This document shows positions 1-64,000 of a stretch of DNA of 64,000 nucleotides, piece by piece; the first letter of the stretch is position 1, and each line of letters opens with the position of its first letter. The DNA is from a virus (taxonomy: Duplodnaviria; Caudoviricetes). Made by a program: the position numbers and the translations under genes. The notes beneath the pieces were generated by a model, which saw only the letters and a program-made list of their open reading frames with translations, made no database searches and was not told where the DNA came from. The stretch covers positions 5,532-69,531 of IMG/VR virus record IMGVR_UViG_3300037400_003531. The stretch is one strand, 5' to 3'.

Positions 1-1133
1 TCCACGTAAACGGGGGTCAGTTCTTTAATCTGGTCTTGCTTTTCGTATGCGTTCCCGCTAGTGCCGTCCGGAACCATGGCACCATAGTAGAAATCCGGCG
101 CTCCGCTCCGCTCAAACTTGGCCGTATACGTCCCTGCCGTCTCTGCACTAACAATTATGGGGTAGGTCTCTTTGGCTTCTTTGTCTTCTATTTTCACGCC
201 GCCTTTCCACCATCCGGCAAACTTCCATCCTCCTTTCGCGGATGCCACAAGTTTGATGTTGGCTCCATCCTCTATCTCTATGGCTTCCTCTTCTGCTATG
301 GTCGTGTTGTTCTGCTGTATCACAGCGGTTCCTGCTGTCGTATCAGAAGAATATATACCTATTATATATTTCTTGGTTATTTTGGGTCCATTGAACTCAG
401 CCATATATCTTAACGGCATGCCCTCCGCGTACGTGAACGTACAGGTCATTATCTTTTCGTCTGCCGACGTGTCTAGGGCATACACTTCTCCGTCTTCTAT
501 GGCATTGCCCTGCCCGTCTTTCCATGCGCTCGGTTTGTTGGTTACACCTGTGGCTGTCAGTGTCACAACATCACCTATTCTTATCCCTTCATTTTGCAAA
601 TCTATGAGGTCATTTTTTCGCTTAGCTGCTACGTCAACTGTTCCAGTACCTATACTGGTCCCATCTATCTGTACAACGATATGTACTTCTTCGGCAAATT
701 CTGCTGTATATGTTTTATCACTATCTACATTTATTTGTCTTGTAGGTGAGGGAATGTTATCTTCGAGCCATTGAACAAAGTATACTCTAGGTGTTCTTTC
801 TTCATTTGGAATCGCTTTTAGGGTAACTGGTGTCCCTTCTTTGACAGTTTTTGTTGTGCCGTTATCGTCTATTTTAACTACACCTAAATCTGTCCTTTCA
901 TCTTTTATTACTACTGATACTGTGTATTTTTTATCTAATAGTGATGATACGTCTAAAACATAGGTGCCATATAAAGTTAGCGTTTTGTTAGTCTCATCAA
1001 AAGATATTATATCACCTAACTCGATCTTATCATCGCCATGGGGACGCGAAACTCTAGCAACAGGTATTTGATCATGAGGATCTGCTTTTGCTAGTTTGTC
1101 AAGCTCTAATATTGTTTTACTCTTTTCAGCCAT
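1..1133 (-). CDS. Tail/head fibre or adhesin with ~3 divergent InlB B-repeat (Listeria-Bacteroides repeat-like) domains; partial, runs off the left edge
   Basis: Not in the ORF track. Translated by hand from ATG 1133 (MAEKSKTILELDKLAKADPHDQIPVARV...), open to base 3. Contains VTLKAIPNE..YFVQW..YTAEF, VTLTATG..AWKDG and IKLVASAKGGWKFAGWW..YTAKF. Lies directly downstream of the hub-like genes. Confidence 0.75.
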   Translation of the reverse strand, partial: MAEKSKTILELDKLAKADPHDQIPVARVSRPHGDDKIELGDIISFDETNKTLTLYGTYVLDVSSLLDKKYTVSVVIKDERTDLGVVKIDDNGTTKTVKEGTPVTLKAIPNEERTPRVYFVQWLEDNIPSPTRQINVDSDKTYTAEFAEEVHIVVQIDGTSIGTGTVDVAAKRKNDLIDLQNEGIRIGDVVTLTATGVTNKPSAWKDGQGNAIEDGEVYALDTSADEKIMTCTFTYAEGMPLRYMAEFNGPKITKKYIIGIYSSDTTAGTAVIQQNNTTIAEEEAIEIEDGANIKLVASAKGGWKFAGWWKGGVKIEDKEAKETYPIIVSAETAGTYTAKFERSGAPDFYYGAMVPDGTSGNAYEKQDQIKELTPVYV

Positions 1134-1145
1134 TTTATTACATTA

Positions 1146-1460
1146 TTAACTCATCAAACGAATATAGGTGCCATTGGCAGTTTTGATATTGGTTCTTCCT
1201 GCGGTCATCAATAACCCTAATGATTGTTCTACTGCTTCTTCAAAATCTTCTATATTAGCAATAAGACAAGACTTACGTCTTAGGCAATCTAGTATTGTAT
1301 TGATTTCACATGTTTCATCTTTTGTAAGGCCACTTTGCTCAAACATTTCTGCCAAAAAGGCATAAAGCGCAAGGTATCTTATCTCTACACCACTTATGGT
1401 TCCGACACTTTTCAGTGTCTTCAGATATTTCATTATCGGGTTAACGTCCATGGCACCCAC
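1146..1460 (-). CDS. crAss-like tail hub / fibre-anchoring protein (small subunit), putative
   Basis: YLKTLKSVG...INTILDCLRRKSCLI pattern resembles the small member of a conserved crAss-like gene pair; overlaps the upstream partner gene. Confidence 0.55.
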   Translation of the reverse strand: MGAMDVNPIMKYLKTLKSVGTISGVEIRYLALYAFLAEMFEQSGLTKDETCEINTILDCLRRKSCLIANIEDFEEAVEQSLGLLMTAGRTNIKTANGTYIRLMS

Positions 1461-1971
1461 ACCTCCTACTAACGTTTACATGGTTCTTATATATACTATT
1501 GATGAATTCACAAGCATCACGGTATTGCCCCAACTCTACCGCACGTGTAAATCCAAAGTAAAGCATTACCTTATCAACAACCATATCGCTGACAGACTCA
1601 CACTTGTTGCATGGCAAAAGTTCGTCTTTGATTACATTATAAACATAACGCTTTAATGCCATTAAATCATAGAATGGTATCAACTCAGTCTCTCCTGCCT
1701 GGCCATCATCTGTGTAGATATACGCAAAAAATAATGATTGGGATAATGTTAATCCATTTATCTCAATCAGATCTAAATCAATTTCGTAATTGTCTAGGGT
1801 TTGAGTCTGGCCTTCATACACGGTTATTGACCGTATGCTGGCTTCCTCTCCGCAATTGAACGTTCTACAGCTATCTATCTTGATGGCTGCAATAGTATGT
1901 CCTTCACCTGCATCAGCGGTGATATGCAGCTTCCTGTTATTAAAATCTATGTCAAACCGAGATACAGTCAT
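1441..1971 (-). CDS. crAss-like tail hub protein (large subunit), putative
   Basis: IAAIKIDSCRTF and C-terminal C-x2-C...DKVMLYFGFTRAVELGQYRDA...CGCH pattern; first gene after a boxed promoter. Confidence 0.55.
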   Translation of the reverse strand: MTVSRFDIDFNNRKLHITADAGEGHTIAAIKIDSCRTFNCGEEASIRSITVYEGQTQTLDNYEIDLDLIEINGLTLSQSLFFAYIYTDDGQAGETELIPFYDLMALKRYVYNVIKDELLPCNKCESVSDMVVDKVMLYFGFTRAVELGQYRDACEFINSIYKNHVNVSRRCGCHGR

Positions 1972-1990
1972 TTACCTTGCTATTTTATAT

Positions 1991-2044
1991 TGCAAAAATA
2001 GTAAGGTATTTTTTTTTGTCACAACCCGTAAAGGATGAAACTTT
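1991..2044 (-). promoter_or_regulatory. Boxed (putative late) promoter 1, for hub/fibre genes
   Basis: -7 box TATTTTTGCA (1991-2000) plus dyad aaaggatgaaacttt (2030-2044), 29-nt gap. Confidence 0.8.
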
Positions 2045-2059
2045 AATACTTACTTTTAA

Positions 2060-2278
2060 TTAGCGACATTGCGCATCTATATAATCATGAAGGGCTTTTT
2101 TTGAACTAAAGGCACCACCCTCTAAGATACAATTACCATCCTCTAGTCCATAAATGACCGTTAGTATGCTACATTGTATCATTCTTATATTGATTTCAAT
2201 GATTTTCGCTTCTCTAACCAATCCTTTGTCAATATAAAATATTGATTCACCTAGACCAAATTTAGTCTTTATTTCCAT
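2060..2278 (-). CDS. Small hypothetical phage protein
   Basis: 72-aa ORF, tightly packed in the replication operon. Confidence 0.7.
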   Translation of the reverse strand: MEIKTKFGLGESIFYIDKGLVREAKIIEINIRMIQCSILTVIYGLEDGNCILEGGAFSSKKALHDYIDAQCR

Positions 2279-2280
2279 CT

Positions 2281-2478
2281 TTATTCCTTTCGTTTATAAT
2301 ATGGGCATATTACTCCACATGCCTTGGGTCTGTATGGCCGGTGGGCTCTGTTCAGCACTCGGCTGCACTCTTGGTGTCTACCACCAAAATATTTGACCCA
2401 GGAGTAATTTTCACAATTTCCACAACAAGGCCTTATTTCTATTTCAGCTATGTCAAAAAGTGTGTATTGCTTACCCAT
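2281..2478 (-). CDS. Small Cys-rich hypothetical protein
   Basis: CCGNCENY...C..C pattern; operon packing. Confidence 0.6.
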   Translation of the reverse strand: MGKQYTLFDIAEIEIRPCCGNCENYSWVKYFGGRHQECSRVLNRAHRPYRPKACGVICPYYKRKE

Positions 2479-2484
2479 GATATC

Positions 2485-2688
2485 TCAGCAATTAATTTGA
2501 TAATTCTCTCCCCAGTACATCTTAAGGTCTTCACTGATGCATGTTGATGCATTAAAGTAGGACTGAAAACCACTGATTGGTTCGTTTACTTTGGCTGGTT
2601 CGGTTAGGTCAACATGCGCCATATATCTATGGCAGGTCTTTCTTACAGGACAGTTTTCTCCATTGCAATGTCTTATGTCGTGATTCAT
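2485..2688 (-). CDS. Small Cys-containing hypothetical phage protein
   Basis: DIRHCNGENCPVRKTCHRY N-terminus; operon packing. Confidence 0.7.
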   Translation of the reverse strand: MNHDIRHCNGENCPVRKTCHRYMAHVDLTEPAKVNEPISGFQSYFNASTCISEDLKMYWGENYQINC

Positions 2689-2706
2689 TTCGTTGTATTT
2701 TATATG

Positions 2707-4770
2707 TTAATATGGGCAATTAGTTTCATTAAAAAAATCAGTGTAAGGCTCTGTTCGGACTGCTTTGTTCAAACTTTCCTCCCAATTATAGTGGATGTTT
2801 TCAGCTAATGAATTCTTAAGTCGGTTACTCTCTTTCTCAAAATAGAGTTTGATAAAGTTGTCTACGGCAGAACCTTTGTCGCGCCATTTGCATATCTCTA
2901 TGCAGTTTGTACAGTTCGATTCTAGTATTTCTTGTATAGTCGGATTGGGTAGAAATTCTTTGGAGTTAATCATGAAGTCCTGATTTACTCTATGTAGTAT
3001 CAATACATTTTGCGCTAGGTCAGGTATATTGCCAGTGCCCGAAATGTTATTCATACGAAGAAAGTTTCCGGACTTATTCGGATGGGCTACCACATGTATG
3101 TGTATGTCTAGTTCCTTGGCTAGGTCTGTCAAGATGAGCATTGTCCGTTTTTGCCTTTCGTTTTTATCTCCGTCAAGGCTGTCTATATCCAATGTCATAA
3201 GGTTGTCAAACATCACAACATCGAGGTCTATCTCATTCTTCAACAAACGTATTCTATCTACTATTTGGTTAAAGTCATTACCATATTTGTTGTTGAATAT
3301 TCTCATGTGTTTGTCAATCCAAGGGTCTATCTTATCACATACCCAATCTGGTGTTTCGTAAAAACCTGACACGTTTGTTGGAACGTTGAACATCTTTCCT
3401 GCTGCTTGTAGGTACAGCCAGTTCTTTTCTTCTTCTCCATCAAGTTCGCCCGTCCAAAGTGCAGTCTTATATCCTCTCTGAGCAGCATTCAGGATGAGCA
3501 TGTTCAGCACGGTTGTCTTTGCACTGCCCCTATAGCCCGACCACACGGTGACATGCTTACGACGAAACCCAACAGTAAGCCTATCTATCTGTTCTACACC
3601 AGATGGGATATAGTTGGCTATGTCGAACTTCGGTCGCTTGATTTCCGACATACGTAACCATATAGGACCTTTTTCGTTATCTTCTACTATCGGTTCAGCT
3701 ATTGGCTTAACTTCACTCTTCATCATCACATGCTGTCGCTTATACTGATAATCACGATAGGCATTCTGATCATAGGCATCAGGCTCAAAGTGTAGCCTAA
3801 AGTCTCTCCAGGTATAGGACGAACAAGAGCTATGATAGCAAAAGAATGCTAATGCGCCATTGTCATGTTGGAACACCATACTATCCGGATCCTTATGGTT
3901 CGAGTCAAATGGGCATTCTTTGAGTATGTATCGTGTACCACCGGATATACGAACAGTTCTATATTCTATATTGTGTCTGTTCAAAAATTCTACAATATCA
4001 AATTGATTCCTACCGAAATTATTCTCCTTAGATGGTGTTGGCTTTTCGTTAGGAAAAAGGTCAGCTATCTTCTTAACATACTCTATCGAATTTGGTTCTA
4101 TCGAATCTGGTATTTTCCAAAACTTAGACAATCGCCAAGGATGCTCTTTAGTGTTCGTTCCTTTTTTTGCATATGTACCATAGAGTTTTGTAATCCTGCT
4201 TGCATTAGACACTTTCGTATCGCAATGTACCTCTTCCGTGTCAAACATCATTGCAATAGTCTTCAAAAAATGCTCCACTACGTTTTTGTTCTCTTCCGTA
4301 TTGGCCATTCGAACAGGTATCAATATATGTATTCCATTGCCTGATTTGCATACGATGAGACTTCCTAGGCCTTGTTCCAAAAGATAGTTGTACACTTTCC
4401 TTGCTACTTTGTGAGCCGCTTCTAATTGTGTTTCTGTACTACCTATCCCGGCAGGACGTTCGGGGTCAAAATCAAGCAGTATGAAGGAACGACCATTAAT
4501 GTCGTTGTCCGAAGTCTGATTCTTGGCATTCTCAATCAGCCTTTCTTTCTGTTGTCTGTCGTAACATTCTTCCTTGATGCTGTTCATCACAAAATAGATC
4601 TGCATATTGTCACGCTCCGACAAAGGCTCTATTTCTCGGATGATGTTGTCTAATGAACGGAAGTAGCCACTGTATGACCGTTTGCCTTCAAGACAGCGTA
4701 TCTCGCAAAGCTTGGCACCATTGTCCTGGAATATCTTCCACCAGGTGTATATCTGTTCTCTGTCTATCAT
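2707..4770 (-). CDS. AEP (PrimPol-type) primase - Zn finger - SF4 helicase fusion
   Basis: AEP motifs LLDFDPE, KSGNGIH, CDTKVSNASRITKLYGT; Zn site CPF..H...CYHSSC; helicase motifs VWSGYRGSAKTT, VMFDNL, VVAHPNK, ISGTG. ATG at 4770 overlaps the upstream TGA (ATGA coupling). Confidence 0.85.
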   Translation of the reverse strand: MIDREQIYTWWKIFQDNGAKLCEIRCLEGKRSYSGYFRSLDNIIREIEPLSERDNMQIYFVMNSIKEECYDRQQKERLIENAKNQTSDNDINGRSFILLDFDPERPAGIGSTETQLEAAHKVARKVYNYLLEQGLGSLIVCKSGNGIHILIPVRMANTEENKNVVEHFLKTIAMMFDTEEVHCDTKVSNASRITKLYGTYAKKGTNTKEHPWRLSKFWKIPDSIEPNSIEYVKKIADLFPNEKPTPSKENNFGRNQFDIVEFLNRHNIEYRTVRISGGTRYILKECPFDSNHKDPDSMVFQHDNGALAFFCYHSSCSSYTWRDFRLHFEPDAYDQNAYRDYQYKRQHVMMKSEVKPIAEPIVEDNEKGPIWLRMSEIKRPKFDIANYIPSGVEQIDRLTVGFRRKHVTVWSGYRGSAKTTVLNMLILNAAQRGYKTALWTGELDGEEEKNWLYLQAAGKMFNVPTNVSGFYETPDWVCDKIDPWIDKHMRIFNNKYGNDFNQIVDRIRLLKNEIDLDVVMFDNLMTLDIDSLDGDKNERQKRTMLILTDLAKELDIHIHVVAHPNKSGNFLRMNNISGTGNIPDLAQNVLILHRVNQDFMINSKEFLPNPTIQEILESNCTNCIEICKWRDKGSAVDNFIKLYFEKESNRLKNSLAENIHYNWEESLNKAVRTEPYTDFFNETNCPY

Positions 4771-5507
4771 TCTTGCCAATAATTATCTTTGTGTTCTACA
4801 TTAATTTTTTCGCCCCAACCTAACGATAGCTGGGAAGATTCTCTATTTACATCGGTTTCTTTTCTTTCCCAGGTTCTAACTGCAGCCCTCCAATCTTTCA
4901 TTGGATTTTTGCCAACTTTCCAACCAATGCTTTCGTAATAGTTCCAAAACTTTTCTGCATCAATGTGATTCCCCCTTTGATGACAATAATCTAGGATTTC
5001 TTCAATTGTTGGTTTGACAAAACTTTTTTCTTTTTTATTTGAAACTACATTAGCATCTTCTTTTTTCTTTAAAATACCTTGTTCTTTATCGTCTTCTGTT
5101 ATAAGTTGAATAGTCGGTTGTTCGTCAGTTGTTTGTAAGTTGAATATAGGGTTGTTTGTTAGTTGTTTGTTAGTTGTTTCTACTTTAGTTTGTGGCAAAT
5201 CATTGTAATATCCATATTCACAGACTGTTATTATTGTAAATCTGTTTGTGGGTTGAATAGTAATTACTTTGTCGGTTGTTAGTCTCTTCAATGCTGTCCT
5301 TATTGCATTTTGTTTGACGCCTGTTTGCTTTGAAAGTAATGATACACTTGTTGCAAAACTACCTTTCGAAATAAGATGCCCCTCAAAAAAAGTGTCATTA
5401 GTGTTTGCGTTAAGCAAACATCTTATAAGTACAGCTATGGTATTGGGGTCAGTTATCCATTTGTGGCTGTCGTATTCTCTGTTAAGTCTTACATACTCTT
5501 TTTCCAT
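4767..5507 (-). CDS. Phage replication initiator (lambda O / DnaD-like architecture)
   Basis: N-terminal wHTH (SLLSKQTGVKQNAIRTALKRL), T/N/Q-rich linker encoded by direct repeats, C-terminal FVKPTIEEILDYC..DAEKFWNYYESIGWKVGKNPMKDWRAAVRTWE. Confidence 0.85.
   Translation of the reverse strand: MEKEYVRLNREYDSHKWITDPNTIAVLIRCLLNANTNDTFFEGHLISKGSFATSVSLLSKQTGVKQNAIRTALKRLTTDKVITIQPTNRFTIITVCEYGYYNDLPQTKVETTNKQLTNNPIFNLQTTDEQPTIQLITEDDKEQGILKKKEDANVVSNKKEKSFVKPTIEEILDYCHQRGNHIDAEKFWNYYESIGWKVGKNPMKDWRAAVRTWERKETDVNRESSQLSLGWGEKINVEHKDNYWQE
5101..5180. repeat. Iteron-like direct repeats inside the initiator gene (candidate origin)
   Basis: TAAGTTGAATA x2 and AGTTGTTT x3 (plus GGTTGTT variants) within 80 bp. 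Lambdoid origins lie inside the O gene. Confidence 0.55.
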
Positions 5508-5673
5508 ATCAAGTCATTTTTGTTATTCATTAATCGTATGTCAAGTTTTTAAAGAAAGGGGCGGGTAAAACGACTTGACAAAAAAACCCTTGTCACCGGC
5601 TCATGACTTCCGATCTAGCCCCTATGACTATAAACTAATAATTAATCCTTTCGATTCTTATTCGGATACTTTT

Positions 5674-6099
5674 TCAATCTTGCAATAGCCTTTCATTCGG
5701 TTCCGGAATCGTAATCCCTAACATGTCACTCGCAAACATCCTCAGCTGCATACAATATAGGCTGAAGGTAACTGTATCCATTTCACTCGTCCTATTGGGT
5801 ATTGTCGTAATCTCACCTGTATTAGGATTTACTATATCGGTTCCGGCAAACATCACCTTGCACATTTCATGTACCTGCTCTTCTGTCGTTACATTCTCCC
5901 ATCCAGCATCAATCAGGCCATGCAGTATCCTTGGATATATCTGCCCCCACAGCCATCTGTTCTGTTGATTACTACGGCTATGGTGCATCTTCTTTATCGT
6001 AACCTTATAAAAACCATCACCCAATCCATTGAGCAACGTTTTCATAATGTTTCGACCTAGGATTCTGCCTTTCTTCTTTTCAATGATGATTGGTTCCAT
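5674..6099 (-). CDS. NinB/Orf-like (DUF1367-like) recombination accessory protein
   Basis: RSNQQNRWLWG...RTSEMDTVTFSLYC..LGITIPEP pattern. Confidence 0.65.
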   Translation of the reverse strand: MEPIIIEKKKGRILGRNIMKTLLNGLGDGFYKVTIKKMHHSRSNQQNRWLWGQIYPRILHGLIDAGWENVTTEEQVHEMCKVMFAGTDIVNPNTGEITTIPNRTSEMDTVTFSLYCMQLRMFASDMLGITIPEPNERLLQD

Positions 6100-6102
6100 T
6101 TC

Positions 6103-6357
6103 CTACTTACGTGATTTTAGTATTTCCCAAAACCTTTGGGTATTCAGAACCACTGAATGGCCCTGAATTTGTAAAGCATCACCATAAAAGCCCGATTTGT
6201 AGTTCTGCTTTATCTGATGCTTACCGATGCCAAGGAAATCTATTACATTGTCCCATCCTCCTATTATCGGATTCACATTTTTACTTTCTCTCCCTACTTC
6301 TTTCAGTGACTTTTTCAGGATCTCCAAAAACTTTTCTTCACTTTCTACTACTAACAT
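6103..6357 (-). CDS. DUF3853 / excisionase-like HTH protein (Cro position)
   Basis: IIGGWDNVIDFLGIG...YKSGFYGDALQIQGHSVVLN pattern; first gene of the operon divergent from the repressor. Confidence 0.6.
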   Translation of the reverse strand: MLVVESEEKFLEILKKSLKEVGRESKNVNPIIGGWDNVIDFLGIGKHQIKQNYKSGFYGDALQIQGHSVVLNTQRFWEILKSRK

Positions 6358-6460
6358 ATCTAGTTAAAAGTTAAAACATACATTAATATACTCTATTCCT
6401 AAAATATTTTTACCTCTTCGAATACATAATTTGTAGATAAAGGTATTTATTATATCATAT

Positions 6461-6470
6461 TGCAAAAGTA
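6461..6470 (-). promoter_or_regulatory. Host sigma-type promoter (-7 TACTTTTGCA), no dyad box; replication operon
   Basis: Matches the Bacteroidota TAnnTTTG consensus in an AT-rich intergenic region. Confidence 0.65.
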
Positions 6471-6638
6471 CAAATAAATATTGATATGTGGAGTAAAATG
6501 TTTAATAAATGTGCTATGTAATTACCTAAATCATTGAAATAAAATGTATTGTAAATTTGTTAAAAAATACAAAGGAAATGTCAATGACAAAATATAGCTA
6601 GATTAAAACTCATGTTTAACTAATTTAATCATTAAAAA

Positions 6639-7117
6639 ATGAATAAAGCTAATGATATTAATGCCTGCAAAAGGTTATTCAGAATCAAAGAAATTAAAAA
6701 GATGACTTGGCAGCAAAGGCCGATGAGATCGGTGTCAAGGAATCTACCTTACGGCAGATAAACGGCGGTAGGTTGGACCTGTCGAGAAAGATGTGCAATA
6801 AGGTTTGTGACCATTTCCAAGAATTCAACCTCGAATGGTTGCTCAACGGCAATGGCAACATGTATGTCGACGATCTTGAACCAAAGGACGAAAAGGATAA
6901 ATACTATGGATGCGGTACAAAGGCAACTGAATTTCAATCAGTTGCCTTACTTTGTAAACAGAATATAAACAGAAATGAAAAACTTCTAGTGTACCCGGAG
7001 CGAATGTTCCTTGTTCAGGTCATTATAGCCGGAGGCATGTTCATACTTGCGTGGCATCATGTCTGTGAGAATATTTGTGATGTTCCGCATCTTCTCAGGT
7101 GTAATGTCAAGCAATGA
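6639..7117 (+). pseudogene. Cro/CI-type HTH repressor split by a 1-nt deletion near 6717
   Basis: Frame from ATG 6639 gives MNKANDINACKRLFRIKEIKKMTWQQ. After CAA-AG the -1 frame gives ADEIGVKESTLRQINGG...FQEFNLEWLLNGNGNM, a typical Bacteroides HTH ending. Confidence 0.75.
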
Positions 7118-7828
7118 ATTTTGTGCCTGGGCTATGTTGGCATAATAGTCTCGTTCTGCCTTTTCATATATGTAATGGGCATCCTGGCCCAACTGGCCTG
7201 TGTCTAACAGATCCGTATACCATTTGTATTTGATATAAGACTTCAAAGCCCTCAGAAAAGAAGCGTTATTAACTATCATAGGAAAACCATCTTCGTCAGA
7301 CGCTATTTCACGATAGGCTATACGTATGTAACCTTCCGGAATGGACGTTATGATGATATTACCTTGTACTTTATATGTCAGGTCCGCACCAGGATGAAAG
7401 TTGGCATCTATAAATGTAGATGTGGTTTCTTTGAACATGGGACTATTAGGACGGCGATGCTGAGGCACAATGGCTACCTGCTGGGAACCTATCCTTCGTG
7501 TGACAGTAACGGCTTCCGTATTATCTCCTCTTTCATATTCTGTAGTATGTGTTTGCTCTATTACCCTCATTGGGCTAGCCATTCTATCACCATGGCATAA
7601 CCTTTCAAGCCTGATTTGTCGAAGTTCATAAAAATTACATGGCAGCTCAACACGGTGTTCATGTACCTCCAACACTTCTTCCTTGTCAAGAAATAGAAGC
7701 GGACAACCTGTTATCTGCATAAGCTCTAGTGTAAGGCTTATCAACATTTCAAATGGCATGTCGCGCATCTTCTCTTTACTATAAACGTCTGCAGCTACAC
7801 TTTTCAATGATATGAAATTCTTATCCAT
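6986..7828 (-). CDS. crAss-like tail tubular / ring protein (portal-proximal ring candidate)
   Basis: FLDKEEVLEVHEHRVELPCNFY and GYIRIAYREIASDEDGFPMI..RALKSYIK motifs; follows the portal gene. Confidence 0.7.
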   Translation of the reverse strand: MDKNFISLKSVAADVYSKEKMRDMPFEMLISLTLELMQITGCPLLFLDKEEVLEVHEHRVELPCNFYELRQIRLERLCHGDRMASPMRVIEQTHTTEYERGDNTEAVTVTRRIGSQQVAIVPQHRRPNSPMFKETTSTFIDANFHPGADLTYKVQGNIIITSIPEGYIRIAYREIASDEDGFPMIVNNASFLRALKSYIKYKWYTDLLDTGQLGQDAHYIYEKAERDYYANIAQAQNSLLDITPEKMRNITNILTDMMPRKYEHASGYNDLNKEHSLRVH

Positions 7829-7834
7829 ATGTTG

Positions 7835-10237
7835 TTACTTTTGGCTAGTTTTCTGAGGTTTCATTCGTGCAATTTGTTTTTTTACATCGTTATTGTCACT
7901 ATTCATCCTCTCTTGTGATGCTATCTTTTCTTTCTCTAAATCCATTTCCCGATTGAATTTCTCCATTTCGTTCCTAAGTTTTTCGTTCTCTATAGAGTTA
8001 TCTCCATTTGCCTCCTTTTGCAAAGACTGCAATTCGATTGAATTTTGTGCAGTAATCTGAGCAACCAATATCTTTGTCTCGTTGTCTCTGATATTGTTTT
8101 GCTCTTCTAGCCTCAACTTTTGCTGTTCAAGCTGCATCTTCATCTGAATTTCCATCTGCTGTGTCTGCAATTGTTGCTGTTGGGCCTGTTGGGCTTCCTG
8201 ACGCATTCTAGCTTCTTCTCGTTTCAGCAATTTAATCTTTTCGGAAATGGATGTCATACGCTTTAGTTCCATATAAGCACTAGCAGAAAGCAGATTGTTC
8301 TGCATCTTCGCTTGTGCCAAAAGGTCAATACTCTGTTGCATTGATTGAACGTCATAACCATTCATCAGCACCATGCCAAGATCAAGTTCGGATACTTCGT
8401 TTCCATCCAACATGACATGTCTGATTGAACCATCAGAAAGAATATAGGGGAATTTCTTCGTTTTCCCTCTCATCGCAATCTTCGCCGTTTCTAGAAACAC
8501 CCATTCAACACGAATCTTTAAATCATCATGTTTTGAACTCATGGAATAAGTAACATTACTACTCTGGGCAACGGCTCTTTCGACACCTCCTACAGTCTCT
8601 CTATTTTTTACCGAACCCATTCGCTGAGGCGTTAGGCCCAACATCTTTTCCATACTCGCATCTATGTTCATTAAAAGCTGAACATAATTGAGGATGCTAG
8701 AACCTAACTCTGCATCTGCAGTCAAAGGTGTGTTAGCAACACCGCCTGCGAGTTTACCTTTAGCAGCACCTATGGATCCTTCTTTCATCGAATCTATGGC
8801 AAATATACCGAGCTTTAAGAAGTAAGCCCATTTCTCAACTTCCCAACCAGCCGGCACTCGGGCAAAATCCACTACGGTCAATTTGCCATAGTTGCGTGCA
8901 ATAAGCTCATTCAGTTTTGCCATAACTACATCATATTGATATGACAATGGCTTTAGCTTGTCTACTGCACTCATACCTTCGTAGTCGTTATTGTTATAGA
9001 TAGTGCCGACAAAACCAAAGTGACACTTTGAGGGATTTCCCAATCTGTTATATTGTACTTGGCATGGTCCTACGTCCACAAAGATAGCATCCTTACCGGC
9101 TCCAATCATCACACCATGCCATGCTTCGTTTTTCCAATACTTTTTTACTGTCTCTCCCGCGTCTTCATCAGGTATATAACCAGGAGTCCTAAACTTCACC
9201 TGCTTATTTCCATCTTCATCATAGTAATGTACCGCTAATACTTGGGACATCGATTTCCAAAAGACTTCCAAAACCCTGATGCCGCTCCCTATATCATAAG
9301 GTAGCTCGCTTATGTCTGTATCATCATCAAATTTAAAATAACCCTGAGAGTCCACAAAGGTCGGATTATCTCCATAACGGAAATGATAATAGTCTTCACT
9401 GACATAAAGATTATTCCCTTCAAACTCTCCTCGAATAAGCCTATCGAATTTTCTGTAATCGGCATCGCTCATTTGGTCTCCCCATATATCTAAAATGTTA
9501 TTAGCCGACATATATCTTTCGCGAACAACATAAGGATAGTCCTCGATTCGGTTACTCTTACTCCCCCAAAAAGATAGTTCTTGTAGATTGACTCTTTCTA
9601 CTTTTGGTTCACCACATTCTATATAGCAATAATAGCATTCTGTCTTGGCTACAAGGGCATCCATGTATCCCTCGTTAAACATAGCAGGGAAATTATATTC
9701 TGTCTTATAATGGTTCAACAATTCATTGAGATTCTTTTCCCTAAGGTCTTGATAGTCATAATTGAATGTCAAATCAAACTCCTGCAACCGCATCTGGCGT
9801 TCCTCTTCGCTCATAGTTTCATCGACAATATCTGCCTGCAGTCTGTTCTTGATTTCTTGTATCTTTGCTTCCTCTATTTCGGATATGGCAGATGGATTAC
9901 TTATGACAACCCTGTCCTCAATTATACTATTGCGCTCTTCTCCAAGTAATATGTCAATCTTGGAATTAAGAATTGGATAATGTTGTATCTTTTGCGTTTC
10001 AACACCGTAGTCTATTCCTTCGGGGTTTAGGATTTGTTCCACATCACGCATGTCTAGCTTACCACCAAAAAGTCGGTAGTTGCGTCGAATATTGATCTTA
10101 TTCATCCTGACCGAAGAATTCGACAAAACACTAACGTTCTCAGCATACCTGATGCAGTCTTCACGCCATTTCTTTGTTTTCTTCGAATTAGGTATGCGCT
10201 GTGGTGGGAATTCCTTTATTTTATTATCTTCTGACAT
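7835..10237 (-). CDS. Portal protein
   Basis: 800 aa; PPQRIPNSKKTKKW start, HYPILNSKIDILLGEE, LGLTPQRMGSV.NRETVGGVERAVAQSS; follows terminase. Confidence 0.92.
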   Translation of the reverse strand: MSEDNKIKEFPPQRIPNSKKTKKWREDCIRYAENVSVLSNSSVRMNKINIRRNYRLFGGKLDMRDVEQILNPEGIDYGVETQKIQHYPILNSKIDILLGEERNSIIEDRVVISNPSAISEIEEAKIQEIKNRLQADIVDETMSEEERQMRLQEFDLTFNYDYQDLREKNLNELLNHYKTEYNFPAMFNEGYMDALVAKTECYYCYIECGEPKVERVNLQELSFWGSKSNRIEDYPYVVRERYMSANNILDIWGDQMSDADYRKFDRLIRGEFEGNNLYVSEDYYHFRYGDNPTFVDSQGYFKFDDDTDISELPYDIGSGIRVLEVFWKSMSQVLAVHYYDEDGNKQVKFRTPGYIPDEDAGETVKKYWKNEAWHGVMIGAGKDAIFVDVGPCQVQYNRLGNPSKCHFGFVGTIYNNNDYEGMSAVDKLKPLSYQYDVVMAKLNELIARNYGKLTVVDFARVPAGWEVEKWAYFLKLGIFAIDSMKEGSIGAAKGKLAGGVANTPLTADAELGSSILNYVQLLMNIDASMEKMLGLTPQRMGSVKNRETVGGVERAVAQSSNVTYSMSSKHDDLKIRVEWVFLETAKIAMRGKTKKFPYILSDGSIRHVMLDGNEVSELDLGMVLMNGYDVQSMQQSIDLLAQAKMQNNLLSASAYMELKRMTSISEKIKLLKREEARMRQEAQQAQQQQLQTQQMEIQMKMQLEQQKLRLEEQNNIRDNETKILVAQITAQNSIELQSLQKEANGDNSIENEKLRNEMEKFNREMDLEKEKIASQERMNSDNNDVKKQIARMKPQKTSQK

Positions 10238-10255
10238 CTTCTATCTTTTTTCTAT

Positions 10256-10309
10256 TGCAAAAATAGAAAGAAAATGTATGTCATGGCTCTATTAAAAGGC
10301 TGAGCCTTT
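10256..10309 (-). promoter_or_regulatory. Boxed (putative late) promoter 2, for portal
   Basis: -7 box at 10256-10265; dyad aaaggctgagccttt at 10295-10309; 29-nt gap. Confidence 0.8.
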
Positions 10310-12608
10310 AATTGGTATCTCTGGGGAAAACACCTCCATAGGTTACAGACCTACGTTTGTCATATAGGTTCGTAAAAAATTTACTGTTTCCAAGATAGTT
10401 TTTATCTGCAATAAGGTCCTGTCCGTCATTTATCTTGTCTTCACCCATTTCCATATATTGTTCCCGAGCTATCATCACCATTCCTAACGCACTTATTCTA
10501 TCCACATTTGCCTTGTCATAATAGCCTATTAGTTCTTCCAGTAATGCAGGACTGTCTATAGTATATAACAAAGGTTTATTTACAACCTGAATATTACCAT
10601 TATCATCTATGACAGATATGTCTTGTGGTGTGAGAAGCCAGTCATGAATCAGCTTAATCTGTACATCGACGATGGGTTTGGTCCGACGTACTCCCTTAAC
10701 GGTGACACCTACACCATTATAATGTACTTTGTCTTGTTGTTTCAACCATTCAGGACAGTCATAGAGTAAATAGGTACAGTTATATTGTTTAAAATAGTTA
10801 TACATTCCGTGGATATTGTTCTCATAGAGACATCTGGCATTATAGTAATAGCAAAGCAGTCTGACGATTTCATAGTTCTGATCAGAAAATTCCTTACGTC
10901 CGGTATATTCTGCTACAATAGTGTTTGTCATGCGGTCGAATACCAATACACTAAACAAAGATGCACTTACACCCTCTTCCTGGTCCACAGGATCCACGCC
11001 AATTATATACCTATCTTCAATTATCTTACCAGTACGTGGTGATTTTTGTGGCATTTCAAATATCTCTAACGCTCCCTCGATATTTTCATCACTCTTATTC
11101 TCCTTGCTCCTATTCCAATGGCGTAGAGGTATATCATGGGTCGGCTTAAAAACAACTTCTCCGTCATCTTTCATAACAAGTTCCCCTATCAAATGACGGT
11201 TCAGTTCCTCAGGGTGCGTGTTAAGCCATGTCAGCCGTTCGTTCAATGCCGTCGTGGGGAAGTATGCCTTACGGCTTTGAATCATAGCCTCTGCAGGGTC
11301 TATGGGGTCTTCTGCTATTGCATGCAAGAGGGCGAATGCCTCTCCAGATTCATAGGCTTTGTAACGGGCTAGCATAATCTGTAGTAAGGCCTTAGTGACA
11401 TCACTGATACCGTCTTTATTATAACAGCCCAGACGATTCAAAAAAGCTGGTGTGAATAAGCCAAATTCATCACGACCTTTGTTCTGCTCATCATAGACAT
11501 TGGGGAGACTATAAATGGAATGTTCTTTGGGTTTATAGAGTAAGGTCTTGGCACTTTCAAAGTTGCTCTCCTTATTGTTAGCAGTACCAATAAGATAGAT
11601 TAATCCGATACTGTAGTCACCTTCCGACGCACCACGCAGATTAGCATTGTAGGTCTCATAAAGATTCGGGAAGTTACCCATTTCCTCATACATGAACCAG
11701 CCTCGTTTGCCTCGAAGCTTGTCTGAGTCGTCAGCCACACTTGTCCCGAATACAATATTGCTCTCTCCGTCTTCACCACCACCTGTATCCTTGTAACCTT
11801 TCTTCCAAGCCATTTCATTACCGCTCTGGCTTGTCATCAGTCGGGGAAACTCAGTATTCTTACGCAGGAACGCCAATTCGTCCACGAATTTCTTCAATGT
11901 TCCGTCTTTCTTTGTGTCAAGATAGGTCTTGTCCGAAGCAATGAATCCTCCCACCGTCCCCTTTCTCTGTTCGGAATCAATACCTAATATAAGATTGTGG
12001 GCCAGAATGGATGCTATAGAGTAACTTTTTCCGCTACCACGTTTTGATAATTCTATCGCATTAAGAGCGGCTTCCAATGCATATTCAATATAACGGTAGC
12101 GGTAATGTGCTAGTTCGAAAAAACTTGGAAAGTCATAAATACGTTTCGCCCTCTTTGAACCTTCTGTTGTCTTTGAGACTAGCATCCGGTAAAAGTTCAG
12201 ATAGAAGTATTCAAGACCTGTCACATAGGCACCATCTTCGGGCCTAACCATTCCGTCCCAACACCGCCGTATCTCTTGCTGCCAGAACCGCCTATATTCC
12301 GAATTGGGATTTGGATTCCGTTTAATGAATGTATAGCAGTTATTCTTGCGATAAAAGTCCGCTGTCTGCGTGAAATAGCTTACATCGGTGAGGATATACG
12401 GATTGGTAAGGTCTAATATTGCCCTTCCTTTTTCGTCTTTCTCACAGTCTTTGGCCAATGGCCTGTCTTTTGAAATTAGCCTCTGAATAAAGACATGGTT
12501 CGTTATGGCATCATCGAGCCATTGTACTACAATATCGGGTAGTTTTTGTAGTAGTTCGTTAGTGTATTTTGTCTGATACTTGTTTAATTGTAATGCTGTA
12601 AGGTCCAT
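10308..12608 (-). CDS. terL: Terminase large subunit
   Basis: Walker A LSKRGSGKSY, Walker B FMYEEMG, GTA motif, nuclease YIIGVDPVD, ANVDRISALGM; 766 aa is typical crAss-like length. Confidence 0.95.
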   Translation of the reverse strand: MDLTALQLNKYQTKYTNELLQKLPDIVVQWLDDAITNHVFIQRLISKDRPLAKDCEKDEKGRAILDLTNPYILTDVSYFTQTADFYRKNNCYTFIKRNPNPNSEYRRFWQQEIRRCWDGMVRPEDGAYVTGLEYFYLNFYRMLVSKTTEGSKRAKRIYDFPSFFELAHYRYRYIEYALEAALNAIELSKRGSGKSYSIASILAHNLILGIDSEQRKGTVGGFIASDKTYLDTKKDGTLKKFVDELAFLRKNTEFPRLMTSQSGNEMAWKKGYKDTGGGEDGESNIVFGTSVADDSDKLRGKRGWFMYEEMGNFPNLYETYNANLRGASEGDYSIGLIYLIGTANNKESNFESAKTLLYKPKEHSIYSLPNVYDEQNKGRDEFGLFTPAFLNRLGCYNKDGISDVTKALLQIMLARYKAYESGEAFALLHAIAEDPIDPAEAMIQSRKAYFPTTALNERLTWLNTHPEELNRHLIGELVMKDDGEVVFKPTHDIPLRHWNRSKENKSDENIEGALEIFEMPQKSPRTGKIIEDRYIIGVDPVDQEEGVSASLFSVLVFDRMTNTIVAEYTGRKEFSDQNYEIVRLLCYYYNARCLYENNIHGMYNYFKQYNCTYLLYDCPEWLKQQDKVHYNGVGVTVKGVRRTKPIVDVQIKLIHDWLLTPQDISVIDDNGNIQVVNKPLLYTIDSPALLEELIGYYDKANVDRISALGMVMIAREQYMEMGEDKINDGQDLIADKNYLGNSKFFTNLYDKRRSVTYGGVFPRDTN

Positions 12609-13159
12609 TATACTTCATCCAAATTCTCAAACATTCCCTTTTCTTGTGTTCCTCGTATCTTTTCTTCGTGCTGCAAGTCGGTAAATATGGTTTTCTCTGT
12701 TTCTGTATATTGTTTGATGGCTTTGTTGTATGTCTCTATCAACTGGGTGGACTGATTCAATGGATTGATGAAACGGCCATCCTTGTTGGTCGCTCCTGGA
12801 TTAATATTCAGCATAAGCTCCTCCAATTTGTTGATATAAACCTGCTCTGAGGCTAGCCATTTTGCCTGCACCGGCAGTTTCTCTTTGTAAAAATCCTGAG
12901 CCGCTCTTATCTTTTCATCCGGCTTCCATCCTTTAGGCAAACCCTCATCTTTGATTATCTCAGATGAACGCTGCTCTGGGTCCGTAATGGCAAGATAGTC
13001 ACTCCTTGGGTCTTCCATCAGATATATGTACGATATTTCCATCCGGGCCATACGTTTATCTTTATTCTTATCACGTTCCCAGATGTCACGAAAAACTGAA
13101 AGACTCAAAGCTTCAGGTGCTATCTTGACCTCATAATCTTCGTATGTCAGTAGTTTCAT
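12608..13159 (-). CDS. Conserved crAss-like protein upstream of terL (terminase small subunit candidate)
   Basis: MKLLTYEDYEVKIAPEAL..RDKNKDK..YIYLMEDPRSDY; stop abuts the terL start. Start moved to ATG 13159 because the longer ORF runs through a terminator. Confidence 0.7.
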   Translation of the reverse strand: MKLLTYEDYEVKIAPEALSLSVFRDIWERDKNKDKRMARMEISYIYLMEDPRSDYLAITDPEQRSSEIIKDEGLPKGWKPDEKIRAAQDFYKEKLPVQAKWLASEQVYINKLEELMLNINPGATNKDGRFINPLNQSTQLIETYNKAIKQYTETEKTIFTDLQHEEKIRGTQEKGMFENLDEV

Positions 13160-13172
13160 AATAAACCATTTT

Positions 13173-13203
13173 AAAAAAGGGCCACGTTTCACAACATGAC
13201 CCC
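13173..13203 (-). terminator. Intrinsic terminator upstream of the terminase genes
   Basis: GGGTCATG-TTGTGAAA-CGTGGCCC (8 bp including G-U pairs) followed by T6. Confidence 0.55.
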
Positions 13204-13214
13204 AAAAAAAACTA

Positions 13215-13628
13215 TTATTTTTCTATGGGTTCAAAGCCAAACAAAACATCGTTGTCAAAAATAAGAAACCTTTCTTCTCCATTTTCTTTAACCACAGGAT
13301 AGCGAATGCTTATCCCAGGTGTATTCAAATGAGAGGCTCGCGCTAATGGGTCTAGGCCAGCCAACGACTGATTCTTTCTCAAATAGGCATCAGAATATTC
13401 AATATATCGACCATTCGAGAAGTCAATTTCGATCCAGTCGCCTGGCTTCACAAATCGGACTGTCGGACCAACAGAAATAACCTGTTGCTGATGGCTGTAA
13501 TCACCTTTCTTTTTTGTAATATCTACTACGCCAGGAACAGCCGTCTGGTCTTCTTCGTACTTATAGGCTGTCGTTACTATTTGATTGTACGTTGGTACGA
13601 TTTTTTTGTATTCTTTTCTTCTTTGCAT
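13215..13628 (-). CDS. GroES/Cpn10-like co-chaperonin
   Basis: QQQVISVGPTVRFVKPGDWIEI...ERFLIFDNDVLF matches the GroES pattern. Confidence 0.65.
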   Translation of the reverse strand: MQRRKEYKKIVPTYNQIVTTAYKYEEDQTAVPGVVDITKKKGDYSHQQQVISVGPTVRFVKPGDWIEIDFSNGRYIEYSDAYLRKNQSLAGLDPLARASHLNTPGISIRYPVVKENGEERFLIFDNDVLFGFEPIEK

Positions 13629-13866
13629 TTTGTGTGAACTTTTGAAATTTTACATTTACATATATATTACAGATGTGTGGGATAATTAGGCATTTGGGTT
13701 TCTCTCCCTTTGGCAACAGATATTTTACATTGAATACCATCTGCCGCTTTATACAAGCCATAAGATTTCTATACATCATATGGATCAAGTCCGGTTTACA
13801 GCCGTACTTTTCCGCCAGCTCATTTACTAAATCCAACGGCAAAGTTATTTTTCCTCTGTACCGCAT
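13561..13866 (-). CDS. HU/IHF-like small basic protein
   Basis: LVNELAEKYGCKPDLI...LIIPHICNIYV; basic; crAss-like synteny. Confidence 0.5.
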   Translation of the reverse strand: MRYRGKITLPLDLVNELAEKYGCKPDLIHMMYRNLMACIKRQMVFNVKYLLPKGEKPKCLIIPHICNIYVNVKFQKFTQNAKKKRIQKNRTNVQSNSNDSL

Positions 13867-14327
13867 AAAAACTGTACTGCCATTTCAGAAATAACATTCC
13901 GAGGATTCTTTGGAGCTATCATCGGTCGAAATTTCGGATTGATGCTATAGAAATCTAACTTCCCATTATCAAAATTGTTTCGTTTTAATACGTGTTCCGG
14001 ATTCTCCTCCATATCACGTAGTAACTCATACATACGTTGGGAGGTAATTCCGAGGGCTATACGTATCTTATAACGACCACTTTCGTTAGTGGATAGCTGG
14101 TCTAATATGTCGTCATCTTTCAGATTTTTGGTGACAGAAAGCTCATGCCGGTTCTTCATCATCATGGCCAAAACGTCCATCTGCCTACTCGTAAGGATAT
14201 GGTGTTGACGACCACTTGGAAAATCTATATCGTCTCCTTTTTCCTTGTTGACTTTGAGGCAGATGATTTCAAGCCAGTACCGATAGAACTGGAACATGTC
14301 ATCACACCTTATCTGCCGAACTTTCAT
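13845..14327 (-). CDS. Winged-HTH putative transcription regulator
   Basis: HILTSRQMDVLAMMMK...KIRIALGITSQRMYELLRDM...YSINPKF. Confidence 0.55.
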   Translation of the reverse strand: MKVRQIRCDDMFQFYRYWLEIICLKVNKEKGDDIDFPSGRQHHILTSRQMDVLAMMMKNRHELSVTKNLKDDDILDQLSTNESGRYKIRIALGITSQRMYELLRDMEENPEHVLKRNNFDNGKLDFYSINPKFRPMIAPKNPRNVISEMAVQFLCGTEEK

Positions 14328-14330
14328 GAC

Positions 14331-14621
14331 CTACTGCTTAGAGTCCGAATCGTTAACCTGTCCTCGATTACCTTCCTTATACAATCCTTGTGGGTCATAG
14401 CCATTAACGAGATACATGATTTCGTTTCTCACCAACCTCAGGAATTCCTCATCAAAAATACAATGGCTTTCCTCTATGCTCAACAGCAACTTGATCCTGC
14501 TGTCAATACTCAATAAAGTCTTAAGCCGCTGATTTTCCTGAAAAAGGCCTTGCATCTGAATCCGCATTCTTTCTATCATCTCCTTGTCAGATAGATTTGC
14601 TGTTTCTTGCTGTTTCTCCAT
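14331..14621 (-). CDS. Hypothetical coiled-coil protein
   Basis: 96-aa ORF with AGGAG upstream. Confidence 0.7.
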   Translation of the reverse strand: MEKQQETANLSDKEMIERMRIQMQGLFQENQRLKTLLSIDSRIKLLLSIEESHCIFDEEFLRLVRNEIMYLVNGYDPQGLYKEGNRGQVNDSDSKQ

Positions 14622-14630
14622 AATTATCTC

Positions 14631-14963
14631 CTATTTTAATTGTTGTTTCAACGTTAGCTTTTCTGATTCTTTGTTCCGGATATACCGTCTGATATTCTCT
14701 TCCTCTCTCGTCTCATCATTCACATGGGTCATAATCTCTCTCCACCCCATCCCTTTCGGTAGATTAATGTATTTCCCGAGTCCATACTTCCTCTGGAATT
14801 TCAAATCCCAGTTGGCTATTGTTAGATGCTCAGTCTCCGAACTGCCACAATAAGGACATATGTTCATCGTCTTACCGTCCAACTCTATTTGCTGTGGGTT
14901 CTCTAGACATAGACAGCAAGCGCAGCATTCTACCAATATTCTATCATATTTCTCGTCAGCCAT
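14631..14963 (-). CDS. Zn-ribbon protein of a type common in crAss-like phages
   Basis: CCACCLCL...CPYCGS...WDLKFQRKYG. Confidence 0.7.
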   Translation of the reverse strand: MADEKYDRILVECCACCLCLENPQQIELDGKTMNICPYCGSSETEHLTIANWDLKFQRKYGLGKYINLPKGMGWREIMTHVNDETREEENIRRYIRNKESEKLTLKQQLK

Positions 14964-14977
14964 GATCGACTATATTT

Positions 14978-15026
14978 GTGTGGGTGGTGGACTCTAACCA
15001 CCGATTTAACAATTTGCCCTTCCCAC
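14978..15026 (-). ncRNA. tRNA-fragment-like (acceptor plus T-arm) leader element
   Basis: GTGGG...GGTGG-TTAGAGT-CCACC-A-CCCAC; starts about 6 nt after the predicted +1. Confidence 0.35.
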
Positions 15027-15036
15027 TTTTTCCGTT

Positions 15037-15046
15037 TGCAAAAATA
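15037..15046 (-). promoter_or_regulatory. Host sigma-type promoter (-7 TATTTTTGCA), no dyad box
   Basis: Consensus match; upstream TCGATTTTTATTTG is near-identical to that of the 19775 promoter. Confidence 0.7.
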
Positions 15047-15107
15047 CAAATAAAAATCGACTTGTTTGGTTTTTGTAATAAAATATTCAACTTTTCTATG
15101 ATATTTA

Positions 15108-15551
15108 TTATTTTTTAACCATGTTTTTCAAATCCAATTGGTAAAACTTCGTACATATAATCACAGCCTCTTTCGAGTCATTTCGGTCCGTGTAATCATA
15201 TAATGCTTCTTGCTTGCCCTCTTTATCTAATACCCAACCAAGGCCCAATATTTGGTCGAACTTTACTGTGCCAAGCAATTTACCATCTTGGTCAGCTAAA
15301 ACATCGTCTTCAAATATCTTTACTCCACGTTGCATTGTGCCGTCCGTTTTTATTATACATGCAGTCTGCCCCGTATACTGACCTACCGTTTCTGGTTCTA
15401 CTTCATAGTCTTCCCAGGTCTTACCTATAGCAAATTCATCCGCACATACAAAATGTACACCTCTGTTCTTTATATAATATCCATAGATCCAGCACTTGTT
15501 TTTTTTATTCCATCCTCGGAATAGTATTTCACGTTTTAATTCCTTATCCAT
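15108..15551 (-). CDS. YopX family protein
   Basis: REILFRGWNKKNKCWIYGYY...VEPETVGQYTG...KIFEDD. Confidence 0.85.
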   Translation of the reverse strand: MDKELKREILFRGWNKKNKCWIYGYYIKNRGVHFVCADEFAIGKTWEDYEVEPETVGQYTGQTACIIKTDGTMQRGVKIFEDDVLADQDGKLLGTVKFDQILGLGWVLDKEGKQEALYDYTDRNDSKEAVIICTKFYQLDLKNMVKK

Positions 15552-15912
15552 TGCTCTCTTTTTTTAATTGTTCGATTCTATCTTTGATAAACCATACGGC
15601 TTTCTCCAAATCCTCAATCTCTTTCTCTCTGTCTGACAGACCTTCTTCCTTTTTTAGCCCGGCCCTCCATAAGTACTTGATGGCAGACCCTATGGCAAAA
15701 CAATAATGGCGCGTGATTTCAATGCATTCAACACCTGATGGATGCGAGGTGTAATAACTAGGATGATTCACATTGTCAATTGAAATCGTTTCAAAACTTT
15801 CAGACTCTTTACTCATATTCTTTCTTTTTAAACAAACTTTATCATTCTGATGTTCAATGACATCTTGTGTCAATGCTGGCTGATTTTTCTTTTCATTTTT
15901 GAATATACTCAT
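15544..15912 (-). CDS. DUF3310 family protein
   Basis: DNVNHPSYY..GVECIEI..FAIGSAIKYLWRAGLK..EDLEKAVWFI. Confidence 0.85.
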   Translation of the reverse strand: MSIFKNEKKNQPALTQDVIEHQNDKVCLKRKNMSKESESFETISIDNVNHPSYYTSHPSGVECIEITRHYCFAIGSAIKYLWRAGLKKEEGLSDREKEIEDLEKAVWFIKDRIEQLKKESNG

Positions 15913-15915
15913 AGT

Positions 15916-16320
15916 TTATAATGTTTGAGTTATGTCTTGTGTGTTTGGTTTGTAGGGGACTTTCTCGCCCGTAGGCGTGATGTGTGTGTCGCGTTGGATG
16001 ATACCGAGAAAGACGAGCGAAAAGCCGTTGGGTGTCGCTTGGCTTTGCTGAACGATACCCTTAACACCACGCCAGCGGAGTTTGCCTTTCGTTATCTCTC
16101 CCTTGATAGGCGGGTCGAGGTAGTTATGGCAGATGGTTTCAAGTTGGCGGTTGAGCTGGTCGGATTGTTTTTGCATGGCTTGTCTTATTGTCTCTTCCGC
16201 TTGTTTAAATCTCTCTCCCATTTCTGCCATACACAACGGGGCGTAGAACGATTGCCTGAAAGTAGATGGCGAAGTGTTAGACATGATTTTGATTTGAGGT
16301 GTGATGTAGGGTTTTTTCAT
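15916..16320 (-). CDS. Hypothetical protein (GC-richer than flanks)
   Basis: 134-aa ORF packed in the operon. Confidence 0.7.
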   Translation of the reverse strand: MKKPYITPQIKIMSNTSPSTFRQSFYAPLCMAEMGERFKQAEETIRQAMQKQSDQLNRQLETICHNYLDPPIKGEITKGKLRWRGVKGIVQQSQATPNGFSLVFLGIIQRDTHITPTGEKVPYKPNTQDITQTL

Positions 16321-16322
16321 GG

Positions 16323-16901
16323 CTAATATTTCTTTCCTCCGGGCTTGTACGGACGGTGTTTGTTATATCTCATCTTCCACTCGATGTGTTGGTCGAGGTC
16401 GATGCCAAGTTGTTTAGCCCAAATATACATAAACGCAATACAACATAAAATTACTTGTTGAAAGTCATTTAATCCTAGTTTGACAAATAACCATGCGTTT
16501 TCACATAAAGAATATTCTGGTTTTGGAAAAAAATATAAGTTAAAAGGTTTTTTGCCATGAGACGAATCAAAACAATCAAACATCGCAGGTCCATATAATT
16601 CATAAGCCATGTCAAGCAAAAGTATCACGATGTCGGCAAATTCTTCATCTACTGTACCCTTTACATTGGTTTCATACCAGTATTGATAGTAAAACTTGTT
16701 GTCTTTTTTAGACGGTTCTGGCACTATGGCATTATAGTATTTCCCTTTTCTGTCGGCTTCAATCGCTTCGGCAACCTCACACATGACAAGAGCAAGCCAG
16801 TGTTCCGGCGAGTGCTTTTTTTCGTGCCACCCGTGGGCGGTGGCGTTATCGTGGATTTCTTTTGCCCAACGGTTCAGTTTTTCTGTGTCTATTCTATCCA
16901 T
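16323..16901 (-). CDS. MazG-like NTP pyrophosphohydrolase
   Basis: EIHDNATAHGW..LALVMCEVAEAIEADR..EEFADIVILLLD..DQHIEWKMRYNKHRPYK. Confidence 0.8.
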   Translation of the reverse strand: MDRIDTEKLNRWAKEIHDNATAHGWHEKKHSPEHWLALVMCEVAEAIEADRKGKYYNAIVPEPSKKDNKFYYQYWYETNVKGTVDEEFADIVILLLDMAYELYGPAMFDCFDSSHGKKPFNLYFFPKPEYSLCENAWLFVKLGLNDFQQVILCCIAFMYIWAKQLGIDLDQHIEWKMRYNKHRPYKPGGKKY

Positions 16902-16907
16902 AGCAAA

Positions 16908-17357
16908 TTATACATTGAATTGAAATTTTATATCATTCCTTTCTATACTGTCGTTCCATTCTGGAGTGTTTCTATTTTCAACTATAATTCCATGTGGGCT
17001 TATATATGCTTCTTTGTTCAGCATCTTCAAATCTACATTGAGGCTTTTCCATGAGATATTGTACAGAATATTGAAAAAGTATTTCTTATCTGTTTCATCT
17101 TTGCAGAGGTCATAATCTCTTTTATCAAACAGATTTTTTATGTATGAAGATTTAGTTCTGATTTCCAATTCCTTCCTTTCAGGCAACCTAGATACGCAAT
17201 CCATTATTGCCGCCAGTGCCATCGTGTTTAAAGATTTTGTTTGCACTGGGAACTCATTGACAATGCGCTTTTGGTTTCTAACAAAAAGAATGTATCTAAA
17301 CATAATTTCCTGTTCAAAATACCCAGGGAAAACTAATATATAATCAGGCGTATTCAT
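16908..17357 (-). CDS. RNase H-like fold protein, probably catalytically degenerate
   Basis: SLNTMALAAIMDCVSRL..LEIRTKSSYI aligns by eye to RNase HI TNNRMEL.A..AL..L..IYTDSQYV. Confidence 0.45.
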   Translation of the reverse strand: MNTPDYILVFPGYFEQEIMFRYILFVRNQKRIVNEFPVQTKSLNTMALAAIMDCVSRLPERKELEIRTKSSYIKNLFDKRDYDLCKDETDKKYFFNILYNISWKSLNVDLKMLNKEAYISPHGIIVENRNTPEWNDSIERNDIKFQFNV

Positions 17358-17364
17358 GATAATT

Positions 17365-17772
17365 TTATTTTGTACACATAGTAGTTGATGTCAACGAATA
17401 CTCATCATTAAATGTGTTGGGATTTATGCACAAGAATCTGTAATAGGCATTCCACAACACAGGCCAGTCAGAAGCGTAATCTGAAAGAGTTTTGTATAAA
17501 CCATGTGCCCAAAGTTTATCCATATCAATTTTCTCAAAGCGAAATTTGAAACTAGGTATTGCATCGGCGCATACTATCATAAACTCTGCCAAAGCAGCTC
17601 TGACATCCTGCGGGTTCAACTTTCCTACAAAAACCCTGTCTTGAATCTTTATGCCTAGCCTTTTGTCAAGGATATGCTCTACCCGTCCGTAAATTTCTTC
17701 GTAACGTTCAGCGTCCGCCTTTTTGTCAAAGCGTGTCTTATCAACACACTCGTATATAGTTATCTTTTTCAT
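17365..17772 (-). CDS. Hypothetical protein
   Basis: 135-aa ORF starting YECVDKTRFDKKADAERYE. Confidence 0.75.
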   Translation of the reverse strand: MKKITIYECVDKTRFDKKADAERYEEIYGRVEHILDKRLGIKIQDRVFVGKLNPQDVRAALAEFMIVCADAIPSFKFRFEKIDMDKLWAHGLYKTLSDYASDWPVLWNAYYRFLCINPNTFNDEYSLTSTTMCTK

Positions 17773-18051
17773 TTATTGTTTCAAATTTCTTTGCTGTTTC
17801 TCATAATCATATTGGGTTTCAAGATTATATCCTTTATTACATTCTACTGCAATTTGATTTCCAAACATTAAACCTAAAGCTTTTCTACTAAACTTACAAA
17901 TTTCGCAAGAAATCATACCGTCAAGTTTCATATCAAGTTTGACTTGGGGGCAAATCTCTTTGTCTGTTCTTTTGATTTCCATTTTCATCGTATATTCTGA
18001 GTATTCTTGACATTCTTTTACTCTTAAGTTTTTCCTCTTCTTCTTTGTCAA
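17773..18051 (-). CDS. Small hypothetical protein; true start probably further downstream (MKMEIK)
   Basis: Stop abuts the next ATG; overlaps the 3' end of the upstream gene. Confidence 0.5.
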   Translation of the reverse strand: MTKKKRKNLRVKECQEYSEYTMKMEIKRTDKEICPQVKLDMKLDGMISCEICKFSRKALGLMFGNQIAVECNKGYNLETQYDYEKQQRNLKQ

Positions 18052-18382
18052 TCGCTTCGCACAACTGACCTATATTTTCTGAAACTAATTTAAAAGTACG
18101 TTCAGAAAAAAAGGATGCAAATCCATAAAATACTGGATCATTATATCGATTTGTAGCATGAATAGTACGTCCTTTATACTTAAACGGATATTGCCGAATG
18201 AAGTTTAATTGCTTCATAGCTTCATCTTTTGTATTCCAAATATCAGTTCTTGATGGGCCATATTTCCATCCTAAATAGTCACCAGCATAATATAATGGGC
18301 TGTATGAAAGATTAGTCCACCAGAAAAGCAATTTGATTTGAATAACAAACCCTGCACCTGTTTCAACGATTCTGTATTTCAT
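17933..18382 (-). CDS. Hypothetical protein
   Basis: MKYRIVETGAGFVIQIKLLFWW start; ATGA coupling with the upstream gene. Confidence 0.7.
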   Translation of the reverse strand: MKYRIVETGAGFVIQIKLLFWWTNLSYSPLYYAGDYLGWKYGPSRTDIWNTKDEAMKQLNFIRQYPFKYKGRTIHATNRYNDPVFYGFASFFSERTFKLVSENIGQLCEAIDKEEEEKLKSKRMSRILRIYDENGNQKNRQRDLPPSQT

Positions 18383-18546
18383 AGCCCAAAATCTTTTCTA
18401 ATTTGTGTTTTTATTTCTTCATTTACAGCCTTGTTTGCAGCAAGCAACGCTGCATAATAAGCGATTTGTCGTGCATCCTTGTCTTTTATCGGCACTGTCT
18501 CTTCTACTCTACTCACCGCCCAGTCTGCAATTTCTCTGTCAGTCAT
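18379..18546 (-). CDS. Small hypothetical protein (55 aa)
   Basis: Not in the track; MTDREIADWAVVRVEETVPIKDKDARQIAYYAALLAANK...; TGA overlaps the next ATG. Confidence 0.6.
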   Translation of the reverse strand: MTDREIADWAVSRVEETVPIKDKDARQIAYYAALLAANKAVNEEIKTQIRKDFGL

Positions 18547-18587
18547 ATTTCTAACTATATGTTATTACTATTCTAATCTCTTATATT

Positions 18588-19049
18588 TTAATCTTTACTG
18601 CAACCCTTGAAGGCTCGGTTCCGAACAGAGTTCCATTTTAGCCAAGATCCAAATATCGACTTCTTATTTTTTCGTCTTAAATCATCACATAACTTTGCGT
18701 AAAGTCTCGGCTGTTCCTTTAAAGCATCTTTTAACCTTTCATTTTCACATTCAATAAACTTTATTCTTTCTTCAGTTTCTGTTATATCTTTGTATTTCTG
18801 CTCTATGAGTTCCAAAAAACGTTCATTAAATTGCTCTTTTGTTTCGGCAAACCAAAACATTTTACTTCCATATACATAACCACCGATTTTCTTTTCTTTA
18901 ATAATCATAAGGTCTTTGAGCAATTCACCAGAAATCCTATAATCGGATTTTTCATCAACATTTCTAGATAATAACTCTAAAACATTCCCTTTATTAATCA
19001 TTACTATATCACCATTATATAGTCTTACTATTTTTTCTATTTCTTCCAT
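18588..19049 (-). CDS. Hypothetical coiled-coil protein
   Basis: 153-aa AT-rich ORF; first gene after the non-coding block. Confidence 0.7.
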   Translation of the reverse strand: MEEIEKIVRLYNGDIVMINKGNVLELLSRNVDEKSDYRISGELLKDLMIIKEKKIGGYVYGSKMFWFAETKEQFNERFLELIEQKYKDITETEERIKFIECENERLKDALKEQPRLYAKLCDDLRRKNKKSIFGSWLKWNSVRNRAFKGCSKD

Positions 19050-19074
19050 AATGTGTATTATATAATTATTTTTT

Positions 19075-19500
19075 TCATCCGATAAGGGTTTGAGCGTTTG
19101 GCTTGTGAAACCATAGTCTCCCCCTACCCCCAGGATAGAGTTTGACTTTGGTTTGCTTATACTTCTTCATCCGCCTAATGGGAATCACGTCCGTATAAGG
19201 TTGTCGCTCTTGGATGCTCTCACGACAACTTGCAGCATCTACAAAGCATCTTGCGCACCAGTCCACTTATTCAAACCGACTGCCAGCATTCGTGCATTGT
19301 CTCCCCGCCTTCTGCTGGTTTTTTACGAGGTTTGTGGGCGAAACATCTAACGTGTCAGTAAAACTGCTTTGTGGCCGTATAGTCCCACACTTCTCGGAAA
19401 TCCCACGGCAACTCACAATTTGTTACTTGGTGTGTAGGCCAACTGGCGTACATGGCATAATGCCTCCCGAACTCTATCAACACTTATCCTGTCCGTAGGT
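19075..19500 (-). ncRNA. Candidate large structured ncRNA (~430 nt)
   Basis: No credible ORF. Nested end pairings GATAAG/CTTATC and GATAGAGTT/AACTCTATC; internal helices GTTGTCG/CGACAAC, CCAGCA/TGCTGG, GATGCT/AGCATC, GTGGG/CCCAC. Confidence 0.5.
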
Positions 19501-19526
19501 TTCAATTGTTCAAAGAACGCAAGCCA

Positions 19527-19575
19527 AAAAAAAATCAACCTCTGCGTAACGGGGATTGCAGAGGTTGATTTTTGG
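19527..19575 (-). terminator. Strong intrinsic terminator after the tRNA-like gene
   Basis: 15-bp inverted repeat AAAATCAACCTCTGC/GCAGAGGTTGATTTT with a T9 tract on the minus strand. Confidence 0.8.
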
Positions 19576-19660
19576 CCTTTTAGTGTAGCCTAACACTTAA
19601 TCTCAACTCTTTAGCAGTTACCCGTATTTGCTATAAGTTTGCCTTTTCTTTTGGCTTTGC

Positions 19661-19732
19661 GACTGTGAATGGATTTGCACCATTGACCTGCGGTTTACTC
19701 GCCGCCGCTCTACCTATCTGAGCTACACAGTC
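19661..19732 (-). tRNA. Degenerate tRNA (Thr-like, AGT/GTA ambiguous), probable pseudo-tRNA
   Basis: Acceptor GACTGTG/CACAGTC, D-arm GCTC-AGATAGGTA-GAGC, T-arm AATGG-TGCAAAT-CCATT; anticodon arm is GCGG-CGAGTAAA-CCGC (one nt short, no U33); no CCA. Confidence 0.7.
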
Positions 19733-19774
19733 ACCTAACTAATTTAATCCTTAAAAAAACTCTTTCAAAGACGA

Positions 19775-19784
19775 TGCAAAGATA
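19775..19784 (-). promoter_or_regulatory. Host sigma-type promoter (-7 TATCTTTGCA), no dyad box; drives tRNA/ncRNA and accessory operon
   Basis: Perfect Bacteroidota -7 box; followed by a boxA-like CGTCTTTGAAAG. Confidence 0.75.
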
Positions 19785-19954
19785 CAAAGAAAAATCGATA
19801 TATAGAGTAAAAAATACACATTTATGAATTTTTGAGATATATTTTTTTCGTACTTTATTTTGTATCACACAATTAATTTTTCTTGCATCTAGCAAAAAAA
19901 TTTGCGTTCGAGGGATAATACCCTTCTTTTTTTCGTGCCATTCCTACTATTTTA

Positions 19955-22282
19955 TTACTTTTCATTTCTATTTCTTTCTCCATTGCCAAATCTTCTAGGT
20001 GTATATTGGTCAGGAATCATCCCAATACCAGGAGTATACTTATATTCTTTTCTAAACTCAACTGCTTCAGGGTCATCACTATAATACCAATCCAATTCCA
20101 TATTATATGTAGGATGATTTCTATCCTTCATAAACTCATAAGAATTAGTGATAGGATTAAAAGCTACTGAATTAGCATGATAGCCATCATCTTGCTTAGT
20201 AAACAATCCCTTTTGAATTCCTTCATTAAAATCTTTAGGATAGCCATTTAACTCCCAGTATCTTCTCATGTTATATTCATCACCGCTATTCTTTAAGTTA
20301 TCAGGAAGGGTATTAAGAAATTTAGTGTATGGAGGTTCATCAATACTGCCTCCTTTCTCCTTTGAATGAATCTTCACTTCGGGTAGGACCCACGGTATTT
20401 GAATTAGCTTTTCATAATCTTCTCCCAAAGTTGGATCGTCCCAAAGATAGTTTATCATAGGTACAAGATGATGTTGTTTATACATCTTATCATATATTTC
20501 AAATGGCCAATACTCCAATTCCGAGGGTTGTATTCCACTTGTTACAACTACTGGATTTCCAATTCTATTCACTATATTTGCAGCTCTACTCCGTATGTCT
20601 TTTCCATAAAAGTCATAGTCATTCAAGTCCCATCCTTTCACATATCCCTTTCCAGTTTTTGAATCCACATAATAAGCTGTAGGAAAGTTCCCCGGGTCTT
20701 CTAAATATAATGCAGGCTCTCCATCTTCGTCTAATGTATAGCCTAAATAAATCAAGTCATCTCTTTTTGCTGCATCTGGCTTGCTCTGCCATACAGGTAT
20801 ATCTCGACCATCTTTTTCCACAGCCTTCTTTACCAATCCATAATCACCAGGCCGTTCAGTATATCCAGCCCTCCTAAACATTTCTGCCTGTTCTTCTCTT
20901 GGCATGAGAAATGTGGCCTGGGCCACACCATTATTATTATTCCTATATGGATTGAATAAAGCAGTGAATTTTGCTCCTTCCTGCCAACCAGTAAATGGGT
21001 CTTCATAACCACCCATATCTTCTCCCCAAATCTTTTGTCCTAAATTCATTATTTTGGCACTTCTTTTATAATGCCTTTGCAGTCTCTTCTCTTTTCTTTT
21101 ATCAGCATATTCTATCGGCTCCATTAATTGCTTGTCCGGCTCACTCCAATAGGGCGGGTCATCCAATAAACCGCCTTCAGCGAATTGAAAACCTTCTTTT
21201 ATACTTTGTATTAATGGATCTTCTGTATAAAAGTCATAAACATCTTCACCTGCTCTTCCAAAATTGACAGTTGTTGCTCCAAGATTCCAACCTGTAGCAA
21301 AACTATTAGCTGCTTGGGTTCCTCTTTTTTGCATCAATTGTTTTACAATTTCTGTAGCAGGTTTGGTCGTAATATCCTGTACTGCACTTGTAGTTGTATT
21401 AATAAAATTACCAGCTCTTGGAGATATTCTACCTACAAGATTACCTAAAACTTCTTCCCCAGTATCTAAAATGTTATTATTAAATCTAGCTAATCTAGAA
21501 CCATTCTCAACTGCTTTTACTTTACCAACTGCTGGCAACATTCCTACAAAATTCATTCCTACATTTTCACCAGAAGCAACACTATTTAAGAAGTCAGGTA
21601 CTCCAGTTAGTCCAGTCGGGTCAAATGGTTGTAAGAACCTTAATCCTTTCAAAGTTATATCCATTTCTTTTGGAGTAATAGGATGAGGTTCAAAAGGAGT
21701 TCTAGGATTATTTGGATTATCTCTTTTTACCTTTTCATCTGAATCATAGATAACATTTGGATTACCAGTTTCTTGTGATTGTCTAATAAATTGTTGAGCT
21801 TTTCTTCTTTGGTATTCCTCATCTGACATAGGTTCTGATGTAATATATTTTGGTGATACATTATTATCAGACAAAGTTATGTTTGGTGATGCTTTATATT
21901 GAATAGTTCTTTCTCCTACAATAGAACCTTCTTTACTCCATCCATGCTGTTTGGCTACATCAGCTACATACTCATAAGCTTGCTCATCTGACAACCCTCT
22001 TTGTTTAGCCTCGTTGAAAGCTTTTGTAATTATACTATCTGGATGATCTTTTGCATTTTCTACATGCCATTTGCCTCTAGCACGTTTTTCATTATCATTA
22101 ATATCATTTCTTTTAGGTACACTGTTTATTGGAGGGTAGTCTGGAGAAGTAAAACCACCTTCCGCAAATTCCATTCCATCCCACAATCTACGCATTGTAG
22201 CAAGGTCACGCACACCATGCCGCAGCATAATGCCCATGGCCTTGCTCTTTTGCGTTAAATTCATTTCGTCCCACTTCATCAT
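19955..22282 (-). CDS. Modular virion cargo/effector protein with GG-motif-delimited domains
   Basis: 775 aa; FAEGGFTSPDYPP, FAEGGLLDDPPY and EKGGSIDEPPY repeats; coupled to the upstream cargo gene. Confidence 0.7.
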   Translation of the reverse strand: MMKWDEMNLTQKSKAMGIMLRHGVRDLATMRRLWDGMEFAEGGFTSPDYPPINSVPKRNDINDNEKRARGKWHVENAKDHPDSIITKAFNEAKQRGLSDEQAYEYVADVAKQHGWSKEGSIVGERTIQYKASPNITLSDNNVSPKYITSEPMSDEEYQRRKAQQFIRQSQETGNPNVIYDSDEKVKRDNPNNPRTPFEPHPITPKEMDITLKGLRFLQPFDPTGLTGVPDFLNSVASGENVGMNFVGMLPAVGKVKAVENGSRLARFNNNILDTGEEVLGNLVGRISPRAGNFINTTTSAVQDITTKPATEIVKQLMQKRGTQAANSFATGWNLGATTVNFGRAGEDVYDFYTEDPLIQSIKEGFQFAEGGLLDDPPYWSEPDKQLMEPIEYADKRKEKRLQRHYKRSAKIMNLGQKIWGEDMGGYEDPFTGWQEGAKFTALFNPYRNNNNGVAQATFLMPREEQAEMFRRAGYTERPGDYGLVKKAVEKDGRDIPVWQSKPDAAKRDDLIYLGYTLDEDGEPALYLEDPGNFPTAYYVDSKTGKGYVKGWDLNDYDFYGKDIRSRAANIVNRIGNPVVVTSGIQPSELEYWPFEIYDKMYKQHHLVPMINYLWDDPTLGEDYEKLIQIPWVLPEVKIHSKEKGGSIDEPPYTKFLNTLPDNLKNSGDEYNMRRYWELNGYPKDFNEGIQKGLFTKQDDGYHANSVAFNPITNSYEFMKDRNHPTYNMELDWYYSDDPEAVEFRKEYKYTPGIGMIPDQYTPRRFGNGERNRNEK

Positions 22283-24987
22283 TTCCTCCTTCCTCTTCGC
22301 CCGATAGGTCCGTACATGTTCTCTACTCCCACGCCTGGATATACTCCATTCTCTACCAGCCAGCCTAGTGCCTCGTTGTTGTACCAGTCCTTATATGCTT
22401 CTCCCAAATTCGTCATCGCCGCACTAACTCCGGCACTGTTCGCCTGGCTGGCCAATGTGGTCGCTTCATCACGCGCTTCTGCCACACTCTTTACCCTGTC
22501 CCAATCCAACTGATTCAATCCAAAATTGGTTAACTCAGCACGGTTGGCAGCATCTGCATTCACTTTGTCAGTATCACGGTTGAACGAGGCTACCTCAGTC
22601 CTGTTTTTGTCATTGTACTGACGGGCCTGCTCATAGGCTGTGCCTATCCCTATCATGTCATTGAAGTCTGCTGCCAGCAAGGCTGCATCACGCGATGGCG
22701 TAATCCTATTTCCCAAGACTGCACGCGTACCTGCAGCTCTCCCTCTTTGCACATTACCCATATAGTCCATATCTATTGGGTCGTAGGCAAGATAGTGACC
22801 TATCGGAACATAGTCTACAGGCTCGGGTCTGGAGGTGTCTAGCAACATCGCTTTCTCATAGTCTGGACGGTTCCATGCTCCAGCCAACGCGATTCCTGCC
22901 GAGGCTATTCCCGGCCATGGACTGTAGCCGGGATAGGGTATCTTCTCGGCTGGCGCACCAGGAGCCTCAACAAAATAGTCCGTGTATCTCACACCGTCTT
23001 CTGTTGGCGTTCTGAACTGGTAAGGCGATGTGTAGTCCGCATGGCTTAACACCCATTGGTTGTATTCGTCAGGGTTGCCTATCAGCGTGTAGTTCTTGCC
23101 GTCCCTGATATAGTATCTGATGCCTGTCAATGGGTCGGGCAAAGTTTCTACTACAGGTTCTTTGGGTGTGGGAGCATTCACTTCATCCAAAATCCATTGT
23201 GGTGTCTTCCAGTAGGTACCAGGGTAATCATCTTCTCGCTTGTTGAAGATGTCGTTGTAGTTATGGGCCACGCCAGCCTTCCAGCTACCATCCTCATTCA
23301 CGAACTTTCTCGCCCATTTCTTTGCCGCTGCCGGCGTGTCTGCCGAAGCTATCACGTCGTTGAGGTATCTTCGCATATTCTCTTCCCCTGCTTTCAGCCA
23401 TGCAGTGCCCTGTTGGTAGGCTTTGCTATTTCGCATATACTGGGCCACTGTCTTTCTATCGGCTTCAGCTAATTTAACTCCATTAGCATTTGCTGCTGCC
23501 AAGGCCTCCAGCCAACCGGGGTCAGTGCTGCCGTTCCAAGCAGAACCACTTTCATTTCCCCATGCGCCGTTCCTAAAACTGATAGAACCTGCCTTGGGTT
23601 TCCCTCCATCGGGATATAGATGTCCTCCATTAGCCATCATAGGCGCTTCTGCCCCCATGGCTGGCATCCCCTGCATTGGCTGCTGTATCGGTTGCTGCAT
23701 TGGGGCCTCCTGAGGCATCTTAGGCACCTGCATGCCGATTCCCTCTGTCGGCATACCATATCCCATACCCTGTACGCCTTCAGTGGCCTGCATCGGCATT
23801 CCTCCAGCCAAGGCCGCAATCTCATCAGGAGTCATATAGCTCATCATTTTTTGGAGCTCTTTGGCGGCTTTCTCGGCTCTTGTCAGTTCTTGCGCATCCA
23901 TAAGCCTACCCAACATGTCATCCACCGTCTCACGGGCCACAAGGTCATTCTCTCGCTCCTCGCTTTCTTTCTGTATCATTTTGGCTATTTCCGCATAGCT
24001 CTTGCCTTCATATCGTTTGTTCGAAAGCACAAAATCTTTCAAAATGCCCTTGCGTGGTTTCAGACGGTTCGAGAAGATATAATTCTCTTTGTCCCATTTG
24101 ACTTCTCCCTCTTCTACCAGATTCGGCATTCCATCAGGGGCCACTCCAATAGGCACGCCACCTAGTGGGTTGCGTTCATGACTCCCACCTGCTTGTATCT
24201 CTGTCACTCCATTACCTCCGCTCATAGGGCTTCTTACCACTCCTCCTTCGGCATATACATAATCTCTCGCAAATTGTCCCAATCGGTCATGATTTATCTG
24301 TCCGGCACCCAATGCCAATGCATAGGCTCTGTTCGCTTCCTGTTCCTGTCTTTCCTGATTGTATATGTCAGCTTCTCGTCGGGCTCGGCTGTTGCGTATT
24401 TCATTTCCAATGATGCTACCAAACAAACCAACACCTGCGCCAATCGCTGTCCCTATTCCCGGAGCAATCATGCTCCCCGCTGAGGCCCCAGCGATAGCGT
24501 TTCCAACTACATTAGTCCAATATCCTCCGTGGTCATATCTATGACCCATATTACCACCGCATTTAAAATAGTCTGTCACCCCGAAATCATATCCGTCATA
24601 ACGAGGTAGGGGATCGATACGGGATAGTCTGGCTAATCCTTCCTGGCTTGTGGGTACTTTAACGGCTTCCGAATTATAACTATTTTTAGTGTAGTCGTTC
24701 GCTGTTCCGTAAATATCTGCAGCCATCCCTGCTGCTGCGCCTGCTGCTGCCAAATAAGGCATGTATGACGGCCCTCCTTGAAGCGTTTCAGGTGCAGGAC
24801 TACCAACCTCGATCTCATCCTGCGGGATAAGCCCTGCTTGCTGCGCTATCCAGCGGTAGGTGTTCGTACCTTCTGTTCCAGCCGCAGGCTTCGCAAACAC
24901 AGGCCACTGTCCCATAAATTCCGTTCCTATTGGTAACGGATTCTCTCCAAATGGATTTATTGTATATCTTCCTTTAACTTGTGCCAT
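22279..24987 (-). CDS. Cargo protein C1-like (ejected, membrane-spanning)
   Basis: Glycine-zipper helix AIAGASAGSMIAPGIGTAIGAGVGLFGSIIG; GGSHERNPLGGV..GMPNLVEEGE..YIFSNRL; follows the muzzle gene as in crAss-like phages. Confidence 0.8.
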   Translation of the reverse strand: MAQVKGRYTINPFGENPLPIGTEFMGQWPVFAKPAAGTEGTNTYRWIAQQAGLIPQDEIEVGSPAPETLQGGPSYMPYLAAAGAAAGMAADIYGTANDYTKNSYNSEAVKVPTSQEGLARLSRIDPLPRYDGYDFGVTDYFKCGGNMGHRYDHGGYWTNVVGNAIAGASAGSMIAPGIGTAIGAGVGLFGSIIGNEIRNSRARREADIYNQERQEQEANRAYALALGAGQINHDRLGQFARDYVYAEGGVVRSPMSGGNGVTEIQAGGSHERNPLGGVPIGVAPDGMPNLVEEGEVKWDKENYIFSNRLKPRKGILKDFVLSNKRYEGKSYAEIAKMIQKESEERENDLVARETVDDMLGRLMDAQELTRAEKAAKELQKMMSYMTPDEIAALAGGMPMQATEGVQGMGYGMPTEGIGMQVPKMPQEAPMQQPIQQPMQGMPAMGAEAPMMANGGHLYPDGGKPKAGSISFRNGAWGNESGSAWNGSTDPGWLEALAAANANGVKLAEADRKTVAQYMRNSKAYQQGTAWLKAGEENMRRYLNDVIASADTPAAAKKWARKFVNEDGSWKAGVAHNYNDIFNKREDDYPGTYWKTPQWILDEVNAPTPKEPVVETLPDPLTGIRYYIRDGKNYTLIGNPDEYNQWVLSHADYTSPYQFRTPTEDGVRYTDYFVEAPGAPAEKIPYPGYSPWPGIASAGIALAGAWNRPDYEKAMLLDTSRPEPVDYVPIGHYLAYDPIDMDYMGNVQRGRAAGTRAVLGNRITPSRDAALLAADFNDMIGIGTAYEQARQYNDKNRTEVASFNRDTDKVNADAANRAELTNFGLNQLDWDRVKSVAEARDEATTLASQANSAGVSAAMTNLGEAYKDWYNNEALGWLVENGVYPGVGVENMYGPIGRRGRRK

Positions 24988-25026
24988 ATTTTATCCTTTC
25001 TATAGTTTCTACTATTACTATTTTTC

Positions 25027-28000
25027 CTATTCCAAATAGCCGACAATTACTGAATGCAATACGCTTCTCCAGTCTTTGTCGAGGTTTTTAGTCTTGGTCA
25101 GCCGCAGTTTTATCCATGGATTCCTAAACCTGTCTGTCATTTGCCCATACTCTTTTTCTGTGTAGCCGTCTCGTGGCATGTCGCTATGCCACATCCTAAA
25201 TTTTTTGGCTATCCGGGGATAAAGTCCCTCCCAGGTCGTAGTTCCCTGCTGATATTCCGTCATGCAGTCTAATCGGTCAAAATGTTCCCACTCCTTATAC
25301 CGGTCTTTTTGGTCTTCCTGGCTGTCATCAAATGTGTCAAACTGAAAGCTAACATTGGTCCATGTCTTGTCTGCCAGCGTGCTGTCCTTATCCGAACCGT
25401 CACTGTGGCATATCAGTTCCGTCCAATACGTCCTAAAGCTTCCAAAGTAATAGTTATAACGACCTGCATTGTGTTCATAGAGGATAGTCTTAGCTCCGGA
25501 ACCAGCATAGTCGCTTCCCATAGTTCTTAGCATTATTTCGTGTCCCAGGACCGATTCCATAAATGGTGTTCCTTCATAGTCGTAGAACGAGGTGAAATAA
25601 CCTATCTGCTCACTATAACTAAGTGCTGCCGTTCGGGTGACAAACATCACTTCACTATTCTTTTTGTCATATAGTCCGCGAAGGCATTCGAAACGATTAA
25701 GTCCCCATATGTGGGACATATCAGCCACTTCTTTTGCCCAACTGCCTAACCCTTTGTCAACTCCTATACTATGTATGCTACGCTGGCTATCGATATAGAA
25801 CAAATCACGTTGTCCGTCATCCATGAAATAAGTCCCTAAGGGGCTCTTCACGATACTCCATTTATTGTGGCATCCCAGATGTTCGTTCAGATAGTAACTA
25901 CCTGTTACCTTGCCACTGTTGGCAATCTCAAGCGGTACACCTGATTCCGTTTGTACCGCTTGCTGTTCGTTAAAGAGAATCCTACCAACACCACTATCTT
26001 GGAATGTTAGTATATCGTCAAAGTGCTTAACTAACCCTCGGATTGCTCCCTTTGCTCCGTCCATGTCTATGGTATTAGCCAAGGTGATATTTGTAAATAC
26101 GTCCGTGAATTCGCCTTTCTGTTTTGTCTTCGTCCATGCAACGGTCATCGGATATTCTTCTTGTATCTTTTTTCTATGGTCCAAGGCTCTATACTGAAAA
26201 TAGTTCGGTGTCTGACCATAGGCTTCATTTATCCTGTTGCTATTCGTGGGCCTTGTGTTCTCATTGTTTTCTAATCCGCGGTTCCTGTCATATCGGCCAT
26301 CTATGTTCACCCTCGTCTCACACATAAATGACACAATATCCACTATCTGGTTTAGGTCTTCTTCCGTATTAGGAATGGTATGTAGATTGTCATAACGCTG
26401 GTAATAAGTATCTCCCATGCTCCACTCTATCTGCACTACACTTTTCAATCGGTTATAGCTATCTCGCAACGATACGGCTTCCCCACATACAATCCATGTG
26501 TTTGCTGCCAAGGCTTCTTCACTCTCACCACCAAATCGATTGTGTATGTCTTGATCGTCCCTGTATAACTCTGCTAGATAGAATATACCGTAATTGTTTC
26601 CACAGATGACATTCGTTAGTTGCGTATTGGCTATGACCGATTTCTGTGTGAAACCACCATATTGGCCAATAGTATCCCACATATAACGCTTCCCACTCAT
26701 ATCAAATGTTCTAGATGTTACGGCACTTTCTGTATTGTCTGCCCATTCTATACCCCTACTTCTTTCTAACGGAGTTCCATTGTTAGCATATACGTCATTG
26801 TATGTACCAAATTTTGGCAGTGCACTTATTTCCTTTTTGTTATTGCGTGTAACAGATTTCAAGTGTAACACCATTCCAGTAGTCCCTCGATATTGGACTG
26901 GAACGGCTTCTGTTCCGACTACGCATGATGATGCTGTTGTCCGACGGTCTTCCTGGCCAGCAGCTCTGTCTACCAATGTTCCGATTCCGGGATATACGAA
27001 ATGGTTCGTATATTCATAGTTCCCCCACTCTTTCGTTCTTACATTTGGTACTACCATCCTATTGACGCTGAAGTCAAAGATTTTCGCACCTCCGTCTACT
27101 TCAAATTGAACCAACCCACTGTCTACTGTGTTAAAATAGCTAGGCTTATCAATATCTATTGTTACTTCATCATCCAGCGGTATACTTTCAAATGAATATC
27201 TGATACTGTCATATATCTTTTTTTGCAATGTGCTTTTCGACTCACAAATGTACCTTGGAGAAAACGTCCCTAGGCCTGGTCCTCTCAGTCTATCATAGTT
27301 CTCTATCACCTCTTCATAGGTCAGCGTCTTGGTGTGGAAAGGATATATCTTATTGGTGCCATAGTAGTCTACATGATGGTTCTCTTCATCCATCCCCACA
27401 TAGTCATCATGAAAGTCAGCCTGTATACCTCCAAATTCCGTGAACTGCCATTGGCCCATGTATGTGTCTGCCACGCCGCCTTGCTGCACCTCTCTTTTTG
27501 GTGTATGGAAATAATTTTCTTCTGCAATTCGTTCTGCTGCCATGTATACACCCTCATTATGATATGTCAGAGGCACTAATCCTACTATCCTCATCTTCAC
27601 ACCGTCCATATCCATCTTTGCCATCTCACTTAAATATTCTACTTCGGGACTATGAAACGTCTCTATACTCTGGTCAACAAAAAACTCCGACCGCAAATGA
27701 CTTGCCCTGTTCTCTACTGTCACTTGACTATTGTTTACTGACTTCTCTTGCCATGGATATACATTAGCCCATATCGTATAGTCTATCGTCTTGAACGGAC
27801 TATCACTTCCATTTGCAATATAGCCTTCATAATTATTTACCAACTCGGCATTACTGCCATATCCCCCATCACTACCATAGTATCTGTTTGTCGGCGGCAA
27901 GGGATGAAAATGCCTCACTTCCAGCCCTCCATGCCGTGTTATCCTATTGGGCTCTTCCAAATCGTCAATATCTGCTGGACTCAGATCTTCTTCACTTATC

Positions 28001-29607
28001 AAGGGTCTACTGAACCATGACATCATTCCATAAACTCCGCCTTTTACTCGGTCTTCAATATTGTATAGCGAGGGTGTCAATATGCCTTGGGCTAATACGC
28101 TTCTGTCTCCATAATCAGGATATACTACTACAGGCCGCATCGCTACATAATCGTCCAATAAGCTACCTAATTCTACTAACCTTATTTCACCTCCAAAAGT
28201 AGCCAAACGCCTCTTTAAGTTATTCCGGTCGCTCGCCAGCACGTTTATACCATAGTTCATCAACTCCTTTACTTCACTTTGTGGTTTTAGGTTCTGTAAA
28301 AAATCATTTCCATTCGCACTATCACCACTTTCTATTCGCACTACATCACTCCAGTTCCCATATCGGTCCTGAAACTGTACTCCAAATCTATAGGTTTCAT
28401 GATACTTGAAATATCGTATTTCAGAAGCAGATTTGTCAAGCTGCGATTCCCATTCATATTTTCCAAGGGTTCTAGAAAGAGCTATCTCTTTGTTGTTTCT
28501 AAATCCCAAACTATTGAAAACGCCTCCTACCTGTGTCCCCAATTTTATTTTCGCTCTCACAGCACTACTTACATAATAGTGCTTTTCTTTGATATTACCG
28601 TAAAAGGCTGTATTGTCTTTTTGGGTCATCGTTTGGCAGGTGATGTCTTTCGCTCCGACATAAAGCAAATAGGTGCTTTCCATGTCCTCACCGGTCCTAT
28701 TTGTATCCACATAAACAGCTTGCCCTGCGCTATCTATGCTTAGGTCTGCCAGCCTCTTCACTATGGGTAGTCCGTCTTTCGAAATTCTGACGATGCTATA
28801 TAGCCGGACTCCATCATAGTCTTTTCTTAACCCTCTCATCAGTATTCGAAAGCTACAAGCCACATTCTCATCTGGCGCACTCCCTCGCTCGTCATCTGAT
28901 AGATAATGCATATCAGACACAGACACCACACTACTCTCTTGTGCATACTCATGATAGTAGGTAAAGGCATACTGAATCGTGCCACTGGGAAACAGACCAT
29001 TACTATTGTTTATGCGCTCTATGCTCATCGATTCACTCCCTCCTATCTCTTGAGCATAGTCGAAACTTTTATCATTGTAGGTCTTGTCTAATTGCATGAT
29101 GTTGATGAGCCTCGGCTGGTTCTTACCATCCGTCCAATAGACTTTTTGTATTTCTTCCGCTTCGTAAAAAGTCATTGCCTCTATTGGATATTCCAGGTCA
29201 AAGTTCAAATCTCCTTCATACAGCAAATATCCCTTTACCGGTGCTCCGTCACTTGCTCCGTCTTCAAAGTCTACACGATATATATAGTCCCTATTAATGG
29301 AAATCAGCTCTCCCGTTTCCGGATACCTAACCCAGATGATACCATGAGTGAATACTGCCATCTTGTTGCCTATGACTGCAACTCCTAGGACAGTTCCTTT
29401 TAGATTGTCCTTTATCCATTGACCATTGGTGTTGAATTTTACTGTTATTTCTGCTGGGCCCTTTTCGTTTGTTAATACAAACTTGCTCGTGTGGCGGTCT
29501 GTCACGAGTCTTAGGTTCCTATTCTCATAGGCAAACCGAGCATCGAACTTGCTCATCGCAAGGTCTCTGTTCATGCCTATAGGCGTAATCACTGCATTCT
29601 TTCTCAT
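25027..29607 (-). CDS. Muzzle / tail stabilization protein (P22 gp10-like)
   Basis: 1526 aa; GMNRDLAMSKF..FAYENRNLR, KVYWTDGKNQPRLINI, YFKYHETYRFGVQFQD, LEIANSGKVTG. Confidence 0.85.
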   Translation of the reverse strand: MRKNAVITPIGMNRDLAMSKFDARFAYENRNLRLVTDRHTSKFVLTNEKGPAEITVKFNTNGQWIKDNLKGTVLGVAVIGNKMAVFTHGIIWVRYPETGELISINRDYIYRVDFEDGASDGAPVKGYLLYEGDLNFDLEYPIEAMTFYEAEEIQKVYWTDGKNQPRLINIMQLDKTYNDKSFDYAQEIGGSESMSIERINNSNGLFPSGTIQYAFTYYHEYAQESSVVSVSDMHYLSDDERGSAPDENVACSFRILMRGLRKDYDGVRLYSIVRISKDGLPIVKRLADLSIDSAGQAVYVDTNRTGEDMESTYLLYVGAKDITCQTMTQKDNTAFYGNIKEKHYYVSSAVRAKIKLGTQVGGVFNSLGFRNNKEIALSRTLGKYEWESQLDKSASEIRYFKYHETYRFGVQFQDRYGNWSDVVRIESGDSANGNDFLQNLKPQSEVKELMNYGINVLASDRNNLKRRLATFGGEIRLVELGSLLDDYVAMRPVVVYPDYGDRSVLAQGILTPSLYNIEDRVKGGVYGMMSWFSRPLISEEDLSPADIDDLEEPNRITRHGGLEVRHFHPLPPTNRYYGSDGGYGSNAELVNNYEGYIANGSDSPFKTIDYTIWANVYPWQEKSVNNSQVTVENRASHLRSEFFVDQSIETFHSPEVEYLSEMAKMDMDGVKMRIVGLVPLTYHNEGVYMAAERIAEENYFHTPKREVQQGGVADTYMGQWQFTEFGGIQADFHDDYVGMDEENHHVDYYGTNKIYPFHTKTLTYEEVIENYDRLRGPGLGTFSPRYICESKSTLQKKIYDSIRYSFESIPLDDEVTIDIDKPSYFNTVDSGLVQFEVDGGAKIFDFSVNRMVVPNVRTKEWGNYEYTNHFVYPGIGTLVDRAAGQEDRRTTASSCVVGTEAVPVQYRGTTGMVLHLKSVTRNNKKEISALPKFGTYNDVYANNGTPLERSRGIEWADNTESAVTSRTFDMSGKRYMWDTIGQYGGFTQKSVIANTQLTNVICGNNYGIFYLAELYRDDQDIHNRFGGESEEALAANTWIVCGEAVSLRDSYNRLKSVVQIEWSMGDTYYQRYDNLHTIPNTEEDLNQIVDIVSFMCETRVNIDGRYDRNRGLENNENTRPTNSNRINEAYGQTPNYFQYRALDHRKKIQEEYPMTVAWTKTKQKGEFTDVFTNITLANTIDMDGAKGAIRGLVKHFDDILTFQDSGVGRILFNEQQAVQTESGVPLEIANSGKVTGSYYLNEHLGCHNKWSIVKSPLGTYFMDDGQRDLFYIDSQRSIHSIGVDKGLGSWAKEVADMSHIWGLNRFECLRGLYDKKNSEVMFVTRTAALSYSEQIGYFTSFYDYEGTPFMESVLGHEIMLRTMGSDYAGSGAKTILYEHNAGRYNYYFGSFRTYWTELICHSDGSDKDSTLADKTWTNVSFQFDTFDDSQEDQKDRYKEWEHFDRLDCMTEYQQGTTTWEGLYPRIAKKFRMWHSDMPRDGYTEKEYGQMTDRFRNPWIKLRLTKTKNLDKDWRSVLHSVIVGYLE

Positions 29608-30026
29608 TTCTTCTTCCTTTCGTAACTAAAGACTTTCTCTCCCTTCATCAATCGGTCGTGCAAACGTTTATTCAGTTCTTCACTGATTCGAACAAAATAC
29701 AATCTCGCTTTGGATGTCTTTCCTTTGTGCCACATGAAGTAATATTGTATCTTTGAGATATTTTTATATCTACGCTTATGATTCGGGTCCGAATTCATCT
29801 TTTCCCAGTCATATATCTTATTCTGGAACTCATAATTCTCTGTCGCAACTAAATTGATCTCTCCCATATCATAAAGCAATTTCAGGATATATCCTTCGTC
29901 CATCATCTTATCTCCCAAGCGATACAATAGTTCATCCATAAGCTCCTTCATTTTCGCTTTTGGTATTGGTTCTCCCACCCTTTTAACTGTCATATTCAAC
30001 CAGTTCGTTTCTTGGCTATAAGGCAT
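29604..30026 (-). CDS. crAss-like IHF/HU-like basic protein (start may be 30026 or 30074)
   Basis: Located between ring and muzzle genes; LLYDMGEINLV...YYFMWHK pattern. Confidence 0.55.
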   Translation of the reverse strand: MPYSQETNWLNMTVKRVGEPIPKAKMKELMDELLYRLGDKMMDEGYILKLLYDMGEINLVATENYEFQNKIYDWEKMNSDPNHKRRYKNISKIQYYFMWHKGKTSKARLYFVRISEELNKRLHDRLMKGEKVFSYERKKK

Positions 30027-30768
30027 TCTTTTCCTCCTCTCCTTGACTTCCTTGAATCTTGCGCTTGAAAGCATTATTTGTGTATACTTGTAATGCTCTT
30101 GCAAATTCTGACAAGTCATCATTTGCGTTATTCTTATCGTCCCTGGGCTGCCATGCGGCCGCTGTGATCTCCATCGTTACATATTTCATCAGCAACGGTA
30201 TGCGCCCTGCCTCCATTGGAAACTCCCGGTCTTCTATGTCGCACGCCACTACTTCACAGTTGTCGTCACACTCCATGTCACCCGCCGCCTCTATGTCGTC
30301 AAACAGGGCCGTCATTCTTATCCGCTCCAGATGCATAAATCCCATATTATGTCCCGTCACATATAGTTTGCCATCCGGTCCTATCGTCACGTAAATCAAC
30401 CCATACAGCCATTTATTGTATCCTACAAACTGAAATTGCTGGTAGGGCACCCACTGAAATCTATATCCATACAGAAAGCCTGCTGGTGGGGCAACATTCA
30501 CGCTGCCTCTTCCTATCACTGTTGGCACCTTTTCTGTGCTAACTAAATACGACTTACCACCACAGATGTTGCCATCATTGCCAGATTCTACATCTACACA
30601 TATTGATTGATAGTCAGCGTCTTTTATTTTTGTGTTCGGATTCGAAAGCAAATAGTTTCGGTATTTGCTCATCAGAAAGATGATATGGTCAATGTTGATT
30701 ATCGCATCATCACTTATCGTCTTCGAAAAGTCCTGGATAGCATGTGCTATCTGTCCAAATGTCGCCAT
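30016..30768 (-). CDS. Tail tubular / ring protein
   Basis: MATFGQI..ISDDAIINIDHIIFLMSKYR..DYQSICVDVE...EFPME..QPRDDKNNANDDL. Confidence 0.8.
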   Translation of the reverse strand: MATFGQIAHAIQDFSKTISDDAIINIDHIIFLMSKYRNYLLSNPNTKIKDADYQSICVDVESGNDGNICGGKSYLVSTEKVPTVIGRGSVNVAPPAGFLYGYRFQWVPYQQFQFVGYNKWLYGLIYVTIGPDGKLYVTGHNMGFMHLERIRMTALFDDIEAAGDMECDDNCEVVACDIEDREFPMEAGRIPLLMKYVTMEITAAAWQPRDDKNNANDDLSEFARALQVYTNNAFKRKIQGSQGEEEKNAL

Positions 30769-30786
30769 AGTACTTTTTTTTATTCA

Positions 30787-30840
30787 TGCAAAAGTACTAT
30801 TTATATACAGCATCTTTCTTTTATCAAAGTTTCATCCTTT
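30787..30840 (-). promoter_or_regulatory. Boxed (putative late) promoter 3, for ring/muzzle/cargo operon
   Basis: -7 box at 30787-30796; dyad aaagtttcatccttt at 30826-30840; 29-nt gap. Confidence 0.8.
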
Positions 30841-30885
30841 ATATTATCCCCTCTATCTCTTCTATCTACTCTAGTGTATATACAT

Positions 30886-30917
30886 AAAAAAAAGAGGAAT
30901 TGTGAAATTCCTCTTTT
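30886..30917 (-). terminator. Intrinsic terminator ending the capsid operon
   Basis: AAGAGGAAT-N6-ATTCCTCTT with T8 on the minus strand. Confidence 0.8.
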
Positions 30918-30936
30918 CCCTTATTGTGGTTAATTT

Positions 30937-32085
30937 TTAATTACCACTGGTAGTGTCCTCACCACTGGTAGTATCCTCATCACTGGTATTGTCAGTAATG
31001 GGTTCTACCTGCTTTGTTCTAGAGTTATACTGCAAACCCAAAGCGGTGAGTACATCAGTCAATTGAGTAGGAGGCGTAGCAGTGGCGCCTTTCCCTGAGC
31101 CGACCATTGCAAAAGAAAGCTCTTTCAGATTTCGACTCGAAGGGGCACCCATCTTCGGCAGCGTCTCGTAAGCAATATCCAACACCCAGTAATCGGCAGC
31201 ATTGGCATCCAACATGGCATCATCAATCAGACCATCCATCACGCTATCCCAACCGGCAAACCCACTGCAGGTGTCTGCCATGGTTTCGACACTGTTCATT
31301 TGGGAGACTTTCTCCAGCCCCCAAATCAGATAGGCATTGTTGTAGCTCTTGGTTGACTCTTCTACTCCGTTATACTGCTTATGAGCCTGAGCAGCAGTGG
31401 CAACCTCTGAAGCCCACTGCCATTCCTCCTTATCAACACTATCAACTCTCCCTGCATATTTTGTCACAAGGTTTGTCGTTATATACATTTCAATGGGCTG
31501 CGGGTCCATTTGCATCTCCATGCGACGGCGTGTAGGTCTCTGCTCAGGAAAGGTGTTGTCTTCCAGAATCACCTTGCCGTTAGTGGTGTCTGCGGTGGCT
31601 TTGATGGGCTTCATCCCTTTGATGTACTGGTTGTTGATTTCTGCTGCCATGTCGCTAGCCAACGAACCTTTTGTGGAGTTGTTTTTTACCATTATTGTAG
31701 CAAACTTTTCCCATCGGTCGGTCAGGCCATAGCCATACAGGTTGGTGAAATGCATGTACACTGTCAACAAGGTGCCTGGAATTACGCCATCAGTACCAGT
31801 TACGGCAGGCGTTGCGTCGGCATCAGCATTGACTCGAATGTCTGGCATAGTGATTTCCCACTTTCTGAACACCGGAGCAGTTGGTCGGCTCAGTCGCACA
31901 CGTTTGATCCAGTCTAAACAGAACTGGTCGGTGGTAATGACCTCAGCACGTTCTGCGTCAGTAGTAGGGCCACCTGTCTTTTGGATTTTGAAATAAACTC
32001 TACCGTCTTTCTTTTGGTTTACAACTTCCTGACCTATTTTCAGAACATGGAAGTTCTTAACGATAACTTCATTCCCTAGATTCAT
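30937..32085 (-). CDS. Auxiliary capsid / head decoration protein
   Basis: 382 aa; position in the capsid operon; followed by a terminator; C-terminal (EDTTSG)-type 18-bp tandem repeats at 30943-30995. Confidence 0.6.
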   Translation of the reverse strand: MNLGNEVIVKNFHVLKIGQEVVNQKKDGRVYFKIQKTGGPTTDAERAEVITTDQFCLDWIKRVRLSRPTAPVFRKWEITMPDIRVNADADATPAVTGTDGVIPGTLLTVYMHFTNLYGYGLTDRWEKFATIMVKNNSTKGSLASDMAAEINNQYIKGMKPIKATADTTNGKVILEDNTFPEQRPTRRRMEMQMDPQPIEMYITTNLVTKYAGRVDSVDKEEWQWASEVATAAQAHKQYNGVEESTKSYNNAYLIWGLEKVSQMNSVETMADTCSGFAGWDSVMDGLIDDAMLDANAADYWVLDIAYETLPKMGAPSSRNLKELSFAMVGSGKGATATPPTQLTDVLTALGLQYNSRTKQVEPITDNTSDEDTTSGEDTTSGN

Positions 32086-32144
32086 AATTCTTTTATTTTT
32101 TAGTGAAACATAATATTTTGAAACTTTTTTCTATCACCTCTATC

Positions 32145-32837
32145 CTAAGACTTATAATGCTGGTAGGCTTTCGTCGCTGCCGCCTGCACTATCACATTGT
32201 CGTATATCTGGTCCAGCACAGGTTCTCGCTCTTGGTTGAATCCGTCTATCGCATAGTCTGCAACTGTCCCCTCCGTCAGTATTATCGGCGTGGGACGCTC
32301 CACATAACGCACAAAGTAGTCCCCTTGGCTTTTACATACCACTTCCGCATAGATGTCACCGGCACCTCCGATGTCTAACCGCAGCCCCCTCCGCTCGTTA
32401 TATCTGAATGGGTTCCTATACACATTGTAGAAGTCGTCATGCGCAATTGGCTGCAATAGCACATCTTTCTGCATTTTGCATCGCCCTACGCTCCCTCGTC
32501 TTCTCAGCACTTCATAGATAACGTATAACACCGCATTCTTCTCTTCGCCCATATCATCTGTGATTGTAGGCAATTTGTAAAATACGCTCTCTTCCGCTAT
32601 CTTCTCCAGACTTACTACACTAGGGGTCACTATCAAACTATTGACCAATGGAACTATGGCTTTACGAGAACGCTCATCATACTCATAACTTTCGTACAAT
32701 GTTCGCACAAGCTCGTTCTGGGCATCGCTTAGATAGATGCTTATCTCTTCCAATGTCAGACCAGGGGCCTGCTGGCTGCTCACGTTGTCGTAAAACAGCT
32801 GGAAGGTGTCGTAAAGCTCTTTGTTCCTTGTAGTCAT
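32145..32837 (-). CDS. Tail ring protein
   Basis: FQLFYDNVSSQQAPGLTLEEISIYLSDAQNELV...YFVRYVERPTPIILT. Confidence 0.8.
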   Translation of the reverse strand: MTTRNKELYDTFQLFYDNVSSQQAPGLTLEEISIYLSDAQNELVRTLYESYEYDERSRKAIVPLVNSLIVTPSVVSLEKIAEESVFYKLPTITDDMGEEKNAVLYVIYEVLRRRGSVGRCKMQKDVLLQPIAHDDFYNVYRNPFRYNERRGLRLDIGGAGDIYAEVVCKSQGDYFVRYVERPTPIILTEGTVADYAIDGFNQEREPVLDQIYDNVIVQAAATKAYQHYKS

Positions 32838-32840
32838 TTC

Positions 32841-33662
32841 TTATAGTTCTGTGATTACGATTTTTCTGATTTGGACTCCCATTGGGCATCCTTCCTGATT
32901 CTCCGTATTTTCACGTTCTATCAAAGGCAGGATTCCGTTTTGCTTGAATAGATCATAAACAAACAAACGGCCTTTCTGCGTCCAATAGGTCCACATCACT
33001 GTCTTAACACCCTTGCCATTCTCCACGGCACTTGTCTTAGACTGCGTATATCCATTTCCAATTAACCATTGGCCATTCATTTTGCGCTGTATTCCCAAGG
33101 AAGCAAGTTTCTGATTGAACGCCTTGGCCGACATACCATAGTCTGCCGCTATCTGCGTAGTGGTCACTAGGTCCGGACTATGAAGAACCTGGTCATAATA
33201 ACTGACCTTCGGCTCCATCTCTTCTATTCGCTCTGTCAGCTTTAGGTTCTCTCTCTCGGCCAGCTGTCTGCGCTCATATTCGTCTGCCCATGCTCGGGCA
33301 GCTTCGGCAGGATTCGAAAAGTCAGGCATCATTGAATAACCTTTACTGATAAGTTCCTTAATTCGGTCATTACACCAGATGGCGAATATAGGTGAAAGCC
33401 ATCTGGCAAACTCCATGGCTACATCTTCATGCATCCAGGTGCCACCATTATCACCATGTATAACTTTCACTAAATCAGACGAGACGCTTTTTCTCATCTC
33501 GCATAATGCTGCAATAAAGTTCTTGGTAGACTGATTATTCATCCAATCAATAATTCTCTTTCCGAACGGCTTAGCCATCTCAGTCGCATTCACCATCACA
33601 TTATTTTCTTTTGTAAAGGTGATAGGGTTGCCTTCATATGTGTATGTTTCAATTTTTGCCAT
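32841..33662 (-). CDS. Antirepressor: KilA-N + ANT/KilAC
   Basis: VNATEMAKPFGK..GGTWMHEDVAMEFARWLSP; FSNPAEAARAWADE..PKVSYYD..TTTQIAADYGMSA..N..L. Confidence 0.9.
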   Translation of the reverse strand: MAKIETYTYEGNPITFTKENNVMVNATEMAKPFGKRIIDWMNNQSTKNFIAALCEMRKSVSSDLVKVIHGDNGGTWMHEDVAMEFARWLSPIFAIWCNDRIKELISKGYSMMPDFSNPAEAARAWADEYERRQLAERENLKLTERIEEMEPKVSYYDQVLHSPDLVTTTQIAADYGMSAKAFNQKLASLGIQRKMNGQWLIGNGYTQSKTSAVENGKGVKTVMWTYWTQKGRLFVYDLFKQNGILPLIERENTENQEGCPMGVQIRKIVITEL

Positions 33663-33672
33663 GTCCTCCTCC

Positions 33673-34638
33673 TTACTTTCTCAGTTTTCTCTGTATCTCC
33701 ATGTACAGGTCGTGGTTCTCCGGCTCGTTCAGCCACTTTGCCGCATTCCCTAGTCTTGGCTCCTCTCCATCAAAACACATCTTCTGATGCTCTTTCTTGG
33801 TATAGAAGAAACCTATGTTCTGATCATACAGCACTTCTTTGATTCGCGCAGCAGCCACCAGCAGGGCCTTGGTCTCCAACATCGGGTCGTCGAAGTAGCC
33901 TTTGACCCGCTTAAGGTCATTGTCGATATAATTCGTCACTTTCAGCTGTAACATGTCAAGGCTTACAACTCGCGACTCATGGCGATTATCCATCATAAAG
34001 ATGATATAGCGCAGCACCTCTTCATCGTTCTGATACTTGCCGTACTTCATGAATGTCTCATACTTCATGTTGGCCTTCTTACTCTTGTTCTCTACCTCGG
34101 CTTTCTCACTGCTCATGTAGAACAGCTGGGTGGCACGCGGATTGTTCTCCAGTTCTTCAAGACTTCCTGCTACTATTTCTTTATGCAGCAAAAGAATCTT
34201 GTAGTAGAAGTAATCACGGATATTGTCTAGGTGTAACACCAAACCACTTTTCTTTAACACCACACAGTTCCAGGCCCCTTCGGCTCCAGTATGCCAGTAG
34301 CTCGGCTCACCATGCTTGCCATACACGCTCAGGTCGCGACCTAACACTTTCTCAAAGTAGGCTTTTTCGTCTTTCGTCAGCGGGTTCATCAGCTCGCTGC
34401 TGCCCCTCTTCGTAGGCACATACAGCGGCCATTCGCTGCGGGAGCCCATTCCGCCATAGAAGTCTCCATCTTTATCTGCCGTAATACCGCGGTAACGCTC
34501 AATAAAACGTACCACAATAACATCTGGACGCAGTGGGTTCAATTCTACTTCCTCTTTCGGTGTCTCTTCCGTTACAGGTTCTTTCAACAAAGTATTGTCT
34601 TCAAGTCCTGATTGTTTTTCTTTTTTTACATAAGCCAT
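33673..34638 (-). CDS. Conserved crAss-like protein downstream of MCP
   Basis: LMNPLTKDEKAYFE..SYWHT..LHLDNIRDYFYYKILL; synteny with MCP. Confidence 0.8.
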   Translation of the reverse strand: MAYVKKEKQSGLEDNTLLKEPVTEETPKEEVELNPLRPDVIVVRFIERYRGITADKDGDFYGGMGSRSEWPLYVPTKRGSSELMNPLTKDEKAYFEKVLGRDLSVYGKHGEPSYWHTGAEGAWNCVVLKKSGLVLHLDNIRDYFYYKILLLHKEIVAGSLEELENNPRATQLFYMSSEKAEVENKSKKANMKYETFMKYGKYQNDEEVLRYIIFMMDNRHESRVVSLDMLQLKVTNYIDNDLKRVKGYFDDPMLETKALLVAAARIKEVLYDQNIGFFYTKKEHQKMCFDGEEPRLGNAAKWLNEPENHDLYMEIQRKLRK

Positions 34639-34706
34639 TTTTAATCTCCTTTTTTATGTTCTTATAGATTCTTTTAATATCTTTATGTTTTTTCTTATTC
34701 TAGAAC

Positions 34707-34732
34707 CTGTAGGGCAGTCTCCCGCCCCACAG
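34707..34732 (-). terminator. GNRA-capped hairpin after MCP (leaky terminator or 3' stabiliser)
   Basis: CTGTGGGGCGG-GAGA-CTGCCCTACAG, 11 bp, weak U tract. Confidence 0.65.
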
Positions 34733-34748
34733 ATTGTTTTGGCTTGGT

Positions 34749-36287
34749 TTAGCCAAGCACATAGCCCGAAGGCTTATACACGAGACATCTGTATGGGTCG
34801 CGTACATAACCACCAAAGGTGGCCATGACTCCCATAGAGCTCTCGTCCTTGCCATGGGCTCGAAGGTTATTAGGCAGAGAAAATCCCCAAGGATTGCGGG
34901 CACCGATGACATAGAAGAACTCATCTTCAAACTTGGTATCTTTCAGTCGGCAGTTCACAAAGTTCGGGAATGCTTCGTTGCCCAGGTCCATGATGTAGTA
35001 TACATGCGAACTCATCGTACCAATACCATCGGGACCGGGCTCCATGTTTCTGTCGGGATCGTCGAGCTGGGCATCCACCATAAAGTTTAGCTCGATTCCC
35101 ATAGGTGCGCGGTAGGTGGTAAACTGAGCACCATAGCCGAGGGCAACACTGGCATCCTTACTCGATACTCGATTGACAATACCCAATGTCGAGGAAATCT
35201 CCAACTGGGTCCATCCCTTGGTTTGGCTCTCAATCCATTGGCTGGCCTGTTTCATGCCATAGGCTCCGGTCACTACAACCCACTTACGGCGGTTCAAAGG
35301 CACCTTTCCTTCGATGACGGCCTTGGTCAGCATGTTCACCATGGGCTCCAGGCTGAAATAACGGCCAAATCCGTTATACTCGCCTACATTGCCGCGCTCA
35401 ATCTGGGCAATGAAACCGTCGCCCTGCTTCTCCACGTTGCCGCTCTCACCCAGATTCAGGTACAGGCCGCTGGCAGTGCGGTTGCTGCGGGCAAAAAGAC
35501 GTACTCGACTTTTCTCTTCTTTCCACTCTTCACGGAAAATCTCCGACTCCAGGTCAAACCACGAATGGTATACACCTTTCTGACCACTGCTGGTCACGAC
35601 AGGTATGTCTACCAGGAATGCCTGCTGTCGGTCGGCTCGGCCGGTAAAGGTCTTGTCCTTACGGATGGTAGTCCATTCACTGCGGTCTCTGCTCATGGTT
35701 TGAGCTCTAATACCGCCACGGGGATTTGAGCCCTCCGACTCGGCAAGGCTGTACTCGTAGGTAAACTGCTCGCCGCTGTACAGCAGGTCTTTCTGCATAC
35801 CGGTATCGTTGCCTGTCACCAGCTGCACCTCGTACACGGTATCGCTGCCCTCACTGATAGGCTGCTGCACAATCTGCATCTGATAGTGGCTGCGCATTCT
35901 GCCGATAAGCAACTCGCCAAAATGGAAAAGCTTGGTACGAAAGACGAGGAAGAAATGCTCTCCACCTACACCGATGGGGCCGCCAGTATAGTTCTCGTCA
36001 ATCACGGTGCCATCCATCAGACGTGCCTCTTTCAGCTCACACCGTTTCAGGCGGCGGCCGATAGTCTGCCAGCTAAAGGGACGGTCATCGTCAAAGTACT
36101 CCGTCTTCTGATTGCTGATGAGTGTGTCGAAATTTACGTCGTCATTCTCCGTTCCAAATCGTTGGATTACTTCTGGGATGCTGATGTCTTTCAACATTCC
36201 CAAGGCTGCTAAGTGTTTACGATGGGTGACCTCGGTGGCTATAGTCTGAGGTCTGGTAAACTGATACGGTCTAAAATTACTTGGCAT
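34749..36287 (-). CDS. Major capsid protein
   Basis: 512 aa; strongly C-ending codons suggest high expression; follows scaffold; GIELNFMVDAQLDD motif; crAss-like synteny. Confidence 0.9.
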   Translation of the reverse strand: MPSNFRPYQFTRPQTIATEVTHRKHLAALGMLKDISIPEVIQRFGTENDDVNFDTLISNQKTEYFDDDRPFSWQTIGRRLKRCELKEARLMDGTVIDENYTGGPIGVGGEHFFLVFRTKLFHFGELLIGRMRSHYQMQIVQQPISEGSDTVYEVQLVTGNDTGMQKDLLYSGEQFTYEYSLAESEGSNPRGGIRAQTMSRDRSEWTTIRKDKTFTGRADRQQAFLVDIPVVTSSGQKGVYHSWFDLESEIFREEWKEEKSRVRLFARSNRTASGLYLNLGESGNVEKQGDGFIAQIERGNVGEYNGFGRYFSLEPMVNMLTKAVIEGKVPLNRRKWVVVTGAYGMKQASQWIESQTKGWTQLEISSTLGIVNRVSSKDASVALGYGAQFTTYRAPMGIELNFMVDAQLDDPDRNMEPGPDGIGTMSSHVYYIMDLGNEAFPNFVNCRLKDTKFEDEFFYVIGARNPWGFSLPNNLRAHGKDESSMGVMATFGGYVRDPYRCLVYKPSGYVLG

Positions 36288-36326
36288 TGTTTCTTATTTT
36301 TTGGTTGATATTCTACTTTTTCTTCT

Positions 36327-37562
36327 CTATTCGTCGGTGGCTAGCCCTTTTATCTGGTCAAAGTCTATCACCTGGCTGAGACCTTCCGTGGGTGCAAAGC
36401 TACCATTCGGCTTACGCGAGGTTCCGTTCACAAAGGCATCTTCAAGCCGTTTGTTTATCTGCTTCTCCGCTTCACTTACCGGCCCTTTGAAGAGCTTCGA
36501 GAAGTCTTTTCCTTCGTTGGTTAACACCAGTATGGTGGCAAACAATCGATTCGCTTCGTCTGTGTGCTCTCGGCAAAACTTCGTCAGCCCACTCACTTTC
36601 ACCGGGTCTCCTTTACTGTCTCGAACCACATTGCCATCTGCATCTTTCAGCTCATACGTCGGCTTACCAATGTAGTCGAAGATTTCTTCCCGCTGGCTCT
36701 TTCCTACCTTCAGGTCCTCCAGGTAGCCCTTGCCGTTCATCACCTCCTCACGCATGGCTTCCATTCGCTTTCGGTTATCCTCTAGCTGTTTCTCACGGGC
36801 TTCCTTGGCTTCTGCCACGGCATTCTTGTAGGCATTGCTGTAGGTCTCTCGGCAGAACTTTAATGCCTTTTTGGCATCATCCCTGTCTTTGCCACTGTCG
36901 AAACTCTTATCGATGAGTTCCTTCATGTCTTCATCGGAGTATCGTTTCAGTCGGTACTGCAATGTCAGAATGGCTTTTCGCGCTTCATCGCCGTTCGGAC
37001 CTTCTTCTTCCAGCAGCTTCTCGTCATAGTCGTTCAGTCGCTTCGTCTCGCGCTCGTAGAACTGCACTGCGCTAGGGTTCATCCCAGTGCTCAGTATCTC
37101 TTCCAGTCGCTTCTGATTTTCGGCTAACCGCTTTTGGTCATCGCTCCGCAGATTCTCGATCTCCTGCTGGAATAGGTCTTTTAGTTCACTAGCTTCTTTT
37201 ACCGATGCCAGTGTCTTATCATCAAGTGTGCGTAGAACACCAACCTTTTTCAAATCTTGTAAAGCCAAGGCAATGGAGGATGGTGTTTCAGGAGAACCTT
37301 GACCTTTCGGGTCGGTGTCCTCGCTCACTTCTTTTTCCTCTTCCTCTTCTTGCCTACCTTGTCTGGACGTGTTTTTTTCTTCGCCCTCGGCTTCCGAGTT
37401 ATTTTTCTTTGTTTCTTCCTTTCCCTCTGGTTCCTTGCCCTCTTCCTCTTCGACTACCTCTTTCTCCCCTTCTGTCTTCCCTAGCAATTCATCCAAAGGG
37501 ACGAAGTCGGGATCATCCACCAGAACGATTCCTGCTCCGTAATTATCAAAATCATCTGCCAT
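36327..37562 (-). CDS. Scaffolding-like protein upstream of MCP
   Basis: Acidic, low-complexity N-half and helical C-half; synteny. Confidence 0.75.
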   Translation of the reverse strand: MADDFDNYGAGIVLVDDPDFVPLDELLGKTEGEKEVVEEEEGKEPEGKEETKKNNSEAEGEEKNTSRQGRQEEEEEKEVSEDTDPKGQGSPETPSSIALALQDLKKVGVLRTLDDKTLASVKEASELKDLFQQEIENLRSDDQKRLAENQKRLEEILSTGMNPSAVQFYERETKRLNDYDEKLLEEEGPNGDEARKAILTLQYRLKRYSDEDMKELIDKSFDSGKDRDDAKKALKFCRETYSNAYKNAVAEAKEAREKQLEDNRKRMEAMREEVMNGKGYLEDLKVGKSQREEIFDYIGKPTYELKDADGNVVRDSKGDPVKVSGLTKFCREHTDEANRLFATILVLTNEGKDFSKLFKGPVSEAEKQINKRLEDAFVNGTSRKPNGSFAPTEGLSQVIDFDQIKGLATDE

Positions 37563-37615
37563 TTTTATCTCCTTTTGTTATTATATTATTTTTTTGTACG
37601 TTATAATTTTTCACC

Positions 37616-37669
37616 TGCAAAATTACAATGTACTTCCCTCTCTGAATTCCATTTAAAGGTTCATCCTTT
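37616..37669 (-). promoter_or_regulatory. Boxed (putative late) promoter 4, for capsid operon
   Basis: -7 box TAATTTTGCA at 37616-37625; dyad aaaggttcatccttt at 37655-37669; 29-nt gap. Confidence 0.8.
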
Positions 37670-37706
37670 ATTCATGTCTATCTAATCTATCTTTTCTATC
37701 TATCTT

Positions 37707-37760
37707 AAAGTTTCAACCTTTTTACTCTTTTTCCTACACATTTTTTCTCCTATCTTTGCA
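37707..37760 (+). promoter_or_regulatory. Boxed (putative late) promoter 5, for + strand cargo genes
   Basis: Dyad aaagtttcaaccttt at 37707-37721; -7 box TATCTTTGCA at 37751-37760; 29-nt gap. Confidence 0.8.
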
Positions 37761-37781
37761 ACTAATTAATAATTCAATATT

Positions 37782-39245
37782 ATGGCAACTTTTTTCGCAC
37801 CCACGCCTACATACAAGGCTCCTACTTTCCAGGAACTCGCTGCCCCGCTCGAAATCTATCGGCAGGCCTACAGCCAGTTGGAAGAAAAATATGATGCCGA
37901 GAAAGACAAAGCGGCTATGCTTCAAGCTATGCTCGGCACAGACCCTGACAACGAAATCAACAATTACATGGCCGATTACAACGCCCTCATGGACCAGACC
38001 GCCCGGGCATATTCCAATGGCACTCTGCCTTATTCTCAGCTGGTCCAAAACTATAAACAACTTCGCAATATATGGCAGGACAAAGGTGTTAAGATGACCG
38101 CCGCCATCGATGCATTCACCAAATACAAGGATGCAAAAAGCAAGATGCCTGGCGCGATAGGTCCCGAATATTCTCTCAGCGACTTCCTCAAACAGCCTAC
38201 CCGCCAGTACAGCTTCATCAACACTGCCGACGTGGAGAAACAGAGCGCAAACTTGTTCAAGAGCATATCTGCTAGTATGCCTCCGCAGGTACGCGGAAGC
38301 TTTATGAACGACGCCATGATTATGATGTCACAAGGAATGTCGGCTAATGATATTCTCGGACTGATGCAGCAAGACTCTCCATACTCTCCTTTCGTCCAAA
38401 ATATCCAAGGAATGTACGGCGACGAGTACGTCAACCTTGACGACAACAGCAAGCGTAAATATGACATGGCTATCCAACGCGGTGCTATCGCAGGTCTCGA
38501 ACAGATGAAAGCAATGGAGAATCCTAAGCTCGACCAGCAGCTGAAACAAATGAGGTTGGCTACTTCTAACCTAGCATACCAAGACGCCCTTATCGACCAC
38601 AACATCAAGGTCACGTTAAACAACACTTGGGCACAGCTTCCTGACGGTACTTATGTGAACGGTCTAGGTGTTCCAAGTTCAACTGTACCCAAAGGTGCAA
38701 ATATCGTAGATTATACGACCTTGGAACAAGTAGCAAATAGTGGTAAGTCTAAGAAGTCTAAAAATATAGATCCATCTGTATACTCTTTTGAAAATGTCTA
38801 TGGCTATCCCGACATTAACGAACATCCGACTATGAAAGGCTTTGCCAATGTGGTTAATTCTGACCCAATGAAAATCAATCCCAATAAAAAACTTGACAAC
38901 CTGCCCGCTTCTGGATTCTCCTTCTATGATGGTAATGAAACTAAAATAACATTAAAACCAGTGGCAGCGTTTAACGCAAAAGGTGAAGTTGTAATGGGAG
39001 TAAATGAAAAAGGCAAAAAGGTGAACAATATAGGCGATGCGGAAACGGGCACTATTGTCGGATATGGCTTCTATAAAGGCAACCCCATACGCAACAACAT
39101 CAACGCCAATATCAAGACAGGTTTCTCAACCGCTATACCTATGAAAGTACAGGAAGCTATTAAGGCTGATCCAAATCTCGACAATCCGGACTACGTTATT
39201 ATGAAAACCAAGAGCGACAATTATGTCGTAATGACTGCTAAATAA
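37782..39245 (+). CDS. Virion cargo protein
   Basis: TYKAPTFQELAAPLEIYRQAYSQLEEKY resembles the crAss-like cargo gene that normally follows C1; AT-richer C-terminal domain. Confidence 0.7.
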   Translation: MATFFAPTPTYKAPTFQELAAPLEIYRQAYSQLEEKYDAEKDKAAMLQAMLGTDPDNEINNYMADYNALMDQTARAYSNGTLPYSQLVQNYKQLRNIWQDKGVKMTAAIDAFTKYKDAKSKMPGAIGPEYSLSDFLKQPTRQYSFINTADVEKQSANLFKSISASMPPQVRGSFMNDAMIMMSQGMSANDILGLMQQDSPYSPFVQNIQGMYGDEYVNLDDNSKRKYDMAIQRGAIAGLEQMKAMENPKLDQQLKQMRLATSNLAYQDALIDHNIKVTLNNTWAQLPDGTYVNGLGVPSSTVPKGANIVDYTTLEQVANSGKSKKSKNIDPSVYSFENVYGYPDINEHPTMKGFANVVNSDPMKINPNKKLDNLPASGFSFYDGNETKITLKPVAAFNAKGEVVMGVNEKGKKVNNIGDAETGTIVGYGFYKGNPIRNNINANIKTGFSTAIPMKVQEAIKADPNLDNPDYVIMKTKSDNYVVMTAK

Positions 39246-39253
39246 ATTTCATT

Positions 39254-42200
39254 ATGCCTATACCTCATTATCTAGAAAGCTCTGCTGCCATACGTCAAAG
39301 ACAGTACGAAATACGTCAAAAAGCCTTGCAAGATAGACGAGACTATTATTTGCGTACGCATCCCGTAGAGGCAAATCTTCAAGAACAAGAACGGCAAAAT
39401 GCTGAACAAGCCCAACAATTGGTGAATATCCAGGAACAAAATCCTAGAACCTTTTGGGATAATATGTTCAACCAAAAGCCTATTGAAGCGGAACTGAATC
39501 CTCTTTATGCCATCGATTCGCCGACTTTGATGGGTCTGCAACGCGACCAGTTGAAAGATGTGCCTTATTTCGATCCTCAACCTATCAACAACTGGAAACA
39601 AACTTTCTTGTTCCGTCAAGGCACTGTAAGAGCTACACAGCAAGACAGACTTGCAATGTTCGGCATGGATGACTGGTCAAAAGGGGAATTAAAGAATATC
39701 CGCTATAACTACAATCTTCTTCGTTCCAACGGCAAATTCGATTTGGCCCAACAATACCTAAACGACGTTGTAAACGACAGGTACAAGCTGGTGGCAACCG
39801 AAACAATGCCGCAACGCCAGCGTGATAACTTGATCCGTCAGCGTCAAATACAATCTGGACAGAAATATGACAACGTAGACGTAAGCTCTAATTCCACTAA
39901 GGCTATCATGCACGACCTGCTACCTAACTACCGCGAGTTTGAGAACTCCAAGAACCATCTTGGTCATAGATACCTCGACTTCTCAGACGCGGAACTGTCA
40001 ATGATTGGTAGCAAATGGAAAGACATCTTACGAATGTATGGTGAAAACGACGCCTACACTTTCCTATACAACACAGTCCAGCAACGTATTGCTGACAACA
40101 CTCCCCTAGGACAACGCGTAGTCAATGCAGGCTACGGTCTTATCACCAACGGAGTATCTACTGTCGCTTCGTTAGCAGGTATGTTAGGCAGTGTATTTGA
40201 CTTCAATGCCTCTAACAACGCAGCTTATAACCCTAACGACAATTGGATTCAGAACAGAATCAATATAGGCATCGACAATGCCGTGACCCGCTGGGCAAAA
40301 GACCTTATGGAATATCAGACGTGGAACCCGAACAACATCACTGACGATATGAGGGCTATCGGTGGACGGTTCGCAGGTGCCATGCGTGGCCCAGGACAGG
40401 ACGTTTTCAACGACCCTTGGCTGCTGATTCCCGAAACCGTCAAGCAGCTAGGCTACATGGCTGGCTTTATGACAGGCTCAGTTGCCTTGTCCGCAACTAC
40501 AAGAGCTACCACAAAGGCTTTGAATAAGACTGTCACTAACATAATCAAGAACGCTGGTAAGAACACGTTGGCTACTCAAAAAGCATTGACAAAGTTCAAC
40601 AACGTCATGGCTTCTACCGATCATGCACTGAACCTGCTCAACGCTGGCGTGGTATCATCCGTAGAAGGTGTCCAGAACGCTATCGGCACTTACGATGACG
40701 CACAGCATGGCGAATACCAGGCACTTGCCACCAAACTGGGTCTTAACCCACAGCAGAATTCCACTTTTGAGGATATTTTGAACAACCTCACGCTTCATCA
40801 GATGGCTGACATGGGAGCTTCTTCTGAGGACCCTCAGCAAATCTATGACCGTCTATATCAGCAAAACTACGAGAACTTGCGCGGTTATAACGATATGATT
40901 GTTGACAAAAGTCGTGAAGCCGCACGAAAGGACTTCTGGGTGAACGCAGCCATTAACGGCCCTATCAACATGGCTACTCAGCAGTTTCTGTTCAGCCCTG
41001 CCGTTCGTGATGCTATCCATGGCTCCCGTGTGAACAAAGCACTCCGTCAGCGTACCGAGCCTGCAAGACAGAGAAGACTTGAAAGAGTCAACGCAAGAAG
41101 AACAAAAAAAGGCAAAGAGCCTATTGTTATGGGTGAAGACTATATCAACCCAACATGGGCTATAGTGAAAGGTGCTATCGGTGAGGGCCTGGAGGAATAT
41201 CTACAAGAGGCATCTACCGAAGCAGCACAGGGCGCATCCCTGCACTATGTCGACCAATTCTTGAAAGACTATTCCAATGCTGACGCAATCGAAATATTCT
41301 CCGACGGACTCTCAGACGCTGACGAACCCGACATCCCTACTATCGGTTCTTACTTCCGTTCTGCCGGTAAGGCACTGTTTTCACGTCAGGCAGCCGAGAG
41401 CCTGCTTCTCGGAACTATTGGTGGAATGTTAGTGCCAAGTTTCAACGTCACTGCAAAGGCAAAAGACGGTAGCGATAGAAATGTATGGCTGCATAGAGGA
41501 CTACGTGAGGACGGTTCGGAAGAAACCCGCTGGCAGGCGATACGCCGTGCAATACCTCTCAGTTTCACGCCTGCAGCAAACGCTCGTGAGGCGATGGCAT
41601 ACAATAAGCAGATGGCTGAATACGAGAAAGAGGTCAAAGAACGCCTAGAGTCGATGGTTGGCGACAATCCAGAAAAACTGGAAGACCTCCGTTCTGTCGT
41701 CAAGCTCATAAGCCTGCAGGACCGCAAACAGGATGCCATGCTCAACCGTGACGATTTCGTTTACCGAAACACAAAGTTGGAAGAGGCAGTGGAACTCTCC
41801 TTACTTTTCCGCAGACGTCCCAACAGTAACGCCGCTAAGATGTATTATGATGCCATGCAGCGCATAGCTAACATGTCCGAGACTTCGGATGACGCAACAC
41901 AGCTGGCACAAATTGCTGCCGAGGCATTAGCTGATAACGACATGTATACCGACGACGATGGCAATCTAGACACCAAGGCTTTGTTCGGTCAGATTAAGGC
42001 TAACGCACAAAAGCTACTAGATATACGCGACCGGGTTGCCAAAGAGGACAAGCGACTTAACAGGCTCTACGGCTATAACCTTTCCGTGGATGCTCGCAAG
42101 GCTATGATATTTGGCAGCATCTTACAGGACAACCTTGCTGAACGCCTTGACAAACTCACTAACGAAGTAAGTGCTGTCACAAATCAGATATGGAAAGGCA

Positions 42201-45200
42201 ACTTTTCTGACAGAACGGCTTTCGTCGAGGACATTATGAAGTATCGTTCTATTGACAACGCCAACAATTTAAGAGCGCAGTATGAGGCCCGGCTTTCGGA
42301 AATCGAAAATCAATTAGCGAAAGAAGAGAACAAGGACAACCAAAAACTGAAAGACGAAAGAAAGGCTGTAAAGGACAAACTGGATGCTGTTGACAACTAT
42401 ATTGACGCACCAACTCCCTACATAGGTATCGCCACACCCGATGTCATAGCTTCCCTTTCGCCCGAACAGCGTAGCCGTTTCATACAGGACGTTCTCAATG
42501 ACGCTGCAAATGCAGAGAATAAGAGCAAACCCCATTACGACAAACAGCAACTTGAATTTATCAACAGCTTCTTTGAGCAAGGTAACCGTATAGACCCCGA
42601 CTTCGCTTCCAAGGCACGCGACCTCGGACGTGTACAAAAAGCCTACGAACAGACCGTAAATGACAATGCGGATATAGCCGCCAATCCGAACAAGCTGGCT
42701 GCACGCATCCGTACCAATCAAGCCATTGCCACATCACGCATCTATGAGAAACGTGTGGACAAACTCCAAAACGAAACCACACAAGAGGGCTTCGACAACG
42801 CGATGAACGACATCCGAAAGGATTTGAACGCTGCCCAATGGACGCAGTTGCAGTCTTACATTCTTTCCACTGAAATTGGAGAGTCAGAACTTTATAAGAA
42901 TTGGGCTAAAAGAAACGGATATGGCAAGATGATCCTTGGTCAAGACATCTATTACAAACTGGAAGAGCTGCGTCAAGAGTATTTGAAAGATGAGAATGCC
43001 GACAAAAATCAAGTCAATCTTACTTTCACCAATGTAGCGACAGTTGTACGTGCATTGCTTGAAACCGTTGATTCTATTGACAAACTACCCGAAGCCATTC
43101 AGAATTATCTGAAAAATGATAAAACATGTACGGAAGATATGAAAGATGTCTTTTTGAGACTTCTTCGCGACCTACCAAACATGATTTCTGTCAAAGAGAA
43201 CGCATCAAGACGAAAGAGCGAAACCCCTCCAGCAAAAAAAGGAAAGACAGAAAAGAAGAAAAAAGATGATGCAGAGATTGAGGCTAAACAAAGAAAGGAC
43301 GAAGCTGCAAAAGATGATATGCCGGCAGAGACCGATGATGAGGATAACCAGGTTGAACTTGAAATGGATGAGCTTCTTGAATTAGAAAGAAAAAAACAAG
43401 AAGAACGTAAAAAACAAGACACAAATACTCAGTCTAAGGAAGACAAAAAAAATAAAAAAGAAGATTTTAATGATGAAGATTTAGAGCCGAACACGGATTC
43501 TGACATTCTTGCTGATATTGTGGATAAACTATCTAATGTCGAAATCACGGACGAAATGTCGGACGATGAAATTGACTCAGCAATCAATGATGAAATTGGT
43601 ATGGACGAGATTGACAGCCTTTCTAACGAACAGCTGGACGATATTATCCATACGGTAAAACTCAACGAAAGAATTAAAATTTTCTTCCAAAACTTACTCG
43701 ACGACCGGACAACGCTGAAAGGAAGTCCAGACGAATCTATTGATGAAGCCGAAGCAGTAGACGAAAGTTCAGAAAACCCCGGCAAAATTCTTCCTCTCAA
43801 CGGCGATTCCGAAGAGCGTCTGCTAACCAGTCAGAAAAGGACTAAGTATGTGTTCTATGGGCATAGTGACGAAGAAAATACTCAGAAAGGTTCTATAGGT
43901 CCCAACAGTTCCATTGTCGATTTACTTGAACAACATGGAGCTTTGTCTTTTGTCAATAGTGGTAGATTTGCTGACATCATTCGTGCAAATCCTGATACTC
44001 CCATCTATTTCTTACGTTGGAAGCAAGACACTAGCCAAATGCCTTATCTTTTCCTGGCAATCGAGTCAGATGAAGGTGACATCGTTATGGATGGCCGTAC
44101 ATTCCAGATGGTAGGCTGCTTGGGTTATTCTGACGAAGAAGGAGCTGGAGAAGCCGAAAACCGGGTCATAAAGCAATTCCTATCTACAATCGACAAAGAT
44201 TCCGACTTTTTGAATGGTGACGATTTTGTGTCTACTGACATGTACACAACCAAGGTAAAACAACTTTACACTGGCAAGTATATTGAAAGCGAAGAACCTC
44301 ATGATGTAACTAATGAATGGCTTGACGGAAGACCACTCGCTCTGCAGTTCTACTACGGCCCGGAAGAACGTAACCATCCGATCGTCAATCTCCCTGACGA
44401 TGTTAATGAAGATGACATTTACAGACTTTATGTTGAAGATAAGGATGATGACCGGTACAACGGCTCTATTTGGCTTTATTTCAAAGTGGCTGACGGTCGT
44501 TGGTTTCCATCACAGGTTACGCTCAAAATGTTCGACAAATCAGGCTACGATTTGGATACAAACTGGGATACTCCTTTTGTCAAAGAACTTCGTGACCAAG
44601 CAGCTATAATCTTTGATAACTCCAAAAGTTTAGTAGAACGCTTAAAAGCCCGTTCCAAAATTTATGGATTACTCTATTTCCTTGAAAGAGACGAAAACGA
44701 TAGACCTTTTACACCTATCATTTTTGATGATGAACGCGTATCAATTTTGAATACTGGCGACTCTGCAAGTGAGAACTTGGAATCTCCTGAAGCATTAATC
44801 CGCTATATCTACGAGAATATCGAAACCCGCATATCTTTACATGATCATTATTTCGAAAAAGGAGAAAAGCCATATCAGAATATGCCATACGAGGATTTCA
44901 TCCTCCAGAGTGGACTCCTTTCAACTACTCACACTGTTGCCGGTAATGTGAATGGCGGTTTCACAGTATATGAAGGCACTGAAAACAAAGTCCAAAAGAA
45001 GCCTGTCGTAAGAACTAAACCTACTCATTCTACTGAACAACGCAAACCTTCCGAAAATATCAAAGTATCTATTGACGGCATAACCCGTGTTTATTACAGA
45101 ACAAAGGTCGGAGATAACTTTATCGTCACTGACAATGAGGCTAAAAAACAAAACCAAAAAATATCTTCTCTGATTTCTGCAATAATCGACAGCTTCAACA

Positions 45201-46552
45201 TACAAAATAAGGTAGTATCTTTCCAATTCAGCGGACGCACATACTTGGCAGAATTGAATTATCCCACAGAAGATTCAGTTGAGGTTGCTTGGATGGGTAC
45301 CGAAAAGCAATACTCTGAACGGAAAAAAGAAAAGGCTATGAAAGAAGCTGTTGAAGGTACAATCACCGGCACTAAGTCCCCTGCTCAACTTAGAGCAGAA
45401 AAGCTCAGCAATGCCCAAGACCAGTTCCAAGACTTTGAATTTGCAGAAGACGATTCTGCCGACGGCATTACGCTGAATGCAACAATCACTAATTCATTAG
45501 GTAAAGATGTGAACTACACTTTCAAAAAGTGCCACAGGATTGTTCTACGCAACTTCCCTGACTCCATCGTCTATGTCGGCTCTTTCGTCGGTGAAAATGG
45601 TAAGTTGGATACACAGTGTTTAACTGTTATTGTATGCGACAGGGACGGCAATGTCGTGGGATTTGAGTCATTCGATAACAATGATGGCTTAAAAACACGC
45701 AAGCCAAAGATGTATCCTAACGACGCATTCAACCGTGCCGCAGGTGTTTCTATCCCGAATTGGCTCGAACAGCAGGGACAGCAGTTATCTGCCGATGAAA
45801 AAGCTCCTGCTCCCAAAGAAGCTCCAATTCCTAAACACAATCCAGAAAACAAAGCTCCAAGGACTCGTTCTACCAAGACAAAAGAAGATACCGGCACAGA
45901 ACCTAATCTGAAAAGCAGCCAGCAAAAATCTTCTAATCGTATTGAGCCAAGCGCGGATGCGATCACCATGAAGCCTAAGTACAAAGGTGCCTCGGAAGAG
46001 AATTGGGAAAATCCAGCGAATGACGGGCTTTACCATGACGACCCAGAATTGGTAAGACTTTGGAACACCTACTGGTCTCTGAATACGCTTGAACGTACCG
46101 AATTCCTTATGGAACACCCCGACTTCTTGAAAGGTCCTCTACCACTCGCACAAGCTGTTGACCATCTTTGGGAAATGGTGAACCGTTCTATCATTCGCAG
46201 ATACCAGGAACAAGCAGAAGGCCCCGACGAGCATGGCACCATTAAGAAAGACGATGACGGCTACTGGCGTTGGAGTATTCTATTCCGCAATGCTCTTAAA
46301 GACGGCGAAAGCGATGAGGTAGGGAAGCAGCGTATCGTTCAAGAAGACATGAACAAATGGTTCGAGAAAGCCGGATTCACTTTCGGACCGTACAAGATAA
46401 AGGGCTCAGACTGGCTCCCATTCAAACGTGAATGCCTAAGCCGTGTATTATCAATGCCTATGGAACAAGGCCGCAAATGGGTAGAACAGATGTCAAACGC
46501 GACAAAAAGCGATGCCAAGGCTCTTGCTGAAACCCTCATCAACTGCCACTAA
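39254..46552 (+). CDS. Giant virion cargo protein (2432 aa)
   Basis: Hydrophobic/Gly-rich segments, GEGLEEYLQE motif, long coiled coils, acidic linker. Confidence 0.75.
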   Translation: MPIPHYLESSAAIRQRQYEIRQKALQDRRDYYLRTHPVEANLQEQERQNAEQAQQLVNIQEQNPRTFWDNMFNQKPIEAELNPLYAIDSPTLMGLQRDQLKDVPYFDPQPINNWKQTFLFRQGTVRATQQDRLAMFGMDDWSKGELKNIRYNYNLLRSNGKFDLAQQYLNDVVNDRYKLVATETMPQRQRDNLIRQRQIQSGQKYDNVDVSSNSTKAIMHDLLPNYREFENSKNHLGHRYLDFSDAELSMIGSKWKDILRMYGENDAYTFLYNTVQQRIADNTPLGQRVVNAGYGLITNGVSTVASLAGMLGSVFDFNASNNAAYNPNDNWIQNRINIGIDNAVTRWAKDLMEYQTWNPNNITDDMRAIGGRFAGAMRGPGQDVFNDPWLLIPETVKQLGYMAGFMTGSVALSATTRATTKALNKTVTNIIKNAGKNTLATQKALTKFNNVMASTDHALNLLNAGVVSSVEGVQNAIGTYDDAQHGEYQALATKLGLNPQQNSTFEDILNNLTLHQMADMGASSEDPQQIYDRLYQQNYENLRGYNDMIVDKSREAARKDFWVNAAINGPINMATQQFLFSPAVRDAIHGSRVNKALRQRTEPARQRRLERVNARRTKKGKEPIVMGEDYINPTWAIVKGAIGEGLEEYLQEASTEAAQGASLHYVDQFLKDYSNADAIEIFSDGLSDADEPDIPTIGSYFRSAGKALFSRQAAESLLLGTIGGMLVPSFNVTAKAKDGSDRNVWLHRGLREDGSEETRWQAIRRAIPLSFTPAANAREAMAYNKQMAEYEKEVKERLESMVGDNPEKLEDLRSVVKLISLQDRKQDAMLNRDDFVYRNTKLEEAVELSLLFRRRPNSNAAKMYYDAMQRIANMSETSDDATQLAQIAAEALADNDMYTDDDGNLDTKALFGQIKANAQKLLDIRDRVAKEDKRLNRLYGYNLSVDARKAMIFGSILQDNLAERLDKLTNEVSAVTNQIWKGNFSDRTAFVEDIMKYRSIDNANNLRAQYEARLSEIENQLAKEENKDNQKLKDERKAVKDKLDAVDNYIDAPTPYIGIATPDVIASLSPEQRSRFIQDVLNDAANAENKSKPHYDKQQLEFINSFFEQGNRIDPDFASKARDLGRVQKAYEQTVNDNADIAANPNKLAARIRTNQAIATSRIYEKRVDKLQNETTQEGFDNAMNDIRKDLNAAQWTQLQSYILSTEIGESELYKNWAKRNGYGKMILGQDIYYKLEELRQEYLKDENADKNQVNLTFTNVATVVRALLETVDSIDKLPEAIQNYLKNDKTCTEDMKDVFLRLLRDLPNMISVKENASRRKSETPPAKKGKTEKKKKDDAEIEAKQRKDEAAKDDMPAETDDEDNQVELEMDELLELERKKQEERKKQDTNTQSKEDKKNKKEDFNDEDLEPNTDSDILADIVDKLSNVEITDEMSDDEIDSAINDEIGMDEIDSLSNEQLDDIIHTVKLNERIKIFFQNLLDDRTTLKGSPDESIDEAEAVDESSENPGKILPLNGDSEERLLTSQKRTKYVFYGHSDEENTQKGSIGPNSSIVDLLEQHGALSFVNSGRFADIIRANPDTPIYFLRWKQDTSQMPYLFLAIESDEGDIVMDGRTFQMVGCLGYSDEEGAGEAENRVIKQFLSTIDKDSDFLNGDDFVSTDMYTTKVKQLYTGKYIESEEPHDVTNEWLDGRPLALQFYYGPEERNHPIVNLPDDVNEDDIYRLYVEDKDDDRYNGSIWLYFKVADGRWFPSQVTLKMFDKSGYDLDTNWDTPFVKELRDQAAIIFDNSKSLVERLKARSKIYGLLYFLERDENDRPFTPIIFDDERVSILNTGDSASENLESPEALIRYIYENIETRISLHDHYFEKGEKPYQNMPYEDFILQSGLLSTTHTVAGNVNGGFTVYEGTENKVQKKPVVRTKPTHSTEQRKPSENIKVSIDGITRVYYRTKVGDNFIVTDNEAKKQNQKISSLISAIIDSFNIQNKVVSFQFSGRTYLAELNYPTEDSVEVAWMGTEKQYSERKKEKAMKEAVEGTITGTKSPAQLRAEKLSNAQDQFQDFEFAEDDSADGITLNATITNSLGKDVNYTFKKCHRIVLRNFPDSIVYVGSFVGENGKLDTQCLTVIVCDRDGNVVGFESFDNNDGLKTRKPKMYPNDAFNRAAGVSIPNWLEQQGQQLSADEKAPAPKEAPIPKHNPENKAPRTRSTKTKEDTGTEPNLKSSQQKSSNRIEPSADAITMKPKYKGASEENWENPANDGLYHDDPELVRLWNTYWSLNTLERTEFLMEHPDFLKGPLPLAQAVDHLWEMVNRSIIRRYQEQAEGPDEHGTIKKDDDGYWRWSILFRNALKDGESDEVGKQRIVQEDMNKWFEKAGFTFGPYKIKGSDWLPFKRECLSRVLSMPMEQGRKWVEQMSNATKSDAKALAETLINCH

Positions 46553-46568
46553 TCAATATCACCAAATT

Positions 46569-46602
46569 AAAAAGGGTAGCCAATTTTGACTACCCTTTTT
46601 TT
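46569..46602. terminator. Bidirectional terminator between convergent cargo operons
   Basis: AAAAAGGGTAG-N10-CTACCCTTTTTTT. Confidence 0.85.
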
Positions 46603-46653
46603 GATTATATTATCTATTCCTTCTATCTTTTCTATCACCTCTATTCTTTTCGA

Positions 46654-49600
46654 CTATTTATACCCTCCCTCAAATATCGTGAATGCATAGTCCTCAGTGG
46701 TTAATTCATAGGCCTTCTTAATTTGTGAATACCAAGGTATCAAGCTCATCAAAGCCTTGTAGCCTTTGGAATGACCTTCATATCTTCCACTCTCGTAATA
46801 ATCAAACCAACTTGCAGGATTAATTACAGTAATTACATTTGAGGTAACATTCACAGCAGCGGCAGGAGACCTGAGTATTTTTAGTCCTTCTCCGATAATG
46901 TCAAGACCAGGAGTCATTGCAGCCGTTTCCATATACAAACGGTTCAATTGATACTTCAATTGCCTACCCCACCAACTGTCAAGACTGTCAATCCATTTCT
47001 TGTCATCGTCGTCATCACCTAGACCGAACAGGCCTCTCCCTAGCAATATCATCAAAACTACTTTAAAAAATGTCTCTACGCCAGCCATCTTGATATTGGC
47101 TTTCTCCTGTTCACTCAGTTCATTCCAGACGGTTTTTACCTTGAAATTTTGTTTTCTGATGTCACCTATCCAACGGAATACCGTCCGATAGTACCCTTCT
47201 ACCCAATCGTCTGCACTTGCCGACCAGTGGGATTTGCCATAACGTCTGCCAATACTTGCTGGCATCCATTGTCTGAACTGCATGACAAATCGTCCCCATA
47301 TTGAACGGTTTATCATTCCCTTGTCCAAGGCTCCGTATGCTCCGTGCATTCTATGGTTGGCATATTTCAGCTGCTGCTTCTTTTTCTCGAATTTCTTTCT
47401 ATCGAATTCTTCCCATACCACTTTGTCACCTTTGCGGACTTCTTCTTTTGTAAGCCTCTTCCCATCTGCATCAACAGGGTTCCCTGCCTCGTCGGTTTTC
47501 ATCACCATGGTGCCAGGTTTCACTCGCAAAACAGGAATCCCTTTTTCTTCATCTTGGACCACCTCATAACTGTCAAGGAGATTTGTTATTTTACCATCTG
47601 CATCTTTCGCAGCTATTCCATGTAACATAGCAAACATCGGTATGACATGCAAGTAATGTTCACCAATTTCCTGCATGAAGAACGAGGCACTTTCAAAACC
47701 ATCGCCAATAATTCGATACATGGCATTGTTGTATGTCTTTGTTCGTGTGATGCCATCATAGAAGTCATCCAGGCAGTCATACTCTTTCACAAGCATATCA
47801 AGCTTGTTGTCTTTCACATTGGCACCAATCTGTCTAAAATGACCGCACAATCCTGCAAAGTACCTACCATTTGCAATTCGCAAATCATTAATGTTGAAAA
47901 GACGCCCACCGGTAGAACTAATAAATATCTGCTGCGCTCCCATAACGATATTGTTAATACCGCTAAACACGTTTAAGCCCATTCCAAGTACGCTTACGTA
48001 ATTCTTCACTGCATCCCCAACCTTGGTCAACATGATGTCTTTCGAACCTATCTTGATACTCGATCCTGCATTCTTCCTTTTGCCATAAACGGCACTCAAT
48101 GTATATTGGTTGAGCAATTCACCCATACGCAACTGGGCCGCTTTCATGGTATGCTCTTCCTCTCTTTCTTCCTTGAATGCTTTGTATCTACGAAATAATT
48201 GGTAACTACCTGACCGTTGGGCTACCTCACGATCCATAAGCTGCTGCTTTGTTAGTTCTAACAAATCAACAATATTCGACATTTCATCATAGTTGATAAC
48301 CGATGCGGCGAAGGCAAGCATGGATGCGGAAAAGTCAGTGTTAAGGTCCTGCATATTGTCTAGGCGTTTCACATAGTATAATGGTACCCTATCATAGATG
48401 TTACCATGTGCATCAACGGTGACATATCTCTTTTTTTCTTGCTTGTCCATGTCCTTTTTGATTCCGGACTCGGTATCCACGCTTTCATTGTCACCAAAAT
48501 CAAGTTCAGTCTCTCGTTTTGCAAACAGATCTTGGATGCGTTGCCATAAGGCTTTGGGCTTTATTGACTGTAGTCCGCTCTTTCTCATCATTACCGCCTG
48601 ATGGACTCGCATGGAACCTTTGGGTGTCAACCCTGTAAGTTCTTTCTTTATCTCCATCATGGCATCATAGTATTCGCGTTGTGCTTCTGTCAATTTGTCA
48701 AGGGCATCAGATGGATAAAGATTCTTTTTGGGTACTTTTTCCGTATGGGTAACCTTTCTTCCATCAGGCCCCATCACTTCATATGACACTTCTTTCGTCC
48801 TTTCCTTCTCCCATGCCAACAAACGTCGATAAATCATACTGTTGCTTAGCGGTTTTCCTTTAGCGTCCAAAGCCCTTGATGTCTTTCTTTCTTCTTTGCC
48901 ATCTACCCTTCTCCATACAGCCGGATTTTCTTCGCTTACATCGCCTTTCAAATAACGTTTGAATTGCCGTCTTTCTTCATAGTATCTGTTATAGTCAATT
49001 TCGTCTATGATGTCGCCTGTCGGGTTTCCGTCATGGTCAAAGACATACATGAATTTTGTGTCGAGCTTGTTCTTTTCGGCCTGTTCCTGTATTTTTCCTA
49101 TACGGTATAACATTTCTTGCAGACGCTTATCTGTACGCATCCTAGCTGTCTTGACAATCCTGTCATATAAGGAAAGCAATGGATCCCCGGCATCTTCCAT
49201 GGCACATACTAGCCTGTCAAACATCGACACATCGCTGTCAGCTCTTTGCAGCAGGTCTTCCAGAACAAATGCGTCACCTTTGTTTCTACCCATCGTTGCC
49301 ACTTTGTCATCACCCCAATATTCTTTGAGGAAACTATAAACCAAATTAAATCGCAACGATTCATAGATACCGTTTGTCTCAGTGATAAGTTGGTTGAAAT
49401 CCTTTGCCGCATCCTTTAATGCGGTTATCTGTTCATTAGTAAGCGACTTTATCACTTCTTCACCCAAGGTCTTGTCAAGGTTTACCAGCTGGCTTACAAA
49501 ATCCCCATACACATTGATGAAGTCATACAGATTACGCAATGTCGAGGCTGTATCTTTCATCCTTCTCAACCGCAGTTGGTCGCTACCAACAGACAGTTTG

Positions 49601-50910
49601 CCTTCTTCAATAATCTTGCTATACAGCTTCAGTTGAGCCTTGATGGATTTCAGCTCATCCATACCGCCCTTAAGGAACTGGGTAATACTACTATAATATC
49701 GCTTGTTTTCTATGCGTTCTGTAATAGCATTAAGCCGTAATCGTTCTTTCTTGTTTATCTTCTTGCTTCTGTTTCTACGCTGCACAAGTGTGAGCCTCTT
49801 TATCTCTGTCGTCACAGCCTCTTCAGCAAGGTCGGAAAGTGTCTTGATGTCTCGATTTAGTTTGTAAAAAGCCTCGCTTTCTAAAACATGGTTCTTGTCA
49901 AAATCCGCCAGTTGCCTTTCGTCGAATATATCATCCGCTATCCTGTTTACGATGGTCGGCACATCACTCAACAGGTTATTGACAGTCTGGTCGTTTATCC
50001 TTAGCACACTACGTTTAATCCAATCCCATATTCTGCAGAGCAAAGGCTTGGGTGACTCTTTCTGCTGCAATTCAATAGGATTCCCTTGTATGTATGATGC
50101 TAGTAGTTTACCGGCAGCCTCCTCTCGCAATTTAAGGAAGTTGTTGTCATACCTTGCCACATAATGGTCATACTGGTCCCCGAGTATCTGTTGCACCGCT
50201 GTTTCATCCAATACTGCGATTAGTCTTTGTACTAACGGATTTGCATGCATACCACTCAACCAAAGATGTGCAAATTCCTCTGGGAAGGATTCTTCCCCCA
50301 TTTCTCCTTTGGCTATGCTTATAACTGTCAGAAGCCCCTCGGCATTTGGCCTTGCATCTACGCCGCTAAACCTGCCGTCAAAGCTCTCACTCTCTATCAC
50401 ATTGACATCAAATCCCAATGTACGCAAAACGCCTCTCAGTTTTTGGTTTAATGCATTCTGGAACACCATTTCTTCTTTGGATCCAGCATTCTCTATCCCC
50501 ACATTGTTTACTTTGATGACAAATCCGTCACCGCCACGTTCAATTGTGGCTACTTTGTCGGGATTCTTTTCATTAAATGCCCTGATACGCTTACTTATTT
50601 CTTCTGCATCTGAATATGATTTTAGCTTACCATCTGACGTTATGGCTCCCAACTCATATTTTTCTTTGGTGTTGTTATTGTCGGCCACCTCTTCATCCAA
50701 GCGTAGCTTTTCTATTAACGAAGCCATTGTAACTTCGCCATTCTCGTCAAGCTCTACTCCGTCCATCTTACGAAAGGTAGGCGTTAGCGATATGTTATAA
50801 GCCTCAGACGCAAGCGACCTGTCCCCTTTTGTGTAGTCGATAAGACTTTTCCAAAGGGGACTTTCCTCACCATTACTCAATGTCGGTGTTATCTTACAAG
50901 ATTCTCCCAT
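46654..50910 (-). CDS. Large virion cargo protein with zincin-like (EEFAH) domain
   Basis: 1418 aa; FPEEFAHLWL at 50266-50280; C-terminal helical domain ending YESGRYEGHSK; directly follows the RNAP gene. Confidence 0.75.
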   Translation of the reverse strand: MGESCKITPTLSNGEESPLWKSLIDYTKGDRSLASEAYNISLTPTFRKMDGVELDENGEVTMASLIEKLRLDEEVADNNNTKEKYELGAITSDGKLKSYSDAEEISKRIRAFNEKNPDKVATIERGGDGFVIKVNNVGIENAGSKEEMVFQNALNQKLRGVLRTLGFDVNVIESESFDGRFSGVDARPNAEGLLTVISIAKGEMGEESFPEEFAHLWLSGMHANPLVQRLIAVLDETAVQQILGDQYDHYVARYDNNFLKLREEAAGKLLASYIQGNPIELQQKESPKPLLCRIWDWIKRSVLRINDQTVNNLLSDVPTIVNRIADDIFDERQLADFDKNHVLESEAFYKLNRDIKTLSDLAEEAVTTEIKRLTLVQRRNRSKKINKKERLRLNAITERIENKRYYSSITQFLKGGMDELKSIKAQLKLYSKIIEEGKLSVGSDQLRLRRMKDTASTLRNLYDFINVYGDFVSQLVNLDKTLGEEVIKSLTNEQITALKDAAKDFNQLITETNGIYESLRFNLVYSFLKEYWGDDKVATMGRNKGDAFVLEDLLQRADSDVSMFDRLVCAMEDAGDPLLSLYDRIVKTARMRTDKRLQEMLYRIGKIQEQAEKNKLDTKFMYVFDHDGNPTGDIIDEIDYNRYYEERRQFKRYLKGDVSEENPAVWRRVDGKEERKTSRALDAKGKPLSNSMIYRRLLAWEKERTKEVSYEVMGPDGRKVTHTEKVPKKNLYPSDALDKLTEAQREYYDAMMEIKKELTGLTPKGSMRVHQAVMMRKSGLQSIKPKALWQRIQDLFAKRETELDFGDNESVDTESGIKKDMDKQEKKRYVTVDAHGNIYDRVPLYYVKRLDNMQDLNTDFSASMLAFAASVINYDEMSNIVDLLELTKQQLMDREVAQRSGSYQLFRRYKAFKEEREEEHTMKAAQLRMGELLNQYTLSAVYGKRKNAGSSIKIGSKDIMLTKVGDAVKNYVSVLGMGLNVFSGINNIVMGAQQIFISSTGGRLFNINDLRIANGRYFAGLCGHFRQIGANVKDNKLDMLVKEYDCLDDFYDGITRTKTYNNAMYRIIGDGFESASFFMQEIGEHYLHVIPMFAMLHGIAAKDADGKITNLLDSYEVVQDEEKGIPVLRVKPGTMVMKTDEAGNPVDADGKRLTKEEVRKGDKVVWEEFDRKKFEKKKQQLKYANHRMHGAYGALDKGMINRSIWGRFVMQFRQWMPASIGRRYGKSHWSASADDWVEGYYRTVFRWIGDIRKQNFKVKTVWNELSEQEKANIKMAGVETFFKVVLMILLGRGLFGLGDDDDDKKWIDSLDSWWGRQLKYQLNRLYMETAAMTPGLDIIGEGLKILRSPAAAVNVTSNVITVINPASWFDYYESGRYEGHSKGYKALMSLIPWYSQIKKAYELTTEDYAFTIFEGGYK

Positions 50911-50921
50911 TCCTTATGTTT

Positions 50922-53900
50922 TTAGTTACATGATTTGTCTGGATTTTCTTCAATCTCTTTGTTTATCTGTCCTGCGATTTCTCCCAGTTTTTCAGATAGA
51001 CTTGTCTTACGGATATTCCGCTGTTCTATAGTTTCTTTTGGTGATCTCTTACGATACTGGTTTTGCTTTTCTCTCGTATCTTCATCAATCATACTGAGCA
51101 TGTCGGCTGCAGCTGTCCGCCTGTCGTACTCTTTCAAGTTGTACCTTACCCCAAGTTCGTTGGCTTTGGTGTATAGCACTTGGGAATTGCTACTCATTCT
51201 GTGTGACGGTATTTTAACCATCAGCTGGCGGTCCAAATACTTTTCTTTGTTTGTTACTGCAACAACCAACGCATCTGTGTCTTCAGCTGTAGGCACTTCA
51301 TTGTATTCCTCGATAAATTTCTCATTATAGGCATGATTGAGGATAAACTGCATGATGAAGTTGTCACAATCATTATAAGTCATTACATTACTTGATGAAT
51401 GATCCGAGGAATGTCTCTTCAATAATGCTTCTGGGCTTTGCAGGCTCTCGATATATCTTCCTCCCAATATCTGTTGTCTTAGCTCCGGGGGTGCCAAATG
51501 GGCAAAATTGCGAGGTAGATAACCAAAACCACCTCGTGAAACAGCATAGATAAAGAGATTCTGAGCAAATTCCCTTTCCGTTATATCTCCATTCATCATT
51601 TCTGTCCAGGCATTTGATATAGCCTGTTCTCCATCACGTCCGAATTGAGAAGTGACAGTTTCGATGACACGTATAGGCATCCTTCTGTTCTTTCTGTTCA
51701 CTCTCAATGCCTGGAGAAGCGGATTGTCTTTGTATTTGCTTTTCCGTTTCATACTCATTAATGTCGTCGGCAGATTCTTGAACAGACGTTTTTTGTTATT
51801 ATGTCTCTCCTTTACGTCTTCACCTGGCAGCCATCTGGGTATGTCTGTTACTGCATATAGCATAAAGTCTTTGGCCAACTCGTCTATTTCATCATTGTTC
51901 AGACGTATGCCATGATTTGTGAAATAAGAAAGGATATATTGGAACTGGTCAGTGTATTGGATGAAATACTTGCCAAACAACAGCTCCGATATACTCTTTG
52001 TCCTTTCTCCCATATTGATTGTTGTGTCGTAAAACGCTTTGAGGATGGGCGACACTTCTGTTATACGAACGACCCTTCCATTGTCATCGTATGTTCTAAA
52101 TCGTGTCTCTCCTTCGGCATTTGGACTATACAGCCGCTCAACTCTATTGTACATGGCAACATTATCTGATACTCTTGGACCCGGTGCATTGGTGACACTG
52201 TTGAATTTCGTTGCAAAAGTGAGGTCGCCTAAGTCTGTTCCTATCTCTTTCAAGCCACTGAACAGCATCAGCAGGTTCTCGTCAAGTTCTCGTTTTGCAT
52301 CACCGTCCATTTGTGCCAGTCCATGTTCGGCTTTTATATTCTGTTTAAGTACGTCAGGCTTGAAACAGAATGCATCATTAAGATGACGTGACAGGTTCGC
52401 TTTCTCTTTCCTCCAGTCTTTGTCAAAACGTGACTTATACACATCTGATATTACATCTTGAATATCCACATAATGGCCTGTATTGCTTCTACGCTCGTAA
52501 ATCTCGGTGACTTCTTTGATGATAGGCTGCGACATCAACAAACCCACCGTCCTTGGACTAAAACCAAGACGTATAAGCACCATGGCTGCATCTACTGTCG
52601 TGGTGTTGATGTTCATAAAACTCAGCACTGGGTCTTTGGCGGTATCGACAGAAGCCGCAAGATAACAAGCGATGTTCTTACTGATAAGGTTTTTGTCTAA
52701 GGCTCTCAGTTTGTCTATCGTGTTATTCATGTCAGGGCCTACAGTTATTTCTTTCCCGCCTTCCTCTATCTTGAATATGAAAGGCACATCCCTCATCCCA
52801 CTTACTTCGTATGCCTTCGATGTCATGCGGACTGTGGTCGGGTACATGGATATGAAGCCGTGGCTCGTATTATTGTTGGCGAAAACACCAATCAGCTGGC
52901 CACCGGTCATATTCTGTTTGTGGAAATAGACCTGTGTGCTGGCGAAGCAGATGTTTCGTCCGCTCTCCATAGAACTGCCCTCACATTCTACTACCTCTTT
53001 GGCTACTTCTCGCAAATTCTCAAAGTTGCCCGGGTTGAAAAGCTTTTCCACAGTGTCTGCGTTGGTAAGAACAGAATACTGCATCATCAGCACTTTATTG
53101 TCTCTGCCTTCACGTGTAGTCAGATTCTTACTAAAATGGAACCTACTTGCATAATCTGCTTTCCCACGATATTTTTCTTCATCTTCTTCTGCTTCAATAT
53201 AGTCTTCTGGCTTCGCTTTCTCAGGGTCATAATCATCATTTGGCTGCATTGACGGCACCATGATGTACATTTTGTCAATGTCGAAGTCAGATCCGCTCAA
53301 CGTGGTAATCTCGTAAGGCATCATCACCACTTCTCCCGCAGCTCTGGGCGTGAAACCAACTATCTTCATAGGCACCATGGAATACTTATCCTCAGTAGGA
53401 ATACGATAGCCAACAGCCTTTTCAAGCCATGCATTGTCTTTGGCACTAATAAGATGCAAGTTCAAGGCTTCTTCCAGTGTGTAGAATTCACCTGTTCTAT
53501 TCCCATACTCGTCTCTTTTTTCCAAGATGTCTGCAAGTTCTTCCGAAGGTATGGGTATCATGCATTGGAAACATTTTGGCGTAATTCCGTCTGCCTGATA
53601 CTCAATCTCCAGCCGTCTGCTCAATCCATAAGCAGATGTTTGAACAACAGGGCCACCAGTAACTTGTTGTTTATTGATACGGCTCTTGATAATGCTGTTA
53701 AGCAACGCCTCTATCTTCTGTGCTTGTGTCGGGTCTGTAAGGGGTATATTGAAATCACCGTTACTGTTCAGTGAAACAGAATAGGTGAGGTCGATGTTGT
53801 ATTTGCTGTCTCTACGTATGGATTCTTTCAGCAATTCGGATATGACTTGGTTACGTTGTATCTTGTCAGCCGATTCCAGACCCAAGTCATGGACCAACTG

Positions 53901-56900
53901 CTGATAGTCTTCCATGATATTCTTGGCTATCAGCTCTTGGTATTCGTTCTGCAATGCCCGACCGCTGATTGTATTGCCAAACATCGGTATGTCAAACATC
54001 GCCTCGTTATGCAGGTCTGTGATAGACAAGATACGCATTTGGCTTCCCATCTGCTGCTCATGGTCCTGGAAATGGTCAGGCACCGGCTGCTGGATGCCGT
54101 ATTCGCTGTAGCTAACCTCATCAACATAATCACTGTTGTACCTGTCGCCCATCACATCGTCCATGTGGCTTTCGTCAGCATATGCTGCATCGGAAAGGAT
54201 GCCCATTAGCTCGCTGTATGTTCTGTGTTTCCCATCTACCGGATTGATGTCTATTTCTCCACTCAGACCGCTTTTAATAGCACTCTCAAATTGGATGGTA
54301 TCTATACCTTTGCCATTGTATGTTCCTTTGCATATAACGAAGCCATATTTCTCTGTTTTGGGTGCTTTTTTGCCTACTCTATGGAAGCCTTTTTTATCAA
54401 CAACATATTCAAAGCCGTCATCACCTTTTACCTTAACACCGTCTGCGACTATGTTGTTGTTCATCCAAATGTGTCCGTCACGGTAGATCGCACGTCCGTC
54501 ATAAGCAGTGCCCTCCATGAAGTCGAACATCGCTATAAGTTCATCACCAAACTGTATTCTGCTGTCACCTGCAGTTTCATTTACACCACGCAGGATAGCA
54601 TCAGCAAGGAATATCATATATTCACTGTTCTTCTCCTGAATCGGGACTTTTCTGTATGGGAATACGGCTGCTCCACCGTCACTGACTTCCGGAGCATAGT
54701 TGAGCTTGTCCATCTGTGCATAAACAAAGCCTTTCAACGGCTGACATAGAAAGTCAAGGTCATTCACGTTGAAATTGCCGCTTATGATACGCTGGTATGC
54801 CTCTTCTTGCTTGCCACTCATATCCCACTGGCCCTGCATGGCAGCACGTTTCCTAAACGATGTAGGAGAGCAATAGCCTTGTGCGTTTGCCACATCGTTT
54901 TTGTCGAACATAGGTACGACTGTCTTTTTCAGATTTTCGTAATGGGTAATAACAGCCTCGCGATCTACACCGTCTTTCATTTCTCTCTTGGCTTTCTCTA
55001 TAAGATAGTCAAAAGCATCTGAGACGGCTTTCTGTGTTTTCTCAATAGGCACCAAGAAGTCTTTCAGCTTCATGCTTCTCTCTATGCCATCAGAAAATCT
55101 ATGCTTGCCCGTCGAATCCTCGTATGTGGCGGTCTCATTCAATCGCATGGCGGGCGAATGCAGCTGGGCATAACGCTTCTGGAAGTCTTCTGCGTTCTTG
55201 TAATATGCTATATCTGTTACGGTGAGCTGGATGATATTGACAGAAGCAAAGAAGTCGTTCCAAACAAACTCACTGATTTTATTTTTCATTTGTTCTTCCA
55301 ACCAGGCTCTATCATGCTTCTCCAAATCGTCTTTCATAAAGAATTTGTCTATCCAATCATAGACATCTACATCTTTTCTTTTGTCTTTATCATATCTCTT
55401 ATGGGTATCAAAGAGGCCCATCTTCTTCCAGTATTCAAATTCCTCGTCACATTTGGCCTCCATAAAATTCGAGATATGCCTTTGAGCCGCTTCATCGAAG
55501 GCCATATAGTCAAAATCTCGTCCATTGAGATATTCAACAATATATGAAAGTATTTCGTCTTCTTTGTTCAAGAATGACAAAAACTTAAGATTTACTCCGT
55601 TTGCATCGGAAGACTCTGATATAATTCTCTTCAAGTCTTTCAATGTCAAGTTGCCGGTCTTATATCTGCCAAGTTCCTCTGCAAATTTCTCCACGTCCTT
55701 GGCACTCATGTCAAAATTCTTTGTTGGCAGGCTCCCATCAACACAGGCTTTGTTCAAGATGTCTTTCATCCTGTCCATTTCCTGCAATAGAGTATCCACC
55801 AACTCATGAGGTATCATGCTTTGGCACTCTTCCAAAGTGTAACGTTTCCATCGTACAAACTCACTGCTTGGCTTGTTGGAGAATATTGGCATTCTATACC
55901 ACGCATATCTTTTTTTGTCATTAACTTCATGTGGCTCATGTTCCCAATAGTCAAACTCTGTAAGCAATGAAAGTGCATATCCAAGTTCAGATAGTTTTGT
56001 GTATTCAACATCATTGAATGATAGCTGGACTTTATAATCCAGTTCGGCACGCATCCGTTTTCCGTCTTCGCCATTCAATTCCCTCAACCATGCATTTCTC
56101 CAAATTCCGTTCTTCTTAAACCATTTGTATCTTCCGAAGTTTTTCTCAATGTAGGCATCGTATTCCTCGTCACTCATGAAGTTCTCATGGTTCCCCAGTT
56201 CGTCAAACAAACGCATACTATACGATGGTGTGGCAAAGGTATAATAAGTCTTTCCGTCACTATATGCAGATGACTCTACCTGAGCCTCAATATACCCTTT
56301 GTATTTTTTTTCTAAGAGGTCTTTGAAAAAATGATATCCAGTCTTTTTTGAACGGTCACCATCCATTAACAATTTTGTCGGATTATCTCTCATGACATTC
56401 ATTATTTCCAACACTTCTCCCATAAACCATTCACGTTCATTTCTTGTCTCTTTACTCTCAAAATGGTCTTCAAGATAGTCACCGACGACATCGGGGTTAA
56501 GCATTCCAAGGCCAATATCGTAATACTGTTCAGCCATCTGCTCGGCTAATTCCTTTATGAATGTTTCTCTCTGTTCGCCTTGCATGCTTTTATCTCGGTT
56601 CAGCCACTTCTTACGCACTTCTTCTATTTTCTCTTTGGCTACTTTTATCTTCTCTTTGTCAAACAAAGGCATGTTGTCAGATGTAACCATTCTACCACTA
56701 TCATCTTTCATTGTAAGTGACGAGCCTCCGCTTCTCAGCAGATCGCTTGCTTCATCGATAGCCGTTGTAACGCTACCCCTTTCGTTAAGCACATGTGTCC
56801 TAAACTCGTATGTTTTTAACTTACTATTCCATGTAGCCTCAACGTATGTGTATGTCAATGTGTCTTTTCTGAAGTTCTGGAAGAACTCGCTTCGTATAGG

Positions 56901-59897
56901 CTCTTCTTTTATCGCATCAAGGACTTCATACAGCCACGGATTGTGGTTTGCATGACGGTTTAACTCCCTCTCCATTGCTTCTATAGTGTAGCACCCTCGC
57001 AGCCAGTTAAGGCATTTCTCAACAGCTTTCCCTGCATCTACATATACTGGCATGTCATATCCATACCTGTCTTTCTGCATCGGGTCAATCATACGTCCGA
57101 ACAAACGGCGTATCTGCTTCGACAATGTCTCTCTCGCACTCAGCTGGCGCTGTCCGACCATCCAGTATTCTCTCTCCTGTTCCTCTCTCGCCACAATGTC
57201 GTTCTGCATGGAACGCTCATCATCGCCTTCTTGCTTGACCATCTTCGGCTTTGCGATTCTCAGCTGCCTGTTCTCTAACTCAATAAGCTTCGCACTGCCA
57301 TACTCCATGAAGGCATCGAAATGCGTGTAGATGAAATCAAGTTTCATCTTGTCTCCGTCTTTCGCATTATCAGCGTTAAAGTACATTTCTTTGACGTACT
57401 TGAAGACATTGTTGATGTCTATAAGGTCAAGGAATTCCTCTCTGGACAGTCGTGCCAAGTCTTGCTCTGCAGTGTCACCATGGATTTCCATGAAATGTTT
57501 AAGGTTGTCCTCTCCAGTAGTCCCCTGCAATATGGCATTCCTGTACACTGACTTCTTCCTCATATTGTCTATGAGGGCAGAAACCATGGCGACAATGTTG
57601 TTTCCAATATAGGAGCATTCGGTCTGCGATATGCCCACATCGTTATGCCTTACCTCGTAAAGCAGCTGGTCTATATAGGGCTGTGAGTATTCCCTTACAA
57701 AGGCCTGACGGTAGTCTTCCAACGGTATTTCCTGTGTCTCTAAGCTGGCCACATAATCGTCATCTTCCCAGTGCATGGAACCAGTCTCATAAACGACAGG
57801 GCCTTTCTGTTCGCTGAACGGCACCCACTGCAGCTGCAACATGATAGGCTCGCCCTTGTACAGCAATACGCCATCCTCATCTTCTTCATAGTTATGCTTG
57901 ATCTCCTGCATGCTCCCAAAATCACTGGCGACGAAATCCAGCGGATATTTGTACGGGTCTTCTTCGTTCTCGAAAGCAGGGCAGACGACATTGAAGCCAA
58001 GGACATTGGTGCCGGTGATACGGCTGTTCCCTTCCTCGTCAATGAATATGCCGGGGCTGCTGGTCTCTAACATGGACTTGTATGCAGATGTCTGCACTCC
58101 ATATCCGACTAGCTTGTCAATATCGCTTTCCCCCTGCCGCTGGTAAGGGTCTGTCCTAAATGTCTTAAAATCTATCACCCTATACTTTACGCTCTTGCTG
58201 TCCGAGTCGTAGTAGGCAAGGAGCATGTCAAGAGTTCCCACCATGGTCTCGCTTTTCCCGTCATGATTGTACCTCACCGCCATGGGAAACTCGTTGGTGA
58301 ACACTTTCCAGTTGTTCTTGCCGTATGCTTGGTCGAACGCATCCGTCACTTTCAGCAGGCTGTTCAGCAGGTCCGCTCTGCCTTCCTTTGTCATGTTCTT
58401 CGTCAAGAAGCCGCTCCTCCCCGTGCTTTCAAGCAGCTGCTCCAGCTCGTCAAGCTGTCCCATGCCAAGTAATTCCGACATCTTGTCCATGGTCGCCTTG
58501 TCTAGCATGAAGAAGTCACGGCAGAAGCCGTCCAAGATATTACCTATTGCGACTGCCGGACGCGTATAGGGTGCCATACTGGCTTTGTCGGCTTCCGTCA
58601 TTTCTGACAGCCTACCATACGACAACGTGGCCTTGCTCTTAGTGACGCTCGTGTCGGCTGGTCTCCAATAACGCCCTTTGTCATACCAGCCACCAGGCAC
58701 CAGCTTGTCTGTGGCTATGCCATACAAATGATTGTTCGCAAAGTCGGGATGCCGGCATATGTCGTTATTGTTCCTTTCCATCATGGACTCTACATCCATG
58801 ATCGCCCTCTGCAGCTTGCTCGGGTATCTCAGCAGGTCTTTCCTTATCGGCTGCCGTTTCTCCATGACCTGCCCCTTGCCATAGTACACCCGCTTCGGAT
58901 TGAACCCCCTTCCGAAGTCCCGGAGGACCAACATCTCAAAGTCCTCCAGCGTCATGCTGTCTATCTCGTCTCTGCTCCAAACACCCATAGTGTCTGCCAA
59001 ATATCTGAAAAATTCTGTAAGCCACTCCCTCAAACGACCGATTATTCCAGCCGCTCCTCTCTTCTTCTCCATCCTCGACAGTAACGCCTCCCCCTTGGCT
59101 CCCGTCAGCCGAGCATGCACCTCCGAGGCAATAAGAAACTCTCTACGCTCTGCCGGCATGTCTTTCCACTTCTGCCCATAGTCAGCCGAACTCTCTACCT
59201 CTCCCCAGACCGATGTCTGCTTCATCAACTCAACTCCCCTCCCCCACAGCTCCGGGTTCGCATGCGCTACCGCCTCGTCCCACAAATGCGTGTACTCGTG
59301 CAACGGCGTGTCCGCATCTAATCCTTCCTCTCGTAAATAGATGTCTCCATCGCTCACATATCCTACCACTTCCCCATCTACTCTCTCTATAACGTCTCTA
59401 CCCTCTCTTTTATTGCCCTCTTCTTCTCCTTCTATACGTTTAACTCCTATCCCAATCGTCTCTAACTGCTTTACAACAGCATTCACTACTCCCTCTCCAG
59501 CTTCCTCTTCCTTCTTACCCTCCACAGGCTTCGCTAACCGCACACTCATGTACCCTCTCGCATTCCTCACTACCCTCACATTCTCCTCACCAAACATCTC
59601 TTTCAACAGCTCTACCTCTCTCGTCATTTCTGCCCCATCTACATACTCCTTCCTATCTACTCTCTCATATACACTATCCATCATCGCGAACAAATCCTTG
59701 CTCACGCCTACTTCTCTCCCTACCATGAAATACCCTCTTAACCACTCCCCTAACTCTTTATCACTCTCTTCTGTCCACTCCTTCCCACTCTCTTCCTGCC
59801 ATCGCATTATCCCAGTCTCTAAGCTCAACACGTCTACATCAAACTCTCTCTGAAACTCCCGAAACTGCTCATTGCCCGTATTTATACAACTTGCCAT
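50922..59897 (-). CDS. Virion single-chain double-psi-barrel RNA polymerase polyprotein (zincin + PD-(D/E)XK + RNAP)
   Basis: Catalytic GSDFDIDK (53274-53288), VGYRIPTEDKYSM; N-terminal TPLHEYTHLW (59286-59300); VGTLDMLL..VIDFKT. Start placed at ATG 59897, downstream of the promoter. Confidence 0.92.
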   Translation of the reverse strand: MASCINTGNEQFREFQREFDVDVLSLETGIMRWQEESGKEWTEESDKELGEWLRGYFMVGREVGVSKDLFAMMDSVYERVDRKEYVDGAEMTREVELLKEMFGEENVRVVRNARGYMSVRLAKPVEGKKEEEAGEGVVNAVVKQLETIGIGVKRIEGEEEGNKREGRDVIERVDGEVVGYVSDGDIYLREEGLDADTPLHEYTHLWDEAVAHANPELWGRGVELMKQTSVWGEVESSADYGQKWKDMPAERREFLIASEVHARLTGAKGEALLSRMEKKRGAAGIIGRLREWLTEFFRYLADTMGVWSRDEIDSMTLEDFEMLVLRDFGRGFNPKRVYYGKGQVMEKRQPIRKDLLRYPSKLQRAIMDVESMMERNNNDICRHPDFANNHLYGIATDKLVPGGWYDKGRYWRPADTSVTKSKATLSYGRLSEMTEADKASMAPYTRPAVAIGNILDGFCRDFFMLDKATMDKMSELLGMGQLDELEQLLESTGRSGFLTKNMTKEGRADLLNSLLKVTDAFDQAYGKNNWKVFTNEFPMAVRYNHDGKSETMVGTLDMLLAYYDSDSKSVKYRVIDFKTFRTDPYQRQGESDIDKLVGYGVQTSAYKSMLETSSPGIFIDEEGNSRITGTNVLGFNVVCPAFENEEDPYKYPLDFVASDFGSMQEIKHNYEEDEDGVLLYKGEPIMLQLQWVPFSEQKGPVVYETGSMHWEDDDYVASLETQEIPLEDYRQAFVREYSQPYIDQLLYEVRHNDVGISQTECSYIGNNIVAMVSALIDNMRKKSVYRNAILQGTTGEDNLKHFMEIHGDTAEQDLARLSREEFLDLIDINNVFKYVKEMYFNADNAKDGDKMKLDFIYTHFDAFMEYGSAKLIELENRQLRIAKPKMVKQEGDDERSMQNDIVAREEQEREYWMVGQRQLSARETLSKQIRRLFGRMIDPMQKDRYGYDMPVYVDAGKAVEKCLNWLRGCYTIEAMERELNRHANHNPWLYEVLDAIKEEPIRSEFFQNFRKDTLTYTYVEATWNSKLKTYEFRTHVLNERGSVTTAIDEASDLLRSGGSSLTMKDDSGRMVTSDNMPLFDKEKIKVAKEKIEEVRKKWLNRDKSMQGEQRETFIKELAEQMAEQYYDIGLGMLNPDVVGDYLEDHFESKETRNEREWFMGEVLEIMNVMRDNPTKLLMDGDRSKKTGYHFFKDLLEKKYKGYIEAQVESSAYSDGKTYYTFATPSYSMRLFDELGNHENFMSDEEYDAYIEKNFGRYKWFKKNGIWRNAWLRELNGEDGKRMRAELDYKVQLSFNDVEYTKLSELGYALSLLTEFDYWEHEPHEVNDKKRYAWYRMPIFSNKPSSEFVRWKRYTLEECQSMIPHELVDTLLQEMDRMKDILNKACVDGSLPTKNFDMSAKDVEKFAEELGRYKTGNLTLKDLKRIISESSDANGVNLKFLSFLNKEDEILSYIVEYLNGRDFDYMAFDEAAQRHISNFMEAKCDEEFEYWKKMGLFDTHKRYDKDKRKDVDVYDWIDKFFMKDDLEKHDRAWLEEQMKNKISEFVWNDFFASVNIIQLTVTDIAYYKNAEDFQKRYAQLHSPAMRLNETATYEDSTGKHRFSDGIERSMKLKDFLVPIEKTQKAVSDAFDYLIEKAKREMKDGVDREAVITHYENLKKTVVPMFDKNDVANAQGYCSPTSFRKRAAMQGQWDMSGKQEEAYQRIISGNFNVNDLDFLCQPLKGFVYAQMDKLNYAPEVSDGGAAVFPYRKVPIQEKNSEYMIFLADAILRGVNETAGDSRIQFGDELIAMFDFMEGTAYDGRAIYRDGHIWMNNNIVADGVKVKGDDGFEYVVDKKGFHRVGKKAPKTEKYGFVICKGTYNGKGIDTIQFESAIKSGLSGEIDINPVDGKHRTYSELMGILSDAAYADESHMDDVMGDRYNSDYVDEVSYSEYGIQQPVPDHFQDHEQQMGSQMRILSITDLHNEAMFDIPMFGNTISGRALQNEYQELIAKNIMEDYQQLVHDLGLESADKIQRNQVISELLKESIRRDSKYNIDLTYSVSLNSNGDFNIPLTDPTQAQKIEALLNSIIKSRINKQQVTGGPVVQTSAYGLSRRLEIEYQADGITPKCFQCMIPIPSEELADILEKRDEYGNRTGEFYTLEEALNLHLISAKDNAWLEKAVGYRIPTEDKYSMVPMKIVGFTPRAAGEVVMMPYEITTLSGSDFDIDKMYIMVPSMQPNDDYDPEKAKPEDYIEAEEDEEKYRGKADYASRFHFSKNLTTREGRDNKVLMMQYSVLTNADTVEKLFNPGNFENLREVAKEVVECEGSSMESGRNICFASTQVYFHKQNMTGGQLIGVFANNNTSHGFISMYPTTVRMTSKAYEVSGMRDVPFIFKIEEGGKEITVGPDMNNTIDKLRALDKNLISKNIACYLAASVDTAKDPVLSFMNINTTTVDAAMVLIRLGFSPRTVGLLMSQPIIKEVTEIYERRSNTGHYVDIQDVISDVYKSRFDKDWRKEKANLSRHLNDAFCFKPDVLKQNIKAEHGLAQMDGDAKRELDENLLMLFSGLKEIGTDLGDLTFATKFNSVTNAPGPRVSDNVAMYNRVERLYSPNAEGETRFRTYDDNGRVVRITEVSPILKAFYDTTINMGERTKSISELLFGKYFIQYTDQFQYILSYFTNHGIRLNNDEIDELAKDFMLYAVTDIPRWLPGEDVKERHNNKKRLFKNLPTTLMSMKRKSKYKDNPLLQALRVNRKNRRMPIRVIETVTSQFGRDGEQAISNAWTEMMNGDITEREFAQNLFIYAVSRGGFGYLPRNFAHLAPPELRQQILGGRYIESLQSPEALLKRHSSDHSSSNVMTYNDCDNFIMQFILNHAYNEKFIEEYNEVPTAEDTDALVVAVTNKEKYLDRQLMVKIPSHRMSSNSQVLYTKANELGVRYNLKEYDRRTAAADMLSMIDEDTREKQNQYRKRSPKETIEQRNIRKTSLSEKLGEIAGQINKEIEENPDKSCN

Positions 59898-59915
59898 ATT
59901 CTTTTTCCTTTTTTC

Positions 59916-59969
59916 TGCAAAAATACTAATTTCCTCCATCCCTCTCCCCAAATAAAAGTTTCAGCCTTT
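59916..59969 (-). promoter_or_regulatory. Boxed (putative late) promoter 6, for RNAP operon
   Basis: -7 box at 59916-59925; dyad aaagtttcagccttt at 59955-59969; 29-nt gap. Confidence 0.8.
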
Positions 59970-60076
59970 ACTCTAACACCCTACACACAAAAATTTTTTT
60001 TTATTTTTTCGATTTCAATTTTATCTGCGGAAAGGTGGGATAAACCTCTTACCCCCTCCCCCCTTCTCAGAGGATT

Positions 60077-60255
60077 GGGGTTATACCCCCACCTATGCTG
60101 CTTGCTGGACTTTTCATGGCGAGCGCCAGGAGCCTCGCCCGCGAGCCTGCCGAGCAGCCATGCGCTGACCCAGCAAAGGCCGCAGTAAGACGCTGCCGTG
60201 ACATAAACCACCACGACAGCGCGGGAACCCTACACCAAAGATTGGGGGCATAGGT
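60077..60255 (+). promoter_or_regulatory. Structured early leader / candidate virion-RNAP promoter (copy A)
   Basis: GGGGT-TAT-ACCCC hairpin; CCCACCTATG..TGGACTTTTCATGGCG repeated at 61446; nested stems. Confidence 0.5.
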
Positions 60256-60335
60256 ATGGTAAACACCAAGTCCCAGAGCAGAGCCATGCAGATGCCTCTT
60301 ATAAACAACAAAGAAGTCTGCTTTGGGCCAGTATA

Positions 60336-60887
60336 ATGGCAAAAGAATTTGCTACTAATGTACAAGAACTGGGAGAGTTCTTAGCATCTGCTCAATTGGC
60401 TGAAAAGCCAATGATTGGGCGGAAGAATTTCGGATTCCGTCTGTGTGACAAACGCAGACGGGTGATCCGCGTTAACAACATGTCCGTCCATATATCACCA
60501 GCAAAGCTGCGTGACAAGGATGGGGATGTGGTTTTGACCAGCGACGGACATCCTGTCCGCTGCGTGCCAGCCAAGCTGTACAACGGCTTGGACGAAGGCG
60601 ATCCCTATACTGAATATAGGGAAGAAATCGCTGATTTCATGCGTAATGTTCTACCGTTCGGAGACTGGAAAGTCGGCCAGGTCGAGTTCGACCCCGACAA
60701 TGTCAAGGAATGGCCGATGGCGTCTGAATGGTCGCCAGCCAAGATTCGTAAGTGGTGCCATGAGCATCCTTACTGGCTTGTCTGGTGGCAGCCAGCAGAA
60801 GTCGTCGACAATGATGTCGACGACTTGGCAAGTGTTGAGGACTTCTTCTCCACAGAGGCTGTCGCTGATGTCAACGAAGTTCTCTAA
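60336..60887 (+). CDS. Probable early protein with acidic C-terminal tail
   Basis: 183 aa; first gene of the + strand block. Confidence 0.8.
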   Translation: MAKEFATNVQELGEFLASAQLAEKPMIGRKNFGFRLCDKRRRVIRVNNMSVHISPAKLRDKDGDVVLTSDGHPVRCVPAKLYNGLDEGDPYTEYREEIADFMRNVLPFGDWKVGQVEFDPDNVKEWPMASEWSPAKIRKWCHEHPYWLVWWQPAEVVDNDVDDLASVEDFFSTEAVADVNEVL

Positions 60888-61001
60888 CTTGCTTGTACAA
60901 TGACAGGGTGGCTACGCCCTTTCAGCCGTTCATGGTACGCCCTTGGTGAACGGCTTTAACAAACCAAAAGTTGCGCACGACACGTATTAGTGCATACTAC
61001 A

Positions 61002-61337
61002 ATGACAAGAAAAGACTTTACCAGCATTTTGCTGGACAACAGCATTGATTATATAACAATTGTCCGCGTTCCTGACTGGAACGGAGGTCACAGTTATAAA
61101 GCTGTGTTGAATGAACCAGATTATAAAACTGGTGATTTTGAATACATCGAATTTGAAGGAGATGCCTCAAAAGCTGCATCTCATCACTCGATGGAGTTCT
61201 ATGCGCATCGTGAGCCTTTCCACGAAGAGGCTTACGACTTCTTTGATGGTTCTCTTGCTGACCTAGTTGTAGAAGAACTAGGTCGAATACAAGAGTTCCG
61301 TGAAGCACAGACTGGCACATTAGAGCCAGCCATGTGA
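61002..61337 (+). CDS. Probable early acidic hypothetical protein
   Basis: ATG 61002; followed by a strong terminator. Confidence 0.75.
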   Translation: MTRKDFTSILLDNSIDYITIVRVPDWNGGHSYKAVLNEPDYKTGDFEYIEFEGDASKAASHHSMEFYAHREPFHEEAYDFFDGSLADLVVEELGRIQEFREAQTGTLEPAM

Positions 61338-61344
61338 AAAGATT

Positions 61345-61389
61345 ACCCCGGTGGGACACGAAAGTGTCCTATCGGGGTATTTTTTTTTA
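61345..61389 (+). terminator. Intrinsic terminator
   Basis: ACCCCGGTGGGACAC-GAAA-GTGTCCTATCGGGGT plus T-tract. Confidence 0.9.
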
Positions 61390-61420
61390 CACCTTTTCCA
61401 CCTATCCTTTCTCCACTTGC

Positions 61421-61500
61421 CCCCTTGCTTGGGGGGGGGCTGGCACCCACCTATGGCGTTTATGGACTTTCCATGGCGTGCCGAGGAATACGGCCTACGC
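61421..61500 (+). promoter_or_regulatory. Second copy of the early leader motif (copy B)
   Basis: CCCACCTATG-N7-TGGACTTTCCATGGCG at 61446-61478, right after a terminator and a C/G-run hairpin. Confidence 0.5.
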
Positions 61501-61526
61501 TTATGTTTAACTTAATATTGAAAGAA

Positions 61527-61967
61527 ATGAAAAAGGAAAACAAAAACATGGTAACAATACCTGCAACAACATTAAACTGCCTTAAGCAGATGTTGTTCTC
61601 AAAGGAAAACGGCGTTGATTTATCATCTATCATCAAAGACCTCTCATATGGTGAGATGGATGACCTGACATCAATCAACGTAGCATTGGTGTTCAACGGC
61701 ATTGTGCCTGATATAGACACCAGCAATCGCTACAAAGAATGCTATGCATCGTTCTATCGCTATCAGTGCAAGGGTGTGTCTCTTATCAGTAATACTGTCA
61801 AGACTCAAAAGACTGAGTTCAATCCTAACGAGAACTTAGGCTTTGAGGCTTCCAGTTATTCTGTTGAAGAGATAATGAGTGTGGAAGATTGGCTAAGCCT
61901 GAACCCTTCAAGCGAAGAAGTATATGAAGCTGTAGTCGCAAAAATCAAAGAAAGAGAAAATAAGTAA
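61527..61967 (+). CDS. Probable early hypothetical protein
   Basis: Start reassigned to ATG 61527, which has an A-rich leader. Confidence 0.75.
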   Translation: MKKENKNMVTIPATTLNCLKQMLFSKENGVDLSSIIKDLSYGEMDDLTSINVALVFNGIVPDIDTSNRYKECYASFYRYQCKGVSLISNTVKTQKTEFNPNENLGFEASSYSVEEIMSVEDWLSLNPSSEEVYEAVVAKIKERENK

Positions 61968-62172
61968 ACTCTTTTTTTATTAACCCTAACAGGCTACGTG
62001 TATTCGTGGCAACATTATGGTATTTTAAGAATAGCCAGCGTGAGGTGAAAACCCTCAGTCAGTCTGGCCTGTGCCTTGCTCCCTAGGGCCTGAAAAGAAG
62101 GGGATGACAGTCTGGAAAAAGACAGACTTTTTCTTTGAATCCTTTTTATTAACCAATTTAATACTTAAAAAA

Positions 62173-62811
62173 ATGAAACTGAATGAAATGACCGTTGAGG
62201 AGCTGGTCGCCCTCGTGAAAAAAGAAGGTTTGAAAATCAAAACTACTGGTAAGACTAAAGAGCAACTTATCAGCCTTATTGCTAAGGCAAAGCCCGAACT
62301 CGTTGCCGACGACAATGAGGAAGAGGAAGAAGTTGACGATACTGACGAACTCCTTGAAGTCCCCGAATGGGATGAAGACGATGTTGCCTCCGTCAGCATC
62401 GACGAGGTTATGGACCTCGACTGGTTCGAGGAGAATATCCTCAAGTGCGACATCCGCAAACTCGCCCGTCTGCCCCGCAACGAACAAGGACATGCCCGTA
62501 TCGCTACCCGCAAGTGCCGCGTATGGCTCTGCGACGATTGCTTCCCGTCCGTTGACGAGGATGATCCGACCTACAAGGAAGAGGCCCGCAAGCTGAAAGG
62601 CATGGCTCATATCGTCACCATGACGAAAGCCGACCCGCTGTGCGCCCGTTCCGAGTGGTATAAGAAGCATGACGGCGAGAAAGCCATCGATTCCTATGGC
62701 AACCGGTTCAAGGTGAACTATGCCAAGGAAATGGCCCGCATCAACTACTTCATCCACGTGGACTCCTTCTCTGGCGAAGACACCGTCAGCGACATGGACG
62801 ACCTGCTGTAA
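62173..62811 (+). CDS. Protein with N-terminal Rho-N/HeH-like nucleic-acid-binding module, acidic linker and acidic C-tail
   Basis: MKLNEMTVEELVALVKKEGLKIKTTGKTKEQLISLI; ends SDMDDLL; C-ending codons. Confidence 0.75.
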   Translation: MKLNEMTVEELVALVKKEGLKIKTTGKTKEQLISLIAKAKPELVADDNEEEEEVDDTDELLEVPEWDEDDVASVSIDEVMDLDWFEENILKCDIRKLARLPRNEQGHARIATRKCRVWLCDDCFPSVDEDDPTYKEEARKLKGMAHIVTMTKADPLCARSEWYKKHDGEKAIDSYGNRFKVNYAKEMARINYFIHVDSFSGEDTVSDMDDLL

Positions 62812-62820
62812 ACCGCGACT

Positions 62821-62862
62821 TTTTTGGTTGGGGGAGAAGGAAACTCCCCCATTCCAAAAAAA
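62821..62862. terminator. Hairpin flanked by T/A tracts after the 62173 gene
   Basis: TTTTTGG-TT-GGGGGAG-N7-CTCCCCC-ATT-CCAAAAA. Confidence 0.55.
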
Positions 62863-62866
62863 TGCG

Positions 62867-62876
62867 TATCTTTGCA
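62867..62876 (+). promoter_or_regulatory. Host sigma-type promoter (-7 TATCTTTGCA), no dyad box
   Basis: Perfect consensus. Confidence 0.7.
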
Positions 62877-62900
62877 CCGCAAATTCTTTGTTATGCTGCT

Positions 62901-62940
62901 GCCCGCATCACACGCCATAAGTGGTGCGGGCTTATTTTTT
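62901..62940 (+). terminator. Promoter-proximal intrinsic terminator
   Basis: GCCCGCATCAC-N9-GTGGTGCGGGC-TTATTTTTT. Confidence 0.75.
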
Positions 62941-63001
62941 TACAACCATGAAAAAGTCCGTTCACAAAACGACAATCTAATAACCTTAAAACATCACAAT
63001 C

Positions 63002-63310
63002 ATGAAAAAGACTGAGAAAATAATATTACTGGTGTTCTTCCTCGTGTGCTGCTGCTTAGCCTATGGGCAGACACCAAAGCCGTCGACATACACCAAGGGC
63101 GGCAAGACCTACATCAAGATAGAACAGAAAGACAAGCGCAAATCCTCCTACATACCCACAGGGTACTACGTCGAGTACAAGGGCAAGACGTACCAAGTAT
63201 ACTCGCACGTGTTCACACGCGGCAAAAGGAAGGGGCAGACCGCCTACTTCATTGTCACGGGAATGAACAAAGAGGGCAAGCCTAACTACAAGGAGCTCTC
63301 ACTGGCATGA
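63002..63310 (+). CDS. Small secreted/membrane protein with signal peptide
   Basis: MKKTEKIILLVFFLVCCCLAYG then a basic beta-rich domain. Confidence 0.75.
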   Translation: MKKTEKIILLVFFLVCCCLAYGQTPKPSTYTKGGKTYIKIEQKDKRKSSYIPTGYYVEYKGKTYQVYSHVFTRGKRKGQTAYFIVTGMNKEGKPNYKELSLA

Positions 63311-63921
63311 ACCGCAAGCCTAAAGACGTGAGACCGACGAGGTACGTCATCGACGAGGGGGTGATAGCCAAAAGTCCCCTCTCCACCGGTGACGTCCTCG
63401 CCCTGCTCATGCTTTCTAACGGCGTGGAATACGTCGCCACGCTGAAAGACCTAGAGGACCGCGGTTATGTCATATACTTCCAGGGGAACTACTATCTCAC
63501 GCCGACTTCTAAGGACATTCTGAGAGACCTTTTGCTGATGGCAGAGAAGACAGACGACAAAGAAAAGGCAGAGGACGTGGCAAAGAGACTCGTGGATACG
63601 TTCCCAGAGGGTCGGCGGGATAACAGTCCGCAGCACTGGAGGTGCAGCGTCAAGGAAGCCTCTCTACGATTAAGGGAGTTTTCCAAGATGTTCGGCACAT
63701 ATCCAGCCGACGACATCGTGGACGCAGCAAGGAGATATGTGGACTCCTTCGGAAGGGACAGACGGCTTATGCGGACATTGAAAAACTTTATCTGGAAAGT
63801 CGAGGAGGTTGACGGAGTTCCGCAGTACACGTCCGACCTAGCCGAATGGCTGGAGAACAAGGACGACGACGCAAAGCACAACAAAGAGCCGAGACACTTC
63901 GACATGGTGACGCTGGACTGA
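63307..63921 (+). CDS. crAss-type replisome organizer / replication initiator-like protein
   Basis: LVDTFPEG..WRCS..DDIVDAARRYVDSF..MRTLKNFIWK..SDLAEWLEN pattern. Confidence 0.65.
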   Translation: MNRKPKDVRPTRYVIDEGVIAKSPLSTGDVLALLMLSNGVEYVATLKDLEDRGYVIYFQGNYYLTPTSKDILRDLLLMAEKTDDKEKAEDVAKRLVDTFPEGRRDNSPQHWRCSVKEASLRLREFSKMFGTYPADDIVDAARRYVDSFGRDRRLMRTLKNFIWKVEEVDGVPQYTSDLAEWLENKDDDAKHNKEPRHFDMVTLD

Positions 63922-64000
63922 AAAACGCGGAAAGGGGTCACTGAGGGGCGAACGCGTCCGCCGTGGCACAACAGCCCACAACAACAGAGAACGCCAAAAA

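Follow-up and report, generated by a model that had tools for sequence, protein, structure and literature searches.

The DNA analysed here (the window) is a stretch of 64,000 nucleotides from a phage contig of 69.5 kb with a completeness rating of 68%. It raises the question of whether a short inverted repeat, found at a fixed distance from six of its promoters, is the site of a common switch for the virion genes and, if so, which protein reads it. The window belongs to a crAss-like phage, encoding a portal (phrog_6547), a large terminase (phrog_6681), a major capsid protein (PF23898, phrog_11589), Ring1-4 (Ring1, PF24228; Ring2, PF25702), a muzzle (PF25731), cargo protein 1 (PF25725) and the tail hubs A and B; tail hub A corresponds to PF25724 at 1441-1971, and the hub B match (PF25711 at 1146-1460) was weak and below the cut-off. 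A 3009-aa ORF without any match in a profile search carries the motif DFDID at residue 2222. The catalytic motif of crAss-like virion polymerases is DFDxD, which DFDID fits, and the ORF is presumed to be the virion RNA polymerase. A megablast search of the GenBank phage collection with 20 kb of the sequence gave no match, and a portal search of IMG/VR returned two near-identical contigs only.

Dyad boxes upstream of the virion operons

The six 15-mers listed in the initial annotation were all present, and every one of them is followed, after exactly 29 nt as had been claimed, by a TAnnTTTGCA sequence (the -7 box) oriented toward the downstream gene. Sequences are given in the direction of transcription:

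2030-2044, minus strand: dyad box 1, AAAGTTTCATCCTTT; -7 box at 1991-2000, 29 nt downstream; heads the tail hub A/B operon
10295-10309, minus strand: dyad box 2, AAAGGCTCAGCCTTT, a perfect palindrome; -7 box at 10256-10265, 29 nt downstream; heads portal and Ring1
30826-30840, minus strand: dyad box 3, AAAGGATGAAACTTT; -7 box at 30787-30796, 29 nt downstream; heads the Ring2/muzzle/cargo 1 operon
37655-37669, minus strand: dyad box 4, AAAGGATGAACCTTT; -7 box at 37616-37625, 29 nt downstream; heads the operon of a 411-aa gene and the major capsid protein
37707-37721, plus strand: dyad box 5, AAAGTTTCAACCTTT; -7 box at 37751-37760, 29 nt downstream; heads a 487-aa and a 2432-aa gene
59955-59969, minus strand: dyad box 6, AAAGGCTGAAACTTT; -7 box at 59916-59925, 29 nt downstream; heads the 3009-aa ORF and a 1418-aa ORF

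Box 2 overlaps the stop codon of the terminase gene, and box 5 is the divergent partner of box 4. The earlier assignment of these sites to the hub, portal, ring/muzzle/cargo, capsid, plus-strand cargo and RNAP operons was correct on checking, and the use of the box in both orientations relative to transcription was seen as well.

The loose pattern AAAG-N7-CTTT occurred nine times in the window against 1.9 matches expected from shuffled sequences, none of 100 shuffles reaching nine. Six of the nine matches, all intergenic, fit the tight consensus AAAG-K-N-T-S-A-N-M-CTTT; the other three (44195, 57378 and 60310) lie in coding sequence, outside the tight consensus and without a -7 partner. This box array is far beyond chance. 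With its flanking bases the consensus extends to T-AAAG-K-N-T-S-A-N-M-CTTT-A (T-AAAGg.T.A.CCTTT-a from the relatives described below). The box is centred 37 nt before the T of TAnnTTTG, at a distance of about four helical turns from the middle of the -7 element, and the usual position of TAnnTTTG would place this centre near -49, with a span of the box of about -42 to -57. The box had been described as lying next to the -33 position; by this estimate it lies rather upstream of it.

Promoters of the primary sigma factor of Bacteroidota consist of a -33 TTTG and a -7 TAnnTTTG. The -7 element was found as TAnnTTTGCA at all six window sites and at all 22 boxed sites in relatives. At the -33 position, a TTG separated from the -7 box by 17-23 nt was present in 3 of the 22 boxed promoters versus 8 of 18 unboxed intergenic promoters of the same genomes, a modest contrast, as only about half of the unboxed promoters have the TTG. 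Judged by sequence, then, the boxed promoters carry the -7 element of a Bacteroidota primary-sigma promoter and lack its -33 element.

The window contains 14 TAnnTTTGCA sequences, ten of them intergenic, six boxed and four unboxed. The latter are the four that had been reported to lack the dyad, as they do:

6461-6470, minus strand: unboxed intergenic TAnnTTTGCA
15037-15046, minus strand: unboxed intergenic TAnnTTTGCA, TATTTTTGCA; heads the seven-gene operon encoding the presumed activator
19775-19784, minus strand: unboxed intergenic TAnnTTTGCA
62867-62876, plus strand: unboxed intergenic TAnnTTTGCA

The three minus-strand sites belong to a second class of promoters, in which a T-rich run immediately precedes TAnnTTTGCA; further members are found in relatives (L134:15288, L246:6377, L248:4821 and L131:2881), where TTGCTAAACAT is often present in the -33 region. 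Promoters of this class head a replication/lysogeny block, the regulator-terminase operon and a small-gene/ncRNA block.

Conservation and symmetry of the box

A complete, near-identical genome from IMG/VR (G001, 99.9 kb, 98%) contains the same six boxes and no further one of the tight consensus. Between both sequences, the boxes differ at 0 of 90 positions and the -7 boxes at 0 of 60, with 13 changes in 174 spacer positions and 16 in 240 positions of upstream flank. Within IMG/VR, six copies of the composite motif in a single contig were found only in G001, which is of the same species as the window phage; the loose composite pattern gave at least 115 matches there, mostly single ones, and is uninformative.

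More distant relatives were found through homologues of the portal, of a 160-aa winged-helix protein (see below) and of the 411-aa protein of the capsid operon, and their contigs were then scanned, allowing one mismatch in the box and spacings of 27-31 nt. Relatives at 55-68% protein identity yielded 22 boxed promoters in nine loci, with a spacer of 29 nt in 20 of them and of 30 nt in two, and none of 27, 28 or 31 nt. Orthologous promoters (portal, the capsid/cargo divergent pair, Ring2/muzzle and hub) keep the box, and the spacers at these promoters show no sequence relation. In bits per position, the information content is 1.35 for the box and 1.67 for the -7 box, compared to 0.23 for the spacer and 0.13 for the upstream flank. 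The scan of related phages proposed in the initial annotation thus found box and spacing kept while the spacer sequence diverged, and the possibility raised there, that the motif might be equally frequent at random positions or at other spacings, was not borne out either by the shuffled sequences or by the relatives. The counterparts of the window sites are:

Box 1, hub promoter: L134, AATGTTTCATCCTTT, 29-nt spacer
Box 2, portal promoter: boxed in L134, L244/245, L246/247 and L131, with unrelated spacers
Box 3, Ring2 promoter: boxed in L249, L251 and L252
Box 4, capsid promoter: boxed in L249, L251 and L252
Box 5, plus-strand cargo promoter: L249 (29-nt spacer), L251 and L252 (30-nt spacer)

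The divergent pair is kept in four genomes, at centre-to-centre distances of 52 (window 37655-37721), 48 (L249:9401-9463), 61 (L251:9830-9905) and 49 bp (L252:9837-9900). Cooperative binding across the pair was considered and dropped, because the distance between both boxes is not conserved.

The relatives also gave insight into the symmetry of the site. In the L131 lineage (portal identity 56%), four promoters show a variant box, xAAGG-N5-CCTTA (TAAGG-N5-CCTTA), again followed by a 29-nt spacer, so that the outer base is altered on both arms together; a search of IMG/VR for TAAGG-N5-CCTTA returned chance matches in coding DNA only. Moreover, the Ring2 promoter that carries box 3 in the window has AAAGTTTCAGCCTTT in L249 and L252, with the asymmetric inner bases flipped, and therefore the site behaves as a true dyad. 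The change on both arms and the flip of the inner bases speak for a site recognised by a symmetric protein rather than for a directional element. On the basis of these sequence comparisons, we consider it very likely that the box is a regulatory site bound by a protein and that it marks out a regulon of virion genes.

Several other features of these relatives were observed. In the L131 lineage a boxed promoter also heads a lysis cassette (Amidase_2), a tRNA gene (L131:9900-10000) lies between the boxed promoter and the portal gene, and the terminase gene (L131:6456-9851) contains an intein (PF14890, LAGLIDADG). The scan of L132/L133 (portal identity 62%) gave no boxed promoters; at L132:3587-16686, homologues of portal and Ring1 (62-63%) are flanked by genes for a TonB-dependent receptor, a Por_Secre_tail peptidase and OmpA, and this locus is likely what is left of a prophage in the chromosome of a member of the Bacteroidota, which hints at the host range.

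All relatives at 55-68% identity have an integrase gene adjoining Ring1 and keep a repressor-like gene. A locus 98% identical to the window (L164:13485-15192) likewise retains a 405-aa integrase and a full 155-aa repressor-like protein. At window positions 6360-7117 the integrase is absent and the repressor-like gene is truncated and frameshifted, as though the window phage had arisen by deletion from a temperate crAss-like lineage.

A candidate activator and the alternative readings

The reading we favour, and consider moderately probable, is that the box is the operator of a dimeric phage-encoded activator which replaces the missing -33 element. A symmetric dimer encoded by the phage would bind the 15-bp box, some four helical turns upstream of the host-type -7 element, and would recruit or stabilise the host sigma-A RNA polymerase, standing in for the -33 contact. 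A single switch would thereby govern the operons for the hub, portal/Ring1, Ring2/muzzle/cargo, capsid, large cargo and virion polymerase. The position of the box favours an activator, since sites outside the core promoter, such as this one, are typical of activators and rare for repressors. The initial annotation had proposed that a homodimeric phage factor switches on the late genes. Of this proposal, a symmetric, conserved site of fixed geometry at promoters lacking -33 was found; from it we infer that a protein binds the site, which protein this is, that it activates and does not repress, and that it acts late.

Regarding the factor, three kinds of candidates had been put forward: a winged-helix protein, IHF-like proteins and a DUF3853 protein. 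The last two kinds were not confirmed, as neither HU/IHF (PF00216) nor DUF3853 (PF12964) was matched at E<=1 anywhere in the 69.5-kb genome, and the ORFs concerned (13561-13866 and 29604-30122) had no Pfam match even at E 10. Two candidates, both encoded in one operon, are put forward here:

13845-14327, minus strand: 160-aa MarR-like winged-helix protein, first among the candidates for binding the box
14631-14963, minus strand: alternative candidate, a 110-aa protein with seven cysteines and a CxxC...CxxC zinc ribbon; first gene of the operon headed by the unboxed promoter at 15037-15046

The winged-helix fold of the 160-aa protein was supported by an AF2 model (pLDDT 78, pTM 0.76) consisting of three helices (residues 72-80, 82-92 and 96-108) and a beta-hairpin wing (114-129), with pLDDT >90 over most of residues 50-110; N- and C-terminal dimerisation helices were not clearly modelled. 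Foldseek placed the MarR-family proteins ZitR, SlyA and MepR at the top, followed by ArsR and Fur, with E-values from 0.015, and VIA-align Z-scores (<=8.1) were at the level of generic winged helices only. The protein itself had no Pfam match, and among 32 family members one matched MarR_2 at E 0.062. A profile of these 32 members, from the wider alignment, gave a marginal match to ZitR (E 0.0056); the smaller alignment of the family had no PDB sequence match. Proteins of the MarR family are dimers that read pseudo-palindromes of similar length and are mostly repressors, and winged helices occur also in replication and packaging proteins.

The winged-helix protein is kept in all relatives examined, with orthologues in L134 (60%), L131 (34%) and IAS virus (gp091, 'VpsT-like regulator', 35% over 74 aa), and an Atlas search with it returned as nearest clusters those named VpsT-like regulators. 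Its recognition helix is nearly invariant among relatives with AAAG-type boxes and differs in L131, a co-change of helix and box that is weak evidence because it is a single event in one lineage. In the window, the gene order of its operon is zinc-ribbon protein, 96-aa ORF, winged-helix protein, 101-aa ORF, GroES-like protein, 194-aa ORF and terminase; the order is the same in IAS virus (transcription factor, VpsT-like protein, HU, chaperonin, gp088, TerL). The zinc-ribbon protein has orthologues in L134 and L131 and a weak match to PF23451 (E 0.006), and the Atlas search with it gave no named family. Provided that the box is an activator site, the winged-helix protein is the leading candidate, a real possibility that still falls somewhat short of probable; it would be made from the unboxed promoter of the operon ending in the terminase gene.

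The same protein family also lends itself to the opposite sign of regulation. The box could be the operator of a repressor, a phage dimer acting as lysogeny or early regulator that silences the virion operons until it is removed, which would suit a temperate lineage whose relatives carry an integrase and a repressor-like gene, and a candidate whose nearest fold, MarR, is mostly one of repressors. However, repressors usually act within the core promoter, and the box, at about -42 to -57, lies beyond it; promoters without -33 are also expected to be weak unaided. Moreover, although the window phage lacks an integrase and its repressor-like gene is broken, all six boxes are unchanged, which speaks against an operator for lysogeny. 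We consider this reading unlikely.

It is quite unlikely, in our view, that the box is read by the host, either as an UP-element-like contact for the alpha C-terminal domain or by a host transcription factor, with no phage protein involved. UP elements occupy the region from about -42 to -57, the outer bases of the box are A/T-rich, and an A/T-rich upstream block lies at the same place in related Steigviridae promoters; in addition, the tripartite promoters of phage phi14:2 are reported to be transcribed by E. coli RNA polymerase alone (10.1101/2020.03.07.982082). Those promoters, however, have a good -35, which is absent from the boxed ones, and the conserved G/C positions and strict dyad symmetry of the box point to base-specific reading by a dimer. 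The sequence of the box also changes between phage lineages, and none of the 401 Bacteroidales genomes sampled contained the composite motif, which is therefore no general promoter form of such hosts, although the host of this phage may differ from them.

An upstream element for a redirected or alternative sigma factor, through appropriation of the T4 MotA/AsiA kind or a phage sigma-like protein, would account for a conserved upstream element in the absence of -33, as at T4 middle promoters. This we hold to be very unlikely, as a site 29 nt away from the -7 box is beyond the reach of sigma region 4, the box is symmetric and appears to function in either inner orientation, and no sigma-like gene was detected among the window ORFs searched. 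Finally, that the boxes arose by chance or act as RNA hairpins or terminators is negligible, even if all are inverted repeats and the terminase gene ends at box 2, since loose matches exceed the shuffled expectation, the position is fixed relative to the downstream -7 box and not to upstream gene ends, and the hairpins predicted for the box as RNA (0 to -6.2 kcal/mol, mostly no better than shuffles) are weak folds that rule out a terminator.

Relation to known promoter systems

The initial annotation knew of no description of such a box. This held for the present clade, for which we came across no such description, and our search found no phage upstream element described beside TAnnTTTG; it has to be qualified by a tripartite motif described for other crAss-like phages (10.1101/2020.03.07.982082), whose upstream block, as reconstructed here for Steigviridae, has the same position. 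Drobysheva et al. mapped the middle promoters of phi14:2 and described for phi14:2 and beta-crassvirinae genus VI an extended tripartite middle/late motif, located upstream of RNAP, portal, IHF and structural genes in related crAss-like phages (bioRxiv 10.1101/2020.03.07.982082). In our reconstruction, phi14:2 promoters consist of an A-rich run, then TTGACT/TTGCAT and then TAnnTTTG. In gut Steigviridae (portal about 42% identical to that of the window phage), promoters follow the pattern yAyTTA-N5-TTG-N19/20-TAnnTTTG, reconstructed from 84 promoters in 58 loci (L157-L243), and their upstream block ends 28-29 nt from the -7 box, at the position of the right arm of the dyad. An A/T-rich stretch, ataAatAat, precedes the yAyTTA block in Steigviridae-like promoters. 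In many Steigviridae-like loci and in IAS virus (L127:9650-9716), the yACTTA block doubles as the left arm of the hairpin that terminates the gene upstream, terminator and promoter overlapping.

By this reconstruction, the tripartite and the boxed promoters have in common a host-type TAnnTTTG with an extra upstream block, a location upstream of RNAP, portal and structural genes, and the assumption of transcription by the host RNA polymerase. They differ in that the tripartite promoters keep a -35/-33 TTG and have an upstream block that is not a dyad, whereas the window promoters have no -33 and a strict inverted repeat of 15-17 bp. Judging from these sequences, the box appears related to the tripartite promoter by position, not by sequence, and would be a lineage-specific variant with a strict dyad in place of the -33 element, because the Steigviridae block differs in sequence and retains the -33 TTG.

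A broader proposal, tentative and on balance doubtful, is that the family of 'VpsT-like regulator' winged-helix proteins present in the window, the relatives examined and IAS virus/Steigviridae might be a general late-gene activator, with the lineage-specific upstream blocks as its co-evolving sites: AAAG-N7-CTTT in the window, TAAGG-N5-CCTTA in the L131 lineage and TTAAT...yACTTA in Steigviridae. If true, it would explain the third block of the published tripartite promoters and the handover of the host RNA polymerase to the virion genes. The clade studied here offers an unusually clean case: the dyad is strict and at a fixed distance, -33 is absent, six operons encode most of the virion, and a single conserved winged-helix candidate has its gene outside the regulon. 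The question is thereby open to direct test. The box also provides a sequence rule for annotating late operons in this temperate crAss-like group.

The combination by which activator-dependent late promoters are recognised, that is, a common dyad and no -35-equivalent at several late operons, was found here. Among known regulators, the MarR proteins (ZitR, SlyA, MepR, OhrR) are the best fold and profile matches of the 160-aa protein, at remote similarity. Middle and late promoters of phage Mu have a -10-type element and no usable -35, and an imperfect dyad is bound by a small phage dimer, Mor or C, which recruits the host RNA polymerase. The boxed promoters resemble them in the upstream dyad, in lacking a usable -35-equivalent and in uniting several operons in one regulon, the dimer being a proposal here; in contrast, the dyad of Mu has its centre near -43.5, overlapping the -35 region, and that of the window near -49, and the host sigma is of the Bacteroidota type. 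Late promoters of P2/P4 are weak promoters with a TGT-N12-ACA dyad centred near -55, activated by the zinc-finger proteins Ogr and Delta. With these, the window phage has in common an upstream dyad at four or more late operons and a zinc-ribbon protein, here encoded in the operon of the winged-helix candidate, but the sequence of the box and the spacing of its half-sites differ, and the zinc-ribbon protein has no detectable similarity to Ogr; neither Pfam nor PHROG gave a match to Mor/C or Ogr/Delta among the window ORFs searched. An activator acting on an upstream dyad, the most likely design here, is a familiar phage strategy of which we found no description for this phage group.

Follow-up and report, generated by a model that had tools for sequence, protein, structure and literature searches.

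The large structured RNAs GOLLD and ROOL, roughly 580-800 nt long, are among the closest described counterparts of the locus presented here, which centres on a shorter non-coding block of ~450 nt (block A). Like GOLLD (RF01998) and ROOL (RF03087), block A is phage-borne, measures hundreds of nucleotides, is devoid of ORFs, is enriched in GC relative to its surroundings and adjoins a tRNA gene, in this case a tRNA-like one. In contrast to them, it matched neither of the two covariance models at E<10, received no support from covariation, displayed an ordinary folding energy and is known from two copies.

Phage morons, a concept said to come from Hendrix and Juhala, and accessory cassettes in general form a second point of comparison. 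The locus shares with them a strain-variable insert of deviant base composition that is situated between conserved genes, bounded by a terminator and replaced in a close relative. It departs from them in that half of the cassette is non-coding, this half being better conserved than the gene which accompanies it (ORF153), and in that the cassette lacks a recognisable promoter of its own.

A third comparison, made by description only, is with the cis-regulatory structured leaders of phage genes (candidate structured RNAs of Fremin et al. 2023, PMC10690425). Block A resembles them in preceding a gene directly, in following a Rho-independent terminator and in having a 3' domain that is stable in a strand-specific manner; it is, however, far longer than is typical of such leaders and is without covariation. 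With group I introns carrying a homing-endonuclease ORF, it has in common the combination of a GC-rich, structured-looking block and a small ORF whose presence varies between close relatives. Unlike in these introns, neither model RF00028 nor its subtypes gave a match, no host gene is interrupted, the corresponding site of the close relative L002 is filled with other sequence instead of being empty, and ORF153 displays no endonuclease family. Finally, a boxA-like string and a conserved small hairpin, both close to a terminator where an operon begins, are reminiscent of lambda nut (boxA/boxB) and rrn antitermination; here, however, the boxA-like string comes after the terminator, needs an inserted base and does not exceed chance, and no N- or Q-like protein was identified.

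The source of the locus is a crAss-like phage, as indicated by matches to crAss_MUZ (759 bits) and crAss_CARG1 (134 bits). The viral record measures 69.5 kb and is 68% complete; the stretch of DNA analysed here, called the window, covers 64 kb of that record. Nearly all genes of the window are carried by the minus strand, on which the elements encountered from position 19800 onwards are, in this order, a promoter box, the tRNA-like gene, its trailer, a terminator, block A, a spacer and ORF153 (Table 1). In DAC15, a crAss-like phage from GenBank, giant genes follow directly after the cargo genes, which indicates that the module of small genes starting with this locus is lineage-specific. Homologues of the 149-aa gene located downstream were detected at 57% identity in two contigs (L018 and L019), where the surrounding small-gene module is that of another type of phage, equipped with an SPP1-type portal and a terminase; this points to an accessory module common to unrelated phages.

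Table 1. Coordinates of the features of the locus and of its surroundings. Positions refer to the window, apart from block B, which is positioned on L002, the closest relative; L012 is the contig carrying the second copy of block A.
Feature	Position	Strand	Remarks
Crassvirus muzzle protein, 1526-aa ORF	25027-29607	-	759 bits
902-aa ORF with cargo-protein-1 domain	22279-24987	-	domain match
Bacteroidota-type -7 promoter box TAtcTTTGCA	19775-19784	-	similar extended sequence at 15046 and 6470
Degenerate tRNA-Leu(UAA)-like gene	19660-19732	-	Rfam tRNA, 50 bits
tRNA trailer, 85 nt	3' of tRNA-like gene, before terminator	-	holds the 5-bp hairpin
Conserved 5-bp hairpin with loop UAGGCU, in tRNA trailer	19582-19597	-	directly before terminator
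Intrinsic terminator (perfect 16-bp stem, 12-nt loop, T-run)	19526-19573	-	inverted repeat; variable cassette starts here
Block A, GC-rich ORF-free non-coding block	19078-19525	-	initially annotated feature plus 25 nt at 5' end
63-aa ORF, not a gene	19075-19266	-	GTG start is GCG in L012
Block A 3' domain	19101-19250	-	z=-2.76 on minus strand, -1.15 on plus strand
A/T-rich spacer, 28 nt	between block A and ORF153	-	
ORF153, orphan 153-aa protein gene	18588-19049	-	adjoins block A in both copies
Block B, ORF-free, ~290 nt, 46% GC	L002 13215-13468		same slot as block A

From 20449 to 15046, the minus strand carries no canonical promoter box other than this one, which is 100% identical in L002. 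Three minus-strand sites (19775-19800, 15037-15062 and 6461-6486) have in common a motif (TCGATTTTTnTTTGTAnnTTTGCA-like) that extends further than the generic TAnnTTTG box, which suggests that these promoters form one temporal class.

The initial annotation had located the block right after a terminator and behind a pseudo-tRNA, and both neighbours were recovered, the terminator immediately upstream of block A and the tRNA-like gene ~135 nt upstream. The latter was missed by ARAGORN at default settings and called as tRNA-Leu(taa) at a relaxed threshold (-ps80); its L002 copy was called at default settings. The gene displays a G at position 33 in place of the universal U33, a further G at T-loop position 55 and a T-loop reading UGCAAAU, and it is devoid of a long variable arm. 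In L002, U33 is kept and one of the D-loop GG is lost. The tRNA-Leu(UAA)-like gene is probably not a normal decoder. One of its anticodon-stem pairs is C-G here versus T-A in L002. The stem of the trailer hairpin likewise reads AGUGU/ACACU here versus AUGGU/ACCAU in L002 (~13134-13149), which amounts to two compensatory pairs, while the loop is invariant between the two phages. These compensatory pairs, two in the trailer hairpin and one in the anticodon stem, indicate that such small elements act as RNA, and the hairpin may be a processing or protein-binding site.

The 23-nt T-arm AGGTCAATGGTGCAAATCCATTC, with its UGCAAAU loop, was also found, identical, in six other IMG/VR contigs (L004, L005, L007, L008, L009 and L010). 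In all six, an insert of ~68 nt replaces the anticodon loop of the tRNA-like gene (a gene situated at ~4935-5075 in L007), and the insert-bearing genes were called neither by ARAGORN nor by the Rfam tRNA model. They may represent a tRNA-like element, expanded or bearing an intron, that belongs to crAss-like phages.

The composition of block A was as first described, with a GC content of 0.47-0.49 inside versus 0.26-0.35 in the flanks, and it is the sole GC-rich ORF-free gap within the window. The absence of a credible ORF was likewise confirmed: stops occur in every frame, and the six-frame translation, which also served as a test for a pseudogene, yielded no match in Pfam. Stop-codon recoding was tried and rejected, as no frame was opened by reassigning TAG, TGA or TAA singly. 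Block A is non-coding.

Block A does contain ORFs of 41-94 codons, among them minus-strand ORFs of 63 and 49 aa and a plus-strand ORF of 94 aa, and the 63-aa product displays a CxxC...C string and a basic tail. That one or several of them encode small proteins is nevertheless hardly credible. In L012, both the GTG start and the sole internal ATG of the 63-aa ORF are lost, and the changed codons (none synonymous, nine non-synonymous) indicate that it is not under purifying selection; its Atlas recognition score of 1301, from a protein language model, is low and lies far under the range of real proteins. The 94-aa ORF displayed one synonymous and four non-synonymous changes in the part covered by L012. 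Submitted as a protein query to a word-index search of a 5.8-billion-protein collection, it retrieved no candidate, not even itself, which implies that it is not a called gene.

Comparison with known RNA families was equally negative. No Rfam family was obtained for block A on either strand, at gathering score or at E<10. Over the whole window, Rfam 15 at gathering score returned tRNA only, and at E<10 the tRNA-like gene was the only match within a 1-kb context, block A alone giving none. Hallmarks of tmRNA, RNase P and SRP had been reported as absent; ARAGORN indeed found no tmRNA, and Rfam gave no match to any of the three, nor to 6S. Two further candidates were rejected. One was that block A holds the remains of a tRNA array: Rfam at E<10 found only the gene of Table 1, ARAGORN at 80% called that gene only, and its extra calls at 60% fell over the terminator and the 5' edge of the block. 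The other was a retron or UG/Abi RT-associated ncRNA: no RVT_1 match was found in the 69.5-kb record (68% complete), and a retron link through ORF153 was rejected likewise, this protein containing no RT family.

The initial annotation regarded the block as a candidate large structured RNA with paired ends. All complementary words listed in its favour are present in block A, including GATAAG/CTTATC and CAGGATA/TATCCTG, and the perfect 9-bp pair GATAGAGTT/AACTCTATC joins 19470-19478 with 19134-19142. A further 9-bp pair, TTTGGCTTG/CAAGCCAAA (19520-19528 with 19097-19105), closes the MFE fold, and GAUGCU/AGCAUC may form a pseudoknot. Pairing of the 5' and 3' ends was upheld as far as the words are concerned, but not in strength: the best duplex between the first and the last 70 nt reached -35.5 kcal/mol versus -28.3 +/- 4.4 for shuffles, a marginal value matched by 5.8% of these. 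A global fold was not supported, since the MFE of the whole block gave z=-0.8, with 20 out of 100 dinucleotide shuffles folding as well. In sliding windows of 150 nt, z was ~0 over the 5' two-thirds of the block, and the 3' domain was the only window notable for folding. This domain is predicted to be locally stable in a strand-specific manner (Table 1). It is composed of three adjacent hairpins, including GUUGUCG/CGACAAC and CUUAUAC/GUAUAAG, and displays only three substitutions relative to L012, the fewest of block A.

The second copy on L012 did not add to the structural signal. Placed on the full-length MFE fold, three substitutions disrupt base pairing, two leave it intact and another three concern positions whose partner lies off L012. 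A consensus fold of the common 246 nt, fitted to both sequences, kept 71 out of 71 pairs, four of them via wobble; compensatory double changes were found in none of the 71, a comparison of two sequences at 96% identity that has no statistical power. The SCI of 0.904 was indistinguishable from that of 400 random mutants with the same kinds of substitutions (0.889 +/- 0.040). The closing helix displays two substitutions in its 3' arm in L012, the partner arm being off the contig. These data are compatible both with a conserved fold and with none, and a global, ornate fold of block A is without positive support.

Further copies were sought in several collections. Block A was absent from GenBank phages (blastn), plasmids, GTDB genomes, the rest of its own genome and the sister genomes; a 22-mer kept in both copies was not found in IMG/VR, and a 19-mer gave two chance matches only, on high-GC contigs, in JGI metagenomes. 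Searches with the flanking genes, including the downstream 149-aa gene, led to L002-type loci or to unrelated contexts lacking both block A and block B.

These results bear directly on the proposal that block A represents an undescribed class of large structured ncRNA, free-standing, acting in trans and akin to GOLLD and ROOL, with its ends paired round a multi-domain fold. Several features agree with it: the block is ORF-free, GC-enriched, next to a tRNA-like gene and outside any known family; its end pairings are nested, with a 9-bp closing helix that forms part of the MFE; it surpasses synonymous sites in conservation, as judged from one sequence pair; and the corresponding slot of L002 is taken by block B, which is ORF-free, unrelated to block A and folds with z=-2.2. 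Such an RNA is nevertheless unlikely in view of the z values for the whole block and its 5' two-thirds, the ease with which shuffles match the end duplex, the altered closing helix, the lack of covariation and the ordinary SCI, together with a total of two copies over IMG/VR, JGI metagenomes, GTDB genomes, GenBank phages and plasmids. With two near-identical copies over all collections searched and no structural evidence, the claim of an undescribed RNA class is at present not supported.

The second copy resides on an 899-nt ENA contig (L012) that starts inside block A and runs through the ORF into different downstream DNA, where a search with the next gene gave no relatives. The contig also provides the single homologue of ORF153 (P0002, 78% amino acid identity) retrieved from a set of 5.8 billion clustered proteins. 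When 1.84 billion representatives were searched in full with HMMER, nothing convincing emerged beyond P0002, apart from one weak repeat match; no relatives were detected in IMG/VR, by single protein or by alignment, and no family in Pfam or PHROG. The AlphaFold model of ORF153 (pLDDT 44) was too poor for use. Residues 34-82 are weakly similar to a unit of which the 1088-aa protein P0011 contains five repeats.

ORF153 and its homologue differ by 11 synonymous and 29 non-synonymous changed codons, and the gene appears to be subject either to near-neutral evolution or to diversifying selection. The stretch of ~25 codons at its end, starting at ~18660 where homology to L012 ceases, is junction sequence, and the final ~15 lie in DNA common to L002, homology to which resumes at 18648. 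Judged from these boundaries, the tail is the by-product of a recombination junction at which the C-terminus was replaced.

Block A was better conserved than its neighbour. Its 3' 246 nt are 95.9% identical in L012, with no indels and 10-11 substitutions, versus 87.9% identity for ORF153 (Fisher p=0.0005). About 11 of the 70 synonymous sites of ORF153 were changed (~16%), versus 10 of the 246 positions of block A (4.1%; p=0.0016), so that block A diverged ~4 times slower than these synonymous sites in the one sequence pair and over the 3' 246 nt only. This difference in rate, from a single pair, is the best evidence for purifying selection, under which block A is probably held as a non-coding element. 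A recombination breakpoint at the boundary between block and ORF would give the same picture of conservation.

The same comparison weighs on the idea that block A is non-functional passenger DNA, i.e. a decayed gene or foreign remnant carried along with the ORF153 cassette and of younger ancestry than ORF153. The locus is a recombination hot spot, as witnessed by the unrelated sequence in L002 and the fusion at the 3' junction of ORF153; minus frame 0 consists of 49 and 63 codons split by one TAA, which resembles a nonsense pseudogene; and folding is ordinary, with substitutions that look random relative to structure. A remnant of this kind is possible, if somewhat doubtful, given that no frame displayed similarity to a protein family or was recognised by the language model, that the two copies agree in this TAA and in their frame breaks and differ by no indels, and that the fourfold lower divergence relative to ORF153 synonymous sites shifts in coincidence with the block/ORF boundary.

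Short repeats were also encountered in block A. GGGGAGACWATG occurs exactly twice, as had been noted, at 19295-19306 and 19112-19123, 183 nt apart, with 0.45 matches expected at ≤1 mismatch across the whole 64 kb. TACGGACnnGAT occurs twice and AAGTGTnnGnCTAnAC-like strings three times, among several direct repeats of 10-12 nt; iteron-like regular spacing was not found among the repeats of the block. The boxA-like string GTTCTTTGAACAA (19518-19506) is present as annotated, but its fit to rrn boxA held only with an inserted base: the rrn boxA consensus did not recover it at ≤2 mismatches and was not enriched within the window.

Such repeats, and conservation without a structural signal, could be taken to mean that block A acts as DNA, in the form of a protein-binding region that serves as an origin of replication, in packaging or recombination, or as an operator cluster. 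However, imperfect 12-mers are by estimate about as numerous as expected by chance for 450 nt, they lack iteron-like spacing, and the 3' domain stands out for its stability on one strand but not on the other. Replication genes are, according to an earlier note, at least 12 kb away. Origins are usually AT-rich, and block A is GC-rich. A role as a DNA site is on these grounds very unlikely.

The nature of the insertion became apparent from L002, a 99.9-kb contig and the closest phage in IMG/VR, in which both flanks are 86-92% identical. L002 keeps the promoter, the tRNA-like gene, the trailer hairpin and the downstream genes. Homology ends at 19572, beyond which L002 is unrelated until 18648; at the same site, it carries a different hairpin and T-run terminator, block B and no ORF153. 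Since the flanks are kept without block A and ORF153, these two form a swappable cassette; and since they are adjacent in both copies while the downstream DNA differs, the pair travels together and has recombined into different backgrounds.

Block B folded somewhat better than its shuffles and matched no Rfam family at gathering score or at E<10. Common k-mers and the local alignment score revealed no similarity between blocks A and B above chance. Block B was also found in L006, L011 and L021, all four retrieved copies being identical. Blocks A and B could conceivably be interchangeable, lineage-specific large ncRNAs behind a tRNA-like gene and a terminator, with the tRNA-like element as a processing or expression handle. 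They would then occupy the first position of an accessory operon, and the ncRNA might act with a partner protein, e.g. ORF153, in dealings with the host. This view is regarded as unlikely.

The explanation tentatively preferred here, without our holding it to be probable, is that block A is a functional non-coding element, either an RNA leader or a processed ncRNA, of the ORF153 cassette. The cassette would comprise the terminator, the ~450 nt of block A as its upstream half and the orphan ORF153, and recombination would have put it at the head of a small-accessory-gene operon in a crAss-like phage. Transcription of block A from the minus strand would most likely proceed by read-through from the promoter at 19784, across the tRNA-Leu-like gene and the terminator. 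The block would act as RNA and in cis, as a long 5' leader or after processing, and its 3' domain, the hairpins of which end ~50 nt before the start of ORF153, may control the stability or translation of ORF153. Action as RNA on the minus strand, in a form tied to ORF153, appears most likely for four reasons: the sole promoter lies upstream, local stability is strand-specific, the conserved part abuts ORF153 and the two parts co-occur.

Several observations weigh against this preferred reading. A strong terminator stands between the promoter and block A, for which no promoter of its own was found. Folding of the whole block is no better than that of shuffles, no compensatory pair is displayed and the SCI is that of random mutants. 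The higher identity of block A may reflect a recombination breakpoint, or a fast or diversifying ORF153, instead of constraint; and the comparison concerns two sequences and the 3' part only, the 5' 200 nt lying outside L012.

Block A is accordingly presented as an orphan candidate, part of an accessory cassette with a putative long conserved non-coding leader that belongs to no described family. No viruses of the human gut are more abundant than crAss-like phages, and to our knowledge almost nothing is known about their non-coding RNAs. At present one orphan locus with two copies, block A could be the first member to come to light of a larger set of ncRNAs. It accompanies a fast-evolving orphan gene and is exchanged at a tRNA-linked hot spot, which could be indicative of a site where phage and host are in conflict; and if blocks A and B were truly interchangeable, they would constitute a new, fast-turning-over kind of phage ncRNA.
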